NCBI GenBank assembly: GCA_051884915.1
Contig: JBJEWF010000087.1
Span: forward strand, 30,595 to 94,594
Direction: 5' to 3'
Length of the DNA: 64,000 nucleotides
Origin: Kiritimatiellia bacterium
GTDB taxonomy: Bacteria > Verrucomicrobiota > Kiritimatiellia > RFP12 > UBA1067
Part shown: in pieces, positions 1 through 64,000 of the stretch
How positions within the stretch are numbered: the stretch's first letter is position 1
Layout of the letters: every line of letters begins with the position of its first letter
Made by a program: the position numbers and the translations under genes
Notes under the pieces: model-generated
The model's input: the letters and a program-made list of their open reading frames with translations, nothing else
Databases searched by the model: none
Told to the model about the DNA's origin: nothing

Positions 1-2347
1 GTTCGGCGTAGGGCGTCCTGTCCAGAAGGCAGATCTTCAGATCGCTCGAATTGGCCACCGTATTCGCGCCCCAGCTGCGGAGACGGCGATGGACGAGATC
101 GGAGTAGACGTTGTAGTAGTCGGGGCCATACTTGCGGAAAAGATTCGCGCTGGAGAAATCGTAGACGCGCGTTTCTCCGCGCGCCCCGTAGAACGGGAAG
201 AGCAGATCGTCGCGCGTCGTCCAGAACTTGGAGAACGCCGTTGCGCCCGCGGCGCCCGGTGCGGGCGGAAGATCCGTGAAGAAGCAGTCGCGGTCCGGCA
301 CCGTGCAGCCGCGGCGCGGCGTGCAGTTGTCGCCGTTCATCGGCGTCATCGCGGACGACGCCGAAACGCGCACCGGCCCGAAACTCCAGTAGAGACGGCC
401 CTCCGGATCGACGAACCACCACGTTCCCTTCGCGTCCCGGTGCGTCCGGAAGCGGCCAGTGGCTTCCAGCTGCGGACCTTTCGTCCACCCGCCGTATTTG
501 TTCCAGTCCGACGGACCGGGATGCGCCGCCAGGTCCCGGGCTTCGGCCGCGGCGGCCGCCTTCAGGTCGGCGTCGCTCTTCGTCTTGCCCGGCCACTCGC
601 GGAACTTGAACTGGCCGTAGACGTCGATGCAGGGCAGAAAGTCCTTCGTCGGCATCTTCATCCAGTCCGCGTGCGCGTGCGGACCGGGGAAGGCCTTCAT
701 CTTGTTGTCGGGCTGGCCGGGCCGGTAGAAGGAATCGACGATCTCGGCCGGCGTCATCTTCGCCCATTCCAGGCGCAGCGGAACGGCGGTGCGCTCGGCA
801 ATCAGAATCGGCGAGTCCCACATCGGCAGATGCCGGACGACGGTGCGGTCCTTCTGGCGCACGAGATTCCATTCGGGAATCTCGAACACGCGCCCCGTAA
901 TCATGTCCGCCCACACCGGATTCTTGAACTGTCCCCAGACGGGAAGCTCCACCTGGTCGAAGCCCAGCATGTCCTCCGGCCGGCGGTCGTTGTACCAGAA
1001 GAACCAGACGGGACGGCCCAGGCGCGAGAACTTCGCGCAGGTCATTTTCCGCGGCGCCATGTCGCGCGGATCGAAACGGCGCTCCAGCACGAATGGCGCC
1101 GCCACGTCCAATGCGACCGGCAGCGTTTCATCGTCGAAGAAGCTGAACACGTTCTGCATCGCGTAGAAACTCGGGCGGCGATAGACGAATTCCTTCAGCG
1201 TGTTCGAGCGGATGAGGCCGAAACTCTGCAGCATGAACGTGTACTGCAGGTCGATCATCGTGAACACGTTGCACGGGATGGCCCGCGCGGCGTCGCCGAT
1301 CGTCCGGCGGAGATTCCACTTCGCCTGCGAATATTCCGTCCACTCGACGCTGTGGATCGCGTGCGCGAATTCGAGCTGCGCGGGGCAGCCGACTTCGCCC
1401 TGCATGATGTCGTAGGCGCCCGAATAGGATTTCACCAGTTTGCGCAGCGGTTCGGCAAAACCGGCGTAGGAGGTGTCCGGATTCGGCGTATAGGGATGGT
1501 AGATCCAGTATTTGACCAGATCGAGCGCGCCTTCCTTCTTCAGCTTTTCGAGAACGACGGCATAGTCGCTCTTGGCCGGGTCGCGGCCATTCCAGGAGAT
1601 CGCCGTGACGAAGCACGTCGCATGCGGCTGGACTTCACGGATGGCCTTCGCCGTGCGGTAGACCATCTCGGCGTACTCCGTCGCCTGATTGAACGGCTCG
1701 TTCCAGATCTCCCACTCGTCGACCACGTCCTTGTAGCGCGCGACACAGGCTTTGCAATAGCGCAGCCATGCGTCAAAAGCCTCCGGCTTGTCCGTCACCT
1801 GCTTGACGCGCATGCCAAGACGGAAGTCGCTGCCCCACACGGGATTGCCGTAGGAGAGGCAGATCCAGGGCTTGACGCCCATCGCCGCCATCTCGCGGAC
1901 CTGCGGGTCGAGCCAGGTGAAATCGTACGTCCCCTTTTTCTGTTCGGTCTTCGCCCAGCCGGAGAACAGGCGGCCGTGCTTGACGCCCAGCGGCCCCAGC
2001 CAGTTCTTGTAGGCGTTCCAGTCGGCATAGTCGCGGTCCAGCGTCTCGCAGCCGATCGACCACTTCGATCCCTTGATCTCTTTGGCGTCGCGAACGGCCA
2101 GCCGGCCGATTTCCTTCATGCCGGGATCCAGCCGGTTCAGCTTCTCCCAGGTGACGCATCGCTTTTCCTTCGGCGCCACCGGCTTCTTGTGGTCGTCCCA
2201 CGCATCCCAGCTTTTGATTTTCGCGGCGTCCTTGAACGACACGACGCCCGGCGCCGCGGGAGCGTCCGCCCGGCAGACGAATGACGCGGCCGCGCCGGCC
2301 AGCATCGCGAAAGCAAATGTCCTTCCCATGAATCCCCCTTGTTCCAT
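1..2347 (-). CDS. Secreted glycoside hydrolase with a clan GH-A-like N-terminal catalytic domain, followed by a region paralogous to the 47846..50011 protein. The 3' end runs off the window.
   Basis: Absent from the ORF track because no stop lies in the window. The minus frame phased on 2347 is open down to base 1, and the short minus ORFs in the track are in the other two frames. ATG 2347 lies 3 nt after AAGGAGGA (2351-2358); a second in-frame ATG is at 2329. The N-terminus [29 protein letters not shown] is signal-peptide-like. DEWEIWNEP and IMQGEVG resemble the GH-A acid/base and nucleophile strands. The distal part ([61 protein letters not shown]) parallels the 47846..50011 protein. Confidence 0.8.
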
Positions 2348-2361
2348 GAATCCTCCTTGTC
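2326..2361 (-). repeat. 18-bp tandem duplication carrying the ribosome-binding site and start codon
   Basis: Plus-strand units ccatgaatcccccttgtt (2326-2343) and ccatgaatcctccttgtc (2344-2361) match at 16 of 18 positions. On the minus strand each unit reads purine-rich SD-like + ATTC + ATG. This gives two in-frame ATGs (2347, 2329) six codons apart. Confidence 0.85.
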
Positions 2362-2367
2362 GTCCCG

Positions 2368-2376
2368 ATTATACCA
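2368..2376 (-). promoter_or_regulatory. Extended -10 promoter element TGGTATAAT for the edge glycoside hydrolase gene
   Basis: Minus strand reads TTTGGTATAATcgggacgacAAGGAGGAttcATG. The TGn + TATAAT element lies 20 nt upstream of ATG 2347 with the SD in between. The -35 region overlaps the uvrA stop and is poor. Confidence 0.6.
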
Positions 2377-2394
2377 AAATTCCCGATCAGCCGA

Positions 2395-5220
2395 TCAGGA
2401 CAGGAATCTCCCGGTCAGACTTTCCTTGCAGGCGCGGATGTCGGCCGGCGTTCCCTCGGCCACGAGGTATCCGCCCGCGTCGCCGCCGCCGGGTCCCAGA
2501 TCGACGATCCAGTCCGCGCATTTCATCACGTCCACGTTATGTTCGATGACCACCACCGTGTTGCCGCTTTCGCGCAACTTCAGGAGCAGGTTCATCAGCT
2601 TCGAGACGTCGTCGAAATGAAGGCCCGTCGTCGGTTCGTCCAGCAGATAGAGCGTCCGGCCCGTCGACCGTTTCGAGAGTTCCGCCGCCAGCTTGATACG
2701 CTGCGCCTCGCCGCCCGAAAGCGTGGTCGCCGGCTGGCCCAGGCCGATGTAGCCCAGCCCGACGTCCACGAGCGTCTTCAGCCTGGAAGCGAGTTTCGGC
2801 ACCTTCGCGAAGAATTCATGGGCTTCGGCCACGGTCATTTCCAGCACGTCGGAAATCGTCTTGCCCGCGTACTTGACCTCCAGCGTCTCCTTGTTGAAGC
2901 GCTTGCCGCCGCACTGTTCGCACGTCACGTAGACATCCGGCAGGAAGCTCATCTCCAGTTTGCGCACGCCATCGCCGCCGCAGACCTCGCACCGGCCGCC
3001 CTTCACGTTGAAGCTGAACCGCCCCGCCGTGTAGCCGCGCGCGCGCGCGCCCTCCGTTTTGGCGAAGAGCTCGCGGATGTCCGAGAAGAACCCCACGTAG
3101 GTGGCCGGATTCGAGCGCGGCGTCCGGCCGATCGGGCTCTGGTCGATTTCGATGACCTTGTCGATATGCTCGACGCCCGTGAGTTTCCGGAACTTGCCGG
3201 GCGCCCGTTTGGAATGGTAGAAGCGCCGCATCAGTTCGCACTTGAGCGTTTCCTCGATCAGCGTCGATTTGCCGCTGCCGCTCACGCCCGTCACGACCGT
3301 GAACGTCCCCAGGGGAATCCGCACGGTGATGTTCTTGAGGTTATGTTCCGTGCAGCCGCTGATCGTCAACCAGCGACGCCGGCCCGCCGTTGCCGGCGGC
3401 AACGCCCCGCGGTTGCCGGCGATCGACTTGCGGCCCGTCAGATAGTCCGCCGTCAGCGTCCCGCATTTCAGCAGCCCCGCATAGTCGCCCTGGTACATCA
3501 CGCGGCCGCCTTCGCGGCCCGCGCCGGGGCCCAGGTCGATGATGTAGTCGGCCGTCCGCATCATCTCGCCGTCATGTTCCACGACGACCACCGTGTTGCC
3601 GCGGTCGCGCAGCCGTTTGAGCATCGCGATCAGCTTCTCGTTGTCCCGCGGGTGGAGACCGATCGTCGGTTCGTCCAGCACGTAGAGAACGCCCACGAGG
3701 CCGCTGCCGATCTGGGACGCGAGGCGGATGCGCTGCATCTCGCCGCCGGAAAGCGACGACGAGGCGCGGTCGAGCGTGAGGTAGTCGAGGCCGACGTCGT
3801 CGAGGAAGACCAGACGCTTCACGATTTCCTTCAGGACGTCTTTCACCACGGCGTACGCGTCGCCCTGCAGGCTCCTGAAGAACGCCAGCGCGTCCTTGAC
3901 GGGCATGGCCATCACCTCGACGATGCTCCGCCCCGCCACGGTCGCCGCGCGCGATTCGGGGCGCAGCCGCGTCCCATGGCAGTCGGGGCATTCCCGTTCG
4001 TTCTGGTAGGCCTTGAACTTTTCGCGCCGTTCGTCGCTTTCGGCGTTCTCCATCATGCGCTGGACCGTGGCGAGGACGCCTTCGAACGGCTTGTCGCTGT
4101 TGCGCCACGGCAGAACGAGATCGTCGTCGAAGCCATGCATCAGCTTGTGGCGGAAATCGGCGGGAAGCCGTTCGTACGGCGTGTCGAGCCTGACTTTGTA
4201 CTGCTTCGCGATCCGCGCGAGGATTTCGTTGTAGTACATGATCGCCATGTGGCCGGCGCGCCGCCACGGATGGATGCACTCGCGCAGCGGCAGGCTCCTG
4301 TCGGGGACGACCAGGTCCTCGTCGAAATAGTAGAGCGAACCCAACCCGCCGCACTTCGGACAGGCCCCAAAAGGCGAATTGAACGAGAACGACCGCGGCT
4401 TCAGCTCGTCGAAGGAGAGGCCGCAATCGGGACAGGCGTTCTTCTCGGAGAAAACCAGCTGCCGGGGACCTTCGTCCGCCAGCGTCTCGACCAGAACCAG
4501 CCCGCCGCCCGTCTTCAGGCCCAGTTCAACCGAATCGGTCAGGCGCGTCACGAAAGCCGTGTAGGCCTGCCCGTCCGTCTCCTCCTTCGCGCGCATCACC
4601 AGACGGTCGACGACGACGTCGATCGAGTGGTTCTTCTTCCGGTCGAGTTCGGGGACCTCTTCGAGGGCGGTCACGGCGCCGTCCACGCGGACGCGGACGA
4701 AACCGGCCCGCTTGATTTCCGCGAGAACGTCTTCATGGCGGCCCTTGCGCCCTTTCACGACGGGCGCGTAGAGAATGAACTTCGTCCCCGACGGAAGCTT
4801 CAGCAGCGCATCGACGATCTGTTCCGCGCTCTGGTGCCGGACCGGCCGGCCGCATTTCGGACAGTGCGGCACGCCGACCGAGCCCCAGAGGATGCGCAGG
4901 TAGTCGTGGATTTCCGTCACCGTGGCGACGATCGAGCGCGGATTGCCGCCCGTTGTGCGCTGTTCGATGGCAATTGCGGGGGACAGTCCCTCGATGCGTT
5001 CCACGTCGGGCTTCTGCATCTGGTCGAGAAACTGGCGCGCGTAGGCGCTCAGCGATTCGACATAGCGCCGCTGGCCCTCCGCATACAAGGTGTCAAACGC
5101 CAAAGACGACTTGCCGCTGCCCGACAGCCCCGTCACCACCGTGAGCGAGTTCCGCGGAATCCGGACATCCACATTGCGCAAATTATGGACCTTCGCGCCT
5201 TCAATGATTATATCTGACAT
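2395..5220 (-). CDS. uvrA: Excinuclease ABC subunit A
   Basis: 941-aa track ORF. Contains two ABC ATPase modules ([44 protein letters not shown]), zinc-finger cysteines ([30 protein letters not shown]) and the typical UvrA N-terminus [16 protein letters not shown]. Confidence 0.97.
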
Positions 5221-5231
5221 AGGTGGCGGCT

Positions 5232-5260
5232 ATTCTACCATAATGGCTCCATCCCCGTAA
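5232..5260 (-). promoter_or_regulatory. Sigma70-type promoter TTACGG-17-(TGG)TAGAAT upstream of uvrA
   Basis: Minus strand reads TTACGGggatggagccattaTGGTAGAATagccgccacctATG. The -10 ends 11 nt before ATG 5220 and no SD is visible. Confidence 0.6.
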
Positions 5261-5378
5261 CGGCCGCGACAGACGGCGCGGCACCGCGCGCCGTCGGCCG
5301 GGCGGCCGCAGACGGAGGGAGCGGCCCGTCGATTCGCCGCGGTCCGGCATCATGCGGCCGGCGCGGGCGCATCCGGTC

Positions 5379-7478
5379 CTACCATCCGCCCCGATCGCCA
5401 AAGCGCAGGATCCACTCGTCCACCGATCCGAACATCGGGTGGCAGTTCGAGTAGACGTCGTCGGACTCCTTCCACGTTTCCCACAATGTCGTCGCGCCGC
5501 GGTCCAGCATGTACAGCCAGCCGGGAAAGCCCTTGTGCCGCACGATCTTCTCGGCCACGTCGCGCCGCCCGTGTTCCGAGAGATACATCAGCATGTAGCG
5601 CGTCGCGAAGATGCCCGTCGTGGGAGCGTGGCCCCTGTTCTCGATCGCCGACACGAGAGCCTTTTCGGCGGCGGCGATCTGGCCGTCCGGGACAAGCCCC
5701 AGATAGAGGGCGATGGCCTGTGCGCTTTGCGTTCCATTCGCCACAACGCCCTCCTTCACGTAGGCGTCCGCAAATGCCTTTCCGATCTTCGCCGCGATCG
5801 CCGCGAACGCCCGCGCCTCGTCGGACCGGCCCAGCATCTCGGCGAAGGTCGCGGTCAGCCGCACGAATTCATGCCAGTGCGCCGTGGCCGTGACGGCGTC
5901 GGGCGCCCGTTCCAGCGCCTCGTGATCGCCGATGCACTGCGGGACGATGCCGGTCGGGCATTGCGCGTCGACGAGCCGGACGTAGCGCGCGCAGACGGGA
6001 TAGAAGGCCAGCGCGCGACTCTTCACGTCGGGATAGTGGCGGATCAGGGCGTCCATCAGCACGGGGACGACCACGGCCCAGCTGATGGGGCCCGCGCGTC
6101 CGCCAAATCCCCTGTCGGCGATGCCCACGTACGGCGCCGTCTCCGTCAGCCAGCCGTCTTCCGCGGCCTCGTCCGCGAAGTCCTGCAGCGTCTTCAGGTA
6201 GAATTCGCGCATGTCCCAATTCAGCATGTACGCTTCGCACGTGCTGACGATATCGCCGCCGTAGCCAAGCCGTTCACGCCCCGGACAATCGCTTTGGACG
6301 CCGCCGATCGCATTGGCAAGGAACGTGCGCCGGCAGATCTCGTGGATCCGCCCGAAATCGGGATGGGCGGGCTGGAATTTCCGGGCGGCGGCCGTCTCGC
6401 GCAACGCCGGCGCGAGAATCTGCATTTCCGCGCTTGACGGCCCTTCCAGCAGACGGTCGTAGTTTCGCACCTCCGCGTAGCGGAAGACGTGCCAGGTCAG
6501 ACGGGGCGAAAAGACCTCCGCGCCGTGGAACGACCCCTTGCAGTCCCGCGTGCCGAACACGTAGACGTCGCGCTGGCAGGCGACCGCAGGCGCGCCGGGT
6601 CCTCCGTTTCCGCATTTGATCTGGCCGGCCGTCTGCGTCAGGACGTTCACGCTTCCATCGGGATTCAACCGCTCGCCGTAGACGATCTCGATCCGCTGGC
6701 CCTTCCTCTGCCCGCCGAACATGAACCGGGGAATCGCCGTCGCGTTGACGCCGAAATCCACGACCTGGACCTCGCCCTGCTTCAGCCATTTCGATCGGCC
6801 GGGAATCGCAAGACCCGCCAGCGTGGGCGGCGCCTCGCGACGGACAAGACGCCCGCGGGGCCCCGCGACTTCCACGGCGGGCCGCCAACACGCATCCTCC
6901 TCGCGCGCCCAATCGTATTCTTCGCCCAGATAGATGCAATTGCGGATCACGCGCGACCGGCGCCACGTCCATTTCAGGGGCTGCGAGACGCCCTTGATCC
7001 GCGCCTTGAAACACGGCCGCCCGTGGGCCAGCCCATTCCGGAAACACCGCGTCCCCCAGAACCGCAGCGGCGGAAGGTTGTAGAACCCGTTGCCAAGCGT
7101 GACGGAAATCGAATTCCGCTGCGGATGCGGCCGGCGGACGTCCGGACGGAATTCCAGGCGTTCCACGTAGACCGTGCGGTCGTACGGACTCCACAGCGGC
7201 ATCACCGCCGCATCGTTCTTGGGCGGTTTCCCGTTGAGGCGGACCCGGCAATAGCCCGCGCAGGCGATCTCGACGACGATCTCTCCCGTGCCGGGCGGCA
7301 GAACGAAGTCCGCGCGGAATTCCGGGGCCGGATCCTCGCCGTAGAAGTCGGCCTCGTTCGCCGGCGGCGGCCGCCCGTCGCCAAGCCACGGCAGCTTTTC
7401 GAGCCGCTCCACGCTGCCGAAAACCGCCATCTGCGCGCATGCCGCCACCAGAACCGCCAATCCCAGCCTCTTCACCAT
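5379..7478 (-). CDS. Secreted alpha-L-rhamnosidase-like glycoside hydrolase (GH78-like)
   Basis: Track ORF 5379..7526. GGVQSDCPGRERLGYGGD resembles the DCPxRERLGWxGD signature of bacterial rhamnosidases, and the length and the C-terminal (alpha/alpha)6-like half fit the family. I moved the start to ATG 7478 (MVKRLGLAVLVAACAQMAVFG, signal peptide). ATG 7526 would overlap trmD. Confidence 0.75.
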   Translation of the reverse strand: MVKRLGLAVLVAACAQMAVFGSVERLEKLPWLGDGRPPPANEADFYGEDPAPEFRADFVLPPGTGEIVVEIACAGYCRVRLNGKPPKNDAAVMPLWSPYDRTVYVERLEFRPDVRRPHPQRNSISVTLGNGFYNLPPLRFWGTRCFRNGLAHGRPCFKARIKGVSQPLKWTWRRSRVIRNCIYLGEEYDWAREEDACWRPAVEVAGPRGRLVRREAPPTLAGLAIPGRSKWLKQGEVQVVDFGVNATAIPRFMFGGQRKGQRIEIVYGERLNPDGSVNVLTQTAGQIKCGNGGPGAPAVACQRDVYVFGTRDCKGSFHGAEVFSPRLTWHVFRYAEVRNYDRLLEGPSSAEMQILAPALRETAAARKFQPAHPDFGRIHEICRRTFLANAIGGVQSDCPGRERLGYGGDIVSTCEAYMLNWDMREFYLKTLQDFADEAAEDGWLTETAPYVGIADRGFGGRAGPISWAVVVPVLMDALIRHYPDVKSRALAFYPVCARYVRLVDAQCPTGIVPQCIGDHEALERAPDAVTATAHWHEFVRLTATFAEMLGRSDEARAFAAIAAKIGKAFADAYVKEGVVANGTQSAQAIALYLGLVPDGQIAAAEKALVSAIENRGHAPTTGIFATRYMLMYLSEHGRRDVAEKIVRHKGFPGWLYMLDRGATTLWETWKESDDVYSNCHPMFGSVDEWILRFGDRGGW

Positions 7479-7516
7479 TTCATTTCCCGCCTTTCCCGTC
7501 AATCGCGCCCCTCCGC

Positions 7517-8254
7517 TCACGGACATCCGAACGTCCCGCCCATCTCCAGCAGATCGGGCCGGCGGCGGCTCGTCAAATCAATCGCCTGGCGCTTGCGCCA
7601 GGTCGCGGCCCGAGCATGATCGCCGCTGACGAGGACCCCGGGGACGGCCATGCCCCGAAAGACGGGCGGCCGCGTGTACTGGGGCGCCTCCAGCAGACCC
7701 TCCGTCCCGAAGGACTCGTTCGCCGTCGCCTCGGCCCCGCCGCCGAGGACGCCCGGCAGAAGCCGCACGGTCGAATCGACCATCGCCGCGACGGGAATTT
7801 CCCCGCCGGTCAGGACAAAATCGCCCATCGACACTTCGTCCGTCACCAGACGGCGGACGCGCGCGTCGATCCCCTCGTAATGGCCGCAGAGGAACACCAG
7901 ATGCGCCTCGCCGGCGAATTCCTCCGCCTTCCGCTGCGTATAGGGCGCGCCGGCCGGCGTCGTCAGGACGATGCGGCTCTTCCTGGCGGGCGGCTCCGTC
8001 CGCCCCCCGGCGTGTTCGTAGGACGCCACGCATGTTTCGATGGCATCGTACCAGACGTCCGGCTTCATCAGCATGCCGGGCCCGCCGGAATAGGGCTTGT
8101 CGTCCACGGTACGCCGCCGATCGCGGGAGAAATCGCGGAGATCGACCGTCCGCACGGCGACTTTTCCCGCGCGCGCCGCCCGGGCGACCATGCTCTCGCC
8201 GAGGAACCCGCGGAACATCTCGGGGAAGACGGTGATGATGTCGATGGAAAGCAT
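7517..8254 (-). CDS. trmD: tRNA (guanine37-N1)-methyltransferase
   Basis: MLSIDIITVFPEMFRGFLGESMVARA...DDKPYSGGPGMLMKPD...LCGHYEGIDARV is typical TrmD. I moved the start to ATG 8254, which sits 6 nt after a TGTTATAAT element. The track start 8308 lies upstream of the rplS terminator. Confidence 0.93.
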   Translation of the reverse strand: MLSIDIITVFPEMFRGFLGESMVARAARAGKVAVRTVDLRDFSRDRRRTVDDKPYSGGPGMLMKPDVWYDAIETCVASYEHAGGRTEPPARKSRIVLTTPAGAPYTQRKAEEFAGEAHLVFLCGHYEGIDARVRRLVTDEVSMGDFVLTGGEIPVAAMVDSTVRLLPGVLGGGAEATANESFGTEGLLEAPQYTRPPVFRGMAVPGVLVSGDHARAATWRKRQAIDLTSRRRPDLLEMGGTFGCP

Positions 8255-8260
8255 GGGGCG

Positions 8261-8269
8261 ATTATAACA
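8261..8269 (-). promoter_or_regulatory. Extended -10 element TGTTATAAT, 6 nt upstream of the trmD ATG (candidate leaderless promoter)
   Basis: Minus strand reads ...GGGCCTTTTTTGTTATAATcgccccATG. There is no SD between the -10 and the ATG. Confidence 0.6.
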
Positions 8270-8294
8270 AAAAAGGCCCGCCTTCGGGCGGACC
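8267..8294 (-). terminator. Rho-independent terminator after rplS
   Basis: Minus-strand RNA reads GGUCCGCC-CGAA-GGCGGGCC: an 8-bp stem with one G.U pair and a tetraloop, followed by UUUUUUGU. Confidence 0.8.
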
Positions 8295-8356
8295 TCCTGA
8301 AACGGCACATGGCGAACGCCGCGTCGCGGACTTCACCATCCGCCAGCCGCCACCGC

Positions 8357-8728
8357 CTATTTCTTGCGCAGTTTGCGGACGGCCTTGTGGCTGCAGAACG
8401 TGCGCTCCGTGTAGAGCTTGCTGCGCCAGGACGGGTTGCGCTTGACAACCACGATCTTCTCGACCGCCGGGCTGTTGAACGGGAAAAGCTTCTCGACGCG
8501 CACGCCATAGCTGTCGCGGGAAACCGTGAAGTTGCCCGACGCGTTCTTGATGCCGTTGTCGATTGCGAGGACCTTGCCCTCGAAATCCTGCAGACGGGTC
8601 TTGCCGTCGGCTTCCTTGATGCGCACGGAAACGCGAACCGTGTCGCCCGAATGGAATTCCGGGAACTTCTTGTCGGCGAGCTTCGCCGTCTGTTCCGCGT
8701 TGATTTTGTCCAAAATTGCGATACCCAT
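8357..8728 (-). CDS. rplS: 50S ribosomal protein L19
   Basis: 123 aa. ...FPEFHSGDTVRVSVRIKEADGKTRLQDFEGKVLAI...FTVSRDSYGVRVEKLFPFNSPAVEKIVV matches the L19 pattern, and the gene neighbours rpsP and trmD. Confidence 0.95.
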   Translation of the reverse strand: MGIAILDKINAEQTAKLADKKFPEFHSGDTVRVSVRIKEADGKTRLQDFEGKVLAIDNGIKNASGNFTVSRDSYGVRVEKLFPFNSPAVEKIVVVKRNPSWRSKLYTERTFCSHKAVRKLRKK

Positions 8729-8746
8729 TGTCTCGGACCTTTCTGC

Positions 8747-9043
8747 TTAAGCCTTCTTCTCGGCCTTCCGGCTGCCGGGCTTCTTCGAATGGTGCGGCTT
8801 GAGCTCCGGATTGCGGGCGCGGCGGATGAGGGACGCGACCGTCTCGGAGGGCTTGGCGCCGTGCTTGAGCCAGTCGTCGACACGCGCCAGATCGAGCTGG
8901 AAGTTGTTGTCCTTCATGGCCGTATCGTACCAGCCGAGGATCTCAAGGAACTTGCCGTCGCGGGGCGAACGCTCGTCCGCCGCGACAATGCGATAGGTCG
9001 CATGGTTCTTCGCACCGGTGCGACGCATTCTGATTTTAACCAT
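8747..9043 (-). CDS. rpsP: 30S ribosomal protein S16
   Basis: MVKIRMRRTGAKNHATYRIVAADERSPRDGKFLEILGWYD is a typical S16 N-terminus. 98 aa. Confidence 0.95.
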   Translation of the reverse strand: MVKIRMRRTGAKNHATYRIVAADERSPRDGKFLEILGWYDTAMKDNNFQLDLARVDDWLKHGAKPSETVASLIRRARNPELKPHHSKKPGSRKAEKKA

Positions 9044-9075
9044 TTCTTAACCTCGTTTCGTTGAAAACGGCGCGC

Positions 9076-9104
9076 ATTCTACCATATCGGCGGACTGGAT
9101 GCAA
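9076..9104 (-). promoter_or_regulatory. Sigma70-type promoter TTGCAT-17-(TGG)TAGAAT for rpsP-rplS
   Basis: Minus strand reads TTGCATccagtccgccgataTGGTAGAATgcgcgcc...GAGGTtaagaaATG. The leader is about 25 nt and contains an SD. Confidence 0.75.
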
Positions 9105-9166
9105 GCAGAAACAAGATAAACCGAAATATCGGACGGGCGCCGCCCGAATTGCCGCACGGCAGCCCG

Positions 9167-10771
9167 TCACCGCCGGCCCCGGCGGCGCAGACTGCGGAGG
9201 CGCGCGCGGAAGGTTGCCGGGTTCAGGGCGAACACGGCCGCAAAATAGACGATTCCGCCCACGCCGACCAAGACGATCAGAAGGGCGGACTGGACGCCCG
9301 GTCCCATCCAGCCGCGTTGCGCGGCAACCCGGACAAGGCCCTGCCGCGCGACCTCCAGCGCAATTCCCATCAGACCGGCGGCCAGGCAGGTCTTCCCCAC
9401 GGGTCCGACAAGTCCGCGGAACCCGACATCGCCATTCCGCCGGACGGCCAGGCGCCCCAGCAGCAGGCAGGACGCCCCCGCGCAAACGACAGTGGAAGCC
9501 GCCAGGCCGACGTGCTTCCACTCCACGGGCAGAAAGACGACGGCCAGAATATTCAGGGCGGCATTCAGAAAGACCATTTTCACGCTGACCCGAAGGGGCG
9601 TCGACATGTCCTTCTGCGCCTGGAACCACGGCACCAGGCACTTCTGCAATCCGAAAAACCCCAACCCCGCCGCGTAGCAGGCGACGGCACGGGCCACCCG
9701 CGTCGTCGCAACCGCGTCAAAAGCCCGCCCTTCGTAGATCAGCCGCGTCACGTCCGGCGCCAGAATGCCAAGGCCGACGGCGGCCGGCATCATCACGAAG
9801 AGCATCTTGTCGACGGCCGCGAGAAGGGCCTGCCGCGCGCCCGCCGCGTCGTTTTTCGCGAAACGGCCGGAGAACACGGGGAGAAGGACGGTCCCGAAAG
9901 CCACCCCCACGACCCCCAGCGGCAAGTCCATCAGGCGTTCCGCATAGCCGATCACGCCCGCGGCCCAGGGCGAGGCCGCCTGGCCAAGGACCTGGTCCAG
10001 CATGTAGTTGATCTGGACGGCCCCTGCGCCCACGGCGCCAATCACGGTATTCCGCCACACCAGTTTCGTCTTGGGCGCCAGCCACCCGGTGAATGTCAAG
10101 CCCGGCGTCATGCCGCGCCTGTGCATGCACCAGAACATGAAGCCCATCTGGGCCGCGCCGGCGATCAGAATCGCAGCCGCCACGCGCTGGACGCGCGCGG
10201 CAAGGGCCAAATCCCCGCAAAACGACAGATAGACGAGCGACGCGATCCAGAAGACGTTCAGCAGACAGGGCATCAGCGCCGAAGCCGTAAACTTCTCCAT
10301 CGCGTTCAGGACGCCCATCCCAAATGCGGCGCCGCAAATGAAAATCATGTAGGGGAGCAGCAGACGCGTCAGCTGGAGAATCAGCGCGACCCGCGAACAT
10401 TCCGGCGAGGCTCCGTCCAGTCCCCACGGCCGGTACCCCAGCGCGACCGTAACGCCCAGAACCGACAGCACGACGACCGCGCCCAGCATGAAGAACGACA
10501 TCGTCATCACGGCCCGCGCCAGCTGGCGCGCCTCTTCAATCCTCCGGGCCTCCAGCTCTTCCTTGAACACGGGGACGAAGGCCGAGGTCAAAGCCCCCTC
10601 GCCGAACAATTTCCGGGCCATGTTGGGAATGGCAAAAGCCAGCGTGAAGGCGCTTTGCTCCCACCCCGCGCCGATGAGGCGCGACTGGAGCATTTCCCGG
10701 ACGAGTCCAAGAACCCGCGACAAAGCCGTCATCGTTCCCACAATCGCGGTATTCTTCAAGATAGACGCCAT
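9167..10771 (-). CDS. murJ: Lipid II flippase MurJ (MviN family)
   Basis: MASILKNTAIVGTMTALSRVLGLVREMLQSRLIGAG...AFVPVF matches the MurJ N-terminal signature, and the protein has about 14 hydrophobic segments. I moved the start to ATG 10771; the track start is 10831. Confidence 0.88.
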   Translation of the reverse strand: MASILKNTAIVGTMTALSRVLGLVREMLQSRLIGAGWEQSAFTLAFAIPNMARKLFGEGALTSAFVPVFKEELEARRIEEARQLARAVMTMSFFMLGAVVVLSVLGVTVALGYRPWGLDGASPECSRVALILQLTRLLLPYMIFICGAAFGMGVLNAMEKFTASALMPCLLNVFWIASLVYLSFCGDLALAARVQRVAAAILIAGAAQMGFMFWCMHRRGMTPGLTFTGWLAPKTKLVWRNTVIGAVGAGAVQINYMLDQVLGQAASPWAAGVIGYAERLMDLPLGVVGVAFGTVLLPVFSGRFAKNDAAGARQALLAAVDKMLFVMMPAAVGLGILAPDVTRLIYEGRAFDAVATTRVARAVACYAAGLGFFGLQKCLVPWFQAQKDMSTPLRVSVKMVFLNAALNILAVVFLPVEWKHVGLAASTVVCAGASCLLLGRLAVRRNGDVGFRGLVGPVGKTCLAAGLMGIALEVARQGLVRVAAQRGWMGPGVQSALLIVLVGVGGIVYFAAVFALNPATFRARLRSLRRRGRR

Positions 10772-10797
10772 GGCTTTCCCTTTGAACCGACTCGGGA

Positions 10798-11730
10798 TCA
10801 TGCGGATCGGAGCGGTCCGCCGTCCGTCCACACGACCTTTTCGGACGGAATCGTCTCCAGCGCGAAAAGCGGCAGCAGCTCCCGCAGCGAACGCGGGGAC
10901 CCGTCACCCCATCCGCAAGTCTGGGCGAGCCGTCCCAGAATCGTCTCCGGCGCGACGCCCGCCGCGCGATAGCTGGCGATGCGCGTGTCGCCGTGGCGCT
11001 TGCAGAGACGACGACCGTCCGGCCCCACGACGAGGGGGACGTGGCAGAAGGCGGGCGGCTCGTACCCCAGGGCACGGTAGAGGAGAATCTGGCACGGCGT
11101 GGCCGCCAGAAGGTCGTCCGCGCGGACCACCTCCGTCACGCCCATCAGCGCGTCGTCGACGACGACCGCCAACGTGTACCCCGCCCCGAATTCGTCCCGG
11201 GCGATCGGGAAGTCGCCAAGGGCGTTCGAGACGTCCAGCGCATAAGGCCCCGCGAACACGTCCGTGAATCGGACGATCTCCCCTTCCCCGACCCGAAACC
11301 GCCAGCAGGGCGGGCGGACGGCCGCCGCGTCCGCCCAGGCCGAAAAGCGATTCCTGCACATTCCCGGATAGTAGAGCTGTTCCCCCGCATGGGGAGCCGA
11401 CTGGGCCGCCTGCACGTCTTTCCGCGAACAGACGCACGGATAGACCCGCCCCTGGGACTTCAGCCGCTCCAGCGCTTCGCGGTAGAGTTCCTTCCGCTCG
11501 CTTTGGACGAACGTCTCGTCCCAGTCGAAGCCCAGCCATTCCAGATCGTCCCGGGCCGCGCGCGCAGCCCCCGGTCGGTCGCGCGGATGGTCCAGGTCCT
11601 CCGTCCGGTAGATCACGCGTCCGCCCTGCGCGCGCGCGCGCAGCCAGGCAATCATGAACGTGCGCACGTTCCCCAGGTGGAGGGCGCCGGTCGGCGAAGG
11701 GGCAAGACGCCCGGTGTACGGCTTCGGCAT
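10798..11730 (-). CDS. gluQ: Glutamyl-Q tRNA(Asp) synthetase
   Basis: 310 aa. GRLAPSPTGALHLGNVRTFMIAW...YRTEDLD carries a class I HIGH-like motif. The protein is a truncated GluRS-like catalytic domain without an anticodon-binding domain, and KRHGD is present. Confidence 0.85.
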   Translation of the reverse strand: MPKPYTGRLAPSPTGALHLGNVRTFMIAWLRARAQGGRVIYRTEDLDHPRDRPGAARAARDDLEWLGFDWDETFVQSERKELYREALERLKSQGRVYPCVCSRKDVQAAQSAPHAGEQLYYPGMCRNRFSAWADAAAVRPPCWRFRVGEGEIVRFTDVFAGPYALDVSNALGDFPIARDEFGAGYTLAVVVDDALMGVTEVVRADDLLAATPCQILLYRALGYEPPAFCHVPLVVGPDGRRLCKRHGDTRIASYRAAGVAPETILGRLAQTCGWGDGSPRSLRELLPLFALETIPSEKVVWTDGGPLRSA

Positions 11731-11731
11731 G

Positions 11732-12340
11732 CTAGAAACCCAGACTGTGGATCAACGGGAACAGCACGCGCTTGGCGACATCGGCATTCATCCGGTGCCC
11801 GCCTTCGAAAGTCCGCCCCATCCCCGGATAGTACGTCTCGAAGATCGCGCGCGACGACGCCGTCAGCTCGTCGGCATCGCCGAAGAGGCCATGGCAGAAA
11901 ACGGAATCCTCTTCACACCAGTCCGCGAACTGGTTCGCCTCCATCGCGGCAAAACGGGCGATGATCTCCTTCGTCAGCTGGAACGTGAGCGCGCCGTCCC
12001 TGCGCGCGTTCAGCCATTTGTGGCGGCCCACGGAAAGGACGGAATAGAGGCGCGACATTTCAAAGGCCGGATTGATGCAGATGCGCTCGAATCCGCGCAG
12101 CTGCTGGGCGTACATTCCGCCCATGGACGTCCCGATGATCAAAGCCGGCCGTTCCTTTGCCGCAAGGGCCTTCAGCATCGGCAGCGCCAAGGCGGGATCG
12201 ACCGGAATGTCCGGAGCCAGAACGGCAATGCGGTCGCGGCTCTTCCTTTCCCAGAATTCCCGGCGCAGCAAATCGACCGTTCCGCTCGCCCCCGACGAGG
12301 CGAATCCGTGCAGATAGAGGAACTTGCGCGGCTCGGCCAT
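11732..12340 (-). CDS. YqiA/UPF0227-like alpha/beta-fold esterase
   Basis: KFLYLHGFASSGAS...IIGTSMGGMYA is a nucleophile-elbow-like motif, and the 202-aa size fits. I moved the start to ATG 12340; the track start is 12454. Confidence 0.65.
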   Translation of the reverse strand: MAEPRKFLYLHGFASSGASGTVDLLRREFWERKSRDRIAVLAPDIPVDPALALPMLKALAAKERPALIIGTSMGGMYAQQLRGFERICINPAFEMSRLYSVLSVGRHKWLNARRDGALTFQLTKEIIARFAAMEANQFADWCEEDSVFCHGLFGDADELTASSRAIFETYYPGMGRTFEGGHRMNADVAKRVLFPLIHSLGF

Positions 12341-12356
12341 CGATCCCCGTTTCGCC

Positions 12357-13262
12357 TCAGATGCCGCGCTGCCGGCGTTCCAGCGCCTCGATCCGGTCTT
12401 CCAGCGAGGGATGCGTGGAGAAGAGAGACGTCCGGCTTCCCCCCACCGCGCCAAAGGCCTTCAGCGAATCCGGCAGCGTGCCGGACTGCAGGTTCCCCAG
12501 CCGGCGCAAGGCCGCAATCATCGACGCGGGCGAACCCAACAGGTCGGCGCTGCCGGCGTCCGCCGCATACTCGCGGCGGCGCGAATACCACATGGCGACC
12601 ACGGACGCCGCCAGACCCAGGACGATCTGGAGCAGGAAATACACCAGATAGTAGATCCCCGAGCTCCCGCGCCGGTTGTCCTTGCCGTTGGACAGGGCGC
12701 TGGAGGCCAGATAGGCGACGGCGCGGGACAGGAAGATCACGCACGCGTTCAGCACGCCCTGGAGCAGCGTCATCGTGACCATGTCGCCGTTCGCCACGTG
12801 GCTCATTTCATGGCCGAGGACGGCCCGCAGCTCTTCCTTGGTCAGCTGGCGGATGATGCCGTCGGAAACGGCGACGAGGGCATGGTTCTTGAACGCGCCG
12901 GTTGCAAAGGCATTCGCCCCGCCGTGATAGACCGCCACTTCCGGCATCGCGACATTGGCGCGTTCGGCGAGCGAACGAACCGTGTCCACCAGCCACCGTT
13001 CCGTCTCGCCCTCGCTGCCGTCAATCGTCTGCGCGGAAACGGAGAATTTGGCAATCGTCTTCGACAGCAGCAGCGAAATGAATCCGCCCGCCATGCCCCA
13101 GACCAGGGAGAAAACGGCCAATGCCTGCAGATCCAGCCCCGTCGACCGCCGAAAGACCGCATTGGGGTCCAGTCCCAGAAATAGGCAGACGCCATGGTAA
13201 ATCGCCATCAGCACGAGCATGACGGCAAAGTTCGTCGCGACAAAAAGGAAAATCCGTTTCAT
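12357..13262 (-). CDS. htpX: Membrane zinc metalloprotease HtpX
   Basis: MKRIFLFVATNFAVMLVL... followed by the HEMSHVANGD zinc motif (HExxH), TM segments and a C-terminal STHPSLEDRIEAL. Confidence 0.93.
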   Translation of the reverse strand: MKRIFLFVATNFAVMLVLMAIYHGVCLFLGLDPNAVFRRSTGLDLQALAVFSLVWGMAGGFISLLLSKTIAKFSVSAQTIDGSEGETERWLVDTVRSLAERANVAMPEVAVYHGGANAFATGAFKNHALVAVSDGIIRQLTKEELRAVLGHEMSHVANGDMVTMTLLQGVLNACVIFLSRAVAYLASSALSNGKDNRRGSSGIYYLVYFLLQIVLGLAASVVAMWYSRRREYAADAGSADLLGSPASMIAALRRLGNLQSGTLPDSLKAFGAVGGSRTSLFSTHPSLEDRIEALERRQRGI

Positions 13263-13283
13263 GGATCAAGTCTCCTCATTCGA

Positions 13284-15137
13284 TCAGTTTTCATTCGAGT
13301 GGAGTCCGCCCGACCCCGCCTTGAAGACGATGTTGCCCCGGTCGGTTCCCGGCACCAGACAGGCGCAGTTCCAGATGCAGGCGCCGCAATGGACGCACTT
13401 CTCGCGGTCGAATTTCGGCGTCTGGCCCGGCTCGTCCGAAGGCATCAGCGCCTGGGCGGAACAGATTTCAATGCAGGTGTGCTTCGTGCAGGAGGCGCAC
13501 AGCGCGGGGTCTTCGAACGTCACGTGGTCGGCGAATCCGGGCGCGGCCTGGACCTTTCCCCCCAGCAGCAGCGCATCCTGGTGCTGCATCAGCAATTCGC
13601 CGTCAAACGGAATCGCCGGCCAGCCGCAGGCGTCCATCACCGCATCGTGCAGCGGCTTGCGCGCCTTTTCGGCGGCCGCGATCCCCTCGCGGAGCTTTGC
13701 CCGGTCGCACCGGCGCCCCTTGACGGCCGTCGCGAGATCGGGAATCCGCGAGGCGGGCGGCACGCTCTTGAACGGAAGCGCGAGGCCCAGCATGCCGCGC
13801 AGCCCTTCGCCCAGCATGCCGAGGAAGAAGGACTTGCTGAAACCATTGCGCGCGCCCGTCGCTTTCCGGAGGCGCTTGTCCAGCGCGGAGGCGCGACGAT
13901 CGGCAACATAGGTCGATTCCAGATTCGCCCGCGTGAAGTCCTTCCCCTCCCGGACGAGCGCGAGGACGGCCCGGGCCAGCTGGACGCCGCTGCACCAGGC
14001 CTCGTCGACGCCCGCATTGGCCAGAACGTCCGTCGTGCCCGAACCTTCGCCAATCCGGGCGAATCCGTCACCCGCGAGAAACGGTTCGCCTTCCTGCCCG
14101 GACTCCAGAATCGACTTGGCGCCCCAGCTCAAGAGCCTGCCGCCCTTGACGTGGCGCCAGATGTACGGATGCTGCATCCAATGCTGCAGATAGCGGTACG
14201 TCGTGCGGACGGGCGTATCCTGCCAGGGCGCGACAAAAATCCCCAGCGCCGCCGTCCGGTTCGGATAGACGTACATGAAGCCGAAGATTTCCGGCTCCGG
14301 GAAACCCAGCGTGTGGATCACCGTTCCCGGTTCCAGGTCGCAGGTTTCGGGCAGCTGGACCACGGCCTTCATGCCCACGCCCCAGTCGTATTGGTGATGG
14401 CCCTGCGGCAGACCGAATTTTTCATTCAGCGCCCGACCGACGGCGCCAACCGGACCATCCGCGACAACCGTCAGCGCGGCCTTGACGTCCATGCCCGGCA
14501 TGTAGGCGCCCTCAATCGGCGCGCCGTCCTTTTCAACGCCCTGGTCGACGAGGCGCACGCCCACGACTTTGTCGCCCGCGAACAGGGGGCCGGCAACGGG
14601 CATTCCCGGCATGATCATCAGGCCGGACTCCATGACCTTCTGGGACGCCCACGTCATGAACGAACCCATGGACATGACAAGTCCCCCCGCCTTGTCCATG
14701 AACGCCGGCGTGAACGGCAGTTCGCGGGCGTTCCACGCGCGCCCCTTCATGAAGGCTCCGCCCATTCTGAAGCAGAGATCGGCAAACCGGGTCGAGGCGC
14801 TCCGTTTCGAGCAGCCAATCGGGTCCAGCAGATAGGCCGTGTGCTCCCTGCCCACCGCAACGCAGTTCGGAATCTCCTGCGTCAGGTCGAGATCCGGAAA
14901 CGACGCGCGGATCGCCTCCGCCCGCGTGACGATGCCCGATACGCCAAAGCCGGGATCGTCGGCGCGTTCGTAGCACGTCACCTGCAGCGGGCAGCCGGGC
15001 ATGACCTTCGACTCGTAAAGGGGCGTGCCGTCGTCCTTCGTCTTGGCGAGTTCCGGACCCAACGTGGTCAAAAAGCCCGCCGCCGCCGGACCGAAGCCCG
15101 CCACCACAATGTCCACCGGCATTTCCTGTCTGTCCAT
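13284..15137 (-). CDS. Electron-transfer flavoprotein:quinone oxidoreductase-like protein (FixC-type flavoprotein fused to a FixX-type ferredoxin)
   Basis: An N-terminal FAD dinucleotide fold (DIVVAGFGPAAAGF) and a C-terminal Cys cluster (CTKHTCIEICSAQAL...CVHCGACIWNC). 617 aa. Confidence 0.75.
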   Translation of the reverse strand: MDRQEMPVDIVVAGFGPAAAGFLTTLGPELAKTKDDGTPLYESKVMPGCPLQVTCYERADDPGFGVSGIVTRAEAIRASFPDLDLTQEIPNCVAVGREHTAYLLDPIGCSKRSASTRFADLCFRMGGAFMKGRAWNARELPFTPAFMDKAGGLVMSMGSFMTWASQKVMESGLMIMPGMPVAGPLFAGDKVVGVRLVDQGVEKDGAPIEGAYMPGMDVKAALTVVADGPVGAVGRALNEKFGLPQGHHQYDWGVGMKAVVQLPETCDLEPGTVIHTLGFPEPEIFGFMYVYPNRTAALGIFVAPWQDTPVRTTYRYLQHWMQHPYIWRHVKGGRLLSWGAKSILESGQEGEPFLAGDGFARIGEGSGTTDVLANAGVDEAWCSGVQLARAVLALVREGKDFTRANLESTYVADRRASALDKRLRKATGARNGFSKSFFLGMLGEGLRGMLGLALPFKSVPPASRIPDLATAVKGRRCDRAKLREGIAAAEKARKPLHDAVMDACGWPAIPFDGELLMQHQDALLLGGKVQAAPGFADHVTFEDPALCASCTKHTCIEICSAQALMPSDEPGQTPKFDREKCVHCGACIWNCACLVPGTDRGNIVFKAGSGGLHSNEN

Positions 15138-15182
15138 CGTCCGTTTCCTTCCTGGGATTTCCGTCTTTGTCCGCGCGCCGCC

Positions 15183-15878
15183 CTATCCCAGCGGCGCCGG
15201 CGGTTCCGTCAGGCGCCCGCGTTCCAGCGCCAGGATCCGATCGCATTTTGCCGCGGCCGCGCGCGAATGCGTGACCATGACACACGCAAGCGGCGACTCG
15301 TTCAGTTCAAACAGCAGCTTCAGGATTTCGGCGCCCGTCAGCGCGTCGAGATTGCCCGTCGGCTCGTCGGCGAACACGATTTCCGGACGGCAGATCAGCG
15401 CACGGGCCAGAGCCACGCGCTGCTGTTCGCCGCCCGACAGTTCCGTGGGGAGATGCGCCAGCCGGTCTCCGAGTCCGACCTTTTCGAGAAGTTCCCGCGC
15501 GCGCGTGCGCGCGGAAGGGACGCGGGCGTATCCCGTCATTGTCGGCAGCAGAACGTTCTCCACGACATCCAATTCCGGCATCAGATGGAAACTCTGGAAG
15601 ACGAATCCGATTTTCGTCGCCCGCAGGCGATTGCTCCGCCACGCGGCCCCGAAACCGCGGAACAGCGACGTGCCGTCAAGCCGGACGTCGCCCGCCGTCG
15701 GCCGGTCCAGGCCGCCGAGGATGTTCAGCAGCGTCGTCTTTCCCGCGCCGCTCCGTCCGACAACGGCCACATGCTCGCCCCGGTCGACCGCGAACGCCAC
15801 CCCGTCGAGAACCCGAATCGGCTTCTGGCCGGGGAGCCGGTATTCCTTGACGACATCCTGGACGGTCAGCAAACTCAT
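15183..15878 (-). CDS. lolD: ABC transporter ATP-binding protein, LolD/MacB-type
   Basis: Walker A GRSGAGKTT, signature LSGGEQQR and Walker B IVFADEPT. Its start overlaps the stop of the upstream permease (15875-15878). Confidence 0.8.
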   Translation of the reverse strand: MSLLTVQDVVKEYRLPGQKPIRVLDGVAFAVDRGEHVAVVGRSGAGKTTLLNILGGLDRPTAGDVRLDGTSLFRGFGAAWRSNRLRATKIGFVFQSFHLMPELDVVENVLLPTMTGYARVPSARTRARELLEKVGLGDRLAHLPTELSGGEQQRVALARALICRPEIVFADEPTGNLDALTGAEILKLLFELNESPLACVMVTHSRAAAAKCDRILALERGRLTEPPAPLG

Positions 15879-17101
15879 TTGTTCAACGCCTCAACGGGAT
15901 TCTTGGACGCCGCGAGGAATGCCGGAACCAGCGCCGCCAGCAGACCAAACACGTAGACGACAACGACAACCCAGACGACGTCCGCCGTCACCAGGCGGTA
16001 CGGAAGCGAATCCAGTCCATACACCGCCTTCGGGAACACCTCCACGCCGAAGCGCGCCAGCTGTTCAACCAGATTCTGCAGATTCTTCAGCACCGCAAAC
16101 GCCGTCGCCAGCCCCAGCCCGGTTCCCGCCGTCACCTGGGCAAGGCCATGCACGACAAATGCCCCCATGATCTTCCGCTTCGGAAACCCCAGGGCCTTCA
16201 TCAGCCCGATTTGCGGCGTCTTCTGGACCGTCAGCACGAGCAGCGTATTCATCACGCAGAAAAGCGCGACGACCGTAATCAGCATCAGCAGAAGCGCCGT
16301 CATGTTCTTCTCCACGGCCAGGGCGTTGAACAGCTCGCGGTCCGCCTGCCGCCACGTCACCTGCCGGCAGTCCGGCGCAATCTGCCCGATCTTCTCGCAG
16401 ACCGCATTGAACGCGGGCACATTCGACGGTTCGGCCGTCTTGAGATGAATGGCGAAGACGCCTTTCTCCATCCCCATCAGGTCGCGGACGTTCGCGAGCG
16501 ACGCCACCGCAAACCCGCTGTCGTAATCGCGCTGTCCGGAGGAGAAGACGCCCGTCACCTTCCATTTGACCGGCAGATAGATTTCATCCCGACCCACCAG
16601 GGTCTTCGGCGAATAGACGGTGACCACGTCCCCGATCCAGGCTCCCAGCTGCCGCGCCAGATCCACGCCGAGGACGATGGAGTCGCCTTCGAGGTCGTAT
16701 TCGCCGGCACGCGGACGGCCGATGCTGTAGGCTTTGAGGAACCGGTCGGGATCGACGCCGAGAATCATCGGCGCGGAGATTCTGCCGCGGTGCTCCAGCA
16801 TGACCCGGGCGTCGATCTCCGGCGTCACGGCCGTGACGCCGGGAATCGCCTCAAGCCGCCGGGTCAGTTCGTCTTCGCCGCGGATGACATGGACGCCGCC
16901 ATACGGCGTCAGCGTGACGTGCGGCTTGAAATCGAGAATCTTCTTCTCCCACAGGTCGCCGAAACCCGTCATGACCGCGCGAACGATGATGACGGCGGCG
17001 ACCCCCAGCAAGACGCCCAAAACCGAAACGCAGGTGATCACGCTGGTGACGCTGCGTTTCGGCTTCAGGTATTTCAGCGCTAGAAACAGACTGAACGGCA
17101 T
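15875..17101 (-). CDS. LolC/LolE-family (FtsX/MacB-type) ABC permease
   Basis: MPFSLFLALKYLKPKRS... matches the typical LolC/E N-terminus. The protein has a large periplasmic loop and a C-terminal FtsX-like 3-TM bundle. I moved the start to ATG 17101, one base from the stop of the upstream gene; the track start is 17170. Confidence 0.8.
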   Translation of the reverse strand: MPFSLFLALKYLKPKRSVTSVITCVSVLGVLLGVAAVIIVRAVMTGFGDLWEKKILDFKPHVTLTPYGGVHVIRGEDELTRRLEAIPGVTAVTPEIDARVMLEHRGRISAPMILGVDPDRFLKAYSIGRPRAGEYDLEGDSIVLGVDLARQLGAWIGDVVTVYSPKTLVGRDEIYLPVKWKVTGVFSSGQRDYDSGFAVASLANVRDLMGMEKGVFAIHLKTAEPSNVPAFNAVCEKIGQIAPDCRQVTWRQADRELFNALAVEKNMTALLLMLITVVALFCVMNTLLVLTVQKTPQIGLMKALGFPKRKIMGAFVVHGLAQVTAGTGLGLATAFAVLKNLQNLVEQLARFGVEVFPKAVYGLDSLPYRLVTADVVWVVVVVYVFGLLAALVPAFLAASKNPVEALNK

Positions 17102-17102
17102 C

Positions 17103-18839
17103 TCAAATATCGATGGAGACGCCGACCTCGCCGCCCTTGTCCTTCGACAGCGCCTCGACGTCGGCTTCAACTTCCGTGGCCTTCAGGGTGGAAGTCGGCA
17201 GATAGCGGTAGTACACCATCAGCTGCAATGCGGCAAGACAGGTGCCCATCACATCGTAGTTGTAATGGTCGCCGTTCACCCAGTGTCCCATCTGGCGCGG
17301 CTTCCCCGAAGCGTCCTCGATGGTCAGCGGCTCCTTGGTCTTCGCATCGACGCACGTGATGATCGACTTCGGATAGAGCGCCTTCATCTCGGTGTTCCAC
17401 TTCTTCCAGAGCGTCTGGTTGGCCGGCGTGGCGTTCTTGCACATGCCGGCCTGGTATTTGCACTGGGCGGCGTAGTAGGAATAGTACTGCGAGTTCGGCC
17501 CGCCCGACATGTGCTTCTTGTCGAACGTCGGCGACCAGCCCTTCATGACGTCCAGCGCGTTGACGACTTCAGGGTCCTTGGCGTAGCCGAGGAGCTGCAT
17601 TGCAAGGCAGCCGACGCCGCCCAGACCGCCGCCGCTGCTTCCGGGACGGTAGACAAAGCCGGCCTTCTTGTTGTAGTTGCGCGTCTTGAGGCACTTGACG
17701 GCCTTCTTGATGCACTCCTCCTGCCCCGGCAGATGGATGCCCGCCATCTTGCCGGCCTTCAGCGCCTGCATGGCCCAGCCGCCGAACGAGATGTCGTCCG
17801 GCGCTTCCGTCGTCACGCGCTTCATGTTGTAGTTCCAGCCGCCGGTGGCCGTCTGGCCCGCGATGATGCGTCCCAGCGTCTTTTCGGCCGCCTCGCGCGC
17901 GTTCGGATTCCTGGTCATGCCGAACGCCTCGCACAGCGCGTAGGTGCCGATCAGGAAGCCGTACTCGGTCCCCGAGGCGCCGCGCATCTTCACCGACGGC
18001 GTGTTGCCGTTGTTGTCCTTCTTCAGCGAGCCGTCCTTGTTCTTCTCGATGTAGACGCTCTTGACCAGATAGTCGAGGGCTTTCTGCACCGTCGGGCCGA
18101 ATTCCTTCGAGCCGGGCGTTTCGCCGTGGGCGAGGAACGTCAGCACGGCGAAGCCGCAGCCCGCCGCCTTGTCCATGCCCTTCGTCAACCCGAACGCCGG
18201 CTTCGTGCCCCAGGAGCCGTCGGCATCCTGCGTGGCCTTCAACCAGCGCAGCGCCTTCATGACGGCGGCCTCCGTCAGCGCGTCGCCGTACTGGGCGCCG
18301 CCGCGCGTCTGCGTGCCGCGGACGCCCGCGCCGCGCTCCGTGCCCAGCACGGACTTGATCGTCACCGGGCTCTTGATGTTGAGCATCGCGTCGACGGACG
18401 CCACCTTCACCGACTGCGGTTCGGCCGTCGGCGCCGGCTGCTGCGCCACTTCCGTCGGATTCACCGTGGGCGTGTCCACGGCGATTTCAACGTCGATGTC
18501 CGGCGGCGGCTCCGTCTCCGGCGGCGGTTCGACCTCCTCAAGCTGCTCCTCCTGCTGGTCGGCCTGCACGATCTCGACCTTGATCTCCTGCCGGGTCCTG
18601 CTGCCCACCGCCGTCACGACGAACAGCACGATGACGCCGATCAATGGAATGAGAATGGCCATCAGGGGCGCGATCTGGCGCTGCAGCTCGATGATGGCCT
18701 CCTTGTATTCGCGCGAGGCGCGCGAACGGCCAAGGCCGGTGAACATCTTCAGAAGCCGCTTGAAATAGCCTTCCTCGTCGTATTTGGCCATTTCCTCCTC
18801 AAGGCGTTCCTTCATGACTTCTTCGTCAATCGTCTCCAT
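17103..18839 (-). CDS. TonB/TolA-like membrane anchor and Glu/Pro-rich spacer fused to a prenyltransferase/squalene-cyclase-like (QW-motif) alpha/alpha toroid domain
   Basis: 578 aa. An acidic cytoplasmic head, one TM helix (IAPLMAILIPLIGVIVLFVVTAVG) and a spacer (QQEEQLEEVEPPPETEPPPDIDVE...QQPAPTAEPQ). The C-terminal part carries two QxxxGxW motifs (ATQDADGSW, AGQTATGGW). It sits directly downstream of exbB-exbD-exbD. Confidence 0.7.
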   Translation of the reverse strand: METIDEEVMKERLEEEMAKYDEEGYFKRLLKMFTGLGRSRASREYKEAIIELQRQIAPLMAILIPLIGVIVLFVVTAVGSRTRQEIKVEIVQADQQEEQLEEVEPPPETEPPPDIDVEIAVDTPTVNPTEVAQQPAPTAEPQSVKVASVDAMLNIKSPVTIKSVLGTERGAGVRGTQTRGGAQYGDALTEAAVMKALRWLKATQDADGSWGTKPAFGLTKGMDKAAGCGFAVLTFLAHGETPGSKEFGPTVQKALDYLVKSVYIEKNKDGSLKKDNNGNTPSVKMRGASGTEYGFLIGTYALCEAFGMTRNPNAREAAEKTLGRIIAGQTATGGWNYNMKRVTTEAPDDISFGGWAMQALKAGKMAGIHLPGQEECIKKAVKCLKTRNYNKKAGFVYRPGSSGGGLGGVGCLAMQLLGYAKDPEVVNALDVMKGWSPTFDKKHMSGGPNSQYYSYYAAQCKYQAGMCKNATPANQTLWKKWNTEMKALYPKSIITCVDAKTKEPLTIEDASGKPRQMGHWVNGDHYNYDVMGTCLAALQLMVYYRYLPTSTLKATEVEADVEALSKDKGGEVGVSIDI

Positions 18840-18860
18840 GTCGGACTCCTTCCCCCCTCG

Positions 18861-19259
18861 TTACATGCTGAAGATCGAGAGATTGTACATGCCGTACTTG
18901 TTGCACGTGTCCAATGCGTCCACGAGGAACTTGTGCGGCGAATCCATCGTGCAGCGCACAAGGACCATGGACTTCTTCGACGTGGCCGACAGCTGCTTGA
19001 TGTTGCGGTCGAGTTCCTTGAGGGAGACGCCACGGCCGTTGAACACCAGGCCGCCGGGACCGATGTCGATCTTGATCTGGGTGTCGTTTTCTTCCTGGTT
19101 CGCGCTCGGCGCCGAGTTCGGCGCCGGCCGGTTCGCGTTCAGCTTGGAGAAAATGTCCTCCTGCTTGATCGTGACCACGAAGAAGATCATCAGCTGGAAC
19201 ACGACGTCGATCATCGGCGTCATCTCCGCTTTGGGATTTTCCTGCGTCTTGCGTGCCAT
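18861..19259 (-). CDS. exbD: Biopolymer transport protein ExbD/TolR
   Basis: 132 aa. EMTPMIDVVFQLMIFFVVT is the conserved TM helix with its Asp, followed by a periplasmic domain. Confidence 0.9.
   Translation of the reverse strand: MARKTQENPKAEMTPMIDVVFQLMIFFVVTIKQEDIFSKLNANRPAPNSAPSANQEENDTQIKIDIGPGGLVFNGRGVSLKELDRNIKQLSATSKKSMVLVRCTMDSPHKFLVDALDTCNKYGMYNLSIFSM
19171..19225 (-). repeat. Copy 1 of a 55-nt near-identical block shared by the tandem exbD paralogs
   Basis: gtgacCacgaagaagatCatcagctggaacacgacgtcgatcatcggcgtcatCt differs at only 3 positions from 19615-19669. The rest of the two genes is strongly diverged. Confidence 0.85.
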
Positions 19260-19280
19260 GTCAATTCCTCCGGCGCCCCG

Positions 19281-19706
19281 TCAGCGCGCCTTGCGCTCCT
19301 GGATCGCCACGAACGAGAGCTTCCACACGCCGCAGGCGGCGCAGATGTTCATCACCCGCGCGACGTCCCGGTGCTTGGCCCGGTAGTCCGCGCGAATCAT
19401 GCAGGGGAAGTCGGTGCCGTAACGCGCCTTGCGCTCCTTGATCTTCGAAGCCAGCATCGCGTCCGTCAACGTGATGTTGGACAGCGAGACGCGTCCGCTT
19501 CGCGCGACGTCGATCGTCAGCTGGGACGGCGGCAGTTCGTCCTGCGTCAGCACGATGCCGTGCTTGCCGTCCTCCAGCTTGATCGTCGAATCCTTGTCGT
19601 CGCTCATCTTCAGCGTGACGACGAAGAAGATGATCAGCTGGAACACGACGTCGATCATCGGCGTCATGTCCAGGGACGCGTCTTCATTTTTCGGTTTCTT
19701 GGCCAT
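19281..19706 (-). CDS. exbD: Biopolymer transport protein ExbD/TolR (second copy)
   Basis: 141 aa. DMTPMIDVVFQLIIFFVVT, followed by a periplasmic domain. Confidence 0.9.
   Translation of the reverse strand: MAKKPKNEDASLDMTPMIDVVFQLIIFFVVTLKMSDDKDSTIKLEDGKHGIVLTQDELPPSQLTIDVARSGRVSLSNITLTDAMLASKIKERKARYGTDFPCMIRADYRAKHRDVARVMNICAACGVWKLSFVAIQERKAR
19615..19669 (-). repeat. Copy 2 of the 55-nt near-identical exbD block
   Basis: gtgacGacgaagaagatGatcagctggaacacgacgtcgatcatcggcgtcatGt; see 19171-19225. Confidence 0.85.
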
Positions 19707-19731
19707 CGGGTCTACTCCCTTCGGAGTTCAA

Positions 19732-20550
19732 TCAGGCCTGGGCTTCCGATTCGACTTCGACGTTGCGGAGATCCTTGATGAGCTCCATCGTCAGCGCCGT
19801 CATGCGAAGGATGAGGCGGTTCGCGTTGTTGCGGATGGAGTAGAAGATCGTCAGCGCCGGGATCGAGACCACCAGACCGGCGGCCGTCGTCCACAGCGCC
19901 TGGGAGATGTTGCCGGCCAGCGCGCCGATGTCCGGCACGCCCGAAGCGAGAGTGGCGAAGCACATGATCATGCCTTGCACCGTACCCAGCAGACCGAGCG
20001 AAGGCGCGAGGTTGGAGCACACCGAAATCCACGTCAGACGCTGCATGATGCGCTCCGTCTCAAGATCGGCCGCCGCGTTGACGGATTCCTGAATGACGTC
20101 GAAGCCCTCCTCCACGTGCTGGAACGCGGCCGCCAGGATGTTGGACATCGCGCTCGGCTCGCTCTCGCACGCCTTCAGCGCCTTCATCACGTCGCCCTCG
20201 GCCATCGCGCCCTGGACGCTGTTGATGAGGGACTGCGGCATCAGCTTCTGGGGCTTGATCAGCACCCAGCAGTCCACCGCGAAGTAGATCGCCGCGGCGC
20301 CGTCGGCGAAAAGGGCGAACCACAGGATCACGCCCAGCGCGCCCGAACCGAACACGATGTCGAGAAAGCCGTTGCCGCCGCCCCTCTTCTCGCCGGCGTC
20401 GACCGGTTTGCCGCTGGTCGTGTCGACGAGGTCGCTCGCGGGCGCAGAAGAATCCTGGGCCATCGCGACATTCGTCGCAACGGGGGCGACAACCAGGCCG
20501 AGCATCATCAGGACGGCCATTACGGACTTCTGCGTTTTCTTCATGTTCAT
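19732..20550 (-). CDS. exbB: MotA/TolQ/ExbB proton-channel protein with a signal peptide and a periplasmic N-terminal extension
   Basis: The C-terminal half (LGLLGTVQGMIMCF...ALWTTAAGLVVSIPALTIFY) is the ExbB/TolQ signature. I moved the start to ATG 20550 (MNMKKTQKSVMAVLMMLGLVVAPVATNVAMAQ), which is preceded by AAGGAAC. Confidence 0.88.
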   Translation of the reverse strand: MNMKKTQKSVMAVLMMLGLVVAPVATNVAMAQDSSAPASDLVDTTSGKPVDAGEKRGGGNGFLDIVFGSGALGVILWFALFADGAAAIYFAVDCWVLIKPQKLMPQSLINSVQGAMAEGDVMKALKACESEPSAMSNILAAAFQHVEEGFDVIQESVNAAADLETERIMQRLTWISVCSNLAPSLGLLGTVQGMIMCFATLASGVPDIGALAGNISQALWTTAAGLVVSIPALTIFYSIRNNANRLILRMTALTMELIKDLRNVEVESEAQA

Positions 20551-20611
20551 TTTCTTTTGTTCCTTGCTTAGACTGTATTGTCGGATACCTGATTCAAACT
20601 CGCGCATCACC

Positions 20612-21406
20612 CTACCGGGCCGCCCACGGGCTGGACTTGTAGGTTCTCTTCAGCTCGCGGCGCATCGCATCGGCGCGGCCGCTCTGGCCCAGGTGCTCGA
20701 AGCACTTGGCGGCCTTGTAGAGCGCCTCCGGACGCAGCCGGTCGGCGATTTCCGGATCGCGGCAGCAGAGCACGACGCGCAGATAGCCGTCCGCCAGCGC
20801 CTTCTTCGCCGCGTCCGCGCTGTCGTTCCCCGCCTTCATGACGATGTCGCCACGCATGAGCAGCGCGGCGCCGGCGGAGAAACCGTCTCCGCTCTTGGCG
20901 GCCCGGTCAAGCAGCTTCTCAAGAGCCGGGACTCTGTCCAGCCCCAGCAGCGACGCCCAATAGGCCGGCGCCAGATCGCCCTTGTAGGCCGCCGCGGGTT
21001 CGCCGTCGATGATCGCCTTGCACGCCCGGTAGGCGTCGTTGGGCTTCGAGGCCGCAAGATAGGCTTCCGCCAGATACCGCCCCGCCACCTTGTCCCACTG
21101 CAGATGCTTGTATTCGGCCACGATCTTCTGCAGGGCGGGAATCGCCGCCGCGCCCTGTCCCTGCGCGACGCGGGCGATGGCATCGTCCAGCGCCGCGGGC
21201 TTCTCGATGTCGACATTCTCGACTTCGGACTCCTTGAACTGGAGCTCCACGCCGCCCTTCGTCACCACATAGGCCTTGTCGCGCGAACTCCAGGCGATCA
21301 TGCCCTTCTGCGTGTCGCCGTTCTCGGTCGTGATCGTGCCTTTCGCCGCGCCCCATGCCGATGCCGCCGCGCAGACCGCAAAAACCCAAACTACGCTCCT
21401 GTACAT
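20612..21406 (-). CDS. Secreted TPR-like/helical-repeat protein
   Basis: 264 aa. Signal peptide MYRSVVWVFAVCAAASAWGAAKG, a small beta-rich head, then Ala/Leu-rich helical repeats. A GGAGG lies in the 12-nt gap after the large TPR gene. Confidence 0.6.
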   Translation of the reverse strand: MYRSVVWVFAVCAAASAWGAAKGTITTENGDTQKGMIAWSSRDKAYVVTKGGVELQFKESEVENVDIEKPAALDDAIARVAQGQGAAAIPALQKIVAEYKHLQWDKVAGRYLAEAYLAASKPNDAYRACKAIIDGEPAAAYKGDLAPAYWASLLGLDRVPALEKLLDRAAKSGDGFSAGAALLMRGDIVMKAGNDSADAAKKALADGYLRVVLCCRDPEIADRLRPEALYKAAKCFEHLGQSGRADAMRRELKRTYKSSPWAAR

Positions 21407-21418
21407 TGCCGCCTCCTT

Positions 21419-24400
21419 TTAATCCGCCTTGACCGAATTGAGCGCGTTCTGCACATCCGTCTTGCGCTTGCCGTCCGGAAAGAGCTCAAGATAGGTATTC
21501 GCGTACCTGACGATCGTCTCGCGCTGCTCCGCCTTGGCCTCCTTCTCCTCTTTCGAGCCGTCCGCCATCTTCGGCAGAATCTTCGCCATCAGCGGCAGCG
21601 CCGCGGCGTAGCACCGTTCCAGATTGGCGAGTTCGGCCGGCGTCATGTCCTTCGCCGGGTGCGCCTCCGTCGGCTCGTGCGACATCAGGAAGGCCTGGAA
21701 GCCGGACACCGCCAGGCGCGCGGTCTCCTCCGCCTTCGCCGCCAGGCCCATCGCCTCCTCGGCCTCCATCTTCCGCACCAGGATCTCCGCCGAGCGCAGT
21801 TCGAGAATGTCCAGATCGGCTTTCGTCTTCTTGAAGGCGCGGACCTTCTTGAGCGCGCCCACGGCCGCGTTGAAATACTTGCGGCGCATGTCGTCGTCCT
21901 TCTCGCGGCGGCCTTCCTCGGCGGCGATTTCGACGATCATCTCGTAGGCGTCGACCACCAGGCGGCTCTTGCCGTATTTCTCCGTGAAATCGTCCAGCTT
22001 CTGGTGGGCTTCGCTCCAGGACTCCGCCCCCTTGAGCGCCTTGGCCTGGCCAACCAGCGCCATCTGGACGATGGCGGTCGCGTTCGACGCGCCCTTCGAC
22101 AGGTCAATGGCCTTCGCGTAGGCCTCCTGCGCGACGTCCCATCCCTTCGCGTCCAGCAGGGCGTTGCCCGCCATCAGGAACTGGCCGGCCGTGTACTTCC
22201 CGTCCGGCGTCGAGAGCATCTGCCGGTACTGCGCGACGCCTTCGGCGCGCAGCCCCATCTCGATGAGCGTCTTCGCCAGGCGCGGCACCGAGTTCTTGGC
22301 CTCGTCCGAATCGGGGAATTCCTTCTGCAGGCGGGCGAACGCCTCCTGCGACTTCTCCATGTTCTTCTCCGCCGTCCAGATCGTTCCGATCTTCACGAGA
22401 ATCTGCGGCGCGTACCGGCCCTTCGGGTTGGTCGCGAGATAGTTCTCGTAGGCCTTGACGGCCATGCCGCGGAACGCCGGAATCTTGTCCGCCGGCCATT
22501 GCAGGCGCTGCCAGCTTTCACCTTCGAGATACTGGGCCTGTTCGCGCTGGAGGACGTACGTGTCCCGTTCGGCGGCCGGCAGGCCCTTGTCCTCCAGCGC
22601 CTTCCCGATCAGGGCCGTCGTCGCGCGGAAATCCTTGATCGCGCCCGCCACGCCGCCATAGCCCTGCTTGCGGAGGCTCTCCGCCGCCGCCACGTCATTC
22701 GTCCCGGCTGCCGCGTCGAACGACGCGAAGCCGCGCTTCTGCTCCATCAGCGCCAGACTCAGCTGCGAGGAGATCTTCTCGCTGGGCTTCTTCGCGACGT
22801 TCGCGAACTTGCGCAGCCAGCTTTCCTGCTCGTGCGAATTGCCGAGTTTGCCATGGCAGGTCGAGAGGCATTGCAGCGAGCTCGCGTAGTACGGCGAGTT
22901 CGTGTAGGCGGTCGCCACCATTTCGTAGAAGTGGATCGCCTTCTCCCAGTCCTCGGCCTTCATCGCCTGCCCCGCCAGGGAGAGCGCCGTCTGCGACGCG
23001 TTGTAATGGCTGCCGAAGTTCTTGAAATAGAGGTCGTAGACTTCCTGCGAACGCGCCAGCGCGCCCGTTTCGCGCTCCTTGATCGCCAGACGGAGCAGTT
23101 CGTCGCCGGCGGCGCGCTCCCGCGCGTCGCCCTTGCCGGCGAACTGCTTGACGAGCTCCTCTTCCGCCGCCGTCGCCGCCGCGCGGAACTCCTGCTTCTT
23201 CTTGGCGTCCCTTTCGTTCTGCCCCAGGGCCAGGTTGCAGTCCGCCAGGATGGCGATCGCCCCCGGCGCCTCCTCCGCGTCCGGGAACTGCTTCAGGAGC
23301 GCCGTGTAGGCCTTGAGCGCCCCCGCGAAGTCGCTGCCCTTGAATATCGAATAGGCGTTGTTGAACTGCGCCTGACGGACCTTCGCCATCTGGTCCGGCG
23401 AAATGTTCACGGCCTTCTTCAGGTCCTTTTTGTAGCGTTCCTGGACGAAAGCCGCAATCTCCTCGTAGATCTGCCCCGCATCCGCCGCGACCGACGATTC
23501 CGGGTATTTCACGTAGACGTTGACGGCGTGGTTGAAGGCGCCCAGACCGTTGCGCTTGCCGTTCACCTTCGCCCCGAGGATGGCGGCGGTGATCTTCGCG
23601 TCGTCGGGCTTCGCCGCCTTCGCTTCGGCCTTGGCCACGTCCCACAGCATCTTCGCCAGCAGATAGCGGCACTCGGGCATCGGGCTCATGCGCACATAGC
23701 CCAGCTTGCCGTCGGGATCCTGCTCCAGCAGGCTGTTGTGGATCTCCGCCAGCTGCGGCATGTAGCCGTTCACCAGGCTCTGCGCCTTCTCGACGTTGCC
23801 GGTCAGCATCTCGATGTGCGCCTTCATCGCGATGGCCTTGCCGAACACGATGATGAGGTCGTTCTTCCACAACAGCTTGTCCACCAGCGCCGTCGCCTGG
23901 GCGAGGTAGCTCTTCCGCTTCTCCAGCAGGGCCTTGTCCTTGCCGCCCTCGACCTTGATGTCCTCGGCCAGATTGATGAACAGCCCCGCCGCCTCCATCG
24001 CCACCGCGCACCAGCGCTCTTCCGGCAGATTCTTGGACAGCAGCCCGCCGTACATCTTCACGGCCTCGTCGAAATTCCTCTCGGCCACGCAGATCTGCGC
24101 CCACGTGAAACCGGCCTGGACGTAGAAGTCGACCAGTTCCGGACCCGGCTTCTGGACTTTCGCGAAGAACTCCTGGTAGATCTTGCGGCACTCGGCCATC
24201 ATCGAACGCGCGTAGTAGGCGTCGGCCATGGACAATTTCAGCGCCCAGTACTCGCTGCCGTTCTTGTCCTGCATGCCGTCGATGACCTTCTGCACGTCCG
24301 CAAACTTGCCCAGCCGGAGATCGCCCTGGATTTCCAGGACTTTCAGCTTCGGCCCGAGCTGGGGCCACTTCTTCTTGGCCGCGGCGATCACGATTTCGGC

Positions 24401-24580
24401 GAAGTCGGGCATGTTCGCCTCGATCAGCGCCGCGATGTAGGCTTCCTCCTCCTTCATCGCCGCGGCGTCGGCGTCGGCCGGCTCGGCGTCGGCCGCGCGC
24501 GCGTGCGCGAACGGAACGAGGACACTCGCGGCCAGCGCCGCGAATGCGAGAGCACGACTATAGGTATGGCTAAATCTCAT
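21419..24580 (-). CDS. Large secreted tetratricopeptide (TPR) repeat protein
   Basis: About 1053 aa from ATG 24580 (MRFSHTYSRALAFAALAASVLVPFAHARAAD, signal peptide). It shows many 34-aa-type A/Y/L-rich repeats (e.g. AYYARSMMAECRKIYQEF, AQYLEGESWQRL). The track start 24688 would run through the pgk terminator. Confidence 0.75.
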   Translation of the reverse strand: MRFSHTYSRALAFAALAASVLVPFAHARAADAEPADADAAAMKEEEAYIAALIEANMPDFAEIVIAAAKKKWPQLGPKLKVLEIQGDLRLGKFADVQKVIDGMQDKNGSEYWALKLSMADAYYARSMMAECRKIYQEFFAKVQKPGPELVDFYVQAGFTWAQICVAERNFDEAVKMYGGLLSKNLPEERWCAVAMEAAGLFINLAEDIKVEGGKDKALLEKRKSYLAQATALVDKLLWKNDLIIVFGKAIAMKAHIEMLTGNVEKAQSLVNGYMPQLAEIHNSLLEQDPDGKLGYVRMSPMPECRYLLAKMLWDVAKAEAKAAKPDDAKITAAILGAKVNGKRNGLGAFNHAVNVYVKYPESSVAADAGQIYEEIAAFVQERYKKDLKKAVNISPDQMAKVRQAQFNNAYSIFKGSDFAGALKAYTALLKQFPDAEEAPGAIAILADCNLALGQNERDAKKKQEFRAAATAAEEELVKQFAGKGDARERAAGDELLRLAIKERETGALARSQEVYDLYFKNFGSHYNASQTALSLAGQAMKAEDWEKAIHFYEMVATAYTNSPYYASSLQCLSTCHGKLGNSHEQESWLRKFANVAKKPSEKISSQLSLALMEQKRGFASFDAAAGTNDVAAAESLRKQGYGGVAGAIKDFRATTALIGKALEDKGLPAAERDTYVLQREQAQYLEGESWQRLQWPADKIPAFRGMAVKAYENYLATNPKGRYAPQILVKIGTIWTAEKNMEKSQEAFARLQKEFPDSDEAKNSVPRLAKTLIEMGLRAEGVAQYRQMLSTPDGKYTAGQFLMAGNALLDAKGWDVAQEAYAKAIDLSKGASNATAIVQMALVGQAKALKGAESWSEAHQKLDDFTEKYGKSRLVVDAYEMIVEIAAEEGRREKDDDMRRKYFNAAVGALKKVRAFKKTKADLDILELRSAEILVRKMEAEEAMGLAAKAEETARLAVSGFQAFLMSHEPTEAHPAKDMTPAELANLERCYAAALPLMAKILPKMADGSKEEKEAKAEQRETIVRYANTYLELFPDGKRKTDVQNALNSVKAD

Positions 24581-24587
24581 GGCGGCA

Positions 24588-24616
24588 AGTATAATGGAAA
24601 AACCGGCATGCGTCAA
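24588..24616 (-). promoter_or_regulatory. Sigma70-type promoter TTGACG-17-TATACT, 7 nt upstream of the TPR gene ATG (candidate leaderless)
   Basis: Minus strand reads gtgcTTGACGcatgccggtttttccatTATACTtgccgccATG. The -35 hexamer lies in the loop of the pgk terminator hairpin. Confidence 0.7.
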
Positions 24617-24628
24617 GCACGCCGGTTT
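24596..24628 (-). terminator. Rho-independent terminator after pgk
   Basis: Minus-strand RNA reads AAACCGGC-(13-nt loop)-GCCGGUUU followed by UUCC. The stem is 8 bp and the U-run is 5. Confidence 0.65.
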
Positions 24629-24674
24629 CGAAAAAGTTGCCTTTTCCAGGCGACTTCGCCATCTGTTCCCGCGG

Positions 24675-25988
24675 TTACTTGTCCTCAAGCGCCGCGACGC
24701 CCGGCAGGACCTTGCCTTCGAGATATTCGAGCGACGCGCCGCCGCCCGTCGAAATGTGGGACATTTCGGCCGCCTTGCCGCTCTTCTTCACCGCGCTGAC
24801 GGAATCGCCGCCGCCGATGATGGACATGCCGCCGTTCGCCTTGACCGTGGCGACCGCGTCGCACACGCCAAACGTGCCCTTCGCGAGCGGCGGGAACTCG
24901 AAACAGCCCATCGGGCCGTTCCACACGACCGTCTTCGCCGCCTTGACCGCGTCGGAGAAGAGCGCGATCGACTTCGGGCCGATGTCAAGCCCCATCCAGC
25001 CGTCTTCGATGTCGCCCTCCGAGACCTTCATCTCGATGTCGGACGCGTCCTTCTCGGCCGGGAACTTGTTCGCGACCACGTCGTCGACGGGGAGCAGGAA
25101 CTTGATGCCCTTGGCCGCCGCCGCGTCCAGCATCTCCTTCGCGTACGCGAGCTGGTCGTCCTCGCACAGGGACGCGCCGATCTTCACGCCCTGGGCCTTC
25201 TTGAACGTGTAGGCCATGCCGCCGCCCACGATGAGCGTGTCGACCTTGTTGAGGAGGTTCTTGATGACCTTGAGCTTGTCGGAAACCTTCGCGCCGCCGA
25301 GAATGGCCACGAACGGACGGACCGGATTCTCGACCGCATCGCCGAGGAACTTGATTTCCTTCTCAAGCAGGAAGCCGCTCACCGCCGGACGCAGATAGTC
25401 CGCGATCACGGCCGTCGAAGCATGGGCGCGGTGCGCCGTGCCGAACGCGTCGTTCGCATAGACGTCGCCGTAGGACGCGAGCTTCTTCGCCATCGCGATG
25501 CGCTGCTCCTTGAGTTCCGCCTTCTTCGCCTGGAACTCCTCTTCCGTCAGATGGATGCCCTTCTTCTCGTCGTCCTTCTTGACCTTGCCGTCCTCGGCCT
25601 TGTAGAAGCGGGTGTTCTCAAGCAGCGTGACGTCGCCCGGCTTCATCGCCGCGACAATCCCGTCCGCCGCCATGCAGTCCGGCGCGAACGTGACGGGCCG
25701 GTCGAGAAGCTTCGCCAGCGCCTCCGCCACCGGCTTCAGCGTGAACGCGGCATTGTCCGCATTCGGCGCCGCGCCCAGCTTGACGCCCTTCGGGCGGCCG
25801 AGGTGGGACATCAGAACGAGCGAAGCCCCCTGCTCAAGCACGTACTTGATGGACGGAAGCGCCGCGACGATGCGCGTGTCGTCCGTGATCTTGCCGGAGC
25901 CGTCCTTGGCCATCGGCACGTTGAAATCGACGCGCATCACCACGCGCTTGCCCGCGAGATCGATGTCGCGAAGAGTCTTCTTAGCCAT
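24675..25988 (-). CDS. pgk: Phosphoglycerate kinase (long form)
   Basis: [25 protein letters not shown]...SHLGRPKG...[13 protein letters not shown]...GGGDS...STGGGASLE. The 437-aa length includes a charged segment before NDAFG. Confidence 0.96.
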
Positions 25989-26115
25989 TTCACTTGTCCT
26001 TTCGGTTAATCACTGCTTCAAAACAACACGACCGACGGCAGCCGACCCAAGCCGATTGCCGTCGATCTTTTCGCCATCGACGGCCGTCGACAGCCATCGG
26101 AGGGAAGGGGCTCCC

Positions 26116-26412
26116 TTACTTCGCTTCCGCGGAAGCGGCGGCAGCCGCCTTGTTCATCTTCAGCTGGGCACGGGATTTCTTGCGGTCCGCCGTGTTCTTG
26201 GAGATGATGCCCTTCTTCGCGGCCTTGTCGAGACTGCTCACAAAGTCCGTGAACTGCTTCGCGGCTTCCTCCGTCTTCCCGGCGTCGGCAGCCTTGAAGA
26301 GTTTCTTGTGCGCCGTGTGCAGATGCGCCTTCACGGCGACGTTGCGCTTGTTCGCCTTCGCGTTCTGACGGTCGCGTTTACGGGCGGCACGGCCGCCTTT
26401 GATGTTCGCCAT
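26116..26412 (-). CDS. rpsT: 30S ribosomal protein S20
   Basis: MANIKGGRAARKRDRQNAKANKRNVAVKAHLHTAHKK... is a typical basic, helical S20. 98 aa. A GGAG lies 10 nt upstream. Confidence 0.93.
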   Translation of the reverse strand: MANIKGGRAARKRDRQNAKANKRNVAVKAHLHTAHKKLFKAADAGKTEEAAKQFTDFVSSLDKAAKKGIISKNTADRKKSRAQLKMNKAAAAASAEAK

Positions 26413-26452
26413 TGTTGCTAACTCCTATTGGTCCAAAAACAATTGGACACAT

Positions 26453-26481
26453 ATTGTATCGAAATTGAGGCAGATTGTGAA
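26453..26481 (-). promoter_or_regulatory. Sigma70-type promoter TTCACA-17-TACAAT for rpsT
   Basis: Minus strand reads ccagTTCACAatctgcctcaatttcgaTACAATatgtg... It sits in the only clearly AT-rich island of the window, and the leader is about 40 nt with a GGAG. Confidence 0.7.
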
Positions 26482-26519
26482 CTGGAAAATGAAAAATTTC
26501 GTTTTCCTCGATTTCCCCC

Positions 26520-26548
26520 TTGCGCCTATCCCAGAAATAGTGTATACT
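26520..26548 (+). promoter_or_regulatory. Sigma70-type promoter TTGCGC-17-TATACT for tRNA-Thr
   Basis: Plus strand reads cTTGCGCctatcccagaaatagtgTATACTgg. The -10 ends 18 nt before the mature tRNA 5' end. It is divergent from the rpsT promoter. Confidence 0.65.
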
Positions 26549-26566
26549 GGCGCACGTTTTCACCAA

Positions 26567-26642
26567 GCCAGGTTAGCACAGCTGGTAGTGCGGCTCATTC
26601 GTAATGAGCAGGTCGGCGGTTCGAATCCGTTACCTGGCTCCA
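26567..26642 (+). tRNA. tRNA-Thr (anticodon CGU)
   Basis: I folded the 76-nt cloverleaf by hand. Acceptor GCCAGGT/ACCTGGC, D stem GCAC/GTGC, anticodon stem GCTCA/TGAGC with loop TTCGTAA, T arm GGCGG-TTCGAAT-CCGTT, and an encoded CCA. Confidence 0.9.
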
Positions 26643-26686
26643 CTTGGAAAGCGGGATTCCCTCTCGGGGATTCCGTTTTTTCTTTT

Positions 26687-26721
26687 CGCGAACCGGCGCG
26701 GGCCCTGGCCCGCGGTTCGCG
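26687..26721. terminator. Long imperfect GC hairpin between the convergent tRNA-Thr and the 26733 gene (possible bidirectional terminator)
   Basis: cgcgaaccggcgcgggccctggcccgcggttcgcg forms a stem of about 14 bp with a bulge. It is preceded on the plus strand by TTTTTTCTTTT, so the U-tract geometry is atypical on both strands. Confidence 0.3.
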
Positions 26722-26732
26722 CCAATCGCCGC

Positions 26733-27935
26733 CTATTTCGCGGGGGAGCCGGCGGCGTCCCCTTCCCGCTCCCGCAGAACCGCCCGCCAATAGGCCGCCA
26801 TCACGTGTGCCACGCGGCAGAAACCGGCGGAATCCAGCTTCTGGCGCCGCACACTTGCCGCCAGAAACGCCTCCAGGTCCGCCGGTTCGGCGACGACGGG
26901 CGCCATGAGCTGCGTAAGCGCCAGTTCTCCGTCCCAGCACATGCCATAAGGCGGCCGGACGGGATTCGCGGCCTTCATCCGCAAACGGGCCTGATGCGCG
27001 AAAAGGCCCAGAGCCTCGCGGATCTTCGCGCGGCGCGCCGGATTCCGCTCATGCGCGAGAATCGGCTCGAAGGACGCGTTCGCCTGGTAGAGCGAATAGC
27101 ACGGCATGCGGCCCGCGATCTGCCGCGGCGGCATCTCCTTGATTTTCAACGTCCGCTCCAGGGCTTCGTCGATGTACGTTTCGTAAAGTTCGCGCCAATG
27201 CGCATTCCCCGTTGCCATGTACGCCGCGCAGTAGATCATCGGCAGGCGCGCCGCCTCGTGCGGCCACACGTCGGGCCCCCACATCGTGCAGATGCCCCGA
27301 TAATCCTTTTCCGGGCTGTCCGCCAGACCAAAATTCCACCCGTGGGCTTCGGTCACGCGCGCTTCCATGAAGGCGGCGACCTCGTCCACGCGCCGCCGGT
27401 ACTCGTCGACGATTGCGGGGTCGGCCAGATCCTTGGCCGTGGCGTAGCGCCAAAGGCCGTGGACCCAATGCGTGTACTGGTCGCGGCTCGAAAGCGAAAC
27501 CGTGGTTCTGCCGTCCGAACAGAAACCGCGGCAGACAAATCCCCGGTAGCCGTGGAGGACCGCGAGGTTCAGCAGTCCCTTCGCGACCTTCGCGGCGTCA
27601 TCTTTCACGGCCGCGTCATGCGTGACCAGCCATTTGTCCACCAGCCCGGAAAGCGCCGTGCCGCAATTCAGCGGTGCGTCGCCCACGCCAGGAGGTCCCC
27701 ACCCGCCCGGACGCCCCTGGTACATGCGGTAGAGGCCGTTCGTCGCGTCCGCGGGCGGCGACGACCTGCGCGTGTCGCATCCGTCGACGACGCCGGTCCG
27801 CGGATTCCAGGTCGTCATCGCCTTCGCCCATCCGGCGTCGACGAGCGGGCGCAACGCCTCCTGGGGAAGCGCCGCCGGCGCCGATGCGCAAGCGAGAAGG
27901 GCGAGAAGCAGTCCGTTCATGGTCGCGTTCTTCAT
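26733..27935 (-). CDS. Secreted hypothetical protein, possibly an (alpha/alpha)6-barrel carbohydrate-active enzyme
   Basis: 400 aa from ATG 27935 (MKNATMNGLLLALLACASAPAALPQ, signal peptide; GGAAAGGA upstream). The body is helical and W/Y-rich. I recognise no diagnostic motif. Confidence 0.5.
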   Translation of the reverse strand: MKNATMNGLLLALLACASAPAALPQEALRPLVDAGWAKAMTTWNPRTGVVDGCDTRRSSPPADATNGLYRMYQGRPGGWGPPGVGDAPLNCGTALSGLVDKWLVTHDAAVKDDAAKVAKGLLNLAVLHGYRGFVCRGFCSDGRTTVSLSSRDQYTHWVHGLWRYATAKDLADPAIVDEYRRRVDEVAAFMEARVTEAHGWNFGLADSPEKDYRGICTMWGPDVWPHEAARLPMIYCAAYMATGNAHWRELYETYIDEALERTLKIKEMPPRQIAGRMPCYSLYQANASFEPILAHERNPARRAKIREALGLFAHQARLRMKAANPVRPPYGMCWDGELALTQLMAPVVAEPADLEAFLAASVRRQKLDSAGFCRVAHVMAAYWRAVLREREGDAAGSPAK

Positions 27936-28035
27936 AAGACGTCCTTTCCTTTGGAACGATCCGCGCCCGGCCGCCCGCAGATCCCGAAGAGGCCGGCGTC
28001 GCCGCCACCCCCGACCGCGGCGCGCCGCGCATGAG

Positions 28036-28060
28036 CGCAAAACCGCCGGCCGGCCGGCGA
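28036..28060 (-). terminator. Rho-independent terminator after the beta-helix gene
   Basis: A 16-nt perfect GC palindrome CGCCGGCCGGCCGGCG (28044-28059) is followed on the minus strand by GUUUUG. Confidence 0.55.
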
Positions 28061-28187
28061 CCGGAACAGGCCCGAACGGTCCCTTGCCCCGCGGACGGGC
28101 CTGCTCCGGACATCGCCGTCCACGCGCGCGGCGTTGTGCGGAACGGCAGCGGAGAATCGCAAACCCGTGTCCATCCTTCGCCCGGCT

Positions 28188-30260
28188 TCACCGCATCTTG
28201 GGGGCGTCGAACAGGATTCCCGCCCCGGCGTACGCGGGCAACGTCGTGCGGAAACGGTTGCCGCGCGCATGCACGCCGCGCCGGTCCTCAAAATAGCAGC
28301 TCCCGCGATAGGGGCGCGGATTCAGGAAATCCTCTTCCCGGTCGATCACGATCTCGTTGTCGTAGAAGAAGAGATCGTCTCCGCCGAGGGCATGCCACAC
28401 GAAGCCGACGGGATTCCGGAACCGGCACTTCTCGACGAGAATGCCCGACACCGCCTTCCGCCACGGCGCGGGGGCGGGGAACGCCGGATTCACCTTCGTC
28501 TTCACGAAACTTTCGCAGTTGCGGCGGACGCACGCGCCGGAGAAGATCTCCGTCTTGAACAGCCCGTTTCCGCCGTTCCAGCAATAGTTCGAATCGAAGT
28601 CGCAGTTGCGCACGACCACGTTCGTCACGCCGCGGCCCTCGCACCAGGCCGTATACGTCCACTCCGAAATGATGCCGAGCGGCGTTCCGGTCGTGCGGGA
28701 GAAGACGCAGTCCTCGATTGTCGTGTTGTTGCTTTGCAGGAGATTGCGCCCGAACCCGTTCGTGAAATCGCACCGGCGGAAATGGATGTTGTCCGTCGCG
28801 TAGTCGCTGCGGTAGAGCTGGAAGCACTCCTGCGCCTCGCGCGGCACCTCGCGGTCCATCACCAGTTCGTCGCCCTCGACGGACACCACGCGCCCCCGCC
28901 ACGCGAGGGGGGAATAATCGGCGTTCAGCAGGCCGATCTCCTCGCCCGGCGACGCCCGGAAGAAGTTGTTGCCGCGCGCATTGACGATCTCGAAGCGATT
29001 GGCGCCCTTCTTCACGGCCACGGTCAGGCGGTCGTGGAAGTTGTTCATGTCGTCGATGTGCCTCTCCCACCGGCAGTCCTCGAACCGGCAGAATCCACGC
29101 GATTCGAGAATGTGGTTGGCGTCGGCGGTCGTCGTAATGGCGCGCTTGTCCCTGAGATGGGCCGGCAGGACGACGTTCGCCCGGATCATCTGCCAGTGAT
29201 GCTGGGTCCCCAGCACCTGGTAGGCGAAGCCGCGGCAGGACCACACGTCGATGTCCTCCATCGTCAGATGCTCGTTCGACTCCATGTTGAAGCCGTTCTG
29301 CCCGTAGTAGTAGTGGAGAATCCGCACGAGGGCGCCATCGGGCATCGCCTGCACCTCCCGCCGGTTGCGCGCAGGCGTGAATTTCGGTTCATACACTTTG
29401 ACGAAAGGGCGGTCGGGCATGCGGACCGCCGGCCAGACGCGCAGGACGTTCGGCGCAATCCATTCGTTTTTCGACCCGAAGTGCCCCTCCGCGTAGCCGA
29501 CCTCGCACTGCCAGCCGAATCCGGCGATGTTCGAGCGGTCTTCCCGCATCTGGCCCACGATGATCACCGGCACGGGTGCCGGATATTTCGGATGGCGCTC
29601 CAGATCCGTCAGCTTGAGGTCGAAATAGGAGGCGTCGTCGCGCTCCAGGTCGACATGGCGGCCGACGACCCGCGCGAAATCGGCAAGCGGATCGCGTTCC
29701 CAGTCCCAGTCGACCTTGAAATTGCGGATCACGATCCTGCGGCAGTCCTTGATGAAAAAGTTGCCGCCGTCGCGCGAGATGTCGTACTGCTGCCGATCCT
29801 CCCGGATCCGGCTCTCGCGGCAGAAAACGAGCACGGCCCCCTTGCCGTCGAACACGAAATCCTCCAGCCCGATCAGCGAAATCCCCTCGGGATCGTACAC
29901 CTTGTAGGTTCCGGGCGCGAGTTCAAGGCGGACGGCCTTCATGCGCCGGCACGCGGCGAGCGCCGCCGCAATCGCCGCGCCATTGTCGGTACGCCGTTCG
30001 CTCAACCCGAAGTCCACCGCCCGGACGACCGCGCCATCCGTCGTGCGCGGCCGTTCGACGGTGAACGCGGGGCATCCGCTCGGAACATGGCCGATCGGCC
30101 CTCCGTCGATTTCCGCGGAATAGTCGACGCGGACATCCGCGGCGGCCTTTCCGCCCTCCGGGCCGCGCAAGGCCGGTTTCGCGCCCGCCGTCCCCCCAAG
30201 GGCGCAGGCAGCCGCCAGCATCCCCGCAACGACAACCGCGCCGTGTCTTCTCGTCTCCAT
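28188..30260 (-). CDS. Secreted right-handed parallel beta-helix repeat protein (pectate-lyase-fold glycanase or lyase candidate)
   Basis: 690 aa from ATG 30260 (METRRHGAVVVAGMLAAACALGG, signal peptide). It shows repeated beta-helix rung signatures (FFIKDCRRIVIRNFKV, NIHFRRCDFTNG, NNTTIEDCVFS, VVVRNCDFDSN, ILVEKCRFRN). Confidence 0.65.
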   Translation of the reverse strand: METRRHGAVVVAGMLAAACALGGTAGAKPALRGPEGGKAAADVRVDYSAEIDGGPIGHVPSGCPAFTVERPRTTDGAVVRAVDFGLSERRTDNGAAIAAALAACRRMKAVRLELAPGTYKVYDPEGISLIGLEDFVFDGKGAVLVFCRESRIREDRQQYDISRDGGNFFIKDCRRIVIRNFKVDWDWERDPLADFARVVGRHVDLERDDASYFDLKLTDLERHPKYPAPVPVIIVGQMREDRSNIAGFGWQCEVGYAEGHFGSKNEWIAPNVLRVWPAVRMPDRPFVKVYEPKFTPARNRREVQAMPDGALVRILHYYYGQNGFNMESNEHLTMEDIDVWSCRGFAYQVLGTQHHWQMIRANVVLPAHLRDKRAITTTADANHILESRGFCRFEDCRWERHIDDMNNFHDRLTVAVKKGANRFEIVNARGNNFFRASPGEEIGLLNADYSPLAWRGRVVSVEGDELVMDREVPREAQECFQLYRSDYATDNIHFRRCDFTNGFGRNLLQSNNTTIEDCVFSRTTGTPLGIISEWTYTAWCEGRGVTNVVVRNCDFDSNYCWNGGNGLFKTEIFSGACVRRNCESFVKTKVNPAFPAPAPWRKAVSGILVEKCRFRNPVGFVWHALGGDDLFFYDNEIVIDREEDFLNPRPYRGSCYFEDRRGVHARGNRFRTTLPAYAGAGILFDAPKMR

Positions 30261-30377
30261 CTCGTTCCCCTTTCTCCGAATGTCCGCACGCCGGGAATCT
30301 CCGGAACGCCCTCCGGCAAGGTTCCCGCGCCCGCCCCGTCGCCAGACAGGCGAAACGCCCGTCTCCGCGCATGGTGC

Positions 30378-30407
30378 ATTGTACCACCCGCCGCCCCCGT
30401 CCGGCAA
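30378..30407 (-). promoter_or_regulatory. Promoter TTGCCG-18-(TGG)TACAAT for the beta-helix gene
   Basis: Minus strand reads TTGCCGgacgggggcggcgggTGGTACAATgcaccatgcg. This predicts a leader of about 110 nt, so the track start 30413 lies upstream of the predicted transcription start. Confidence 0.55.
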
Positions 30408-30472
30408 GCGCATTCTGGTTCCTCCGGACAGTGGGCGCGTGCGCCGAGAATCCGTTCACGGGACGCACGAAG

Positions 30473-30504
30473 ACAAAAGGGGCCCGGTCCGGAGACCGGG
30501 TCCC
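30473..30504 (-). terminator. Rho-independent terminator after the sugar transporter gene
   Basis: Minus-strand RNA reads GGGA-CCCGGUC-UCCG-GACCGGG-CCCC followed by UUUUGUCUU. Confidence 0.75.
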
Positions 30505-30533
30505 TTCCTCATCTCTCCCCCCGGAAATACGCC

Positions 30534-31805
30534 CTACTTCTTCGCGACGCGCGAACCGATCAGCGCGTAGAAAAGAACGTAGGAGAGGAGGGCAATCGTG
30601 AACCAGTAGCTGTTCAGGATGCCAACCTTGTCGGCAACAAGGCCCTGGACCGGCAGCATCAGTCCGCCGACGACCATCGCCATGAAGATGCCCGAACCCA
30701 TCGGGACGTACTTGCCCAGGCCCTCGGCCGCCATGTTGAAGATGCCGCCCCACATCACGGACGTGCAGAGGCCGCAGAGCGCCATGAAGACCATCGCGAG
30801 CGGGAAGGACTTGCCGAAGACGGTGACCATCTTGACCGGCGTGTACATCGTCGCGACCATCAGCGCAATGCCGAGGACGGAGCAAACCGCAATCATCGTG
30901 CGGGAGGAGATGTTCGCGCCGAGCGCGCCGCCCGCCAGACGGCCGAGCATCATGCAGAACCAGTAGCCGGCCACCACGCTGCCGGCGACCGCGGCGCCGA
31001 CAAAGCCCGGATTCGCGGCGCCGCCAAGCTTCTCGGCCGTCATGTAGAGGTTCGCCATGTTCGGGATGCCCGACTCGATGACGATGTACGAGAAAATCGC
31101 CAGCGCGCCGAGCGTGAAGTGGCGGAACTTGAGCGTCTCGCAGATGTCCTTCAGAACCGGCGTGCGGTTGGCCTTCTCTTCGGCCGTTTCCAGATGCGGC
31201 TCGGGAATCTCCGAACACGCCAGCACGATGAACGCGAGCACGAAGATGCCAATCGCAATGTACATCGCGGGAGCGGCGTCCATCACCTTCGCCTTGGCGA
31301 CTTCGCCGCCGATGAGATAGCCGAGCAGCATCGGCGCGAGCGTGGCGCCAATCGAGTTGAGCGAACAGCCGAACTGCACGAGCTGATTGCCCTTGTTGCC
31401 GCCGCCGCCGAGCGTGTTCAGGAGCGGATTCACGACGAGATTGAGCAAGCACATCGAGAAGCCGGCGACGAACGCGCCCGTCACGTACACCGTGAAGGAG
31501 CTGACGAACCCCGACGCGAGCTGGACCGCCAGACCCGCGATGCCGACGCCAACGGCCAGAAGAGCCGTGAACTTGTAGCCCTTGCGCTTGAGGATGAGAC
31601 CGCCCGGGATGCCCATGAAGAAGTAGGCGAAGAAGTTCGCCGCCGAACCGAGCTGGGACGCCATGTTGGAGGCGCCGAACTGGTTCTTCACGATAATCCC
31701 CATCGAGCCCGCGAAGTTGGTCACGAACGCGATCATGAAAAAGAGCATGAACATGATGCCGATTGCGGCAACGTTTCCGCCCTGCTTGTTGAGTTCAGTT
31801 GACAT
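30534..31805 (-). CDS. MFS sugar:H+ symporter of the FucP/GluP (fucose/glucose/galactose) family
   Basis: 423 aa from ATG 31805. The N-terminus AIGIMFMLFFMIAFVTNFAGSMGIIVKNQFG...FFAYFFMGIPGGLILKRKGYK is typical of FucP/GluP-type MFS proteins. 12 TM segments. Confidence 0.8.
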   Translation of the reverse strand: MSTELNKQGGNVAAIGIMFMLFFMIAFVTNFAGSMGIIVKNQFGASNMASQLGSAANFFAYFFMGIPGGLILKRKGYKFTALLAVGVGIAGLAVQLASGFVSSFTVYVTGAFVAGFSMCLLNLVVNPLLNTLGGGGNKGNQLVQFGCSLNSIGATLAPMLLGYLIGGEVAKAKVMDAAPAMYIAIGIFVLAFIVLACSEIPEPHLETAEEKANRTPVLKDICETLKFRHFTLGALAIFSYIVIESGIPNMANLYMTAEKLGGAANPGFVGAAVAGSVVAGYWFCMMLGRLAGGALGANISSRTMIAVCSVLGIALMVATMYTPVKMVTVFGKSFPLAMVFMALCGLCTSVMWGGIFNMAAEGLGKYVPMGSGIFMAMVVGGLMLPVQGLVADKVGILNSYWFTIALLSYVLFYALIGSRVAKK

Positions 31806-31832
31806 TGCTTTTCCTTTCAGAGTCTGTTCCAC

Positions 31833-31845
31833 ATTAACCGTTAAT
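31833..31845. promoter_or_regulatory. 6-1-6 palindrome ATTAAC-c-GTTAAT between galK and the transporter gene (candidate operator or RNA hairpin)
   Basis: A perfect inverted repeat lying 28-40 nt upstream of ATG 31805 in a 50-nt intergenic gap. Confidence 0.35.
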
Positions 31846-31855
31846 CCGCGGCCGA

Positions 31856-33031
31856 TCACGATACCAGGCGCGCGCCTTCGCTCGGCTTGATCAACGCGCA
31901 GACCGGCTCGTCGCCGTGGACGGTCTTGTAGGCCGCCTTGATCTGCGCCGCGATCCTGTCCGCCGCTTCCGGTTTGACGAGCAGGCAGCAGCTGCCGCCG
32001 AATCCGCCGCCCGAAAGGCGCGCGCCGAGCACTTCGGGAATCGCCTTGGCGGCGTCCACGATCGTGTCCAGCTCCTCACACGAGTTCTCGAACCAGTTGC
32101 GGCTGGATTCGTGCGAGTCGAACATCAGCGAGCCGAAGCCCGCGAGATCGCCCTTTTCGAGCAGCACCGTGCCGTTGAGCACGCGCTCATCCTCGCCGAT
32201 CGGATGGATGGCGCGCTTGGCCGTCGTTTCCGGAAGACCGCCGCGGTAGAGAATCCACTCGGCGCAGGAGACGTCGCGAAGGTGGGTGACCGGATGCTTG
32301 AGGACGCCGGCAAAATATTTCGCGGCGTCTTCGCACGCCTGGCGGCGGCTCGCGTACGCGCCATCCACGAGCGCGTGCTTCGCGTTGGATTTCACCATCA
32401 TGAACGCGACCGTCGGACCGAGGTCGACGTTCTCGAACTGGCAGTGGCGGAAATCGCTCTTGACGAGCGCGCCCTCCTTGCCGTAGAGGGAGGAAGCCTG
32501 GTCCAGGAGGCCGCACGGGCAGCCGGCGAACGTGTGCTCCGCCTTCTGGCCGATCTTGGCGAGCGCGGTCTTGTCCTTCTCGATGCCATAGATCTTGCAG
32601 AGCGCAAGAACCGTGCACATTTCAAGCGCCGCGGAGGAGGAAAGGCCGGCGCCGAGAGGGATGTTGCCGAGGAACATGCCCTTCCAGCCGTGCTTCGCCT
32701 CGGCGGGCTTACCGTCGAAAAGCCAGTTGAACGTGCCCGTGACGTAGTTCTGCCACGTCATTTCCGTCGCCGGCTTGACGTCGCCGATGTCGAAATCGAC
32801 CGTCTCCATGAAATCGCCCGCCGTCAGCGAGCAGGACGTATCGGCCGTCGGCGCCACCGCAAAGAACGTACCCTTGTCGATGGCGGCCGAAAACACGTAG
32901 CCCTCATTGTAGTCCGTATGGTTGCCCAGGACTTCGATGCGGCCCGGCGCATACGCCACCGCCGCCGGCTTGCAGCCGTATTTCCGCTCGAACTTGGCAA
33001 CCAACTCGTCGTAGACTTCCTGGTTTTGCAT
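31856..33031 (-). CDS. galK: Galactokinase
   Basis: APGRIEVLGNHTDYNEGYV is the galactokinase signature. The GHMP motif GAGLSSSAALE and the C-terminal GARLSGGGFGG are also present. Confidence 0.93.
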   Translation of the reverse strand: MQNQEVYDELVAKFERKYGCKPAAVAYAPGRIEVLGNHTDYNEGYVFSAAIDKGTFFAVAPTADTSCSLTAGDFMETVDFDIGDVKPATEMTWQNYVTGTFNWLFDGKPAEAKHGWKGMFLGNIPLGAGLSSSAALEMCTVLALCKIYGIEKDKTALAKIGQKAEHTFAGCPCGLLDQASSLYGKEGALVKSDFRHCQFENVDLGPTVAFMMVKSNAKHALVDGAYASRRQACEDAAKYFAGVLKHPVTHLRDVSCAEWILYRGGLPETTAKRAIHPIGEDERVLNGTVLLEKGDLAGFGSLMFDSHESSRNWFENSCEELDTIVDAAKAIPEVLGARLSGGGFGGSCCLLVKPEAADRIAAQIKAAYKTVHGDEPVCALIKPSEGARLVS

Positions 33032-33058
33032 GAGCTTTCCTTTTTAGGTCGTGAAATC

Positions 33059-34372
33059 CTACTTCAGCAGCGCGGCGACCGCGGCGCCGATCATCGGGGT
33101 GTCGTCCGGACAGACCGTCAGCGCGTACGAGATGTTGCGCGGCCCAAGCATCGCGTCAAGTTCCTTCTTGACGATTTCGGGGAAGGACACGACGCGCGTC
33201 TTGTAGTAGGTCGAGCCGTCGATGCAGAGGCAGATCGGCGCGGCCGGATCCGTGCCGCCGCCGGTCTTCACGGAGAAGGCGGCCAGATGGACGGCCGTGA
33301 GAATCGCCGCGCGCTCGAAAACCGGCGTAGCGAGACGGCGGGCCGTGGCGGCATCCTGCTCGTCCACGAACACCTTGTCGAGCGGGTTGACGTTGCCGCT
33401 GTCAAACTTGGCGCAGAAATTGTCGAGATCGTAGCTTTCGAGCGTGCCGAGGGACTGGACGGCCTTCGCGGCGGCGTCGGAGAAGTAGCCGGCCTTCGCG
33501 GCGGCCTTGAACACTTCCAGGCCGATCTTGCCGAGGTAGGCGCCCGCGATCATCTTCTCGAAGCGCTGGCAGCCGCAATCGGCCGTCTTTTTGTCCATCG
33601 CCTCGTCGAACGCGGACGGTTCGATCTTGTTGAAGCCGCCGGATTCGGTATTGATCGCCATCGCGCCCGCCGGCGGATTGGCGAGTTTCGGGATGCGGTC
33701 GTTCCGCTCGATGTAGGCCACGTTCGTGCCCGAGCCGAGGATGAAACCGAGATAGGCGGAAAACTTCTGGCCCGGCTTTTCCGTCGCCTTGCCGGCGAGA
33801 AGCGTGGCCACGGTGTCGTTGACGACCATGACCTTGGAGGGCTTCGGATCGAGACGCTTGGCGACTTCCGCGCCCACCCACTGGCCGACGATCTCGGGCG
33901 CCTTGATCTCCTTCGTCCACATGAGCAGCTTGGCGTCGCCCGCCGCCGAGGCCTCGGCCGGATAGGAGAAGCAGAAACCGATGGCCGGATCCTTCGCAAA
34001 AGGCGCGCAACGCTTCACGTGACCCGTCAGCACCGCGTAGAAATCTTCCTGCGCGACATGGCTCTTCGCGCCCGGCATCTCGCCTTTTTCCTTGTTCTCG
34101 ATCCTGATCGCCGAACCGTCGGACGGAATCGTCACCGTGGCGCCGCGCAGATTCGTGCCGCCCGCATCGAGCACGGTCACCGGCGTGTCCTTCTTCACGT
34201 CGCCGTAGGGCGAGGTATAGGTCGGGATCATCCGCAAGGAGGAGGGAAGACCGGCCAGTCCCGCCTCCATCTCCTTCTGGAATGAAGCGATCAGACCCGC
34301 GCGATCGAGCGTGCGGGTCTTCAGCCCATTGGCTTCAAGAAATTCTTCAGGTGTCTGTGAGGGTTTCTGCAT
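33059..34372 (-). CDS. Hexokinase-family (eukaryotic-type) sugar kinase
   Basis: 437 aa from ATG 34372. LDAGGTNLRG, GFCFSYP, NDTVATLL, GFILGSGTNVAY and FEKMIAGAYLG follow the order of the hexokinase_1/hexokinase_2 motifs. Confidence 0.8.
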   Translation of the reverse strand: MQKPSQTPEEFLEANGLKTRTLDRAGLIASFQKEMEAGLAGLPSSLRMIPTYTSPYGDVKKDTPVTVLDAGGTNLRGATVTIPSDGSAIRIENKEKGEMPGAKSHVAQEDFYAVLTGHVKRCAPFAKDPAIGFCFSYPAEASAAGDAKLLMWTKEIKAPEIVGQWVGAEVAKRLDPKPSKVMVVNDTVATLLAGKATEKPGQKFSAYLGFILGSGTNVAYIERNDRIPKLANPPAGAMAINTESGGFNKIEPSAFDEAMDKKTADCGCQRFEKMIAGAYLGKIGLEVFKAAAKAGYFSDAAAKAVQSLGTLESYDLDNFCAKFDSGNVNPLDKVFVDEQDAATARRLATPVFERAAILTAVHLAAFSVKTGGGTDPAAPICLCIDGSTYYKTRVVSFPEIVKKELDAMLGPRNISYALTVCPDDTPMIGAAVAALLK

Positions 34373-34398
34373 AAGAGTCCTTTCGTAATGATGGTAAA

Positions 34399-34407
34399 AG
34401 AATAACA
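34399..34407 (-). promoter_or_regulatory. Possible extended -10 element TGTTATTCT upstream of the hexokinase gene
   Basis: Minus strand reads gtgtaTGTTATTCTtttaccatcattacgAAAGGActcttATG. The hexamer is weaker than at the other sites. Confidence 0.35.
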
Positions 34408-34495
34408 TACACCGCAGACTTCCGCAAGAAGCCCCGGCGCGATTTCGCAAAGTCGGCGCGGGCGGACGACGGCGGGCGCGCAGCCCGCGGAACGG

Positions 34496-35857
34496 CTAGA
34501 CGAGCCGGATCCGACGCCAGGGGCCGAAGTGCCAGCGGAGGAGCGTGCCCACGCAAATGAGCACGACATAGGCGACCATCGTCGCCCAGAGGGCGGGCAT
34601 CGTCGGATGGCGGCGGTAGACGAGAAAGACGATCGGCAGCCAGAAGGCAAAGGAGCAGACGAGCATCCAGACCATCACGAACCGCGTGTCGCCCGCACCC
34701 TTCAGCGCGCCGGACAGAACGACGTCCGCCGCATCGAAGAACTGCCAGGCCACCATCAGGACGAAGAGCGTGAAGCCGAGCGAGATGAAGGCCGCCGAAT
34801 CGAAAGCGGCGGCGTCGGTCGCGAAAAGCGACAGGATCGGCCGGTGGAAGAGCAGAACCGCGGCCGAGGCCAGCAGCACGTACGTTTCGGCCAGGAACAT
34901 CACCCGATAGCCGACCCGCAGCGCGCTTTTCGCGTCGCGCGCGCCCTGATGCTGTCCAACCAGCGTGCTGGCGCCCACGGCGAATCCCTCGATTGGCGCA
35001 ATCAGCAGATAGTTCACGGAAAACGCCGCGTTGGACACCGCAAAGGCCATGTCGCCCACCTTGCCCGTCACGAACACGAAGATCGCGAAAGACAGAATGC
35101 TGAGCACGGACGAGACGCCCGACGGCACGCCGAAGCGCAGGATGCGGACGAAGAGACGGAACGTGGGCGGCGCAAGGGGCGGAGAAGGGGACGCGGCGGG
35201 AATGGCGGGGACATGGCGGTGGGCGAGAACGATCAGGATGGCGCACTGGAGGAACTGGGAAAGAACGGTCGCGAGCGCGGCGCCCGACATGCCGAGGGCG
35301 GGGACCGGCCCCCAGCCGAAAATGAGCAGCGGATCCAGCGCGACGTTGACGAGATTTCCGCCGAGATTGACCCAGAACACGGTGCGCGTCAAGCCCAGCC
35401 CCGTGAAATAGCCCTGCGCCGCCATCGCACCGCAGAGGAAGACGCCCCCCGACATGACAATCGAGTAGTAGATCTTCTCCCGCGCGAGAACGGCGGCGGA
35501 GTGTTGGCACCAGTCGAAGATCTGGTTGCCCAGCGGAATCAGCGCCAGGAACACGAAGCCGCTCAGAAACGCCAGCCACAGGCCCGCATGGTAGCTGCGC
35601 CGGCAGCCCAGGACGTCATGGGCGCCGAAATACTGGGCGCCGAAGGAGCCCGAATAGGAAACGACCGACTGGAAGAAGCAGATGAACAGATAGGCGAGGA
35701 TGCCCGCCGGAAGGACGGCTTCCAGGGCCGCGGCCGATTCGTGTGCCAGAAACACCCGGTCGGCGAACTGCATCAGGGCGTTGTTGGCCATCCCCAGGGC
35801 CAAAGGCCAGACGAACTTCAGAATGTTGCGATAGGAAGCTGTCGCCGGCAGATTCAT
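34496..35857 (-). CDS. MATE family efflux transporter
   Basis: 453 aa from ATG 35857. NILKFVWPLALGMANNALMQFADRVFLA is a typical MATE N-terminus. 12 TM segments. Confidence 0.85.
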   Translation of the reverse strand: MNLPATASYRNILKFVWPLALGMANNALMQFADRVFLAHESAAALEAVLPAGILAYLFICFFQSVVSYSGSFGAQYFGAHDVLGCRRSYHAGLWLAFLSGFVFLALIPLGNQIFDWCQHSAAVLAREKIYYSIVMSGGVFLCGAMAAQGYFTGLGLTRTVFWVNLGGNLVNVALDPLLIFGWGPVPALGMSGAALATVLSQFLQCAILIVLAHRHVPAIPAASPSPPLAPPTFRLFVRILRFGVPSGVSSVLSILSFAIFVFVTGKVGDMAFAVSNAAFSVNYLLIAPIEGFAVGASTLVGQHQGARDAKSALRVGYRVMFLAETYVLLASAAVLLFHRPILSLFATDAAAFDSAAFISLGFTLFVLMVAWQFFDAADVVLSGALKGAGDTRFVMVWMLVCSFAFWLPIVFLVYRRHPTMPALWATMVAYVVLICVGTLLRWHFGPWRRIRLV

Positions 35858-35864
35858 GGGGTAG

Positions 35865-35873
35865 AGTATAGCA
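35865..35873 (-). promoter_or_regulatory. Extended -10 element TGCTATACT, 7 nt upstream of the MATE ATG (candidate leaderless promoter)
   Basis: Minus strand reads gatttgTGCTATACTctaccccATG, with no SD. Confidence 0.55.
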
Positions 35874-35924
35874 CAAATCGGCGGAGCCGCCCGTCGCCGG
35901 GCCGTTCCGGTCCGGCGGACCCGG

Positions 35925-36884
35925 TCAAAGCGCCTTGACGCCGAAGAGCCAGAGCGCAAGGCCGACAAGCAGCGGCATCGTCACAATCGAGAGCAGCGTC
36001 GTGGCGGACACGAGGCCGACCGAGAGGGAGACGTCGCGCGCGTAGCGCACGGCGAACATCGACGTGAGCGCCGCCGCCGGCGCAGACGCCGCCGTGACAA
36101 TCGCCACCGCCATCTTGGGGTCGAAGGAGAAACCCGCGCGATGGAGGCCGTAGACGATGGCCAGAAAGACGGCCGGCACGACGATCAGGCGCATCCCGCC
36201 GGCCACGTAGGCCCTGGGCGAGCGGACCACGGGCCCGAACTTGGCCTGCGCCAGATTGTAGCCGATAATGATCATCGCCAGCGGCGTGTTCAGGTCCGCC
36301 ATCATCTTGACGGGCGTTCCCGCGAACGACGGCAGCTTCCAGGAGAACAGGAAGAGCGGAAGCCCGAGGGCGACGCCGATCGATCCCGGGTTCAGGAACA
36401 GCGTGCGGAGTTGCACGTCCTTCAGGGACCCGCAGAACTGCACGAGCGCCCAGCTCCAGAAAAGAAGATTGAAGACGACCACGTAGGCGACGCCGTAGAA
36501 CACGCCGTCGCTGCCCAGCAGCGCATGCTCCAGCGGGATTCCCATGAAACCCGCGTTGGAAAACACGATTGAGCATTTCAGGACGCACCGCTGCCGAATA
36601 TCCGCATGCCGAATGAACAGATGCGCCGCCAGCATCCCCAGGGCCGGCGAAAGCACCGAAAAGGCAAACGCCCATCCCAGACCCGCCAGCAGACGCGGCT
36701 CGAACGGACGCTCCTGGAACGAATGGACGATCAGGCAGGGCGTGACGATCAGGATGAGCACATTGACCATGCCCTTGACGGATGCGTCGGTCACCAGTTT
36801 CGTCCTGTTGCAGACGAAACCGACGGACATCAAGGCGAAGAGAATGCCCACTTGCCGGGCAACGACGGAAAAACTTTCAAGCAT
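35925..36884 (-). CDS. AEC (auxin efflux carrier) family transporter
   Basis: 319 aa with about 10 TM segments. The N-terminus VGILFALMSVGFVCNRTKLV...LILIVTPCLIVHSF is typical of AEC/YfdV-like permeases. It lies only 12 nt downstream of the MMPL fusion gene. Confidence 0.75.
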   Translation of the reverse strand: MLESFSVVARQVGILFALMSVGFVCNRTKLVTDASVKGMVNVLILIVTPCLIVHSFQERPFEPRLLAGLGWAFAFSVLSPALGMLAAHLFIRHADIRQRCVLKCSIVFSNAGFMGIPLEHALLGSDGVFYGVAYVVVFNLLFWSWALVQFCGSLKDVQLRTLFLNPGSIGVALGLPLFLFSWKLPSFAGTPVKMMADLNTPLAMIIIGYNLAQAKFGPVVRSPRAYVAGGMRLIVVPAVFLAIVYGLHRAGFSFDPKMAVAIVTAASAPAAALTSMFAVRYARDVSLSVGLVSATTLLSIVTMPLLVGLALWLFGVKAL

Positions 36885-36896
36885 GGGAACGGAGGG

Positions 36897-39800
36897 TCAG
36901 GATGGAGGGACGGACGGAAAAAACGAATAGAACTGGTACCACTGCCCGGGATGGGCGCGCGTTTCGGTTTCGAGGAAAGAGACGTATTGCGCGAGCAGCG
37001 CCGAAAGCCGGAGGCCGGCGGACGGGTCCGGCGGGGAGAATTGGCGGACGTGGACTTCATAGGAATTCCAGCCCGTGCGGACGCACGTCGTGAAGAAGAC
37101 GGGGGCCTCCATCAGCTTGGCGAAGACGAAAACGCCCTTGGGCCAACGGCAGGGACGGCCGAGAAATTCCCGCCGCAGCGTCTTGTCCGATCCGGCGCTC
37201 ACGCGATCGCCCGCCATCAGAACGAGTTCGCCGCGGGCAATCGCCTCCTGCATCGCCACGGCCGTCTCCACGCCAATGTCCTCGACCGCATGAAGCGTCA
37301 GCTTCGCGGCGTCGAAATGCTTCATGAAAAAACCGGTGAAAACGGCATCGTGCCCCATCTGCTGGAATGCGTGGACATGGGGAACGTCCCCGTGCGGCCG
37401 CCCCGCCGCCAGAGCCGGCAGGACTTCGACCGTTCCCACGTGCGTCGAAATCAGAAAGGCGCCCTTCTTCATCGCGACCAGATTCTGAAAGGCCCGCCCG
37501 CCCTCGTCAAGGCGCACCGTCATCTTCGGCAGATTCTTCTTCAAGGTGCAGGCGTCCGTCTTGTCGGCCAGCGACCAGGCGAATCCGAGGAGGTGGGCGA
37601 ACAGGCGGCCGTGGCCGGGCGACCGCCGGCCCTTCCAGAGAACCGCGTAGAATTCCCGCAATGCGGCACGGGCCGGCCCGGCAAATGGATAGATGAACGC
37701 CATCACGGGGACGCAGAGGATCTTCAGCGCGGTCTTGCCCAGTCCGGCGTAGACGCACCAGAGGAGGGCAAGGCGGAGGGTGCCGGCGCTTTGCTCCCGC
37801 TGGTCGTGCCAACGGAGTGCCGAAGGCTGGCGGCCGGGCGGCGGAGAGGAGGCCGGAAGCGACAGAAGATAGGCGAACGCGAGACCGAGGGCGAAGGTGA
37901 TCCCCATGTCGCGCGTGACGGGGAAGGCGGTGAAGGACAGCATGCCGAGACCGGCGAACGACGTGAGAAAAGAATAAAAGACCGTGCGGCGCGTCTCTGG
38001 CGCGGGGCGGGTCCGGTTGAAGATCACATAGTCCAGACTCAGCCCGACGAGCACGAAGAAGCAGAGCAGCGTGAAGAAGGTCACGGGAATCCGCAGCCAG
38101 CCGAGCATGGCCGCCGTGCCGGCAAAAGCCAGGGCAACCGGCATGACCATCTTGACGAACTGCCGGCGGAAGAGGACGGCCAGCAGAAGCCCCAACGCGA
38201 GAAGCGATCCGCCGAGAAGTTTGCAGGTCTGGCGGAAATACGCCGCAAACAGCGTTTCGAGCGCCGCGCCCGGTTCGACCACGACAATCGCGGGGTCGGC
38301 CGGAACGTAGTCCCGCGCGCAGGGGACGATCAGCCCCTGTTCGGCGCGAAAGGCCTTCACGAGACGCCGCAGGCTTTCGTCTTCCAGTTTCTCCGCGTCG
38401 AGAAAAGATTCCGGTTCCCAGACGACTTCCAGTCCCGTCCGCGCCCGATAGGCCGCGCCCTCCGCACGGGAGAGCTTGCGAACCAGCTCCGCGTTCTCGC
38501 GCTGCCGTTTCAACGACGGAACGATTCCCGACAATCCCTTCAGGCCCGCCGCCTCCTCCCGTTCCAGCGCCTCCTGCAGCGTCTTCCCCCGCACATACGC
38601 AAAGCGCGTGGACAGCGCGGGATTCAACCCGGCCAGCAGGGTCTCTCCGCGGGCCAGATAGGGCGTGGGACGATAAAAAGCCGCAGGCGCGGAACTGGCC
38701 GAGAGGGCGTGAAGCCCCGCCAGAACCAACCCGCCCAGCAGCGCCCACGCGCCCGCCGCCACGCCACGCGGCAGACGGCGGACCCGCGGACGCGGAACCG
38801 CCCGCCACGACGCGTCCGGCCGCGACATTCCGCGCGGAGGTCCGCCTGCGGCGAGGAACACGCTCGCGTAGGCCGTGAGCAGGCCGGCCGAAGCGAAGAG
38901 CGCCATCTCGCGCAACACGGGGACGGCCGCGGCGAACAGCGGCGCGAAACAGGCCACCGTGGTCAGGAACGAATTCGTGAGCGGCCGGACGATGTTGCGC
39001 GCACCGCCCGCGGCACGCGCATGGTAGACATAATCGACCGAAAGGCCGATCAGCGACGTGCCGAAGACAAACGTCAGGACATGCGCTTCGGGGTAAACAA
39101 GCAGCAGAACGGCCGTTGCGACCAGAAAGGCCGAACCAATCGAGAACAGCAGGCCGGGAACGAACCGCAGAGACCGGAAGAGGGCCCATCCGAGCAGCAG
39201 CACCAGACCTGTCGAGACAAGTGAAAGCACGTTGATTTCCCGCTGCGCCCGGTCCGCCGTCGCCACCGCATGGAAGAGCGGTCCGCAGCACCAGACTTTT
39301 CCATCGTGGGTCCCGTTGCGCCTCTGCATGGCATGCATCCACGCGACGAGACGCGTTTCGCCCACGCGCCGGACGGCGTCGGAATCCAGCGTCAGAAGCA
39401 AGTAGTGGCGCCCGTCCTTCTCGCGGACGGGATACCCGTCTTTCAGCGTCCAGCCGTCGGCCAGGTCCGCCTGCAGGGACATCGCATAGTCCGTCGCCAG
39501 GAGAAAGGGGTCGCGTTTGACCGGAAACAACGGCGGCATCGGACCATACAGGCGCGCCAGCGAATCCTCGGCCACCTCCCGGAACTTCCCCTCAAGCAAC
39601 AGCCTGCGGGTTTCCGGCGCCAGCAGCCCCGACTTGCGCGCGTCCAGATAGCGAAGCGTCGCCTTGAAATCCAGGCGAACCGCCTGCTGCAGATTGGAGG
39701 AGACGCCGGCCGCCAGTTCCCGGACGGCGGCGGCGTCCGCCCCCTCGATCAGCACATGGCCCCGATTGGCGGAACCGGCCGCCACCTCCCGGATCAGGGG

Positions 39801-39938
39801 CGCGGAATCGGTCGCAACGAGGCTGAACAGATCCGAGCGGACGGCAAGTCCACGATTGATCCGAACCCCCAGAACGGCAAGGGCCGCCAGAAGCAGACAG
39901 CCGAATGCGCACCGCCCCCTGGCCAACCAGGACGTCAC
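36897..39938 (-). CDS. Fusion protein: MMPL/RND-type predicted exporter (N-terminal ~710 aa) + LpxL/HtrB-type lipid acyltransferase (C-terminal ~300 aa)
   Basis: 1013 aa. Two 5-6-TM bundles are separated by soluble domains, with the paired motifs GTSLIGLSVDYVYH and VLVGLSLDYVIF. The C-terminal part carries the H(x)4E acyltransferase motif (STHVGTVEVL) and the MAGDRV region. Confidence 0.7.
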   Translation of the reverse strand: MTSWLARGRCAFGCLLLAALAVLGVRINRGLAVRSDLFSLVATDSAPLIREVAAGSANRGHVLIEGADAAAVRELAAGVSSNLQQAVRLDFKATLRYLDARKSGLLAPETRRLLLEGKFREVAEDSLARLYGPMPPLFPVKRDPFLLATDYAMSLQADLADGWTLKDGYPVREKDGRHYLLLTLDSDAVRRVGETRLVAWMHAMQRRNGTHDGKVWCCGPLFHAVATADRAQREINVLSLVSTGLVLLLGWALFRSLRFVPGLLFSIGSAFLVATAVLLLVYPEAHVLTFVFGTSLIGLSVDYVYHARAAGGARNIVRPLTNSFLTTVACFAPLFAAAVPVLREMALFASAGLLTAYASVFLAAGGPPRGMSRPDASWRAVPRPRVRRLPRGVAAGAWALLGGLVLAGLHALSASSAPAAFYRPTPYLARGETLLAGLNPALSTRFAYVRGKTLQEALEREEAAGLKGLSGIVPSLKRQRENAELVRKLSRAEGAAYRARTGLEVVWEPESFLDAEKLEDESLRRLVKAFRAEQGLIVPCARDYVPADPAIVVVEPGAALETLFAAYFRQTCKLLGGSLLALGLLLAVLFRRQFVKMVMPVALAFAGTAAMLGWLRIPVTFFTLLCFFVLVGLSLDYVIFNRTRPAPETRRTVFYSFLTSFAGLGMLSFTAFPVTRDMGITFALGLAFAYLLSLPASSPPPGRQPSALRWHDQREQSAGTLRLALLWCVYAGLGKTALKILCVPVMAFIYPFAGPARAALREFYAVLWKGRRSPGHGRLFAHLLGFAWSLADKTDACTLKKNLPKMTVRLDEGGRAFQNLVAMKKGAFLISTHVGTVEVLPALAAGRPHGDVPHVHAFQQMGHDAVFTGFFMKHFDAAKLTLHAVEDIGVETAVAMQEAIARGELVLMAGDRVSAGSDKTLRREFLGRPCRWPKGVFVFAKLMEAPVFFTTCVRTGWNSYEVHVRQFSPPDPSAGLRLSALLAQYVSFLETETRAHPGQWYQFYSFFPSVPPS

Positions 39939-40396
39939 GGCGCCGTCCCCGCCGCGTCGGTCCGCTTCAAGTCGATTTCAAGACGGTCGCCGTTCTTGAA
40001 GAAGACGCGGACGCGTTCAGGGAACTTCTTCTCCGGAGCGACTTTCACTTCGCGGACGAAGTCCCCGATCTCCCGGATCTCAAAAATCTTTTCCAGGGAG
40101 GAGACGTCGACGTTCAACGCCCGCGTCGTGGATTTGCCGCGGACCGTCATCGTGTAGTTCGTCGGCGTGGCGAGGAACGTCGAAGGCACCGGCTGAAGCG
40201 TCTTGAACTCGAAGCTTCTGCCCTTCTCGAAACGGAACGTGCCCGAAGACGCGAGCGCGACGTCCACGTCCGCCAGAATCTTCCGCTGGACAAAGACGCC
40301 TTCGGCAAACTGCGGCAGATCGTCCGGCGCGACGGCGGCGGGAAAAGCCGTCCCGCCCAGGAACAGACTCAAAAGCACAAGATGCCGCTGGAGCAT
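39935..40396 (-). CDS. LolA-like outer-membrane lipoprotein-carrier-fold protein
   Basis: 153 aa from ATG 40396 (MLQRHLVLLSLFLGGTAF, signal peptide). FVQRKIL...LASSGTFRFEKGRSFEFKTLQP resembles the LolA-like proteins of aryl-polyene-type clusters. Its stop overlaps the start of the downstream gene. Confidence 0.6.
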   Translation of the reverse strand: MLQRHLVLLSLFLGGTAFPAAVAPDDLPQFAEGVFVQRKILADVDVALASSGTFRFEKGRSFEFKTLQPVPSTFLATPTNYTMTVRGKSTTRALNVDVSSLEKIFEIREIGDFVREVKVAPEKKFPERVRVFFKNGDRLEIDLKRTDAAGTAP

Positions 40397-42066
40397 GCCA
40401 GATCTCCCTTCCGATAGTCGTAGGCCCATTCGCGGTCGCTCTTGCGGACGAGCGAAAACCGGATCGTCTCGCCCGGCACGATCGCGCGGGTGAACTTCAT
40501 TTTCCTGACCGCCGTCAGAACGATCTGCCGCCGGATCGCCCGTTCCGCGAAGCGATGGGCCAGCCCCAGCTGCACGACGCCCGGCAGAACGGCAACCCCC
40601 GGGAAATGCCCCTTGAAGTAGGGCGCGTCGGGATCGAACACGAAATCGCCCGTCCAGGACGTTGCGGAAACCTTGACGCCCGAAACAAAGGGTTCCGCCA
40701 GATTGGTCGCGAAAAGCCGAACGAGCTCCTCCATCAGGACCTTCCCCTGGGCGTTGCGCGGCAGCTCATGGACAAACCGGTATTTCTTCGGGACGGTCCC
40801 CTTCGGGAAGATCGGCATCAGCCGACTCCGCAGGGACAGCGCCAGCCGCCGTTTCGACGCGCCCGAACCGACGGCCCCGTTCCAGACGACGACGGCGCCC
40901 AGACAGGTTCCATGCGGGCTTGCCAGCGGACACAGGGCCGCCTCTTTGATTCCGGGGATCTTGGCCATTTCCGCCTCCATCTCCGGCAGCAGTACGCGCC
41001 GTTCGGCCACTTTCACGAGGCGGTCGCGCCGGCCGAGCAACCGGAAATGGCGCCCATCCCCGGAGCAGACCGCGCCGTCGCCCATGACGAAGCCCCGCCG
41101 AAACGAAAACGGGGAATCCACGACCAGCCGTCCGTCCGCGTTCGTGGAAACGCGGACGGGATCGAAGACCGTCCACAATTCGTCCCCCCCGTCCTGGCGG
41201 CGCCATGCCACGCCGCCCGTCTCCGTACTGCCGAAGATCTCGCGCGGCGCAATCCCGAAGACCCGTTTTGTCGCCGCCGAAACCGCGGCCGTCAGCAAGG
41301 CGCCCGAAGTCGTGATCTCCACGCAGTTCCGCGGAACGTCGTACATCTCCGCATAGGCGGTGAACCGTTCCAGAAAACTGGGCGTCGTGACCAGGAAGAC
41401 CCGCGCGGCGGCTTTCATTTTGGCGAGGAGGGATTCCGGCGTCAGGATGACTTCGGGATCGACGGGGCATCCGGCCGCCTGCGGCAGGAGGACGCGCCAC
41501 AAGGTTCCGTACATGTGCTGCGGCTCGACCGTCGAGAGGAACAGCGGACGCGCGGCAAGCTGCGGCTGCAGAACGCGACGATGGTAGGCGACCTCTTTCG
41601 CCAGCGTGTCGAACGTCTTGACGATCGATTTCGGTTTTGCAGTGGAGCCGGACGTGCAGAACGTCCGCGCGAAACGGCGGCGGCGGTAGCGCCATTCCAG
41701 CCCGGCAAATCCCCATAGGACCGCGTATGACAACGCGCAGTTCCAGGCGAACCAGACCCACCGCGGCGCGAACACGGTCGCAAGCGCCACGCCGCCGTTC
41801 AGGAGAAGGGCCGCGCACCAGATCGCGGTCAACCGCCGGCAATAGCGCGGCGCCTCCTGGGGCAGAATGCCCGGCGGAATCTTTTCCGCCAGCTCTTCGC
41901 ACAGCGTCTTCCGGCGCAAAAGGGAAAGGCCGAAACCCGATGCGACCGCCACGCTCATCACGACCGGATAGTATGCCACGAAGACAAAGCGCCTGAAAAC
42001 AAGCGCGGCGGCGATGCACGCCGCCAGCACAACGAGGGATGCGAATTTTGGAAGCGCCCGCACCAT
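40369..42066 (-). CDS. Triple fusion: ~125-aa polytopic membrane domain + N-terminally truncated AMP-dependent synthetase/ligase + FabA/FabZ-type hot-dog dehydratase
   Basis: 565 aa. Hydrophobic segments span aa 1-125. Adenylation motifs are TSGSTAKPK (aa 138-146), GSTETGG and LPRNAQGKV. The C-terminal FKGHFPGVAVLPGVVQ is the HFPxxPxxPG dehydratase motif. Confidence 0.75.
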   Translation of the reverse strand: MVRALPKFASLVVLAACIAAALVFRRFVFVAYYPVVMSVAVASGFGLSLLRRKTLCEELAEKIPPGILPQEAPRYCRRLTAIWCAALLLNGGVALATVFAPRWVWFAWNCALSYAVLWGFAGLEWRYRRRRFARTFCTSGSTAKPKSIVKTFDTLAKEVAYHRRVLQPQLAARPLFLSTVEPQHMYGTLWRVLLPQAAGCPVDPEVILTPESLLAKMKAAARVFLVTTPSFLERFTAYAEMYDVPRNCVEITTSGALLTAAVSAATKRVFGIAPREIFGSTETGGVAWRRQDGGDELWTVFDPVRVSTNADGRLVVDSPFSFRRGFVMGDGAVCSGDGRHFRLLGRRDRLVKVAERRVLLPEMEAEMAKIPGIKEAALCPLASPHGTCLGAVVVWNGAVGSGASKRRLALSLRSRLMPIFPKGTVPKKYRFVHELPRNAQGKVLMEELVRLFATNLAEPFVSGVKVSATSWTGDFVFDPDAPYFKGHFPGVAVLPGVVQLGLAHRFAERAIRRQIVLTAVRKMKFTRAIVPGETIRFSLVRKSDREWAYDYRKGDLACSSGILCF

Positions 42067-42314
42067 CAGTTTTCGTTCACGAGCTTCGAGACCGCCTTCG
42101 TCACGTCGGCCAGCGTCCGAATCTGGCGGAAGTCCTCGGGATTGACTTTCTTCTTCGTTTCCTGCTGAAGGCGCACGATCAGGTCGACCGCGTCAATCGA
42201 ATCCAAATCAAGTTCGGTGAACAGATTCGTTTCGGGCTTCAACTGCTCTGGCTTGCACTCGAACTCGGCAACGAGAATGTCTTTGATGGTCTTTTCGATT
42301 TCAGCATCGGTCAT
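42066..42314 (-). CDS. Acyl carrier protein (second of two)
   Basis: 82 aa with the phosphopantetheine site LDLDSIDAVDL. Start and stop overlap the neighbouring genes (ATGA at 42311-42314; TGATG at 42064-42068). Confidence 0.88.
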   Translation of the reverse strand: MTDAEIEKTIKDILVAEFECKPEQLKPETNLFTELDLDSIDAVDLIVRLQQETKKKVNPEDFRQIRTLADVTKAVSKLVNEN

Positions 42315-42583
42315 GATTGGGCTTTCTGTTGGGTTTCCACATAGTCGGCCAGCGTCTGGACGGAATGGAAGATTTTCCTGTTGTCGGCGGGGTTCGAGGA
42401 GAACGTGACGCCAAAGGCCTTCTTGACCGCCATGCCCAGTTCAAGCGCGTCAATCGAGTCGAGGCCAAGCCCCTCCCCGAACAGCGGAACCTCCGTCTCA
42501 ATGTCCGCAGCCGTCAGATCCTCCAGATCCAGAGCCGAGACAATCGTCTCCTTCAGCTTGCTTTCAATTTCTTCGCGTGTCAT
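42311..42583 (-). CDS. Acyl carrier protein (first of two)
   Basis: 90 aa with the phosphopantetheine site LGLDSIDALEL. Confidence 0.88.
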   Translation of the reverse strand: MTREEIESKLKETIVSALDLEDLTAADIETEVPLFGEGLGLDSIDALELGMAVKKAFGVTFSSNPADNRKIFHSVQTLADYVETQQKAQS

Positions 42584-42591
42584 TTGCCGCT

Positions 42592-42600
42592 ATTTTACCA
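42592..42600 (-). promoter_or_regulatory. Extended -10 element TGGTAAAAT, 8 nt upstream of the first ACP ATG (candidate leaderless promoter)
   Basis: Minus strand reads acagtaTGGTAAAATagcggcaaATG. There is no SD and the -35 is poor. Confidence 0.55.
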
Positions 42601-42953
42601 TACTGTCCGTTCGTTGGGCGGAGACAATGAGATTTTTCCGCAAGAAATCCAAAAACTTCGCCATCTCCCACGCCATTCTTCAATTTAGCTGGCACATGAA
42701 AACTGAAACGAACCCGTTTCGGAACCCGTCTCCCGCAAGGCGGGGAACGGCTGGCGGAACCGTCCCGCGCCGCGGAAACCGACGCGCCGCGATCCCCTAC
42801 TCGCGCGGAAACGCCAGCCGTTCGGACCGGACTTCCCGTCGCCCATGCCCCGGCCCCATCCCACCGGCACAAGCCCCGCGCCCGAACGCGGCGCAGACCG
42901 GGCTTCCTACCGGCGCAGAATCTTCCGTTCGCTGCCGAACGGAGAATCGCCGA

Positions 42954-43037
42954 TGGTGGGCGCGAAGGGACTCGAACCCCCACTCCTCGCGGAACTGGAA
43001 CCTAAATCCAGCGTGTCTGCCATTTCACCACGCGCCC
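42954..43037 (-). tRNA. tRNA-Leu (anticodon UAG)
   Basis: An 84-nt class II tRNA folded by hand. Acceptor GGGCGCG/CGCGCCC, anticodon stem CTGGA/TCCAG with loop TTTAGGT, a long variable arm, a TTCGAGT T-loop, and an encoded CCA. Confidence 0.88.
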
Positions 43038-43046
43038 AGGAGACTG

Positions 43047-43080
43047 AAAAACGAATCTGCCGAACCCGATCATGCGATTC
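43047..43080 (-). terminator. Hairpin plus U-run after the esterase gene, 10 nt upstream of tRNA-Leu
   Basis: Minus-strand RNA reads GAAUCGC-(13-nt loop)-GCAGAUUC (7 bp plus one bulge), followed by GUUUUUC. The hairpin overlaps the stop codon. Confidence 0.4.
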
Positions 43081-43984
43081 AGGGAAGCGACTTGAAATTG
43101 CGCGTCAGCCATTTGGCGGCCAGCGCTTCCCAGCCGTCAACGTCCGTTCCATGCGGACGGATGCCGTAGCCGTGCCCCCCTTTCGGGAAGAGATGCATTT
43201 CGGCCATCACGCCGGCGTACTTCAGCGCGGCGTAGTAGCCGAGGGCATTTTCGACATGGGCGAAATCGTCCTCCGTCTGGACGATGAACGCCGGGGGCGT
43301 CGTCTCGTCCACGGGGAAATCGCCCCGCAGCGTCAGCGGCAGCGTCTTCTCCTTGTTCTCGCCGACCACGAGCATCCACGGATAGATGGGAAGCGAGAAG
43401 TCCGGACGGCAGGAAAACGCATCCGCCGCGTCGACCGCCGCATACGAACGGTGCCGATGGCAGGTCGACACGCGGCAGGCCAGGTTGGCGCCCGCCGAAA
43501 ACCCCATGATGCCCAGGCGCTTTGGATCGATCTTCCACTCGTCGGCCCTGGCGCGAATCAGCGACAAGGCCCGCTGGGCGTCCATCAGCGCCGCGTCGCG
43601 CTGGCCGGGACAACGATACTTCAGGACAAACGCGGAGAAGCCGATCGCGTTCAGCGCCTCGGCGATTTCCACGCCCTCGTGATTGTAGGCCAGAATCGAA
43701 TAGCCGCCGCCCGGACACACGAGAACGGCCGGGCAGACGCCCGATCCCCCGGCGGGGAAGAAGGCGAGTTCGGGCACGTTGACGTCCGTAAGGCGCACGA
43801 TGCCGCCATTCGTGTCCTTGACGGCAAACGCGCCCGTTCCCTTCTGGACGGGGATCCGGCCCTGCGGCCACACGGCAATCTTCACGCCGCGCGCAAGCGC
43901 CGCATCCGCCAGCGCGCGGTCGATTTCCGCATGCACGCCCAACAAGCCCATGCACAGAACTCCCCAAACGACAACCTTGTTCAT
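43079..43984 (-). CDS. Secreted alpha/beta-hydrolase esterase (carbohydrate-esterase or lipase-like)
   Basis: PGGGYS oxyanion region, nucleophile elbow GFSAGA, and a late D/H pair (QTEDD...GGHGY). I moved the start to ATG 43984 (MNKVVVWGVLCMGLLGVHA, signal peptide), because the track ATG 43993 overlaps the -10 hexamer. Confidence 0.75.
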   Translation of the reverse strand: MNKVVVWGVLCMGLLGVHAEIDRALADAALARGVKIAVWPQGRIPVQKGTGAFAVKDTNGGIVRLTDVNVPELAFFPAGGSGVCPAVLVCPGGGYSILAYNHEGVEIAEALNAIGFSAFVLKYRCPGQRDAALMDAQRALSLIRARADEWKIDPKRLGIMGFSAGANLACRVSTCHRHRSYAAVDAADAFSCRPDFSLPIYPWMLVVGENKEKTLPLTLRGDFPVDETTPPAFIVQTEDDFAHVENALGYYAALKYAGVMAEMHLFPKGGHGYGIRPHGTDVDGWEALAAKWLTRNFKSLP

Positions 43985-43991
43985 GGTCGCC

Positions 43992-44000
43992 ATTATACCA
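43992..44000 (-). promoter_or_regulatory. Extended -10 element TGGTATAAT, 7 nt upstream of the esterase ATG (candidate leaderless promoter)
   Basis: Minus strand reads ggtttaTGGTATAATggcgaccATGaac. Confidence 0.6.
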
Positions 44001-44012
44001 TAAACCGCCGCG

Positions 44013-44861
44013 CTACTTCCGGGCGTTGTATTCGTCCAGCTGTTTTTTTGCGCAGTTCGTCGTCACCGTCTGCGCGCCGCGCTCGAACGCCAGCAGCGAG
44101 GTCTTCAGATCGTCGACCGTCCACACGTGGAACTCGTAGCCGGCGTCCCTGATTTCCTTGATGAACGCCGCCGTAATGTACTTGGGATCGAAGTGGCAGT
44201 CGACGCCGTCGGCCTTCGTCTCCTTCAAAGCCGCAATGACCTCCTGGGCGGAAATGCCGACCGGCCGGTTCCTCGGTCCGCGGGCCGAGAGAGTCAGCCA
44301 GAAGACCTTGTATTCGGGCATCTGCTCCTTGAGCGCCTTGCAACTTTCCTTGTTGAAGGAGATGAACAGCGTGTTCTTCGGCGTGGCCTTCGTCTGCTTC
44401 GCGAAGATCCGTCTGATATACGGCACGATTTCGGGTCCCGGCTTCACCTCCACGTAGATCTGGCGGCCGTCGACCGCCAGCTGAAGCAATTCCTCCAGGA
44501 GGGCGGGACGCGTCGGCGAATATTTCGAGCCTTTCCACTTGCCCCAGCCGCCCACGTCGACCTTCGAGATCTCCGTCTCCCAGTTCGCGGCCGCACAGTC
44601 CTTCGTGCAGGCGCCCGCCGTCGTCCGCGTCAGATTGCCGTCATGAAACGTGAAGACCCTCTTGTCCGCCGAAAGATAGACGTCGCATTCGAAGCCAAAA
44701 CCGCGCTCAACCGCCATCCGGTAGGCAGGAAGCGTATTTTCCGGCGCATCGTGCGATTCGCCGCGATGCGCGATGAACGTGTCGAAAGCCGGTTGCGCCG
44801 CCACTGCGGAGCCTGCGACGCAAACGGCCACCGCCGCCGCGAGTCCTGCCGTCAACTTCAT
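44013..44861 (-). CDS. Secreted glycerophosphodiester phosphodiesterase (GDPD family)
   Basis: FIAHRGESHDAPENTLPAYRMAVERGFGFECDV is the GDPD signature (HRG...ENT...E.D). I moved the start to ATG 44861 (MKLTAGLAAAVAVCVAGSAVA, signal peptide). Confidence 0.88.
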   Translation of the reverse strand: MKLTAGLAAAVAVCVAGSAVAAQPAFDTFIAHRGESHDAPENTLPAYRMAVERGFGFECDVYLSADKRVFTFHDGNLTRTTAGACTKDCAAANWETEISKVDVGGWGKWKGSKYSPTRPALLEELLQLAVDGRQIYVEVKPGPEIVPYIRRIFAKQTKATPKNTLFISFNKESCKALKEQMPEYKVFWLTLSARGPRNRPVGISAQEVIAALKETKADGVDCHFDPKYITAAFIKEIRDAGYEFHVWTVDDLKTSLLAFERGAQTVTTNCAKKQLDEYNARK

Positions 44862-44882
44862 GTCCGATTCCTTTCTTTGGAT

Positions 44883-44895
44883 TTGCCAGTGGCAA
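44883..44895. promoter_or_regulatory. 6-1-6 palindrome TTGCCA-g-TGGCAA in the GDPD 5' leader (candidate operator)
   Basis: A perfect inverted repeat lying 22-34 nt upstream of ATG 44861. Confidence 0.35.
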
Positions 44896-44961
44896 CACGC
44901 GACACGGGGAATCCGCGCGAATGGCAACCGCGGACATCCCCGGCGAAACGAAACGGCCTAC

Positions 44962-44990
44962 ATTGTAGATGAATCGGAAACGCCTGTCAA
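44962..44990 (-). promoter_or_regulatory. Near-consensus sigma70 promoter TTGACA-17-TACAAT for the GDPD gene
   Basis: Minus strand reads ggaatTTGACAggcgtttccgattcatcTACAATgtaggcc. This predicts a leader of about 95 nt. Confidence 0.8.
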
Positions 44991-45081
44991 ATTCCAGCCG
45001 GCAGGCGGAAGGCCGCACGACGGCCCGTTCCGAGGCAAGGGCGCTTCGCGGACGATTTCGCGCCGCAGGCGGATCGCCGTC

Positions 45082-46599
45082 CTATTTGAACAGTCCCAGC
45101 CGGAGAATCGGCAGCACCCGCGTCGCGAGCGTCGCATCGAGATCGAAGAGGGCCACTCCCGCAAAGCCCGCCTGCCGGGAAAAGTTGATCTGGTCGACGA
45201 CCTGGCGCGGCGTCAGCGTGGACTCGTTCGCCGTAACGCCGATGCCCCCGATGACATGGCGCGCCTGGGCGCGCGTCAATCCCTGCTTCTGGACCAATGC
45301 GGCCAGCCGCGGCGTATCGGGGACGTAGTTCATCGGAACGACGTAGTCGACAAGGCCGGCGTCGATCCACGCCTTCCAGTCCTGCCCCACCGACGTGACG
45401 CAGGACGGATAGTTCCCCAGAACGGCCGCCGACAGAATCGCCCCGGGGCGGACCGCGCGCACGCGCTGCCGCACGGCCTCGACAAACGTCGTGATGGCGC
45501 GGTCGGGACGCTTCGGCTTGCCGGTCGCCTTTTCGTACCAGCGGACAAAGTCGAGGTGGATGCCCGACACGGCATAGTTGCCCGCCAGCTCGTCGATCGT
45601 CGCCAGGAGATACTGGCGCAGATCGGCGTGGGTCGGATTCAGATAATCCGTCACGCGCCCCTGCACGTCCTTCAGCAGCCATCCCTTTTTCGCGAAAGCC
45701 GCCTTCTTCGCCGGCGAGGCCCGTGTCGCATTGAAGCACAGAACCCAGGCGTGGACGCGGATTCCCGTTCCGCGCGCCGCCGCAAGGCAGGACGACAGCT
45801 GGTCGCCCGCGGCCGTCAGCGTCGCGGACGCCGGAAGGACCTTCGAGGGATAGTGGCCGAAGCCCGCCCCGGCGACGTTGACGAACAGATCCGTGATGCG
45901 GTTGGCCTGGAGCATCCGCATCGTTCGCGGCCAGTCGCCCGGATAAAGGCCCTCTCCCGAATGGTCCCAGACCGCGTGGATTTCCCCGGGACGCGGCGTC
46001 TGCTTCGCGCCATACGCGCGATCCGCCGCCAGACGCGTCTGCCGTTTCGCCTCCCAGGCCGCCGCGTCCCAGACCCCCGGCACCGCCTGTTCCGCCAAGG
46101 CCAGCAGCTGCCGCGCCCGTTCCTCCTCCGTCTCGTCGCTCGAAAAATAGTTGCCCAGCCACCAGCCGCCCTTGAAGGGCCGGACCCGAACCTTCCCGCG
46201 CCGGCGGGAAACGCCCTCGACGGCAACGCCCAGGCGCGACGCCAGGTCGGACGAATAGGATTGCAGAACCGCGACCTTGCCGCCGCGGGCGCGGAACCGG
46301 TCGAGTGCGGCCATGTGCGCCGGAGACGGCTTCTGCATCGTCACCAGATAGGCCAGACGGCGGCCGGACAGAACCGCGTCCAGCGCCTTGTCGGCGGACA
46401 GATCGGCTTTCACGCCGCCCGACGCCAGGCCGTCGACGACGTACCTGGCCCGCGAGGCCGCATAGGCCCGATCGGCCGGCGCGCAGGATTCGACGGCCTG
46501 GATGACGGCAATGGGACTGCGCGCGACAGGACGGGCCCCGCCGAGAAGACAGCACAGGAGAGCGGCGAGCGCGCGCCAAACGGACACCCGCCCCCTCAC
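45082..46599 (-). CDS. Glycosyl-hydrolase-like 10 (GHL10 / YngK-type) family protein with a signal peptide
   Basis: 505 aa. The central part reads ...ITDLFVNVAGAGFGHYPSKVLP...GIRVHAWVLCFN...DYLNPTHADLRQYLLATIDELAGNYAVSGIHLDFVRW, which is typical of the GHL10/UPF0748 TIM barrel. The GTG start overlaps the lpxK stop (GTGA at 46596-46599). Confidence 0.7.
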   Translation of the reverse strand: MRGRVSVWRALAALLCCLLGGARPVARSPIAVIQAVESCAPADRAYAASRARYVVDGLASGGVKADLSADKALDAVLSGRRLAYLVTMQKPSPAHMAALDRFRARGGKVAVLQSYSSDLASRLGVAVEGVSRRRGKVRVRPFKGGWWLGNYFSSDETEEERARQLLALAEQAVPGVWDAAAWEAKRQTRLAADRAYGAKQTPRPGEIHAVWDHSGEGLYPGDWPRTMRMLQANRITDLFVNVAGAGFGHYPSKVLPASATLTAAGDQLSSCLAAARGTGIRVHAWVLCFNATRASPAKKAAFAKKGWLLKDVQGRVTDYLNPTHADLRQYLLATIDELAGNYAVSGIHLDFVRWYEKATGKPKRPDRAITTFVEAVRQRVRAVRPGAILSAAVLGNYPSCVTSVGQDWKAWIDAGLVDYVVPMNYVPDTPRLAALVQKQGLTRAQARHVIGGIGVTANESTLTPRQVVDQINFSRQAGFAGVALFDLDATLATRVLPILRLGLFK

Positions 46600-47810
46600 G
46601 CCGGCGCATCTCCCGTTTTCACCGGCGCGGCGGCGCTTCGCGGACGCACATTGCAGATGTGGTTGACCGCCGTGGCAAAATTCTCCGCCCCCTTCAGGAT
46701 CTCGATGTCCACGCGCAGATAGTAGCAGGGAACCGGCGTTGTCTCGAATCGCGGGAAACGGACGGCGTCCTTTTCCGTCGTAATCAGCGCATCGGCATGC
46801 AAGTCGGCCGTCCTGTTGAGCGCGTAGAGGATTTCCGACGAGTCATACCGGTGGTGATCGGCATATCGTTCGCACCAGATCACCCGCGCGCCCAATTTGC
46901 GCAGCGAGTCCTCGAATCCCTGCGGGACGGCAATGCCCGACAGCGTCGCAAGCGTCTTTCCCTTCAGCCATGTCAGCGGAAGCTCTTCGCGCGACCAGAC
47001 GTCCTTCAGCAGGCGGGGCGCATGCCGGCATTCGATGATCTCGGCCTTCCTGTTGTATTCCCGGATCCGCCTGACGACCTCTTCCGTCTGGCCGTCGGAC
47101 TTCGTGATGAAGATGAAGTCCGCGCGGCCGATGTGCCTGGCCGGCTCGCGCAGGACGCCGCGCGGAAGCATGTGGCCGTTGCCGAACGGATTGGTCTTGT
47201 CCACAAGCACGACCTCCAGCGAATGCTTCAGCCGCTGGTACTGGAATCCGTCGTCCAGAATCAGCGTGTCGCACCCGAAACGCGAAATCGCATATCGGCC
47301 GGCCTTCACCCGGTTGCGGTCCACGACGACGCACACCCCCGGCAGATTGGAGGCCAGCATGTAGGGCTCATCGCCGCCCGTCGCCGCGTCGAGGTGGATG
47401 CGCGTGCCGTCGCTGACGACGAGCGGCGGCTCGATCATGTCCGAGAACATCCGCTGCCACCACGGCTTTTCCTTGCGCCGGTAGCCGCGCGACAGGATCG
47501 CCACTTTCCGGCCGGCCGCCGCCAGTTCCCGGGCGAATTTCTCGGTGACGGGGGTTTTCCCCGTTCCGCCCGCCGTCACGTTGCCGATCGAAATGACCTG
47601 GCAGCCCAGCGGGAAGCGCCGCAAAACCCCCACCTTGTAGAAGAAATACCGGACCGCGACCGCCGCGCAGAAAAGATACGAGATCCCCTTCAGGAAATTC
47701 AGGAGCGCCCGGGCGCCGCCATGCGCCTTTTTGTCGGCGCCCGGCTGCTGGATGAGTTTGACGAGCGAATGCTCCAACCGCTCGATGTAGCTGACTTTCT
47801 GTTTCTGCAA
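46596..47810 (-). CDS. lpxK: Tetraacyldisaccharide 4'-kinase
   Basis: [20 protein letters not shown]...AILSRGY is the LpxK P-loop signature. The track start is a TTG codon (plus-strand caa at 47808-47810). Confidence 0.88.
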
Positions 47811-47845
47811 TTTCTTCCGATCCGAAAGTTGAGGGGCCGGGCGGA

Positions 47846-50011
47846 CTATTTTCCGGCCCGGACCGGGTAGAGATCATAGCCGATCTTGCGGATGCCTTCA
47901 ATCGTTTCCCAATACGGGGTGTCGCACACGTCCGTCCAGCCGACCTGCATGTTCTCGCCGTCGAAGCGACCGGCCGTCGCCTGGTCGGAGAACTGGTGCC
48001 AATGGACGCCGACGAACTGCGGGTGTTCCAGGGCCGAGCGGACGTAGTCCTCGTAGACCCGGCCGCGCTCCTGCTGGTCGCGCAGCAGAATCAGCCCCGG
48101 GCAGAACGGACCGCGGTCCAGCGCGCCAAAATGGAACTCGCCCACGAGAACCGGCTTGTCCACGCCTTCGGGGAGCCTGAACTCGCGCAAATGGCGCCGG
48201 TAGATGTTGTAGCTCAGGACGTCGCAGTACTTCGCGGCCGCGCGCACGGTGAATTCCGGCGCCCCGCCCGCCCAGCGGCAGCCGAGGTAGAGTTTCCCCG
48301 GCGCGGCTTTCTTCAGCTCCTCGCGGATGATGCGGTAGTACGTCTCCGCGATTTCCGAGGTGAACGCCTCAAGGTCGTCTCGGGCGCCCGTGCGCGCCGG
48401 CGGCGTGACGACGGCCAGGAAATCCTCCCAGTCCCCGTAGGCCGTCCCCCACTGCGCATTCAATTTCGCGATGTCGCCATACTTCGCCCGGAGACGCTCG
48501 CGAAAGACCCGCTTGCAAGGCTGATCGGCCGGAGACTTGATCGCCGACTCGGCGAACGTGCACGCATCGCCCCAGTGGTGCTCGTTGTCGACAAAGAAGC
48601 CGAAGCACCACGGATCCGCGAACTGTTCGCGGAGTTCCACCGTCTTGCGGCGGGCTTCCGCGCGGAACGACGGGTCGAAGGGATCGCAGAAATCCCACCA
48701 GCCGCCCCGGTGGCCGGCAATCGGACGCGCGTGGATCTCATAACGGTCCGTATACGGCGTGCGGTCCATCAGGCAGATGGCCTTGTCGGACGAGTTGGCG
48801 ATCGTATTGCACCCCCAGCTGCGCAGACGGCGATGCGCCAACTCGCTCCAGGTTTCATACCAGCCCCTGCCGTATTTGCGGGCGATGTTCTGCGCCGAGA
48901 AGTCATAGATGCGCGACATCTTCCAGCGCGCGTAGTACGGGAAGAGCAGCTGGTCGCGCGTCGAGTAGAATTCCGCCTCGGGTTCGTCCTTCGCCGGCAG
49001 GCGCTCGAACCAGTCCTCGTGCCCGTCCAGGGCCGTCGTGGCGCCGCTTGGCGTGACGCGCACGGGCCCGTGGCTCCACCACAGGTGTCCGTCCGGATCG
49101 ACAATCCACCACTTGCCTTTCCATTTGGCCGTCGTGAACCCGCCGGTTTTCTCCAGTTGCGGCCCCTCGGCCCAACCGCCCCACCGGTCCCACCCCTTCG
49201 GCCCGGGGTGGGCCGCGAGATCCTTTTCCTCCTTCGCCCGCTGCCGCGCGAAGTCGGCGTCCGCATGGACCTTGTCCGGCCACTCGCGGTGCTTGAACTG
49301 CCCATACGCGTCGATGAACGGGAAGAACTGCCGCGGCGTCATCTTGGCGAATTCCGGGATGCCGTCAACCGCGCACGGCGCCCCTTTGGCGACGATCCGC
49401 CGGATGCTCCACACGTGCGGCAGCTTCGGCGTGTTGATGTAGACGGCCACCTCCTTCACCGCCTTTGCGTCCAGCGTCGCCACCTTCACGCCGCCGCGCG
49501 AATCCCAGGCGCTCCGTCCCTCCGCCGGCAGACGGGCCCAGACCATGTACGGAAGCGCCCACGTGCGGACGCGCGTCAGCTTCCCGACAATCTCGTGCCA
49601 ATTCGGCAGGTCCGGCGGAATCGGCTGGGAGACGACGGCGTGCTTTTCGCCTTTGACGGGGAGCTTCGCGATGTAGCAGCCCTTTCCCGCGGGCGAACCG
49701 CCGGCATTCAGCAGGCGAATCGTGTACTGGCCGTGGATGCCGCCATTCACGAACTCGACTTCGATCCGTCCGCAGTCCGAAAGATCCCATTCGCCCCTGA
49801 TGGCGACGCCCGGATATTTCTCGCTCGGCTTCGTCGCAACCGTCAGCAGGCCGTTTTCCAAAACGAACGTCGACCCGTCTTGCGCGCGAATCGCCTTCGA
49901 ATCCGCCGCCGTCGCGGCATCGAACAGGACGACCTCGGCGGCCGAGACGCATCCGGCCAGCAGCAACATTCCAACTGCAAGTTCCCTTCGCATCGCCAGT
50001 TCCTTTCTCAT
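47846..50011 (-). CDS. Secreted glycoside hydrolase: beta-sandwich (CBM-like) N-domain + clan GH-A-like catalytic domain. Paralog of the gene at 1..2347.
   Basis: 721 aa from ATG 50011 ([24 protein letters not shown], signal peptide). [10 protein letters not shown] is acid/base-like and [10 protein letters not shown] is nucleophile-like. The first ~250 codons of the track ORF (to 50770) overlap pncC and GH92 and are Arg/Gly-rich junk. Confidence 0.75.
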
Positions 50012-50475
50012 GTCGCGGCCACGGTCAGCATGCCCAGGGCGTGAATGACGGCGTGCGCCCGGATTCCGGCACGGTCCCCGCGGAAGATGGCCTTCTCCGT
50101 CCGCACGCCGTCCGGCGTCGCCAGGCCAAACCAGACAAGGCCGACGGGTTTTCCGGCGCTGCCGCCATCGGGGCCCGCAATGCCCGTCACCGCGACCGCC
50201 AGATCCGTCTTCAGCAATTTCCGCGCCCCCTCCGCCATGGCCGCCGCGCAGTCGGCGCTTACCGCGCCGACGGTGGCCAGGACCGCCTCCGGCACGCCGA
50301 GCACGTGCCGCTTGACCGAATTGCCATAGCAGATGACGCCGCCCTGGAAGACCGCGCTCGACCCCGGCACGGCCGTGATCGCATGGCCGACGCCGCCGCC
50401 CGTGCACGATTCGGCCGTCGCGCAGGTCAGCCCGCGCGCCTTCAGCAGCGCCACCAGATTTTCCGCCGCGCCCAT
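50008..50475 (-). CDS. pncC: Nicotinamide-nucleotide amidohydrolase PncC (CinA C-terminal domain)
   Basis: 155 aa. [14 protein letters not shown]...VICYGNSVK...[10 protein letters not shown] is the CinA/PncC signature. The stop overlaps the downstream ATG (ATGA at 50008-50011). Confidence 0.88.
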
Positions 50476-52668
50476 TCACTTCCCTCCCATCGTAAACTCC
50501 AGTTCGCCGCCCGCGACAACGGCATCGTGCGGCAGGCGCCATCCCGCGAGGGGCCGCCCATTCAGCCGCACGCCCGTCACGTATCTGTTCGCCCGCGACA
50601 AGTTCTTCGCGCGGACGCGGAACTCCTTCCCGCCGGGCCGCTTCAACACGACTTCCGGGAACTGCGGCGCCCCGAGAACGTAGACGCCGCTGCACGGATT
50701 GAACGGATAGAAGCCCATGGCGGCGAAAACATACCAGGCGCTCATCTGCCCGCAATCGTCGTTGCCGCACAGGTCGCCCGGTTTCACGCCGTAGAATCGG
50801 TCGCAGACTTCGCGCACCACGTCAGCCGTCCGGTCGGGACGCCCCGCGATGGAGTAGAAATACGCCACGTGGTGGCTCGGCTCGTTCCCGTGCGCATACT
50901 GCCCGATCAAACCCGTCACGTCGCCCACGAAGCCCATGCCGTCCGTTCGTTCGGGCTGGACGAACAGGGCGTCCAGCTTCTTCACGAACGCCTCGTTGCC
51001 GCCCAGCGCGCCAATCAGGCCCTCGGGATCCTGCAGCACATGCCACGTATACTGAAACGCATTGCCTTCCGTGAAGTCGTTGGCCGTGTCCCCGCCATGG
51101 CCCAGACGGAACGGATCGTACGGCGTCCGCCACCTGCCGGCGACATCCTTGCCGCGCATGAAACCGATGGACGGATCGAACACGTTCTTCCAATAGCCGC
51201 TCCGCTTGCGGAAGAAGGCCTCGTCGCCCTGGCCCCTCGCCCTGCAGAATTCCGCCGCACACCAGTCGTCGAAACCGCATTCCAGCGTCCGCGAGACGGA
51301 TTCGCCGCGAATCCGGTCGAAGGGATAGTAGCCGTAGCGGTCGTAGAGATCCCAGTCTTCCTTGATTTTCGGCCGCCCGAACGGATCCACGTGTTTCAGC
51401 GTGATCGAATTCGTCACGGCCTCGAAGGCCAGATCGGCGTCGAAGCCGCGGAATCCCTTTTTGTAGGCGTCGACGATGACGGGAATGGCGTGATTGCCGA
51501 TCATGCAATGGGATTCCCAGCCAAAATAGGGGATGACCGGCAGGAAGCCCATGGCCCGGTAATGGCCGAGCATGGAATTGACGAATCCGTCCACGCGTTC
51601 CGGCGTCGCCAGCGTGTAGAACGGATGCGCCGCACGAAACGTGTCCCACAGCGAAAACCCCGTGTAGTAGACGCCGTCCGCCGCCGCATGGATCCTGTTG
51701 TCGCCGCCGCGATAGCGTCCGTCGACGTCGGCAATGTCGTTCGGCTGGATGAACAGGTGGTAAAGCGACGTGTAGAAGGCCGTCCGCTGTTCGTCGGTCG
51801 CGCCGGGGACTTCCAGCCGGCCCAGCACCTCCCGCCACCGCTCCCGGGCTTCCCCGCGGATCTCGTCGAAACTCTTCCGCTCGGCCTCGGCGCGAAAGTT
51901 CTTCCGCGCGCCCTCGCAATCCACCGTCGAAATGGCGGCCTTGACGACCAGCGGCGCGCCGGGGCCAAAGTCCAACACCCACCGTTCGCCCTTTTCCTTC
52001 GGATTGACGCGCGGCAGTTTCGTCGCCTTCCGCCACGGACGGTCGAAAACCACTTTCCAGTAAACGCTCCGCTTCAGCCAGGCCTGCGTCCGACGCCCTC
52101 CCAGGATCGTCTTCCGGTCCCGCCCCATCTCGTTTTGGAATTCAACGACAGCTCCGTCCATTCGGCCCGCATTCACCCACTGCAGATCGACGAGCATCTG
52201 CAGCGGCCGATCCGCCGGCGCCGTCACGCGGTAGACGCCCACGCGCGGCGTCGCGGTTGCCTCGACGCGGATGTTTTCATTCGTCAGCACGATGGCGTAA
52301 TAGCCGGGCCGGCCGATTTCCGTCCGCGAATCCTTGGCCTGCCGCCACGCGAGGGGATTGGAGTCGGCAAAGCCCTCCACGAACGGAAGGAGCCTGACAT
52401 CTTCCAGATCCGGGCATCCCGTTCCGCTCAAATGCGTCTGCGTGAAGCCGTAGACGCAGGGATCTTCCCAGACGTACCCCGAGCAATGGTCCCAATCGCA
52501 ATGCCCCGTGTCCGGACTCGCCTGCACGAGCGAAAACGGACAAGTCGCGCCGGGGAACGTGTGGCCGCGATAGGATCCGCCAATCCGCGTATCCACGCAG
52601 TCGACGACATCCGCACCCGCCGCGCACGCGCCCGCCGCCAGCAAAGCCAAGAATCCCGCACCTCTCAT
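50476..52668 (-). CDS. GH92 family alpha-mannosidase
   Basis: HLSGTGCPDL, GNEPSHHVAYFY and CGNDDCGQMSAWYVF are GH92 signatures. I chose the start at ATG 52668 (MRGAGFLALLAAGACAAGA, signal peptide). In-frame ATGs further upstream (up to 52845) cannot be excluded. Confidence 0.85.
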   Translation of the reverse strand: MRGAGFLALLAAGACAAGADVVDCVDTRIGGSYRGHTFPGATCPFSLVQASPDTGHCDWDHCSGYVWEDPCVYGFTQTHLSGTGCPDLEDVRLLPFVEGFADSNPLAWRQAKDSRTEIGRPGYYAIVLTNENIRVEATATPRVGVYRVTAPADRPLQMLVDLQWVNAGRMDGAVVEFQNEMGRDRKTILGGRRTQAWLKRSVYWKVVFDRPWRKATKLPRVNPKEKGERWVLDFGPGAPLVVKAAISTVDCEGARKNFRAEAERKSFDEIRGEARERWREVLGRLEVPGATDEQRTAFYTSLYHLFIQPNDIADVDGRYRGGDNRIHAAADGVYYTGFSLWDTFRAAHPFYTLATPERVDGFVNSMLGHYRAMGFLPVIPYFGWESHCMIGNHAIPVIVDAYKKGFRGFDADLAFEAVTNSITLKHVDPFGRPKIKEDWDLYDRYGYYPFDRIRGESVSRTLECGFDDWCAAEFCRARGQGDEAFFRKRSGYWKNVFDPSIGFMRGKDVAGRWRTPYDPFRLGHGGDTANDFTEGNAFQYTWHVLQDPEGLIGALGGNEAFVKKLDALFVQPERTDGMGFVGDVTGLIGQYAHGNEPSHHVAYFYSIAGRPDRTADVVREVCDRFYGVKPGDLCGNDDCGQMSAWYVFAAMGFYPFNPCSGVYVLGAPQFPEVVLKRPGGKEFRVRAKNLSRANRYVTGVRLNGRPLAGWRLPHDAVVAGGELEFTMGGK

Positions 52669-52880
52669 CGCATGCCCTCCTGCCGACCGTTTCCCGCGCG
52701 CGCCATCACCGCCGCCGGGGACCGGCGGCGACGGCTCCGAAAGGCCGGAGCCGCCCCGCGGCGCGGCCGTGTTCGCGCCATTCGCCATTTCCATTTTCCT
52801 TCGCCCGGGAGATCCCCTCCCCTCCGTTGGCGTCCGGACGGGCAAGACGCCCCCGGCGCCCGTGTCGTTTCCATGCGGAG

Positions 52881-52910
52881 ATTATAGCGCAATTCCCCTT
52901 TCAGCCGCAA
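52881..52910 (-). promoter_or_regulatory. Sigma70-type promoter TTGCGG-18-TATAAT upstream of the GH92 operon
   Basis: Minus strand reads gggTTGCGGctgaaaggggaattgcgcTATAATctccgc. This predicts a GC-rich leader of about 205 nt before ATG 52668. Confidence 0.55.
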
Positions 52911-52973
52911 CCCCCGACGACAACGACGGCGGCGGGGACGGAACGGCCGGACGCGAAAGCCCCAGCGCGGCCG

Positions 52974-53852
52974 TCATTTCCCGAGCGCGAGCAGGGCAAT
53001 GCCGCACACGATCGCGGCGAGAGCGAGGCCCTTGCGGCGCAGATTGCGCTCATGGAAGAGAACGGCGCCCAGGGCGAACGTGATGACGACGGAGAAACGG
53101 CGCGTCAGCGAAGCCACGGAAACGGCGACGTCCGGGATGGCGAGGCCGCGGAAATAGAACCAGTCCGCCGCCGCCAGCAGCACGCCCACCGCAGGAATCG
53201 TCCATCGCCACTGAAACCGCTTCGCGTCGAAGCCGCACACGCGCCACGCCAGGAGAACGACGGCGTACACGAGCACGAGATCGACCTGGAACCAGAACTG
53301 CATCTTCTCGACGGGAAGTCGGGCGAACTGGAGAATGTACTTGTCCCACATGCTGGACGCCGCGCTGAAGCACATGCCGCCGATCGCGCACCAGACGGCC
53401 GGCGTCCGGAAGAAATCGATTCCCTCGTGCCGTCCCGCCCAGCTGAACGTCCAATAGCCGACGAACACCAGCAGCATGCCGGCGCCCTGCACGACCGAGG
53501 GCCGTTCGCCATAGAGAAAGAACGCGGCCGCAAAGACAAGCGCCGGCGCCGATGCGCGAATGGGCGTGGCGATCGTCAACGGCAGCGTCCGGAGCGCATG
53601 GTACGTCAGGATCCAGGAGGTGGCGACGATCAGCGCCTTGACCAGCACGAGAACGGCCTCCCGTCCGCCGATCTCCAGGACCGTGGCCATCCGCCCCGCA
53701 GCCGCCAGCGCCCCCACGTAGCCGAGGGCGCCGAAAAGCGTGGCGAAGAGCAAGACGGGAAGAACGGCGTTGTCCCTGACGGCCGCCTTCTTGGCCAGAT
53801 CGTAGAACGCGAGAAAGACGGCGCTGGCCAGAATGAAAGCCATCCAGTTCAT
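52974..53852 (-). CDS. EamA/DMT-family transporter
   Basis: 292 aa from ATG 53852 (MNWMAFILASAVFLAFYDLAKK). 10 TM segments in two EamA-like halves. The track ORF extension to 54419 lies inside the PHP gene region. Confidence 0.75.
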   Translation of the reverse strand: MNWMAFILASAVFLAFYDLAKKAAVRDNAVLPVLLFATLFGALGYVGALAAAGRMATVLEIGGREAVLVLVKALIVATSWILTYHALRTLPLTIATPIRASAPALVFAAAFFLYGERPSVVQGAGMLLVFVGYWTFSWAGRHEGIDFFRTPAVWCAIGGMCFSAASSMWDKYILQFARLPVEKMQFWFQVDLVLVYAVVLLAWRVCGFDAKRFQWRWTIPAVGVLLAAADWFYFRGLAIPDVAVSVASLTRRFSVVITFALGAVLFHERNLRRKGLALAAIVCGIALLALGK

Positions 53853-54643
53853 GCGGGCGAATCCACAAACCGCTCTTCCGGCGCAAAACGGTCGAAGGCG
53901 CAGTCGAGCGCCGCGGCGGCATGGGCGTCCGAACTCAGCAGGAACCTGACGCCCCGGGCGCGCAGCAGGGCGCGGAATTCGCGGGAGGGATAGGCGTCGT
54001 CCATCCAGCCGCGCGAAATGGCGCCCGTGTTCACTTCGACGATTTTGCCGCTGGCCGCAATCGCATCGGCCGTCTTCTCCAGCTCGTCCCGGTACCAGGG
54101 CGCGGATTCGTCGAAATAGCGCAGAACGCCGTTGAACTTGCGCACGAGATCGGGATGGCCCACCACGTTGAAGTCGCATTGGGCGACCATGTCCCGGTTC
54201 TGGGCGAAATAGGCGCGCAGAAACGCCCTGGCGTCGCCGCCGAAATGGTCGCGGATGCCGGCCGTCAGCAACTCCGGCCGGTCGTCGACGGACACGTGGC
54301 ATCCGTCCGGCGCGACGACGCTGTGGACGGAGCCGATCAGATAGTCCAGATTCAAGTGCGCGTAGCGCGCCCGTTCGGGCGCCGTGTCGCCGGGAATGTA
54401 GTCCGCCTCGATTCCGCACAGGATGCGGATGCGCCCCGCGTACCGGGCGGACAGATCGCGGATTTCCCCGGCGTATGCCACCGCCGACGCGGGCGTGAGA
54501 TTGCCTTTGACGATGTCGGGCAATCTGGCATGGGAGGAGAAGCCGAGAACCGAAAAGCCCTTTTCAAGAGCCGCATGGACCATTTCCTCCGGCGTGTTCT
54601 TGCCGTCGCACCAGGTCGTGTGCGTGTGAAAATTCGTTTTCAT
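53849..54643 (-). CDS. PHP-family phosphoesterase (histidinol-phosphatase HisJ-like)
   Basis: 264 aa from ATG 54643. MKTNFHTHTTWCDG...GFSSH...GIEADY...GSVH...GHPD...SSDAH gives the PHP metal-ligand pattern. ATGA overlaps occur at both ends. Confidence 0.8.
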   Translation of the reverse strand: MKTNFHTHTTWCDGKNTPEEMVHAALEKGFSVLGFSSHARLPDIVKGNLTPASAVAYAGEIRDLSARYAGRIRILCGIEADYIPGDTAPERARYAHLNLDYLIGSVHSVVAPDGCHVSVDDRPELLTAGIRDHFGGDARAFLRAYFAQNRDMVAQCDFNVVGHPDLVRKFNGVLRYFDESAPWYRDELEKTADAIAASGKIVEVNTGAISRGWMDDAYPSREFRALLRARGVRFLLSSDAHAAAALDCAFDRFAPEERFVDSPA

Positions 54644-55722
54644 CCGAGAACCTTCCGCCGTGCCAGACACGACATTGCCGCCAGCCGCCCCGTTGCAAAG
54701 GCAAGCGTCAGATTGAAACCGCCGGTCGGTCCGTCGACGTCCAGGACTTCCCCGGCGAAATAGAGTCCGGGCATCTTCCGCGACATCATCGTCCCGGCAT
54801 CGACGTCGTCCAGCGAGACGCCGCCGATCGTCACGATGGCCTCCTTGAGCGGACGCGGCGTCGGGTTGCGCAAGACCCGCCGGTCGTCGCCGAAACGGAT
54901 TTCGATCGCGTATCCGCCGTCCGCGGGATGATGGGCCATCCAGCGCTGGCAGTTGTAGACGGCGGCGCCGCCCAGGCCCCAGCGTTCGCAATCGACTTCG
55001 CCGCGGCAGGCATGGACGACCCGGCCGGCGGCGTCGAGGACCCGCGCGGAACCATTCTCGAAACGGGCGCCGGCCCGGTCCGTCACCGTCCGGTCGTCCA
55101 CTTCAAACCCGACCAGCCCCGGACGCAGCGGTTCGATCCGATGCCCGAGCGCGCGCGCAAAATTCTGTCCGTCGCCCACGGAACCCGTCTTGGGGAACGA
55201 GACGCCGCCCGTGGCGATCAGCACGTTCTGCGCCCGGAGCGAGAAGTTCTCCGTCTGCACGAGGAATCCGCCGTCGCTTTGCGCGACGTCCGTGACGGGA
55301 CAGTTGGAGCAAATCGGGACGCCCGCATCCCGGAGCACGTCGCCAAAGGCATGGACGATCGTCGCGGCCTGGCCCGAATCGGGGAACAGGCGGCCGTCCT
55401 CCATCCGGCGGATTCCGACGCCGAGGCTCCTGAACCCGCGGGCGATGGCCTGGGGCGTGCATTCGCGAAGGGCCCGGGCCGCCCAGGACGCGGCCGGCTC
55501 GCCCAGCTCGCGAAGCAACGTGTCGACCGGGACGTCCTTGGTGAAATTGCACCGGCCATTCGCCGTCATCAGGACCTTGGCGCCCAACCGCGCCTTGCGC
55601 TCGAAGATCACGCATCCCAGGCCCCGTTGCGCCGCAACGGTCGCCGCGAACATCCCCGCCGCGCCGCCGCCGACAATCGCCAGGGGAACCGGCCGTTCCC
55701 GCACCTTCTGGGAGCGCTGCAT
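54640..55722 (-). CDS. HI0933/YhiN-like NAD(P)/FAD-dependent flavoprotein
   Basis: The Rossmann motif AIVGGGAAGMFAA and GAKVLMTANGRCNFT are typical of the HI0933 family. The C-terminal FAGEVLDVDGPTGGFNL is also present. Confidence 0.78.
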   Translation of the reverse strand: MQRSQKVRERPVPLAIVGGGAAGMFAATVAAQRGLGCVIFERKARLGAKVLMTANGRCNFTKDVPVDTLLRELGEPAASWAARALRECTPQAIARGFRSLGVGIRRMEDGRLFPDSGQAATIVHAFGDVLRDAGVPICSNCPVTDVAQSDGGFLVQTENFSLRAQNVLIATGGVSFPKTGSVGDGQNFARALGHRIEPLRPGLVGFEVDDRTVTDRAGARFENGSARVLDAAGRVVHACRGEVDCERWGLGGAAVYNCQRWMAHHPADGGYAIEIRFGDDRRVLRNPTPRPLKEAIVTIGGVSLDDVDAGTMMSRKMPGLYFAGEVLDVDGPTGGFNLTLAFATGRLAAMSCLARRKVLG

Positions 55723-55736
55723 GACTCGCGCGAACC

Positions 55737-56498
55737 CTAGCGGTTCCCGTTGTAGATGCGATGCGCCTGGAGAATGGCGATCAGCGCGAAGACGGCGATC
55801 ATCATTTCGCCGCCTTCTTCAAACGCGGTGAAGAAGGAGGAAATTCCGTCAATGGCCTTGTCCTTCGGCAGCCCCTTCAGATGGCGCATCCACGCCGGCA
55901 TGCGGTCGCAGAGCTGGACCATCACGCCGCTCCCGCCCAGGCAGCAGACGCTCCAGGCCACCGGATGCAGTCTGAAGAACCCGACGACCAGATCCTTCGC
56001 GAAGTAGGCGAGGAGCGCGGCGAAGACGCCGAAGAAGGCGGAAAAATAGAAGAGCACGAACGCCTTGGCGGAAAGGGGAACGGCGCCATTGGTCAGAAAC
56101 CTCATTTTGAACGGCGTCCCCGTCAACGGCGACCCGTCCGGCCGCGTCAGGCCGGAGATGCCGCCATCGGCGTTGACAATGTCCGGAAAGAGCGCGTGCA
56201 TGGCGGCCAGATGCAGATCCAGTTCCTTGCAGACGGCAAAAAAGGCCACGCAGCTGACCGCCGCGCAGAGAAGCGCCCGGCGGCGCGCCGAACCCGTAAA
56301 CGGGCATTTCCACCAGACGAGCGGGACGATCGCCGCGAAAAACGGAATCGTCGCCAGTTCGAAGGGGGAGCGGCCATCGTTGTCGAACGCATGATGCAGG
56401 GCCGCAGGTTCCATGACCGCCCACGTCAACGCCAGCAGGGAAATCCCAATGGCGAATACGACCGGCGACAGCAAAAACGATTTATCCCGTTCCATCAC
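55737..56498 (-). CDS. Polytopic membrane protein of unknown function
   Basis: 253 aa with about 7 hydrophobic segments. I recognise no motif. It sits between the acyl-CoA ligase and the flavoprotein genes. Confidence 0.5.
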   Translation of the reverse strand: MMERDKSFLLSPVVFAIGISLLALTWAVMEPAALHHAFDNDGRSPFELATIPFFAAIVPLVWWKCPFTGSARRRALLCAAVSCVAFFAVCKELDLHLAAMHALFPDIVNADGGISGLTRPDGSPLTGTPFKMRFLTNGAVPLSAKAFVLFYFSAFFGVFAALLAYFAKDLVVGFFRLHPVAWSVCCLGGSGVMVQLCDRMPAWMRHLKGLPKDKAIDGISSFFTAFEEGGEMMIAVFALIAILQAHRIYNGNR

Positions 56499-56519
56499 AA
56501 CAACCCTCGTGTCCGTTGC

Positions 56520-58193
56520 CTATTCGTCCAGCGTGCCCTTGTAGACGACGCGCTTGACTTTCTGAATCGACGTGCGCACAAGCGGCTCCCTTGAGACGAC
56601 GACCTTGCGGACGCGCTTGTAGTCCGCCAGATGCGCGCACTGGTCATGGACGTGCCGCTGGGCGATTTTCACCGCCTCCTCCCAGGGCGGCTCGACGCCG
56701 CCGTTGCGCGCCACCAGCAAATCCATGTTCGGATGGACGACGCATCCCACCCTCTCGCCCGGGAGCCCGCCCGTGAGATAGCCGATGACGATGCAATCGG
56801 ACACGAGGGGGTCGGCGGCAATCCGGTTCTCGACCTCTTCGGGATAGATGTTCTTGCCTTCGCGGTTGACGATCAGCGCCTTCTTGCGCCCGCAAATGGA
56901 AATCAGCCCGTCCGCCGCGATGGTGGCCAGGTCGCCGGTCTTCAGCCAGCCGCCCGCGTCGAACGCCTCGGCCGTCGCCGCCTCGTTGTGCCAGTAGCCC
57001 CTCATGGTGATCGGACCGCGGACCTGCAGTTCCCCCACGCCCTGCTCGTTCCGGTCGGCAAGCCGGACTTCGATGTTCGTCAGCTTCCGCCCGATCGTCC
57101 CGATGCGCGCGCACTTCGGCCCCGAAATGGAAACGACGGGCGAACATTCAGTCAGGCCGTAGCCTTCGAGAACGGGGATGCCCAGAGCCTTGTACCCTTC
57201 CAGCACATGTTTCGGACACGGCGCGCCGCCGACGATCATGAAGCGCAACCGCCCGCCAAGCCCCTTCCGGATCGCCCGGAAGACCAGTTTCTTCAAACCG
57301 ATCTTCATCAGGATCCGCGCCTTTGCCGACTTCTTCAGGTTGTCGTCGATCTTGTCGAAGATCTTCTCGGCCAGAAGCGGCACGCTCATGACAATGGAAG
57401 GGCGCAGGAACTTGACGTCCTCGCCGATCGTATAGAGCGAACGGACAAAATGCATGCCGGCGCCCACGAGCATCGGCACCACGAAATTCGTGCAGAACGA
57501 AAACGCGTGGAAGAGCGGAAGCACCACCAGGAAGACGTCCTCGGGGGAGAGCGTTTCGTCAAACGCCTCCAAGGCGCCCTCGGCATCGGCCGTGAAATTG
57601 CCATGCGTAATCATGGCGCCCTTCGGCTTGCCCGTCGTTCCCGACGTGTAGATGACCGAAGCCACGTCCCCTTCCCGCGCAACGTGCTCGTCGAACCAGC
57701 ACGAAGCGCCGGGCGTCGCCGCCGACTTCAGGCTTTCGTAGTCGTAGACCGGGACGGAACCAATCGGCTCGTAGGCCGTCTCCCCGCCATCGACGACAAC
57801 CACCGCACGGACGGCGGCCAGCCGCGGAACGATGTTCCTCATGACCGGCAGGTGCGCCCGGTCCGTCGTGACGACGACGGCGGACGAATCGGAAAGAATG
57901 TAGGCGATTTCCTCCGTATGGAGTTTGGGATCCAGCGGAACCACGCTGACGCCGGCGCCACTGCAGGCCAGATAGGACTCCATCCAGTCGGGGCCGTTCG
58001 GCAGGATGAGTGCCACGTTCTCGACCTGCGGCTTCAGACCGAATCCGGGGCCATACGCCTCGGCGGTCTTCCGGACGCCCGCCAGAAACTCCGCGTAGGT
58101 GCGCGTGCGCCAGGTTTTGGCGTGACAATAGCGCAAAGCCACGTTCTGCGGCGTTTCCTTCGCAAATCTCTCAAGATAGGAGCGTATCGTCAT
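56520..58193 (-). CDS. Long-chain-fatty-acid--CoA ligase-like AMP-dependent synthetase
   Basis: YTSGTTGKPKGAM, GYGLTE, GWLKTGD and GKNIYPEE are adenylation motifs. I moved the start to ATG 58193 (AGGAAAG 8 nt upstream), because the track ATG 58241 lies inside the predicted -10 region. Confidence 0.85.
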   Translation of the reverse strand: MTIRSYLERFAKETPQNVALRYCHAKTWRTRTYAEFLAGVRKTAEAYGPGFGLKPQVENVALILPNGPDWMESYLACSGAGVSVVPLDPKLHTEEIAYILSDSSAVVVTTDRAHLPVMRNIVPRLAAVRAVVVVDGGETAYEPIGSVPVYDYESLKSAATPGASCWFDEHVAREGDVASVIYTSGTTGKPKGAMITHGNFTADAEGALEAFDETLSPEDVFLVVLPLFHAFSFCTNFVVPMLVGAGMHFVRSLYTIGEDVKFLRPSIVMSVPLLAEKIFDKIDDNLKKSAKARILMKIGLKKLVFRAIRKGLGGRLRFMIVGGAPCPKHVLEGYKALGIPVLEGYGLTECSPVVSISGPKCARIGTIGRKLTNIEVRLADRNEQGVGELQVRGPITMRGYWHNEAATAEAFDAGGWLKTGDLATIAADGLISICGRKKALIVNREGKNIYPEEVENRIAADPLVSDCIVIGYLTGGLPGERVGCVVHPNMDLLVARNGGVEPPWEEAVKIAQRHVHDQCAHLADYKRVRKVVVSREPLVRTSIQKVKRVVYKGTLDE

Positions 58194-58219
58194 CTTCTTT
58201 GCTTTCCTGCGTCTCCGAT

Positions 58220-58228
58220 AATCTATCA
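58220..58228 (-). promoter_or_regulatory. Extended -10 element TGATAGATT upstream of the acyl-CoA ligase gene
   Basis: Minus strand reads gggataTGATAGATTatcggagacgcAGGAAAGcaaagaagATG. Confidence 0.45.
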
Positions 58229-58263
58229 TATCCCGTGCCACGCATCAAGCGCGGCAATCGCTA

Positions 58264-59202
58264 TTAAAAGTACCATTTCAGGGGGTCTCGGAAGCGATCC
58301 AGGAAGATTTTCTGTTCCCTTGCCACCAGGACGCGGGCGGACAATTCCTGGCACGCCCCTGCCAGTTCGCCGGGATCCAAGGCAAGCGCCGCCGTCGACA
58401 GGGCGTCTGCCACGGCCGCCGACGTCGGGCAGTACGCCCACGTCTGCGCCCACCGGCCGGCGGCGGCGCGTTTCCGGACGTCCACGACATGCTGTCCCCG
58501 GATCTCGAAACCGCTTCCGGAAAGAGCCGCGCCATCCGTCAGGCGAACGACCGTCTCCAGTCGTGTCCGTTTCTTCCAGACGCCACCCACTCCCAGCGGC
58601 CAGCCCCGGCCCGTGCCGTCCATGTCGCCCCACGCCAGCAGCGTCGACGTGCCCGCGTCCAGGAGACACGAGCCGATTTCAAACTGCTCCGACTTCAGAA
58701 TGCGGGCCGCCTCGTCCAGGGCAAAGCCCTTGCCGATTCCGCCAAAATCAAGTTCGAGCGGCGTCGCGCGGCCCAGGGCATCCGCCGTGACCGAAACCCG
58801 GCGATGTTCCACGTCCAGAACAAGCCGCTGCATCCCGCCCCGCGCAAACGCCTCGTCGCGCGCCTCCCGGGGCAGCGCGTCCCAGGTTGCGCCCGCCGCG
58901 CGCAGTCTGTCCATGATCGGGCCGACGGTCGGGTCGAACGCGCCCCCCGTTGCCGCGCAGACGCGCGTGGCCGTCACCAGAAGGTCCATCGTCTCGGCCG
59001 CGACGGTCGCGATCCGCCCCGGGGACAGTCCCCGGACGACCGCCACGTCGCTCGTGTCGTTGAACCGGCTCAACAGCAGTTCCAGGGCGTCGATCCGGTC
59101 GAAAACGGCCGCCGCCGCCGCACCGCAGAGAGAGGGGTCCTCAGTCAAACCAAAGGACACCGAAAACTCGGTGTCCATGGCCTTGTGGCTGAATTTCTCC
59201 AC
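58264..59202 (-). CDS. apbE: FAD:protein FMN transferase (ApbE family) without a recognisable signal peptide
   Basis: 312 aa. AMDTEFSV (compare the AMGT motif), FDPTVGP, DFGGIGKGFALD and SGSG are ApbE-type motifs. The N-terminus MEKFSHK has no hydrophobic leader or lipobox. Confidence 0.8.
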   Translation of the reverse strand: MEKFSHKAMDTEFSVSFGLTEDPSLCGAAAAAVFDRIDALELLLSRFNDTSDVAVVRGLSPGRIATVAAETMDLLVTATRVCAATGGAFDPTVGPIMDRLRAAGATWDALPREARDEAFARGGMQRLVLDVEHRRVSVTADALGRATPLELDFGGIGKGFALDEAARILKSEQFEIGSCLLDAGTSTLLAWGDMDGTGRGWPLGVGGVWKKRTRLETVVRLTDGAALSGSGFEIRGQHVVDVRKRAAAGRWAQTWAYCPTSAAVADALSTAALALDPGELAGACQELSARVLVAREQKIFLDRFRDPLKWYF

Positions 59203-59205
59203 GCG

Positions 59206-61359
59206 CTATTTCTTTCTGCAGCACATCCAGCAGATTGCGCAGCTGACCGCCGCGAAGCACAACGACGTGCACCGGTGGCTCCACAGGAGGATTTCCTGTC
59301 CGTGCGACCCGAAGACCGTCATCATCGGCATGACCGACGTGAACACGACGGCGGCCGCCAGGAACGTCCAGAAGGCCCACAGGACGGACATCCACAGCTT
59401 CTTCGTCCGGTCGGCCGTCCGGAAGAACAGCATCAGCAGCGCGCAGGCCGCGAAGACGCCGCCGGCGACCATGTGCAGAACCAGCCACCAGCCCGTCATT
59501 CCGCCCATGAACCAGCCGAGCGCGCCCGACAGGATCTGGTAGAGGAGACCCGCCACGAATCCAAGGTCGACCAGCCACTTGAAGAGCCCCCAGGCGAATT
59601 CGCCCGTCTCGTCGGCCACCCACTTGGCGAGTTTCTGAAACGCCCAGGCAACCGTCGCCGCCGCAAAGAGGCACATCAGGCCGAACGCGACCCAGAGGAA
59701 GACCTTGAACACGGGACGCAGCGCGAAGGTTGAACCCAGAACGGTGTGGTAGAACCTTCCGACGCCGAGGAATTCGGCTTGCGGAACGGATTCGACGGCG
59801 GCGTCGACAATCGGCCCCGCCGGCCGGATCGAGCCGAGGAAGAACTGCGAATCGTCCGAATGGCAGTCGGCGCAGACGGCCGGCGCCGCGCCCATGGCCT
59901 TGCGCGCGGGGCGGACGTCGTGCCCCAAGGCCCAGGACACGGGCTTGGCGGCGGCGTGCGCCGCGTGGACGAGGTTCGTGCCTTCGAGCCGCCACAGCTG
60001 GCCATGGCCGACGAACGCGTACGCCTTGTCCGCCGCCCGGGCGGCCAGTTCCCGCAGAGCCGACGCAAGGACGGCCCTGGTGAAGGCGTTTGTCGTGTCG
60101 AGGGCCTTGACGTCCTGGAGCGCGTCCGGGAGAATCGGCACCGGCGCACCATCCTTCAGTTCCGCGAAATAGCTCGGCCACACCATCCGCCGCGCCTCGA
60201 TGACGCCCTTCGCGTTCCGGACGAACACGGGTTCGAGGATGAAGGGATTGTCCGTGGCCCACTGCGCACGGCCGTAGATGCCGATGCGGTTCGCGCGCGA
60301 CGTCCGGACCAGACGGCGCTCGCCGCGTTCCGTCACCCCCGCATGGCAGACCGTGCAGGACAGCTTCTCGAAATGGACCAGCGGAATGCCCGCATGGGCG
60401 GGACGGGGACCGCTTCCCTTCGCGCCCACGTGGCAGCCGGCGCAGCTCTTCGTCTTCACGCGATGGTCCATGCCGTTCTGATGGCAGTCGATGCACGTCA
60501 GGCCCCGCTTGAGGTGGACGTCGCCGGCAATCTGATGGGACGGCATGCCTTTCTGCGAAACGCCATGGCAGGACAGGCAGTTCCCGCTCTGCGGCTTGCC
60601 CACCCTGAACAGGCAGCGGTTCTTCTGGTCGAACTGCGTCTTGTCGTAAACCGTGTTTTCGGGAACCCGGAAGAGGTGGTCGTCCGGATTCTCGTTCAGA
60701 AAGGCGGCATCCCAGGAGGATTCAAGGCGCTCGTTCATGCCCTCGACAAGACCGATGCCCGCCGCCGCCGTGGCGGCCCCCTGCCAGTTCTCGCGCAGAA
60801 CCTGGCGCGCCCACTCGCTCGAATCGTATCCGCCCTGCTGGTGGCAGGCAAGGCAGTTCACGCCCAAGGCGCCCGTCACAAACCAGCGCTGCCGCTCGCC
60901 CGCGACCTCCTCCATGGCACGCGGATCGCTGCCGATGCCGCCGCCCGGGAAGGCGCGGCCGAACATCTTCGTCCACTGCCAGCAGGAGATGCCGAGTTCG
61001 CGCGGCGATTTGGCGCCCTCCTGCCCGTGCAGGGAAAGCGGAATGGCCGTGGCCGTCCGGTCGTCCGCGAGAAACCAGGGCTCGCCCTGCACCGAAGCGG
61101 GCGCATCGTTGGTGTCAAGCCCCGTGCGGAAATGGGATCCGCCGCGGGACGAGGCGACGTCATGGCACTGAGCGCACGTTTTCTCCTGCGAGATGGGCGC
61201 CGGCAGACGCCCCCCCGGCGAGACCTTGTCGCCCGCGGCGTCCAGCGGAGCCAGCCGATGGAAGGGAACCGTCCGCCCGCCATTCCAGTGACCCGCGTCG
61301 GCCCCGGCCGAAAGACCGGCGACGAGAGCCGCGGCCAAGATCAAAAAGTTTCTCCTCAT
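59206..61359 (-). CDS. Heptaheme c-type cytochrome fused to a C-terminal five-TM membrane domain
   Basis: Seven CxxCH motifs: CAQCH, CLACH, CLSCH, CIDCH, CAGCH, CTVCH, CADCH. Signal peptide MRRNFLILAAALVAGLSAGA. The last ~173 aa (59209-59727) contain five hydrophobic helices. I prefer ATG 61359, which has GGAGG 6 nt upstream. The track ATG 61365 abuts the SD. Confidence 0.8.
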   Translation of the reverse strand: MRRNFLILAAALVAGLSAGADAGHWNGGRTVPFHRLAPLDAAGDKVSPGGRLPAPISQEKTCAQCHDVASSRGGSHFRTGLDTNDAPASVQGEPWFLADDRTATAIPLSLHGQEGAKSPRELGISCWQWTKMFGRAFPGGGIGSDPRAMEEVAGERQRWFVTGALGVNCLACHQQGGYDSSEWARQVLRENWQGAATAAAGIGLVEGMNERLESSWDAAFLNENPDDHLFRVPENTVYDKTQFDQKNRCLFRVGKPQSGNCLSCHGVSQKGMPSHQIAGDVHLKRGLTCIDCHQNGMDHRVKTKSCAGCHVGAKGSGPRPAHAGIPLVHFEKLSCTVCHAGVTERGERRLVRTSRANRIGIYGRAQWATDNPFILEPVFVRNAKGVIEARRMVWPSYFAELKDGAPVPILPDALQDVKALDTTNAFTRAVLASALRELAARAADKAYAFVGHGQLWRLEGTNLVHAAHAAAKPVSWALGHDVRPARKAMGAAPAVCADCHSDDSQFFLGSIRPAGPIVDAAVESVPQAEFLGVGRFYHTVLGSTFALRPVFKVFLWVAFGLMCLFAAATVAWAFQKLAKWVADETGEFAWGLFKWLVDLGFVAGLLYQILSGALGWFMGGMTGWWLVLHMVAGGVFAACALLMLFFRTADRTKKLWMSVLWAFWTFLAAAVVFTSVMPMMTVFGSHGQEILLWSHRCTSLCFAAVSCAICWMCCRKK

Positions 61360-61392
61360 GAACATCCTCCCCTCACTCCGGTCGCCGGCCTC

Positions 61393-61809
61393 TCACTTCC
61401 CCTCGTCCTTCGTCGCCAGGGAGAAGTTCCACACGTCTGCGGCACGGCACGCATCGATGAGCCCCATCAGCTTTTCATAGGCCGCCGTCTTGTCGGCGCG
61501 GATGACCACGGGCTGGCCCGGATAAAGCTGGGCAATCCGCTTCAGGCGCTCCGTGACGTCCTCCAGGGTCAGTTTCTGCCCGTTGATCGTGACGTCGCCC
61601 TGTTCGTTGAGATTCAGGATGATCTCGCCGGGCATGCGTCCGGGAACGGTCGCCGACTTCGCCGTCGGCAGGGCGATCGCCACTTCCGTTTCCCACTGGG
61701 AAAACACGCTCGACGTCACGAAGAAGCACAGCAGCAGGAAGATGACGTCCATCAAAGACGCCATCTGCACGGCCGGTGCATGGCTTTTGCGCGTACGGTT
61801 GAAGTTCAT
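61393..61809 (-). CDS. exbD: Biopolymer transport protein ExbD/TolR (third copy in the window)
   Basis: 138 aa. QMASLMDVIFLLLCFFV is the TM helix with its conserved Asp, followed by a periplasmic domain. Confidence 0.88.
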   Translation of the reverse strand: MNFNRTRKSHAPAVQMASLMDVIFLLLCFFVTSSVFSQWETEVAIALPTAKSATVPGRMPGEIILNLNEQGDVTINGQKLTLEDVTERLKRIAQLYPGQPVVIRADKTAAYEKLMGLIDACRAADVWNFSLATKDEGK

Positions 61810-62441
61810 GCAAATGCCTTTTCAAGCGCCACGGCCAGCGTTTCCAGACCCGCGACGCGCTTGGCCGTGCGACGACGGAGAAACGCGTGGAACGCCAGAC
61901 ACGGAATGGAGATGACAAGGCCGAACACCGTCGTGATGATCGCCTGGGAAACGCCCTGGGCCAGAACGACCGGACGCGCGTTGGCGGCCAAGTCGCTGGC
62001 GATGCCGCCAAAGGCCTGGAACATGCCGAGAACCGTTCCCAGCAGACCGACGAGCGGCGCGATGACCGCAAGATCCGCCAGCCAGTCGACCGACGCCTGC
62101 AGCCGTTCCGAGACGTGCGAACCCGCCGTCTCAATCGCCGATCTGACATCGGTCTTCGTGCCGGCCGGGGTGCCGCGCACGGCATCGAGCGCGGCGAGCG
62201 CAAGCCCGGCAAACGCGCACGGCCGCCGCTCGCAGAGACGGCGCGCTTCGCCCAGATCCCGCGCCTGAAGTTTGCTGAAAACGTCGCTCACCAGCGTGCG
62301 CGGGGCGAGAGCGCCGCGCCGCTGCGCCAGCAGCAGGTAGAGCACCACCGCGAGGGCGACCACGGAGAGTCCCGCCAGAACCCACATCAGGGGACCGCCA
62401 TAGGCCCATGCCTGGGCAACCGTAATTCCGCTTTCGTTCAT
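61806..62441 (-). CDS. exbB: MotA/TolQ/ExbB proton-channel protein (short form)
   Basis: 211 aa with 3 TM segments. APLVGLLGTVLGMFQAF...TTVFGLVISIPCLAFHAF is the signature. The start overlaps the argH stop (ATGA at 62438-62441). Confidence 0.88.
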   Translation of the reverse strand: MNESGITVAQAWAYGGPLMWVLAGLSVVALAVVLYLLLAQRRGALAPRTLVSDVFSKLQARDLGEARRLCERRPCAFAGLALAALDAVRGTPAGTKTDVRSAIETAGSHVSERLQASVDWLADLAVIAPLVGLLGTVLGMFQAFGGIASDLAANARPVVLAQGVSQAIITTVFGLVISIPCLAFHAFLRRRTAKRVAGLETLAVALEKAFA

Positions 62442-63787
62442 CCCAACAACTCCTTCATGTGCTTTTCAAAATCGGCCTTGCGGGTCCGTGTCAGCGCGTC
62501 CTGCCCGGCGAGACGCGCCTCGTAAAACGACCAATCGAGTCCCGCCGTCGCGCCCGCATGGGACTTGGCCGCCACGGCGGCGTCCGGATCTTCGGCGGCC
62601 AGGGCTTCGAGATTGTCGCGGACCTGGTGGTAGGCTTCGCGCCAGGGCGTCCCGGCGGCGACTTTCCGCAGCGCCACGTCGGTCGCGAAAACCCCGGGGA
62701 CGAACCCGCCGCGCAGGGCGTCCGGATCGACGGACAGCCCGCGCACGATTTTCGCGAGGATTCTCAGCGTCGTCCGCGTGATCGAGAGCCCCTTCATGTA
62801 GAGGCCCTTGCAGTCCTGGAGATCGCGGTTGTATCCGCCGGGCATGGCGTGGAGCAGCGAAAGCGACGCCGTCGCCAGCCCGAGGACCTGCGCCGTCTTC
62901 GAGCGCACGAGCTCCAGCACGTCCGGATTGTATTTCTGCGGCATGATCGAACTGCCCGTGCAGTAGGCGCGCGGCAATTTGAAATAGCCGAACTCGGGCA
63001 TCGAAAAGAGAATGAGGTCTTCAGCCAGGCGCGACAGGACCGCCATGAGCTGCGCCAAGGCCGAAAGCAGGGCGGCTTCATCCTCGCCGCGGGCCATCGA
63101 CGCGCCGAAGACGCTGTGCAGCGGACGGGCGAAACCCAGCAAGTCGCTGGTGCGCTGGCGGTCCAGCGGCAGCGGAACGCCGTACCCGGCCGCGCTTCCC
63201 AGGGGGCAGAGGTCGTTCAGCTTGTAGGCCGCCTCCAGATTCGCCTGCTGGTCGAGAACCATTTCCGCATGCCCCGACGCCCAAACGCCGACCGAACTCG
63301 GCATGGCCGGCTGCAGATGGGTCCGGCCCACCATGGGCAGCCGGTCGTTCGCCCGGCCGAAATCGACCAGCGCGCGCGCAAGAGCCGCCAGTTCGGATTC
63401 GACGCCGAGAAGCTGGTCCTTGATGTGAAGCCGCACGTCGACCGCGACCTGGTCGTTGCGGCTGCGCCCCGTGTGGATTTTCCGGCCCAGGTCGCCGAGG
63501 ACTTCCGTCAATCGCGTCTCCACCGCCATGTGGACGTCCTGGTCCTGTTCGCGGATCACGAAGGTCTTGTCCGCAACCACGTCGGCAAGGGCCGCGCGAA
63601 CCCGGCTCGCCTCCTCGCGGGTCAGGACCGGCGGCACGACGGGCATCTCGGCAAGCATCGTCACGTGCGCGGCCGTGCCCAGACAGTCCCAGCGCACAAG
63701 GTCCATGTCCAAAACGGGGTCGTCCCCGACCGTGTAGTCGAGGACGTCCGGATCCACGTCACCGGTTATCGTCTTTTCCGTCTTCAT
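62438..63787 (-). CDS. argH: Argininosuccinate lyase
   Basis: GTAAHVTMLAEM, TGRSRNDQV, the fumarate-lyase signature GSSIMPQKYNPDVLE, and a length of 449 aa. Confidence 0.93.
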   Translation of the reverse strand: MKTEKTITGDVDPDVLDYTVGDDPVLDMDLVRWDCLGTAAHVTMLAEMPVVPPVLTREEASRVRAALADVVADKTFVIREQDQDVHMAVETRLTEVLGDLGRKIHTGRSRNDQVAVDVRLHIKDQLLGVESELAALARALVDFGRANDRLPMVGRTHLQPAMPSSVGVWASGHAEMVLDQQANLEAAYKLNDLCPLGSAAGYGVPLPLDRQRTSDLLGFARPLHSVFGASMARGEDEAALLSALAQLMAVLSRLAEDLILFSMPEFGYFKLPRAYCTGSSIMPQKYNPDVLELVRSKTAQVLGLATASLSLLHAMPGGYNRDLQDCKGLYMKGLSITRTTLRILAKIVRGLSVDPDALRGGFVPGVFATDVALRKVAAGTPWREAYHQVRDNLEALAAEDPDAAVAAKSHAGATAGLDWSFYEARLAGQDALTRTRKADFEKHMKELLG

Positions 63788-64000
63788 TCAGCATCTTTTC
63801 CATCAAACCATCCGCCTCGTCCAGGAGCGGTCGCAGGACCTCGGCGGACTCGCCGCGGGCGACGCCTACCAGAAACTTGCGGTAGGCGGCGGCCGCGGCG
63901 GCAAGGCCGTCCCCACGCCCGATGGCACAAAACGGCATCTCGCGCGCCTTCTGCCACGCGGCCTGGCGGACCGTCTCATTTCCGGCCGCCAGACCAATGG
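63759..64000 (-). CDS. 3' end of an unidentified gene whose 5' end lies beyond the window
   Basis: Not in the ORF track. This is the only minus frame open from base 63998 inward, and it reads ...IGLAAGNETVRQAAWQKAREMPFCAIGRGDGLAAAAAAYRKFLVGVARGESAEVLRPLLDEADGLMEKMLNEDGKDDNR*. The stop is at 63759-63761, 29 nt inside argH. I do not recognise a function. Confidence 0.4.
   Translation of the reverse strand, partial: IGLAAGNETVRQAAWQKAREMPFCAIGRGDGLAAAAAAYRKFLVGVARGESAEVLRPLLDEADGLMEKMLNEDGKDDNR

Follow-up and report, generated by a model that had tools for sequence, protein, structure and literature searches.

Extended -10 boxes next to start codons suggest leaderless mRNAs in a gut Kiritimatiellia genome

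This locus raises the question of whether the extended -10 boxes found a few nucleotides before several start codons give rise to mRNAs without a leader, and how much of the genome would be expressed in that way. The window (the whole stretch of 64,000 nt analysed here) comes from a Kiritimatiellia metagenome-assembled genome (MAG) of an uncultured gut bacterium, with 2.8 Mb and 65.6% GC.

Boxes and start codons in the window

The window contained seven copies of TGNTANAAT against 0.66 expected, and none of 100 shuffles reached seven. All of them lie on the minus strand, which is the strand of all ~48 genes. When inspecting the sequence, we found every box and spacing quoted in a preliminary description of the window to be correct, and the GH, rpsP, and beta-helix genes, for which it had claimed the same box followed by a leader and a Shine-Dalgarno sequence (SD), indeed presented all three (Table 1).

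Table 1. Promoter boxes and related features in the window (Nx, number of nucleotides between box and ATG)
Feature	Position	Strand	Elements	Spacing and start codon
uvrA extended -10 box	5232..5240	minus	TGGTAGAAT; no SD	N11, ATG 5218-5220
trmD extended -10 box	8261..8269	minus	TGTTATAAT	N6, ATG 8252-8254
Terminator-like hairpin after rplS	8271..8298	minus	T-run abuts trmD box	
TPR gene promoter	24588..24616	minus	TTGACG (24611-24616), 17-nt spacer, TATACT (24588-24593)	N7, ATG 24578-24580
MATE transporter gene extended -10 box	35865..35873	minus	TGCTATACT	N7, ATG 35855-35857
Acyl carrier protein (ACP) gene extended -10 box	42592..42600	minus	TGGTAAAAT	N8, ATG 42581-42583
Esterase gene extended -10 box	43992..44000	minus	TGGTATAAT	N7, ATG 43982-43984
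GH gene box	2368..2376	minus	TGGTATAAT; SD AAGGAGG	N20, ATG 2347
rpsP box	9076..9084	minus	TGGTAGAAT; SD GAGG	N32, ATG 9043
Beta-helix gene box	30378..30386	minus	TGGTACAAT; SD	N117, leader ~110 nt, ATG 30260
Acyl-CoA ligase gene promoter	58220..58248	minus	TTGATG, 17-nt spacer, TGATAGATT (58220-58228); SD	Leader ~20 nt, ATG 58193

Transcription by RNA polymerase normally begins about 7 nt (6-9) downstream of the -10 hexamer. Thus, a box located 6-8 nt before the ATG would place the 5' end of the mRNA at the start codon itself, boxes at N9-N11 would give leaders of 2-5 nt, and such mRNAs would have no room for an SD. For trmD, the transcript is predicted to start at the A of the ATG, and there is no room for a leader because the T-run of the upstream hairpin abuts the box. 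For uvrA, a leader of about 3-5 nt is predicted and fits better than the term leaderless. The beta-helix box has a further ATG at N5 (30372), which is out of frame and was absent from the preliminary description.

Enrichment and promoter identity of the box

Counting the motif genome-wide against dinucleotide shuffles and looking for positional enrichment at starts was the check proposed with the preliminary description, and the outcome was strongly positive. The genome contained 350 boxes, compared to 27.4+-3.9 in 20 dinucleotide shuffles. The enrichment was far higher when the box was combined with a start codon: 51 vs. 0.2 for box-N6-ATG and 116 vs. 1.6 for box-N5-9-ATG, with a single hit for the reversed-pattern control. 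From N6 to N11, the ATG counts were 51, 27, 15, 23, 17, and 9, and other spacings presented about 4-5; the peak is therefore at N6-N7, with a tail reaching N11. At N6, an ORF of 100 aa or more begins at 46 of the 51 ATGs. Overall, a third to 40% of the strong boxes are placed next to a start; for ATGs at N6-11, the count is 142 of the 350 strict boxes (about 40%).

A second test was independent of the motif, since the starts were picked beforehand by coding potential alone. Upstream of these starts, 129 genes had TANNNT at N6-11, where internal ATGs would predict about 10, and 83 had TGNTANNNT there, with about 1 expected. We give practically no weight to a chance or compositional artefact, or to copies of one repeated element. 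Nothing speaks for such an origin but the low site count within a single window; the shuffles, the reversed-pattern control, and the spacing profile exclude chance, and flanks and spacers vary between sites.

The flanks of the boxes displayed the full extended -10 element, TRTGnTAtAAT, together with a weak TTGC -35 at 17 bp. When only the bare TANNNT was selected, the same context appeared (T.77, R, T.76, G.75, and a TTgC -35), and across selections the TRTG context ranged from.77 to.86 for T and from about.65 to.75 for R, with.75 for G. The -35 TTGC reached 40-57% per position with a 17-bp spacer, and the promoter of the TPR gene is TTGACG-17-TATACT. Moreover, the flanks do not differ between boxes of the leaderless type and those followed by a leader, which marks the box as a promoter rather than a translation signal. 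Judged by sequence, the boxes are sigma-70-type extended -10 promoters with the consensus TTGC, about 13 nt, TRTGnTAtAAT.

A role as a translation signal on leadered mRNAs, that is, an AU-rich landing site or non-SD ribosome binding site as in Bacteroidota (GeneMarkS-2 group B), would agree with the position of the nonamer, which is where a ribosome binding site is expected, and AU-rich elements do reduce local structure in GC-rich mRNA. However, the motif matches the exact extended -10 consensus with its TTGC -35 at 17 bp, and the identical motif is located 20-117 nt upstream of genes having their own SD. Besides, operon-internal genes and most other genes use an SD and not the box, whereas in group B the motif is also found before internal genes (PMC6028130). 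Altogether, we consider a translation signal very unlikely.

We also ran a simple promoter scan, which passed over the trmD and rpsP boxes since neither reaches the required -35 match of at least 4/6. This miss fits with extended -10 promoters having a weak -35.

Extended -10 (TRTGn) promoters of Firmicutes and E. coli present TRTG one base upstream of TATAAT, and their -35 is weak or dispensable. They were reportedly described as the "-16 region" in B. subtilis and by Mitchell et al. in 2003 for E. coli. The promoters found here are alike in having TRTG one base before the -10 and a weak -35, and differ in belonging to a genome of 65.6% GC and in their systematic placement against start codons.

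Genes and start codons served by the box

Box-adjacent genes tend strongly to be the first genes of their transcription units. A divergent upstream neighbour was found for 32% of them vs. 14% of SD genes, and a co-directional upstream gene within 40 nt for 10 of 80 vs. 276 of 594. Their start codons were 117 ATG and 13 GTG. The strict extended box was present at 99 of 874 first-gene proxies, which is at least 11%, a rough fraction given our crude home-made gene caller, and perhaps about 20% if plain TANNNT is allowed. The leaderless mRNAs that the preliminary description called widespread are supported in silico by the enrichment, the promoter flanks, and the first-in-unit bias, but the word calls for a restriction: with the same caller, box-adjacent genes are roughly 8% of all genes, and most genes use an SD. 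We also looked for the 3' end of the 16S gene in the MAG to obtain the anti-Shine-Dalgarno sequence and did not find it.

The boxes also bear on which start codon is the right one. It had been proposed that several longest-ORF starts lie upstream of or inside promoters, and sequence inspection agreed: the starts at 8308, 24688, 35968, and 30413 are upstream of the boxes, the one at 43993 (ATG, esterase) is inside its box, and the one at 58241 (GTG, acyl-CoA ligase) is inside the promoter spacer. The corrected, shorter starts agree with family N-termini, ortholog starts, and public NCBI proteins. TrmD, UvrA, ACP, and MATE, all four window genes compared, begin 1-3 residues from the N-termini of their NCBIfam profiles; in TrmD, residue 3 corresponds to the profile N-terminus, and in ACP, residue 4 to profile position 2. 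Elsewhere in the genome, 9 of 10 random genes fitted, giving 13 of 14 tested. From its short start, the TPR protein begins with a signal peptide (MRFSHTYSRALAFAALAASVLVPFAHARA), the esterase also has one at its N-terminus, and the beta-helix protein read from ATG 30260 has a signal-peptide or lipoprotein-like N-terminus. The public NCBI protein set already uses the short forms of trmD, MATE (453 aa), and esterase (301 aa).

Orthologs retain the start and often the box, while the spacer sequences differ. The trmD orthologs start at the same residue, and five congeners keep the box at N6-N9. In 7 of 23 congeners, the MATE ortholog has a strict extended -10 box whose distance to the start is 7-8 nt. 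For uvrA, the spacing was N13 in one relative (L001) and N9 in another (L008); upstream conservation among 30 relatives was patchy and uninformative alone, with tblastn start coordinates that were unreliable at several loci.

The boxes could also be real but internal or secondary promoters, with the main expression coming from longer upstream transcripts or from a downstream start. In about 20 congeners, trmD lacks the box and a TAATG overlap couples it to the gene upstream, which makes an own promoter dispensable for it; leadered and box-less versions occur among MATE orthologs too, and the ten genes lying close behind a co-directional neighbour point the same way. Some box-adjacent genes could indeed be transcribed from upstream promoters as well. 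As a general explanation we consider it unlikely, since a terminator abuts the trmD box, the box-adjacent genes are so strongly biased to first-in-unit positions, and the fit of 13 of 14 starts to family N-termini makes downstream starts improbable. Moreover, a mere internal promoter gives no reason for the sharp spacing peak at N6-N7.

With considerable confidence, we favor genuine leaderless or near-leaderless mRNAs transcribed from extended -10 promoters that abut the ATGs. For about 130 genes with a strong box near the ATG, the 5' end of the mRNA probably coincides with the ATG or lies within a few bases of it. What we infer is where transcription starts and how the ribosome binds: by analogy with other bacteria, a ribosome carrying the initiator tRNA would bind the 5'-terminal AUG directly. 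Roughly 130-190 first-in-unit genes may be served in this way, and operon-internal genes and most others by ordinary SD initiation.

Probable leaderless expression in Kiritimatiellia and comparison with other bacteria

Among the congeners searched, 23 of 24 presented the pattern, with 19-109 hits where the control gave 0-2; the remaining genome is 60% complete and has a total of 18 boxes. The preferred spacing differed between genera: it was N6 for the genome studied here, N7 for congener G022, and N7-8 for G040. A candidate case of boxes without leaderless starts in G040, which came from an N6-only pattern, was rejected on the basis of that preference. In the class-wide survey of Kiritimatiellia, which counted spacings N6-9, the pattern was found in several families of the same order (f1, f4, f9, f10, and f11), and about 137 sampled genomes of other orders were near background in most cases. 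Frequent leaderless expression may be a derived trait restricted to one largely gut-associated order and based on extended -10 promoters that resemble those of Firmicutes and are rich in information, in a high-GC genome, a proposal for which we see even chances.

The same architecture was shown by experiment to be leaderless in Mycobacterium and Deinococcus (PMC3898074, PMC4007540, PMC12340547, PMC6028130). In Actinobacteria (Mycobacterium tuberculosis, M. smegmatis, Streptomyces, and Corynebacterium), leaderless starts were mapped by dRNA-seq (PMC3898074, PMC5741613). The likeness lies in a -10 that precedes the AUG or GUG by about 6-8 nt, without SD, in the high GC, and in putatively leaderless first genes of operons beside SD-led genes. 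However, Kiritimatiellia belong to the PVC group, the share of genes is apparently lower, and the leaderless starts are here predicted from sequence. Unlike high-GC leaderless phyla, which use a bare TANNNT (PMC3160421), the Kiritimatiellia genome has TRTGnTAtAAT, which is unusually rich in information for a genome of high GC.

In Deinococcus deserti, 60% of mRNAs are leaderless, with a "-10 motif adjacent to ORFs" (PMC4007540), and functional tests are available (PMC12340547). As in Deinococcus-Thermus, the -10 region directly abuts the ORF; leaderless expression is proven there, whereas we infer it here. Deinococcus belongs to another phylum and differs in a much higher leaderless fraction and in a TANNNT motif without a strong TG.

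GeneMarkS-2 defined a group C with frequent leaderless transcription, predicted by a Pribnow box about 10 nt from the starts, where leaderless operons are 25-50% of operons; the main text names Actinobacteria, Deinococcus-Thermus, and some Proteobacteria and Firmicutes, and no PVC lineage (PMC6028130). The genome studied here shows the computational signature of group C, with two classes of starts, promoter-adjacent and RBS-led, and its public NCBI proteins use the promoter-adjacent ones.

As a mechanism, leaderless expression is not new and is well established in other phyla, but it is apparently undescribed in Kiritimatiellia; in the one survey we found to include this class, it is listed only as a Shine-Dalgarno user, with 63% (PMC10783764). 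A PVC-group lineage represented almost only by MAGs would thus join the bacteria with a sizeable leaderless gene set. For MAG annotation, longest-ORF or SD-only callers over-extend box-adjacent genes by 3-470 codons, so signal peptides and true N-termini can be hidden. The promoter model TTGC-N13-TRTGnTAtAAT is ready to use for this clade.

Finally, the patchy occurrence within one class offers a comparative handle on the origin of leaderless expression. If the trait is truly restricted to one order, the clade would lend itself to comparative work on how a Gram-negative lineage of the PVC group acquires leaderless expression, and on the co-evolution of transcription-start selection and start-codon placement.

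Box-start arrangement across the genome

The preliminary description had noticed extended -10 boxes (TGnTAnAAT type) a few nucleotides before ATGs, and proposed leaderless mRNAs, start codons downstream of those in the longest-ORF track, and a genome-wide count against shuffled sequence. The assembly that holds the window comprises 2.80 Mb in 107 contigs (65.6% GC); by UvrA, its nearest relatives are MAGs of gut origin (rumen and horse faeces) labelled Kiritimatiellia or 'Verrucomicrobia', and the 16S 3' end was sought in the assembly and was absent. The proposed count showed a strong excess of boxes and of box-adjacent ATGs: 350 TGNTANAAT sites against 27.4±3.9 in 20 dinucleotide shuffles, 51 boxes followed by ATG after 6 nt (N6) against 0.2, and 116 at N5-9 against 1.6. 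The spacing profile acts as an internal control, with 51, 27, 15, 23, 17, and 9 ATGs at N6, N7, N8, N9, N10, and N11, and around 4-5 at each other spacing. ORFs of at least 100 aa were opened by 46 of the 51 N6 ATGs. The box-ATG arrangement is a real, statistically overwhelming feature.

In a motif-blind analysis, genes were called by codon usage with a crude gene caller and starts were placed by coding potential alone (1589 genes). The bulk upstream profile displayed purine enrichment of Shine-Dalgarno type from -15 to -8; thus, the majority of genes are conventional. TANNNT occurred at N6-11 of 129 motif-blind starts, where internal in-frame ATGs predict about 10, and TGNTANNNT at 83, where they predict about 1. 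The 95 genes selected by bare TANNNT at N6-9 presented unselected flanks of T (.77), R, T (.76), G (.75), n, TA-t-A-A-T, and TTgC 17 bp upstream, so the extended -10 belongs to the sites and not to the search pattern. By this crude caller, the arrangement covers roughly 8% of all genes and no less than 11% of first genes; it accounts for some 40% of strict boxes, uncorrected for background.

Promoters and start codons in the window

The window contains seven TGNTANAAT sites, all on the minus strand (expectation 0.66; seven was reached in 0/100 dinucleotide shuffles), and an eighth found with TGCTATACT. The ~48 callable genes are likewise all minus-strand, and the one-sided placement of the boxes therefore agrees with the transcription direction. 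The window looks like a single long co-oriented block, probably leading-strand; GC skew was negative in 15/16 4-kb bins (1-64000).

The spacings reported previously were all correct when we read the sites: N6 for trmD, N7 for the MATE and esterase genes, N8 for the ACP gene, N11 for uvrA, and TTGACG-17-TATACT-N7 for the TPR gene. Boxes with longer leaders and a Shine-Dalgarno sequence were likewise borne out, at N20 with AAGGAGG (GH gene), N32 with GAGG (rpsP), and N117 (beta-helix gene). For the acyl-CoA ligase, the longest-ORF GTG falls within the promoter spacer, and the start is likely the ATG downstream of a Shine-Dalgarno sequence.

Features in the window discussed in the text
Feature	Position	Strand	Remark
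rpsP, rplS, terminator, trmD	8254-9084	minus	in this order; no rimM between rpsP and trmD
Beta-helix gene, box	30378-30386	minus	out-of-frame ATG 5 nt past the box
Beta-helix gene, start	30260	minus	ATG
149-codon frame	29923-30372	minus	Arg/Gly-rich; opened by the out-of-frame ATG; overlaps the beta-helix gene start
ACP-like gene	42311-42583	minus	best match phosphopantetheine-binding subfamily NF006617, not canonical AcpP
Esterase gene	43079-43984	minus	pectin- or acetylxylan-esterase-like secreted protein
Acyl-CoA ligase, TTGATG	58243-58248	minus	17-nt spacer
Acyl-CoA ligase, TGATAGATT	58220-58228	minus	
Acyl-CoA ligase, longest-ORF start	58241	minus	GTG
Acyl-CoA ligase, likely start	58193	minus	ATG

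The 149-codon frame may represent a leaderless upstream ORF, or just a shadow frame of the GC-rich sequence. The ACP-like and esterase genes adjoin, each with a leaderless-type promoter.

We favour the box as a promoter over a non-Shine-Dalgarno ribosome site of the Bacteroidota type. Such a site would precede operon-internal genes as well (PMC6028130), whereas box-adjacent genes rarely lie close behind a co-directional gene (one within 40 nt for 10/80, against 276/594 Shine-Dalgarno genes). A divergent upstream neighbour was found for 32% of box-adjacent and 14% of Shine-Dalgarno genes. Flanks were identical for ATG-adjacent boxes and for those with longer leaders, and 130 genes carried the TGNTANNNT box at N5-11 (117 ATG, 13 GTG). 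At trmD, a 12-bp terminator-like hairpin 3' of rplS runs directly into the box, with the ATG 6 nt after it, a packing that leaves no room for any leader.

The shorter starts fit the NCBIfam models: residue 3 of TrmD aligned to profile position 2, residue 2 of UvrA to 4, residue 4 of ACP to 2, and residue 3 of MATE to 3. From these starts, the TPR, esterase, and beta-helix proteins have signal-peptide-like N-termini. On other contigs, we picked ten conserved-family-looking box-adjacent genes from a random draw of 30; the family N-terminus lay within 6 residues of the start in nine, and their open frames reach 3-471 codons farther upstream. By exact look-up, the NCBI public protein set contained the 245-aa TrmD, 453-aa MATE protein, and 301-aa esterase, and their longest-ORF forms were absent from it. 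Thus, the proposed start corrections are right but already in public annotation.

Distribution among Kiritimatiellia

Box-N6-ATG gave 19-109 matches in 23 of 24 congeners (reversed-pattern control, 0-2); the exception is a genome of 60% completeness in which the boxes number only 18. Boxes alone were 5- to 25-fold above control within the genus. In G040, a genome from another family of the same order, ATG followed 96/244 boxes at N6-9, mostly at N7 (49) and N8 (38) and almost never at N6 (3). The preferred spacing is N6 here and N7 in the congener G022. The G040 box is nearly always TG[CG]TAGAAT. These spacing and box differences suggest lineage differences in transcription-start selection.

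Across a class-wide sample of 151 genomes (box-N6-9-ATG), we found 114 and 166 matches in the own genus (control 0-1), 70 in a sister genus (control 4), 36-69 in seven genomes of genus g11 (family f11; control 0-9), and 126 in family f9 (control 18). In other orders, most genomes stayed within a few-fold of their own control, and two high-GC genomes (340 and 400 kb sampled) had no positional peak, even with plain TANNNT. The pattern is strict and could miss lineages with different -10 consensi. The signal was also absent from some same-order genera (G133, G161, G029). In G032 contigs, an identical TGCTA[AG]AATAGTCTGTATG at ≥5 loci points to a repeat or a family of paralogous genes rather than to independent promoters.

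Among 28 congeners that have trmD, five retain hairpin, TGCTATA(A/C)T, N6-N9, and ATG at trmD, with differing spacer sequences; in ~20, trmD has a TAATG stop-start overlap with an upstream gene ending ...KLVKK. The TrmD N-terminus M-x-x-IDIITVFP is common to both arrangements. A strict box precedes the MATE start in seven species, at N8 before ATG in six and at N7 before GTG in one. Three more orthologs carry a -10 of TATAAT or TATACT type at N11-12, which the strict pattern does not cover; another three have a leader with AGGA, and three have no box. Thus, the architecture is recurrent but evolutionarily labile. In the MATE ortholog L123 (G042), TGGTACAAT-N7-GTG predicts leaderless initiation at GUG.

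Probable leaderless transcription and its precedent

The -10 element usually lies ~7 nt from the transcription start. The boxes fit this distance, which would place the mRNA 5' end at the start codon. C is the commonest base directly before the N6 ATG (0.70), in agreement with the pyrimidine(-1)/purine(+1) start preference. We infer that box-adjacent genes make leaderless mRNAs, by analogy with Mycobacterium and Deinococcus, where dRNA-seq, proteogenomics, and reporter assays verified the identical architecture as leaderless (PMC3898074, PMC4007540, PMC12340547). For uvrA and the remaining N9-N11 genes, a leader of 2-5 nt is more probable than none. Translation would proceed by direct binding of ribosome and initiator tRNA to the 5' AUG, as assumed from the literature.

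The same signature defines GeneMarkS-2 group C, with frequent leaderless transcription (PMC6028130). Zheng et al. described a low-information TAnnnT in high-GC leaderless phyla and a strong TG as typical of low-GC Firmicutes (PMC3160421); in contrast to those high-GC phyla, this 65.6% GC genome uses a full TRTGnTAtAAT. A full-text literature search found no paper linking leaderless mRNAs and Kiritimatiellia, the sole match being a survey in which Shine-Dalgarno use in the class is put at 63% (PMC10783764).

Overall, we judge the preliminary interpretation correct, the box-adjacent genes being probably leaderless or nearly so. The system is of a known kind, apparently undescribed so far in this lineage, and has some comparative interest and clear annotation value.

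Follow-up and report, generated by a model that had tools for sequence, protein, structure and literature searches.

The window analyzed here is a 64-kb stretch of DNA from a Kiritimatiellia bacterium. At 15183 to 24580 it holds eight open reading frames (ORFs), all on the minus strand, whose calls are backed by Pfam and NCBIfam. Together with the predicted promoter, they are as follows.

24588-24616, minus strand: predicted sigma70-like promoter, TTGACG-17-TATACT, with 10 of 12 consensus matches
21419-24580, minus strand: TPR1, 1053 aa when read from MRFSH (maximal ORF, 1089 aa)
20612-21406, minus strand: TPR2, 264 aa
19732-20550, minus strand: ExbB/TolQ-type motor subunit, 272 aa
19281-19706, minus strand: ExbD/TolR paralogue 1, 141 aa
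18861-19259, minus strand: ExbD/TolR paralogue 2, 132 aa
17103-18839, minus strand: Tor (toroid protein), 578 aa, bitopic
15875-17101, minus strand: LolF-type (LolC/E family) ABC permease, 408 aa
15183-15878, minus strand: LolD-type ABC ATPase, 231 aa

A first-pass annotation had described an eight-gene cluster with these coordinates and junctions, and every ORF was confirmed, with Pfam and NCBIfam in agreement. In order from TPR1, the junctions measure 12, 61, 25, 21, 21, 1, and -4 nt, such that most genes are joined by gaps of 1 to 25 nt or by overlapping codons; the 61-nt junction between TPR2 and exbB has a GC content of 43%. The Tor stop lies 1 nt from the LolF start with no Shine-Dalgarno (SD) sequence between them, which suggests that the translation of LolF is coupled to that of Tor in this cluster, and the LolF stop and LolD start share a 4-nt overlap. 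Co-directionality of the cluster is uninformative because the minus strand holds every gene-like ORF called across the 64-kb window by the criterion of high third-position GC. The next gene, encoding an ETF-QO-like oxidoreductase (13284 to 15137), is only 45 nt downstream of LolD, and no terminator was found in the sequence of that gap; thus, the 3' end of the transcript is not fixed by the sequence. A second ExbB/ExbD pair is present in the same window, at 61393 to 62441.

The promoter sequence claimed for the cluster is present, reading from 24616 to 24588. Of 46 related loci, 25 have a strict sigma70-like element in the 90 nt preceding TPR1, compared with a background of 0.3% of random 100-nt windows, and the position of the predicted promoter is conserved among related loci on this evidence. 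It is one of only 2 sites of this type across 13 kb, versus 1.4 expected. The end of the -10 box is 7 nt from the TPR1 ATG, and TPR1 lacks an SD sequence, suggesting that this first gene is read from a leaderless mRNA.

The motor subunits belong to known families but sit far from their curated members. ExbB has a cleavable signal peptide and a periplasmic N-terminal extension of ~35 aa, and it matches Pfam MotA_ExbB at 87.9 bits; ExbD paralogues 1 and 2 match Pfam ExbD at 81.5 and 73 bits, respectively. In NCBIfam, ExbB and ExbD score far under every curated equivalog cutoff, the best matches being TolQ (66 bits; cutoff, 221) and TolR (28 to 37 bits; cutoff, 127). For ExbB, the best NCBIfam and PDB matches are TolQ and then ExbB, all of them weak, and the alignment to TolQ in the PDB (E value, 7.5e-7) covers TM2-TM3 only. 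A sequence search returned no PDB match for ExbD. The motifs GLLGTV in TM2 and ALWTTxxGL in TM3 are conserved in 61 ExbB orthologues, and both ExbD paralogues conserve the transmembrane (TM) Asp, which lies in the motif MIDVVF(Q/E)L in paralogue 1. ExbB from Serratia (PDB entries 7ajq and 6ye4), with its signal peptide and N-terminal extension, is what we take to be a precedent for an extended ExbB; the cluster ExbB gives a weak sequence match to these long Serratia chains in the PDB. If they assemble as ExbBD, TolQR, and AglRQS do, ExbB and the pair of distinct ExbD proteins would form a 5:2-type inner-membrane motor.

Both TPR proteins carry signal peptides, in keeping with the proposal that they are secreted. 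TPR1 is an all-helical TPR/solenoid protein with no lipobox. Its repeats match TPR_6, YbgF/CpoB-like, and BamD-like models, all under the curated cutoffs, and a sequence search found no relative in the PDB. TPR2 combines a small, beta-rich N-terminal segment with a helical TPR-like domain, and it is not read as a lipoprotein because the Cys in its signal peptide is not conserved. No lipoproteins were found among the core proteins. TPR1 and TPR2 may serve as periplasmic scaffolds, comparable to GltD and GltE in Agl-Glt or CpoB in Tol-Pal.

Tor has a cytoplasmic N terminus (aa 1 to 56), a TM helix (60 to 78), a linker (~81 to 184), a toroid (185 to 543), and, at the C terminus, an acidic tail with a beta-strand-like motif at its end. 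Between residues 95 and 140, the linker is 22% Pro and 28% Asp plus Glu, with no Lys or Arg. An AF2 model places twelve helices over residues 185 to 543 (pLDDT of ~80 to 95) and leaves 79 to 184 disordered; in this model, the C-terminal domain is an (alpha/alpha)6 toroid. Foldseek matched the toroid only to generic (alpha/alpha)6 toroids, at 10 to 16% identity, and these included squalene-hopene cyclases, GH76, GH8, and AGE epimerases. A Pfam search found no TonB_C domain (PF03544) in Tor, whose C-terminal ~360 aa form the predicted 12-helix toroid instead. This arrangement of TM helix, Pro/Glu linker, and toroid agrees with the suggestion of a non-canonical TonB-like element.

Among 118 Lentisphaerae-type Tor proteins, the TM helix contains a His in 117, and in at least 101 a G-P is followed by S-x3-H-x6-hydrophobic; the Pro of this G-P lines up with P58 of the window Tor, which is near-invariant. 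The S-x3-H motif of these homologues is TonB/TolA-like, and the best reading of Tor is accordingly as the force transducer of the motor. This argument for a TonB-like anchor depends on the homologues, since the aligned residues in the window Tor are A61 in place of Ser and P65 in place of His. The toroid also occurs in other protein contexts: it is fused to Pkinase domains in Ser/Thr kinases (P0257 and P0161), to a zf-HC2 anti-sigma factor (P0182), and, on one contig only, to an ExbD periplasmic domain (P0130). Moreover, there are several Tor paralogues per genome, and lone paralogues adjoin ECF sigma/anti-sigma pairs. Given that Ser/Thr kinases and an anti-sigma factor use the same domain as their extracytoplasmic module, the toroid of Tor most likely serves as a head that binds a ligand or partner. 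Its invariant polar and aromatic residues (E304, D349, Q358, Y293, Y337, and W355) would also fit an enzyme.

Synteny was analyzed in 80 Kiritimatiellia genome loci in which Tor is 37 to 82% identical to the window protein. The order TPR1-TPR2-ExbB-ExbD-ExbD-Tor is almost never interrupted in these loci: ExbB is retained in 59 of 59, TPR2 in 50 of 52, TPR1 lies upstream of Tor in 47 of 49, and ExbD directly precedes Tor in 64 of 80. The six genes recur, with order and sizes unchanged, in one Lentisphaerae genome. Its proteins are 42% (ExbB), 39% and 31% (ExbD), and 30% (Tor) identical to those of the window; TPR1 is homologous to its 1104-aa protein (hhalign probability, 98.9; E value, 3e-17), and TPR2 aligns with its 262-aa protein (probability, 94.5; E value, 7.5e-8). 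At 45 to 60% Tor identity, the flanking genes are mostly gone, with ETF-QO adjacent in 0 of 25 loci and pgk in 1 of 24. The invariant unit is therefore the six-gene core TPR1-TPR2-ExbB-ExbD-ExbD-Tor, which we regard as a functional unit because its order outlives the pgk and ETF-QO flanks and spans a second phylum. The gene-neighborhood check had been set beforehand as a refuting test; it found synteny conserved well beyond this genome, and the claim that the eight genes make up a conserved cluster behind a promoter is supported. Chance adjacency of the six genes is ruled out by the synteny data.

The two remaining genes encode proteins of the Lol type. The permease has MacB_PCD and FtsX domains (Pfam) and aligns over its full length with PDB structures, of which LolF (9w37; E value, 8.6e-40) is the best match, followed by LolC and then LolE; for this reason, it looks like the general lipoprotein-release pump. 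A single permease gene is consistent with the homodimeric LolF type. The permease scores 254 bits against TIGR02212 lolCE (cutoff, 362.45), and the ATPase scores 230.1 bits against its best NCBIfam match, TIGR02211 LolD (cutoff, 307.75); these sub-cutoff scores may reflect phylogenetic distance from the organisms used to build the models.

We propose, with a good deal of confidence, that the conserved unit is a proton motive force (PMF)-driven motor module of the Ton/Tol/Agl class and that LolF-LolD is a favored but non-obligatory partner. Tor would be the output element of the motor, built like TonB or TolA and presumably contacting ExbB, with a Pro/Glu-rich linker of ~100 residues that could span the periplasm; the toroid and the short acidic, beta-strand-like tail would take the place of the TonB C-terminal domain. 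By analogy with known motors, the module may act in envelope maintenance or deliver force to an outer-membrane, peptidoglycan, or glycan partner. LolF-LolD would be the general lipoprotein-release ABC transporter of the cell, cotranscribed with the module and coupled to Tor in translation in most Kiritimatiellia. Gut Kiritimatiellia appear to carry a conserved cluster for an ExbB/ExbD motor with a toroid-tipped TonB-like arm.

The first-pass annotation raised a combined PMF- and ATP-driven trans-envelope machine, for example for sorting lipoproteins or surface proteins. Spelled out, this would be one assembly of all eight proteins in which the proton motor ExbBD is coupled to the ATPase LolDF; it would extract and sort its lipoprotein or surface-protein cargo, and Tor and the TPR proteins would act as the carrier or bridge in the periplasm. 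Linkage lends this reading some weight. LolF follows Tor in 49 of 60 Kiritimatiellia loci (distance within 300 nt for 48 of these), and it stays beside Tor in 29 of 33 loci at the 45 to 60% Tor identity where ETF-QO and pgk have vanished, as well as in 10 of 16 loci below 45%. The view of LolF as a mere neighbor leaves this persistence unexplained. The 1-nt Tor/LolF junction adds to the case, as does one subclade that keeps LolF beside Tor while LolD is encoded elsewhere. We are aware of no earlier case in which the translation of a Lol permease is coupled to a transducer gene of the Ton/Tol type, and literature searches likewise turned up none. Because no core protein is a lipoprotein, self-supply of lipoproteins fails to explain the linkage, and toroids of the terpene-cyclase/prenyltransferase class bind lipids. 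Nevertheless, no LolF adjoins Tor in 11 of the 60 loci, including that of a 73%-identical relative, and these losses are scattered over close and distant relatives; LolD follows LolF in 38 of 46 loci and is missing in 8; and no Lol genes adjoin the Lentisphaerae core. The Lol proteins also look like an ordinary LolF and LolD with no extra domains, and LolDF is a general housekeeping system in diderms. Because 11 loci and the Lentisphaerae module lack LolF beside Tor, we place the Lol genes outside the core, as a favored operon partner. The earlier proposal is thus partly supported: the conserved cluster holds, whereas the single machine finds no support in the form proposed, as the invariant unit lacks Lol, and nothing in this analysis shows a fused PMF- and ATP-driven device. 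We consider the eight-protein machine unlikely, although a functional link between the Lol genes and the motor module is possible from the gene linkage. Quite unlikely, too, is a full scheme of cargo handover in which ExbBD, Tor, and the TPR proteins would form a PMF-powered periplasmic trafficking device in direct partnership with LolDF. Acylated lipoproteins or other lipid-anchored cargo would pass from LolF into the hydrophobic cavity of the toroid, the motor would drive the cargo across the periplasm along the TPR scaffold, and the device would replace or supplement LolA/LolB in Kiritimatiellia. If true, this would be the first use of PMF for lipoprotein sorting.

Other readings concern Tor and the core itself. 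Tor might be a membrane-anchored periplasmic enzyme, either a terpene cyclase/prenyltransferase or a glycan-active (alpha/alpha)6 protein, beside an unrelated ExbBD operon. Such a role would fit the database names "prenyltransferase/squalene oxidase repeat-containing" and "terpene cyclase/mutase family," a weak SQHop_cyclase_C match (27.3 bits; cutoff, 26.1), the cyclases and glycan-active enzymes among the Foldseek matches, and the invariant acidic and aromatic residues. However, the SQHop_cyclase_C match spans 78 of 319 profile positions, the NCBIfam squalene-hopene cyclase (SHC) models score 21 to 25 bits against cutoffs of 322 to 431, and Tor has no full-length match to a squalene-hopene cyclase or prenyltransferase model, no DxDD motif, and only one clear QW-like repeat. 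Its toroid is predicted to be periplasmic, beyond a long linker; linkage to ExbD is tight (21-nt gaps), in 64 of 80 loci and in two phyla; homologues have the TonB-like TM motif; and the kinase and anti-sigma fusions point to sensing or binding. We regard this reading as highly doubtful. Catalysis and force transduction by Tor can coexist. A canonical TonB system, in which ExbB-ExbD-TonB powers TonB-dependent outer-membrane receptors for nutrient uptake, would draw on the ExbB/ExbD family matches, the bitopic and Pro-rich build of Tor, the S-x3-H motif of the Lentisphaerae homologues, the multiple lone Tor paralogues per genome (as in multi-TonB genomes), and the TonB-dependent transporters reported for Pontiella. 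It has very little probability given the 360-aa toroid where TonB_C would be, the lean of the best matches toward TolQ/TolR, and the lack of a TonB-dependent receptor in the window or in annotated related loci; in addition, Spring et al. described the K. glycovorans genome as lacking genes for TonB-dependent-receptor polysaccharide uptake systems. Finally, the genes could be no functional unit at all, merely adjoining housekeeping genes on a long single-strand stretch, as the shared strand of all gene-like ORFs and the ETF-QO gene, also only 45 nt off with no terminator between, would allow. Retention of the six-gene order across 37 to 82% Tor identity and in another phylum despite decay of the flanks, the conserved promoter, and the short or overlapping junctions make this barely credible. 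The motor module with a favored Lol partner remains our preferred reading.

Set against known systems, the Lol pair scores under the NCBIfam equivalog cutoffs (254 versus 362 and 230 versus 308) and has the LolCDE/LolDF composition: a MacB-type permease closest to LolC/E/F, matched over its full length, paired with an ATPase whose best match is LolD. The core resembles Ton systems in its Pfam ExbB and ExbD families, its Pro/Glu-rich Tor spacer, the adjacency of Tor to ExbB/ExbD, several transducer paralogues per genome, and the S-x3-H motif of Lentisphaerae Tor. It differs in having neither a TonB C-terminal domain nor a nearby TonB-dependent receptor, and the window Tor lacks the S-x3-H-x6-L-x3-S (SHLS) motif, its residues there being Ala instead of the Ser and Pro instead of the His of TonB. 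Likeness to Tol-Pal (TolQ-TolR-TolA-TolB-Pal-CpoB) is seen in the weak best matches of ExbB/ExbD to TolQ/TolR, the CpoB/YbgF-like repeat matches of the TPR proteins, the bitopic transducer, and a housekeeping genomic context with wide conservation, as expected of an envelope-maintenance system. In contrast to Tol-Pal, the cluster has two ExbD paralogues rather than one TolR, scores far under the equivalog cutoffs, and lacks TolA domains II and III. The initial observation that TonB-dependent receptors, TolB, and Pal are absent holds for the window, and TolA, TolB, and Pal were found neither there nor in related loci with Pfam annotation.

In architecture, the cluster would come closest to the Agl-Glt core complex of Myxococcus, with Tol-Pal and then Ton next. 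According to Luciano et al. 2011 (PMC3169522) and Commun Biol 2025 (PMC11761067), this complex (aglR, aglQ, aglS, gltD, gltE, gltG, and gltC) occurs in Myxococcus, other Proteobacteria, and Fibrobacter, with no known function for its genes outside gliding bacteria. GltG has a TonB-CTD-like end and cytoplasmic FHA domains, whereas Tor has an (alpha/alpha)6 toroid and a 56-aa cytoplasmic segment. Unlike Agl-Glt, the cluster shows no GltC-like lipoprotein or outer-membrane barrel genes, and its ExbB has a signal peptide and a periplasmic extension. Compared by description with Table 1 and the text of PMC3169522, however, the gene sets agree in architecture. Both have one TolQ-like and two TolR-like genes; a bitopic transducer whose periplasmic linker is Pro-rich, disordered, and ~100 to 120 residues long; and a TPR protein of ~1100 aa plus a smaller one, both with signal peptides, all encoded in a cluster. 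To all appearances, the cluster is a variant within the Ton/Tol/Agl family of motors that has not been described before.

ORF calling, together with Pfam and NCBIfam searches, resolved eight genes across 15183-24616 on the minus strand, listed here with their profile matches.

Within 15183-24616, minus strand: two secreted tetratricopeptide repeat proteins, TPR1 (1053 aa) and TPR2 (264 aa), by Pfam/NCBIfam
19732-20550, minus strand: MotA/TolQ/ExbB protein (87.9 bits)
Within 15183-24616, minus strand: two ExbD/TolR proteins (81.5 and 73 bits)
Within 15183-24616, minus strand: 578-aa toroid protein (Tor), with a marginal squalene-hopene-cyclase repeat match
Within 15183-24616, minus strand: MacB_PCD and FtsX permease, with lolCE as the top match
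Within 15183-24616, minus strand: ABC ATPase, with LolD as the top match

When computed with biologically sensible start codons, the intergenic gaps from TPR1 to LolD are 12, 61 (43% GC), 25, 21, 21, 1, and -4 nt, and GGAGG-type ribosome-binding sites precede most of the genes. A TTGACG-17-TATACT promoter-like site lies at 24616..24588 on the minus strand. The eight-gene cluster, its close packing, and its promoter-like site, as proposed in the first-pass annotation, are therefore borne out. The claim of a single operon draws support from the packing, but the co-directionality of the genes carries no information, since all ORFs with gene-like codon bias in this 65% GC window are on the minus strand. 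These number approximately 45 over 1-64000, an unusually long one-strand gene run along which the cumulative GC skew drops steadily.

A sequence scan detected no terminator-like site between the eight genes or after LolD, and a gene for an ETF-QO-like oxidoreductase starts 45 nt past LolD, so the 3' boundary of the operon cannot be read from the sequence. The ETF-QO gene was considered as a ninth member and rejected, as it is retained only where Tor identity is at least 62%. An Rfam search of the operon gaps returned no match at the gathering score. At the 5' end, the -10 box ends 7 nt from the TPR1 ATG and TPR1 lacks a Shine-Dalgarno sequence, and so its mRNA is probably leaderless. The same 7-nt spacing occurs in five homologous genome loci (L006, L008, L009, L010, and L082). 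Moreover, 25 of 46 loci have a strict sigma70-like element no more than 90 nt upstream of TPR1, compared with 0.3% of random 100-nt windows drawn from these loci, indicating that the promoter is conserved.

Scanning a single genome for each species produced 80 loci, to which the window proteins were mapped by tblastn. By deposited labels, these are mostly Kiritimatiellia or Kiritimatiellaeota metagenome-assembled genomes (MAGs), and the others are labeled Verrucomicrobia, Lentisphaerae, Lentisphaeraceae, "uncultured bacterium," or a few unrelated taxa. An ExbD gene is directly 5' of Tor in 64 of the 80 loci. Where such loci have enough sequence, ExbB accompanies the pair in 59/59, TPR2 in 50/52, and TPR1 in 47/49, and so the expectation of synteny outside this genome held for the core. 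Fourteen loci have lone Tor paralogues without ExbBD, several in the same MAG as an operon copy. L050:4945-15783 contains a partial module duplication (TPR1-Tor-TPR1-TPR2-ExbB-ExbD-ExbD-Tor fragment), and at L071:10001-13314 and L074:7332-10613, the Tor match spans about 3.3 kb, corresponding to a double-length or tandem Tor. In a Lentisphaerales MAG (L084:3299-11572), the genes upstream of a lone Tor encode an ABC ATPase (42% identical to LolD), two MacB/FtsX-type permeases, and a Peptidase_C39_2 protein of 1004 aa, so that a Tor gene lies close to a MacB-type ABC system in a second, independent instance.

The permease gene, LolF, comes after Tor in 49/60 loci (within 300 nt in 48), and LolD comes after LolF in 38/46. 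As a control for phylogenetic inertia, the loci were binned by Tor identity and compared for LolF, ETF-QO, and the upstream flank gene pgk.

Neighbor retention by Tor identity to the window protein
Identity of at least 60%: LolF adjacent 10/11; ETF-QO downstream 8/10; pgk upstream 3/5
Identity of 45 to 60%: LolF adjacent 29/33; ETF-QO downstream 0/25; pgk upstream 1/24
Identity below 45%: LolF adjacent 10/16; ETF-QO downstream 0/7; pgk upstream 0/9

These counts indicate that the LolF linkage outlives ordinary neighbors and is clearly looser than the linkage within the six-gene core (TPR1-TPR2-ExbB-ExbD-ExbD-Tor). In LolF-less loci, the genes downstream of Tor are unrelated to each other.

Using a distant Tor representative as the query reached Lentisphaerae and Victivallales proteins. 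GCA_001804805 (Lentisphaerae) encodes a 1104-aa TPR protein, a 262-aa protein, a 272-aa ExbB-like protein, ExbD, ExbD, and then Tor (566 aa), with a pseudopilin gene inserted on the opposite strand between the second ExbD and Tor; this module arrangement includes no Lol genes. Relative to its window counterpart, ExbB is 42% identical, the two ExbDs 39% and 31%, and Tor 30%, and profile comparisons matched TPR1 (probability of 98.9, E of 3e-17, 687 columns) and TPR2 (probability of 94.5, E of 7.5e-8) to their Lentisphaerae counterparts. The remaining Lentisphaerae Tor genes are lone or tandem. Because the core is shared, it existed before the two phyla diverged; on the basis of these gene arrangements, linkage to Lol looks like a Kiritimatiellia trait.

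The distribution bears on the earlier proposal that the ExbBD motor and the Lol transporter form a single, combined PMF- and ATP-driven machine. The Tor-LolF junction, which is persistent and probably translationally coupled, speaks for such a machine. However, the core occurs without Lol genes in 11/60 Kiritimatiellia loci and in Lentisphaerae, and so, while the association of LolF with the unit is real, its membership is not obligatory. Also, the Lol proteins look ordinary: in full-length alignment, LolF is the best match to the permease (9w37, E of 8.6e-40), followed by LolC and LolE, which identifies the permease and LolD as a LolDF-type lipoprotein-release transporter. The combined machine was thus not borne out, and we regard it as improbable. 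The best-supported reading is that the module is a Ton/Tol/Agl-class PMF motor, in which, by analogy, ExbB5 and an ExbD1/ExbD2 heterodimer would form the motor, Tor would serve as its toroid-headed, TonB-like transducer, and TPR1 and TPR2 would act as two periplasmic scaffolds.

The operon ExbB, which is predicted to have a signal peptide and a periplasmic extension, aligns with E. coli TolQ and ExbB over TM2-TM3 only. Its GLLGTV and TTxxGL motifs are kept in 61/61 orthologues, and the Kiritimatiellia orthologues consistently have Gln at the site of ExbB E176 / TolQ E173. Both ExbD paralogues have the transmembrane Asp. A sequence search of the PDB returned nothing for TPR1 or ExbD1, and a sequence check found neither TPR1 nor TPR2 to be a lipoprotein. 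Elsewhere on the minus strand, the window encodes a second ExbB (211 aa, 61806-62441; 31% identical to the operon ExbB) and ExbD (138 aa, 61393-61809), both of canonical size. Both ExbB paralogues (19732-20550 and 61806-62441) have SQAL or SQAI at the TM3 Glu site. Within this stretch (59206-62441), the genes after the second pair encode a secreted protein of 719 aa, which has seven CxxCH haem motifs and TM helices at its C terminus, and then ApbE; no TonB or TolA gene adjoins the pair. A further minus-strand region, 36897-42583, is possibly a biosynthetic cluster of the lipid or aryl-polyene type; it includes two tandem acyl-carrier-protein genes (42066-42583), an AMP-binding and FabA/ApeI-dehydratase-like protein (40369-42066), and two proteins, of 164 aa and 1013 aa, without a Pfam match.

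An NCBI protein of a Kiritimatiellia MAG matches Tor at 100% identity. An exhaustive HMMER search across 1.84 billion cluster representatives found 6091 matching clusters at an E of ≤1e-3 and 308 at ≤1e-30, many of them full-length at 30 to 55% identity, and homologues occur in hundreds of species-representative genomes (at least 536 of 600 candidate stretches). The N-terminal 56 residues are charged, placing the N terminus in the cytoplasm by the positive-inside rule, and the only TM helix runs from 60 to 78. In the stretch 95-140, Pro accounts for 22% of residues and acidic residues for 28%, and basic ones are absent. Two AlphaFold models, the second built from a 55-sequence alignment covering both phyla (toroid pLDDT of ~80-95), concur that 79-184 is disordered and 185-543 is a 12-helix (alpha/alpha)6 toroid. 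Foldseek searches of the PDB with two AF2 models matched generic (alpha/alpha)6 toroids only (TM of ~0.3-0.67, 9-17% identity), including squalene-hopene cyclases, AGE-family epimerases, GH76, GH8, and a prenyltransferase beta subunit, and permitted no specific transfer of function. A terpene cyclase was rejected, as Tor lacks DxDD and scores 21-25 bits with squalene-hopene cyclase models whose cutoffs are 322-431. Database labels of prenyltransferase or terpene cyclase are almost certainly wrong for Tor-type proteins.

A His lies within the TM helix of 117/118 Lentisphaerae-type homologues, and at least 101 of the 118 have G-P-x2-S-x3-H-x6-hydrophobic, the register of the TonB/TolA SHLS motif. 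In a joint alignment, the motif Pro aligns with the near-invariant P58 of the window Tor, and therefore its near-invariant A61 and P65 occupy the Ser and His positions. The anchor of the family is thus of the TonB/TolA type, remodelled in Kiritimatiellia. At the other end, 225/307 members have a 20- to 47-aa acidic tail past the last toroid helix (…VYYRYLPT), ending in alternating hydrophobics (e.g., EVGVSIDI or DDLGLKIE), which would be a docking strand.

The toroid also occurs in other contexts. In the database proteins P0257 and P0161, eukaryote-like Ser/Thr kinases of which one is labeled Kiritimatiellia, it forms the extracytoplasmic part, and P0182 joins a zf-HC2 anti-sigma domain to a full-length Tor. 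P0130 joins the toroid to an ExbD periplasmic domain; we give this fusion little weight because it comes from one contig only. Three lone paralogues, with no ExbBD nearby, directly precede an ECF sigma factor (L058:10001-12995, L073:2693-5781, and L068:3098-5317), followed directly by a zf-HC2 anti-sigma factor in L058 and L073. These neighbors and the P0182 fusion suggest that certain Tor proteins participate in trans-envelope signaling. Together, the fusions and ECF sigma neighbors argue that the toroid may be a modular head that binds a ligand or partner. Since kinases and an anti-sigma factor of these same lineages use it as their sensor module, it probably recognizes a specific envelope or glycan ligand.

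In Ton, Tol, and Agl motors, proton energy from the inner membrane reaches the outer envelope via an arm of the TonB or TolA type, tipped by a small TonB-CTD-like domain. In the PVC phyla Kiritimatiellota and Lentisphaerota, a motor of this type would instead drive an arm whose working end is a 360-residue alpha/alpha toroid, and the Tor family is a widely conserved, mis-annotated group of transducers with a new working end. Our literature searches found nothing on ExbB/ExbD with Kiritimatiellae, prenyltransferase, or "squalene oxidase repeat" proteins. Bacteria of these phyla play a major part in the anaerobic degradation of sulfated and mucin-type glycans. Spring et al. reported that Kiritimatiella glycovorans has no genes for polysaccharide uptake systems of the TonB-dependent-receptor kind, and for both reasons, the function of a PMF-driven toroid arm could explain how these bacteria maintain or use their outer membrane. 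The conserved Tor-LolF coupling is also a testable lead that PMF motors might be tied to lipoprotein traffic or export.

Among known systems, a Zorya-like MotAB defense system was rejected, as PADLOC gave generic ABC ATPase similarity only. A 2025 survey describes many uncharacterized "generic ion transporter" relatives of ExbBD/TolQR (PMC12505986), and a study of Tol-Pal distribution makes no statement specific to Kiritimatiellota or Lentisphaerota (PMC8871954). The module has its motor in common with Tol-Pal and Ton, but in the window and annotated related loci, TolA, TolB, and Pal are absent, as are the TonB C-terminal domain and TonB-dependent receptors. The closest described system, by gene set and architecture as described, is the Agl-Glt core complex, which comprises the TolQ-like AglR, two TolR-like proteins, the bitopic, Pro-rich GltG, and the secreted TPR proteins GltD (1191 aa) and GltE (471 aa), and which is clustered in several phyla with unknown function (Luciano et al., PMC3169522). 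A published model of that core combines a motor with a flexible arm and a TPR shaft (PMC11761067).

Follow-up and report, generated by a model that had tools for sequence, protein, structure and literature searches.

A 578-aa protein encoded by this stretch of a Kiritimatiellia bacterium genome (ORF 17103-18839, minus strand, ATG start; here called TOR) has the layout of a TonB- or TolA-type transducer, is encoded directly behind exbB-exbD-exbD, and ends in an (alpha/alpha)6 toroid. Because a TonB-like protein beside ExbB-ExbD-ExbD ends in a toroid and not in the TonB end domain, the toroid probably represents a kind of head that had not been described before for such an envelope-spanning machine. 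We consider it rather probable that TOR is the force-transducing arm of a PMF-driven ExbB5-ExbD2-type motor, and the TonB/TolA analogue of a conserved six-gene Kiritimatiellia module, in which it would stand beside ExbB, two distinct ExbDs and a pair of secreted TPR proteins.

In the window (the whole 64,000-nucleotide stretch analysed), TOR lies in a co-directional gene cluster on the minus strand (Table 1). The cluster opens with a large TPR protein, whose likelier start is an ATG near 24580 (MRFSHTY...) followed by a signal-peptide-like segment. This protein matches Pfam TPR_6 and YfiO, NCBIfam tol_pal_ybgF (5.2e-15, under the cut-off of that model) and also BamD, and a homologue occupies the same position in ~60 related loci and, in addition, in distant ones. 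The second gene product has weak TPR_6, TPR_19 and YbgF matches and an N-terminus (MYRSVVWVFAVCAAASA) that resembles a signal peptide; its gene is kept upstream of exbB across related loci. The ExbB-type subunit matches Pfam MotA_ExbB (5.9e-25), and its best NCBIfam model is TolQ (3.5e-18, under cut-off). The two ExbD paralogs are ~30% identical in tblastn cross-matches and both contain MIDVVFQL, including an Asp, in their TM segments; a heterologous exbD pair of this kind is conserved among related loci.

The genes for ExbB, both ExbDs and TOR are all on the minus strand, with gaps of 21-25 nt ahead of TOR and of 12-25 nt in the cluster generally, and the TOR start codon is preceded by an AAGGAG Shine-Dalgarno sequence at 6 nt. 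The Pfam matches of these same-strand upstream genes confirm the tonB position that a preliminary description of this DNA had assigned to TOR. At the other end of the gene, the junction reads GAT ATT TGA G ATG, which places the ATG of a LolC/E-like permease 1 nt past the TOR stop codon. An apparent 68-nt overlap of TOR with the downstream 431-aa ORF arises because the first TTG is taken as its start, and the junction arrangement is repeated in a relative with 82% identity. A promoter and terminator scan of the window revealed no convincing terminator inside the co-directional block, and PADLOC models for anti-phage defence (e.g. Zorya ZorAB) gave no match to the six cluster proteins.

Table 1. 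Genes of the co-directional cluster and features of TOR, in window coordinates.
Feature	Coordinates	Strand	Description or evidence
Large TPR protein	21419..24688	-	1089 aa from TTG; opens conserved cluster
Secreted TPR-like protein	20612..21406	-	264 aa; second gene of cluster, conserved
ExbB/TolQ-type motor subunit	19732..20610	-	292 aa from GTG; N-terminal signal-like extension
ExbD/TolR paralog 1	19281..19706	-	141 aa; Pfam ExbD 7e-23
ExbD/TolR paralog 2	18861..19259	-	132 aa; Pfam ExbD 3.1e-20
TOR, toroid-headed TonB/TolA-like protein	17103..18839	-	578 aa
TOR cytoplasmic head, aa 1-55	18675..18839	-	Two helices and conserved juxtamembrane motif
TOR TM helix, aa 56-79, IAPLMAILIPLIGVIVLFVVTAVG	18603..18674	-	Only hydrophobic segment; Kyte-Doolittle maximum 2.95
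TOR disordered Glu/Pro-rich periplasmic linker, aa 80-185	18285..18602	-	AF2 pLDDT, composition
TOR D-box-like (motor-box-like) strand IKVEIVQ, aa 85-91	18567..18587	-	Between TM helix and Pro-rich stretch
TOR (alpha/alpha)6 toroid, aa 186-546	17202..18284	-	AF2, Foldseek, SHC profile
LolC/E-like permease	15875..17101	-	Pfam MacB_PCD and FtsX
LolD-like ABC ATPase	15183..15878	-	Pfam ABC_tran 3.6e-35; last co-directional gene

From N- to C-terminus, TOR has a helical cytoplasmic head, a single TM helix, a disordered Glu/Pro linker of ~105 aa and one confidently modelled (alpha/alpha)6 toroid. The preliminary description had proposed a TonB/TolA-like topology from the sequence, and hydropathy and the AlphaFold2 (AF2) model bear it out in each part: the acidic head of ~55 aa contains 22% Glu, the TM helix predicted at ~18606-18671 corresponds to the sole hydrophobic segment, and the Glu/Pro-rich spacer (aa 81-150) contains 17% Glu and 16% Pro with a net charge of -13. 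In the AF2 model, 10-residue block means of pLDDT are 78-93 over aa 11-70 (68 for aa 1-10) and pLDDT falls below 50 across nearly all of aa 87-183. The Pro+Glu fraction of the linker ranges from 0.2 to 0.5 among TOR relatives. A linear motif ahead of the toroid (~aa 141-176, consensus SPxPAxFDxVAxVKSPVxMxGIxGSRxPGxRG) is present in alignments A1 and A3 and is also kept in kinase and ExbD fusions of the family.

The cytoplasmic head has no Pfam or NCBIfam family match. It includes a conserved juxtamembrane motif, of consensus GL(K/R)xPxxSGEYKxAxLQxxRLxAP. In the family alignment of 131 sequences G35 is invariant and conservation is 90% or higher at L36, G43, K46, A48, R54 and P58; window TOR departs from the family at position 43, with R instead of G. 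The TM helix follows the consensus AP-x2-A-x3-P (P58 in 122/131 sequences, A61 in 116/131, P65 in 129/131), and conservation of this kind is unusual for a merely passive anchor. The helix lacks the SHLS or SxxxH motif, as had been pointed out earlier, since aa 56-79 contain neither Ser nor His. The N-in/C-out orientation of TOR is fixed by relatives in which the same unit of TM helix, linker and toroid is preceded by a kinase or zf-HC2 domain, both of them cytoplasmic.

The segment that separates the TM helix from the Pro-rich stretch contains a strand reminiscent of the TonB D-box, a PhiZPhiZPhiPhiZ hydrophobic/polar pattern after the TM helix that is bound by the ExbD dimer (PMC10907165). 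The TOR strand IKVEIVQ fits this pattern exactly, as a match of pattern without binding data, and in window TOR it is not Pro-flanked on both sides. The peptide stretch for the D-box-like region of TOR reads RQEIKVEIVQADQ. We give both strict and relaxed counts of the pattern, since in many genome-locus copies position 6 is Ala or the strand is of the variant form I-E-T-Q-V-L-E. The strict pattern occurs within 35 aa past the TM helix in 78/131 family members (diverse alignment A3) vs 3.5 expected from shuffles, and among the 80 genome loci in merely 13 of the 64 linked copies. With Ala allowed at position 6, it is found in 36/64 exbD-linked vs 3/15 orphan copies (Fisher p = 0.02, range 0.02 to 0.06; sequences not phylogenetically independent). 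This contrast, drawn from sequence patterns, is suggestive only; it suggests functional divergence of the linked from the sigma-associated copies.

The C-terminal domain is a toroid by several lines of evidence. The AF2 model has pLDDT >90 over aa 187-545 and contains at least 12 helices. A Foldseek search with this model, a check that the preliminary description had proposed beforehand, returned 70 PDB matches at E<=1e-3, the best 50 of the 70 all being (alpha/alpha)6 barrels or toroids, and matches at probability 1.00 include AGE epimerases, GH76, squalene-hopene cyclase (SHC) and farnesyltransferase (FTase) beta. TM-scores of 0.47-0.65 at 10-16% identity mean that the modelled likeness is one of fold only. 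At the profile level, the TOR family matches SHC in the PDB (1gsz, E=4.8e-13); the family profile is required for this, the single TOR sequence giving just marginal SHC matches (E 0.03-0.09). Pfam SQHop_cyclase_C (PF13243) matches TOR over aa 184-261 (27.3 vs a gathering score of 26.1 bits) and 48/52 diverse relatives, and PF00432 (Prenyltrans) matches 23/52 relatives and not window TOR. The Foldseek, AF2 and SHC-profile results thus agree on the fold that had been predicted from two exact QxxxGxW motifs, which are indeed present (QDADGSW, aa 204-210, nt 18210-18230; QTATGGW, aa 329-335, nt 17835-17855). The alignment of 131 sequences contains 30 invariant columns, mainly in the toroid, many of them aromatic in addition to E304, D349, Q358 and Q459, and the toroid closes with the conserved motif L(E/M)VYYRYLPT.

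The prediction that this C-terminus is not TonB_C-like also held. TOR gave no TonB_C match with Pfam (E<=0.1) or in the PDB profile search, and neither TOR nor any of 52 diverse family members (TonB_C E<=0.01 for the latter) showed a C-terminal domain of the TonB_C or TolA type. TOR has no vWA match in Pfam, and its modelled C-terminal domain is mainly helical.

Members of the TOR family number in the thousands across Kiritimatiellia and related lineages. The order TPR-TPR-ExbB-ExbD-ExbD-TOR is observed in 65 of the 80 classified copies, and 3 more are tandem-duplicate or cluster-adjacent (together ~85%). This order persists to ~35% identity, in loci without lol genes and in another clade; linkage of TOR to lol genes is found in many clades, not all. 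Orphan paralogs away from exbBD make up ~15% of copies, several TOR paralogs per genome are possible, and three genomes hold one linked and one orphan copy each. Three other seeming orphans were rejected, two as tandem second copies (L071, L074) and one as adjoining the cluster (L050). Linkage of homologues to exbBD therefore stands for most loci and does not extend to the orphans. The preliminary description named a TonB_C or TolA C-terminal domain, the lack of any toroid match, or homologues unlinked to exbB/exbD as outcomes that would refute it; none of the three checks refuted it, and its interpretation is supported.

Genomic context and domain fusions place the same toroid in other settings. 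Two orphan paralogs (L058, L068) have an ECF sigma gene directly after them and a third (L073) lies two genes upstream of a zf-HC2 gene. Certain Ser/Thr kinases (P0161, P0257) carry the linker-toroid module as their outer domain, and P0182 has a zf-HC2 anti-sigma head ahead of a complete TOR N-terminus in one fusion protein. Three clusters at 90% identity, of which Logan, ENA and JGI contribute one apiece, have an ExbD periplasmic domain fused to the linker and toroid. This last fusion is restricted to a narrow clade and has neither an Asp-bearing TM helix nor an exbB neighbour, so that it is evidence for a functional association and not for direct insertion in the motor.

TOR resembles TonB in its N-in single TM helix, D-box-like strand, Pro/Glu-rich disordered linker of ~100 aa, globular C-terminal head and gene position directly after exbB-exbD-exbD. 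It differs in having a ~360-aa (alpha/alpha)6 toroid in place of the ~90-aa TonB_C fold, a TM helix without SHLS/His, a long (~55 aa) and conserved cytoplasmic head, a linker with an acidic Glu-Pro part and no Lys-Pro part, and no linked TonB-dependent transporter. Non-TonB heads on motor-coupled transducers have a published precedent in periplasmic force transducers with a vWA head, from PVC and other bacteria (Williams-Jones et al. 2025, Mol Biol Evol, PMC12204202). The genes for these proteins lie downstream of TPR, tolQ-like and two heterologous tolR-like genes, and the proteins have a TMH-disordered linker-globular head layout with a reported SHLS/His motif; the same paper reports no discernible TolA or TonB for Tichowtungia aerotolerans, a species of Kiritimatiellota (PMC12204202). 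TOR shares with them the operon type, the TMH-linker-head layout and the phylum-level lineage, and the function of both is unknown, whereas its head is an SHC-like toroid and not a von Willebrand A fold, and it lacks SHLS/His. That paper makes no mention of a toroid or squalene-type head (PMC12204202), and we found nothing relevant in the literature linking ExbB, ExbD or TonB with squalene-, prenyltransferase- or toroid-type domains.

Like TolA, TOR is a three-part transducer behind a TolQ/TolR-like motor. Between Tol-like envelope maintenance and TonB-like nutrient import, we consider the former somewhat more likely, because TolQ/TolR and CpoB/YbgF are the best-scoring models for the motor subunits and the large TPR protein, respectively, and because TOR in this clade is translationally coupled to lolCE-lolD, an envelope-biogenesis neighbourhood. 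This leaning is weak, because the TolQ, TolR and YbgF matches in NCBIfam all fall far short of the curated cut-offs. TOR has no TolA domain III and the cluster contains no tolB or pal.

These features suggest how TOR might work. TOR would dock at the motor through its helical head in the cytoplasm and its conserved, Pro-containing TM helix, and the amphipathic IKVEIVQ strand outside the membrane may be captured by a periplasmic ExbD heterodimer, like the D-box of TonB. The acidic Pro/Glu linker of ~100 residues would span the periplasm and the distal toroid, taken as a non-catalytic binding head, would grip a partner in the outer envelope, which motor movement would then pull. That partner is unknown; the likeliest candidates would be the TPR proteins conserved alongside TOR, or else some component of the outer membrane, a glycan or the peptidoglycan. 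The architecture, the fold, the lack of TonB_C, the conserved synteny and the D-box-like motif with its enrichment are direct results of the analysis. That TOR couples to the motor is an inference, because there is no complex model or experiment and the case rests on synteny and a short degenerate motif; dependence on the PMF, a toroid that binds and the process that TOR serves in the cell are likewise inferred.

The motor-arm reading has to be weighed against the possibility that TOR acts in the periplasm as a sensor or signal transducer anchored in the membrane, anti-sigma- or co-sensor-like, whose toroid binds a ligand and whose conserved cytoplasmic head relays the signal, with ExbBD merely co-transcribed or at most modulating as in FecA-FecR-FecI surface signalling. 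The conserved helical head, TM helix and outer domain match a single-pass sensor layout, and the cytoplasmic heads found on the linker-toroid module of TOR relatives are those of single-pass anti-sigma factors and PASTA-type Ser/Thr kinases. The orphans beside sigma or anti-sigma genes point, in some members of the family at the least, to signalling and not to force transduction, and kinases, which use the same toroid as an outer domain, need no motor. The TM helix, without the SHLS/His that TonB, TolA and vWA transducers use to contact ExbB/TolQ, would also fit a sensor and argue against a motor arm. However, window TOR has no zf-HC2 or kinase domain, its unmatched head offers no recognizable signalling module in Pfam or NCBIfam, and it is located in a motor operon and not beside a sigma gene, with no sigma, anti-sigma or kinase gene among its neighbours in the window. 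The strict order behind two exbD genes, held to ~35% identity, and the D-box-like strand, richer in linked copies and poorer in orphans, also count against a sensor, and we regard this explanation as unlikely for window TOR. We think it more doubtful still that TOR replaces TonB in nutrient import, with the toroid engaging a TBDT-like or Kiritimatiellia-specific outer-membrane transporter for polysaccharide or micronutrient uptake. The tonB position of the gene, the TonB-like Pro/Glu-rich linker and the possibility of several paralogs per genome, as with multiple TonBs, are compatible with import, as is the reported absence of SusC-type TonB-dependent polysaccharide uptake genes from Kiritimatiella glycovorans (PMC5148204). 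Yet no TonB-dependent or other transporter gene was found to be conserved in the TOR cluster in the loci compared, Pontiella, of the same phylum, has ordinary TBDT and TonB_C matches, and the conserved TPR partners, plus LolCDE in this clade, point to envelope biogenesis rather than import.

The fold itself raises the question of an enzyme tethered to the inner membrane and facing the periplasm, either terpenoid-cyclase/prenyltransferase-like and acting on a polyprenyl lipid, or six-hairpin and glycan-active. TOR shares QW repeats, alpha/alpha toroid helices and profile-level homology with SHC and the class II terpene cyclases (PF13243, PF13249), and database names for TOR proteins are of the kind 'terpene cyclase/mutase family protein' and 'prenyltransferase/squalene oxidase repeat-containing protein'. 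There are weak Prenyltrans, Pec_lyase and GH88 matches among family members, the top Foldseek matches are sugar epimerases and GH76/GH8 enzymes, and the invariant residues E304, D349, Y293, Y337, Y452, Y455, Y456, W355, W478, W481 and W520 would suit a sugar or lipid pocket. Against this, TOR has one barrel of ~360 aa where the double-barrel cyclases have ~630 aa, its toroid is periplasmic on a flexible tether, and it scores only 21-25 bits with NCBIfam cyclase models (TIGR01787, 24.6 vs 322.7; TIGR01507, 21.4 vs 431.1). DxDD is absent from TOR, is not a conserved column of the alignment consensus and occurs anywhere in the toroid region in 23/131 relatives only; the CGEQ thioester motif of alpha-2-macroglobulin and complement is found in 0/131 sequences, and thioester-domain (TED) matches are weak (12/52 members, best E 2e-4). 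With regard to the Asp-Cys-His zinc site of protein prenyltransferase beta subunits, H238 and D349 are conserved, but the near-invariant C356 is Ala in window TOR, as read from alignment columns with the spatial arrangement unseen. The preliminary description had allowed the toroid to be a binding or a catalytic module. Since TOR has neither DxDD nor CGEQ, and no Zn triad is conserved as far as the alignment columns show, a catalytic role appears unlikely; at the level of sequence, these checks speak against the chemistry of cyclases, thioester proteins and prenyltransferases. The tether of 100 residues, the motor operon and the reuse on kinase and anti-sigma heads fit a binding module better, and we give the enzyme explanation little credence.

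If the motor-arm reading is extended to the whole family, TOR would represent a third structural class of 5:2-motor transducer after the TonB_C/TolA-III and vWA heads, in which PMF-driven pulling acts through an SHC-like toroid that is also used as a kinase or anti-sigma sensor head; the six-gene module would be the Kiritimatiellia Tol/Ton equivalent, and the sigma-linked paralogs a motor-independent or motor-gated signalling branch. We offer this broader scheme tentatively, as a possibility that may well prove wrong. To our knowledge, few kinds of periplasmic arm are known for ExbBD/TolQR-type proton motors, namely TonB, TolA and, since 2025, vWA-headed proteins. A large conserved family with an enzyme-derived toroid head would, if true, widen the range of targets that such motors pull. 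Thousands of sequences probably bear a misleading name, either 'terpene cyclase/mutase family protein' or 'prenyltransferase repeat protein'. The linker and toroid, being reused with kinases, with anti-sigma heads and with an ExbD domain, provide a natural experiment toward finding the toroid ligand. Kiritimatiellia are abundant anaerobic polysaccharide degraders of guts and sediments, and the TOR module, if our reading is correct, would be a concrete candidate for their missing Tol/Ton function.

The C-terminal head of TOR, the 578-aa protein that gives its family its name, is predicted to be a single toroid related to squalene-hopene cyclase, from profile matches, Foldseek and an AlphaFold2 model. 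Pfam places SQHop_cyclase_C barely over its gathering score (27.3 bits, cut-off 26.1) and no TonB-like match on TOR; NCBIfam gives only cyclase matches, far sub-threshold, and the identical NCBI entry is named 'prenyltransferase/squalene oxidase repeat-containing protein [Kiritimatiellia bacterium]'. The family profile picks up squalene-hopene cyclase with E = 4.8e-13; its match to alpha-2-macroglobulin is no more than marginal. SQHop_cyclase_C is matched by 48 of 52 diverse members, Prenyltrans by 23, TED by 12 and TonB_C by none.

The model rests on A3, a set of 131 aligned diverse homologs, and has a mean pLDDT of 80.4. Residues 6-78 are modelled as three helices, the last crossing the membrane (10-residue block means of 68 at aa 1-10 and 78-93 at aa 11-70); pLDDT is below 50 across nearly all of aa 87-183, and aa 187-545 form at least 12 helices, mostly above 90. 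Foldseek against the PDB returned 70 matches at E ≤ 1e-3, and every one of the 50 listed has an (alpha/alpha)6 barrel or toroid fold; they comprise AGE-family sugar epimerases, GH76 and GH8 enzymes, squalene-hopene cyclases and the beta subunit of farnesyltransferase (10-16% identity, target-normalised TM-scores 0.47-0.65). The preliminary description's toroid in place of a TonB C-terminus is thus borne out.

The TOR gene has an ATG start 6 nt downstream of an AAGGAG ribosome-binding site. Its product has a sole hydrophobic segment, aa 56-79 (Kyte-Doolittle maximum 2.95), in which the SxxxH motif of TonB is not found, as neither Ser nor His is present. Glu makes up 22% of the N-terminal 55 aa; within aa 81-150 it accounts for 17% and Pro for 16% (net charge -13). 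QxxxGxW is matched exactly twice, at aa 204 and at aa 329. Composition and hydropathy therefore confirm the acidic head, single TM helix without SxxxH, Glu/Pro-rich spacer and two QxxxGxW motifs described before. Within A3, G35 is invariant, K46, A48, R54, P58 and P65 each reach at least 90% conservation, and A61 is kept in 116/131. This conservation argues for a putative specific helix-helix contact, distinct from the one that TonB and TolA make through SHLS/His. We also observed a conserved linear motif directly N-terminal to the toroid (SPxPAxFDxVAxVKSPVxMxGIxGSRxPGxRG), retained in kinase and ExbD fusions though modelled at pLDDT <50, which may be a partner-binding strand or toroid plug.

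Exhaustive searching of representatives clustered at 50% identity yielded 6091 relatives at E ≤ 1e-3, of which 308 reach E ≤ 1e-30. Nearly all full-length matches are built alike, with a TM helix near residue 60, then a Pro/Glu-rich linker, and QW motifs around positions 200, 300 and 460. Scanning one genome per species gave at least 552 relatives; the top 80 belong to Kiritimatiellia, some still carrying the older names Lentisphaerae or Verrucomicrobia.

Intergenic gaps in the TOR gene block are 12-25 nt. The TOR stop and lolCE start form TGA-G-ATG, with the same 1-nt spacing in an 82%-identity relative; an ATG 1 nt past the stop implies, from sequence alone, translational coupling of the two genes. 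The apparent LolC/E-TOR overlap (17099-17170) arises because the first possible start had been taken. Among 80 classified copies with sufficient upstream sequence, 65 follow two exbD genes directly in the order TPR-TPR-ExbB-ExbD-ExbD-TOR, 3 are tandem second copies or cluster-adjacent, and 12 are true orphans; three genomes carry a linked and an orphan copy together. The order is kept at ~35% identity in loci without lol genes, and in another clade too. The proposed exbBD linkage thus holds for the main lineage and fails for a paralogous minority.

Features of the TOR locus, the second motor pair and related loci
Feature	Position	Strand	Length or remark
TOR	17103-18839	-	578 aa
Pre-toroid motif	18312-18419		TOR aa ~141-176
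ExbD, upstream		-	132 aa
ExbD, upstream		-	141 aa
MotA_ExbB, upstream		-	292 aa
TPR-like protein, further upstream		-	264 aa
TPR protein, further upstream		-	1089 aa
LolC/E-like permease, downstream			431 aa as listed from TTG 17170; likely ATG 17101
LolD-like ATPase, after LolC/E			
Sigma-70-like promoter match	24588-24616	-	TTGACG-17-TATACT, 10/12
Second motor pair region	59206-62441	-	
MotA_ExbB, second pair	61806-62441	-	211 aa
ExbD, second pair	61393-61809	-	138 aa
Secreted protein, after second ExbD	59206-61365		719 aa; multihaem cytochrome c3/c7-like matches
ApbE flavin transferase, after secreted protein	58264-59202		
Tandem toroid genes after exbD-exbD	L071:7983-11323; L074:7272-10613		
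Extra toroid copy	L050:7872-9539		between two large TPR genes, just 5' of full cluster
Orphan-paralog locus, ECF sigma gene (Sigma70_r2 + r4_2)	L058:9618-10175; L068:4691-5317		directly after orphan paralog
Orphan-paralog locus, zf-HC2	L073:4921-5781		paralog two genes upstream of zf-HC2 anti-sigma gene
Orphan set	L042:9628-11774; L054:3433-5390; L072:9710-11765		two conserved neighbours in common

The promoter match is a possible cluster promoter: it falls in the ~95 nt that separate the pgk stop codon from the probable ATG of the large TPR gene; the scan overall barely exceeded shuffle expectation. The second motor pair is simpler, with no TonB-like gene evident beside it. Full Kiritimatiellia-type clusters also occur on four contigs (L026, L036, L043, L082) whose bins are labelled Azospirillum sp., Barnesiella intestinihominis, Anaerovoracaceae and Lachnospiraceae, probably through binning contamination or mislabelled MAGs.

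The TonB D-box is a strand just outside the membrane, captured by the ExbD periplasmic dimer, with the pattern hydrophobic-polar-hydrophobic-polar-hydrophobic-hydrophobic-polar (PMC10907165). TOR aa 85-91 (IKVEIVQ), between the TM helix and EPPPETEPPP, fit it exactly. In 78/131 members a strict match lies no more than 35 residues beyond the TM helix, where shuffles of those segments would give 3.5. Across genome loci, with Ala permitted at position 6, it is found in 36/64 exbD-linked and 3/15 orphan copies (1.5 and 0.5 expected; Fisher p = 0.02); the strict form is found in 13/64 and 0/15 (p = 0.06). Because the sequences are related to one another, these p-values are only indicative.

Searching beside motor genes in species without TolA/TonB, including the Kiritimatiellota member Tichowtungia aerotolerans, Williams-Jones et al. 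2025 reported TolA/TonB-like proteins in which a TM helix leads into a disordered linker bearing a motor box and ends in a vWA head, and made no mention of toroid or squalene-cyclase-like heads (PMC12204202). The TOR cluster shares the operon logic of these vWA transducers but has a different head, and it lacks the SHLS motif. We consider TOR to be, on balance, a force transducer driven by the PMF, with the toroid as its binding head, although motor coupling, PMF dependence and binding are all inferred. We slightly favour a Tol-like role in the envelope, because the motor subunits score best against TolQ/TolR models and the large TPR protein against the CpoB/YbgF model (all below cut-offs), and because of the coupling to lolCE-lolD in this clade.

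That TOR instead replaces TonB as an import energiser would suit its place after the exbD genes, and seems improbable to us. Kiritimatiella glycovorans reportedly lacks genes for TonB-dependent uptake of polysaccharides (PMC5148204) and Pontiella has TBDT and TonB_C matches, so TOR cannot be taken simply as the phylum's TonB. A tethered enzyme, suggested by the cyclase-like fold, is equally improbable. Neither DxDD nor CGEQ was found in the toroid, and Cys356, nearly invariant in the family, is replaced by Ala in the window protein; on these grounds we regard the toroid as a putative binding module in preference to a cyclase, prenyltransferase or thioester domain. A motor-independent sensor, unlikely but less so than these two, accords with the orphan paralogs and not with the conserved cluster order. 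The force transducer remains our preferred reading.

The linker-plus-toroid unit, pre-toroid motif included, is also borne by other heads, the module being 40-50% identical: Ser/Thr kinases (P0161, P0257), Sel1 repeats (P0185) and the ExbD periplasmic domain (P0130, P0389, P0390); in P0182 a zf-HC2 anti-sigma domain precedes a complete TOR N-terminus. The ExbD fusion, which makes up three clusters at 90% identity (Logan, ENA and JGI supplying one apiece), is restricted to a narrow clade; it lacks an Asp-bearing TM helix, and its gene stands alone without an exbB neighbour. In the orphan set, the shared neighbours (~260-300 and ~400-418 aa, no Pfam match) sit downstream in L042 and L072 and upstream in L054. 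Orphans next to sigma genes or close to a zf-HC2 gene (Table) suggest a signalling sub-branch. Taken together, these fusions and orphans point to the toroid as a periplasmic head that is reused for binding or sensing, and a signalling role is kept open for part of the family.
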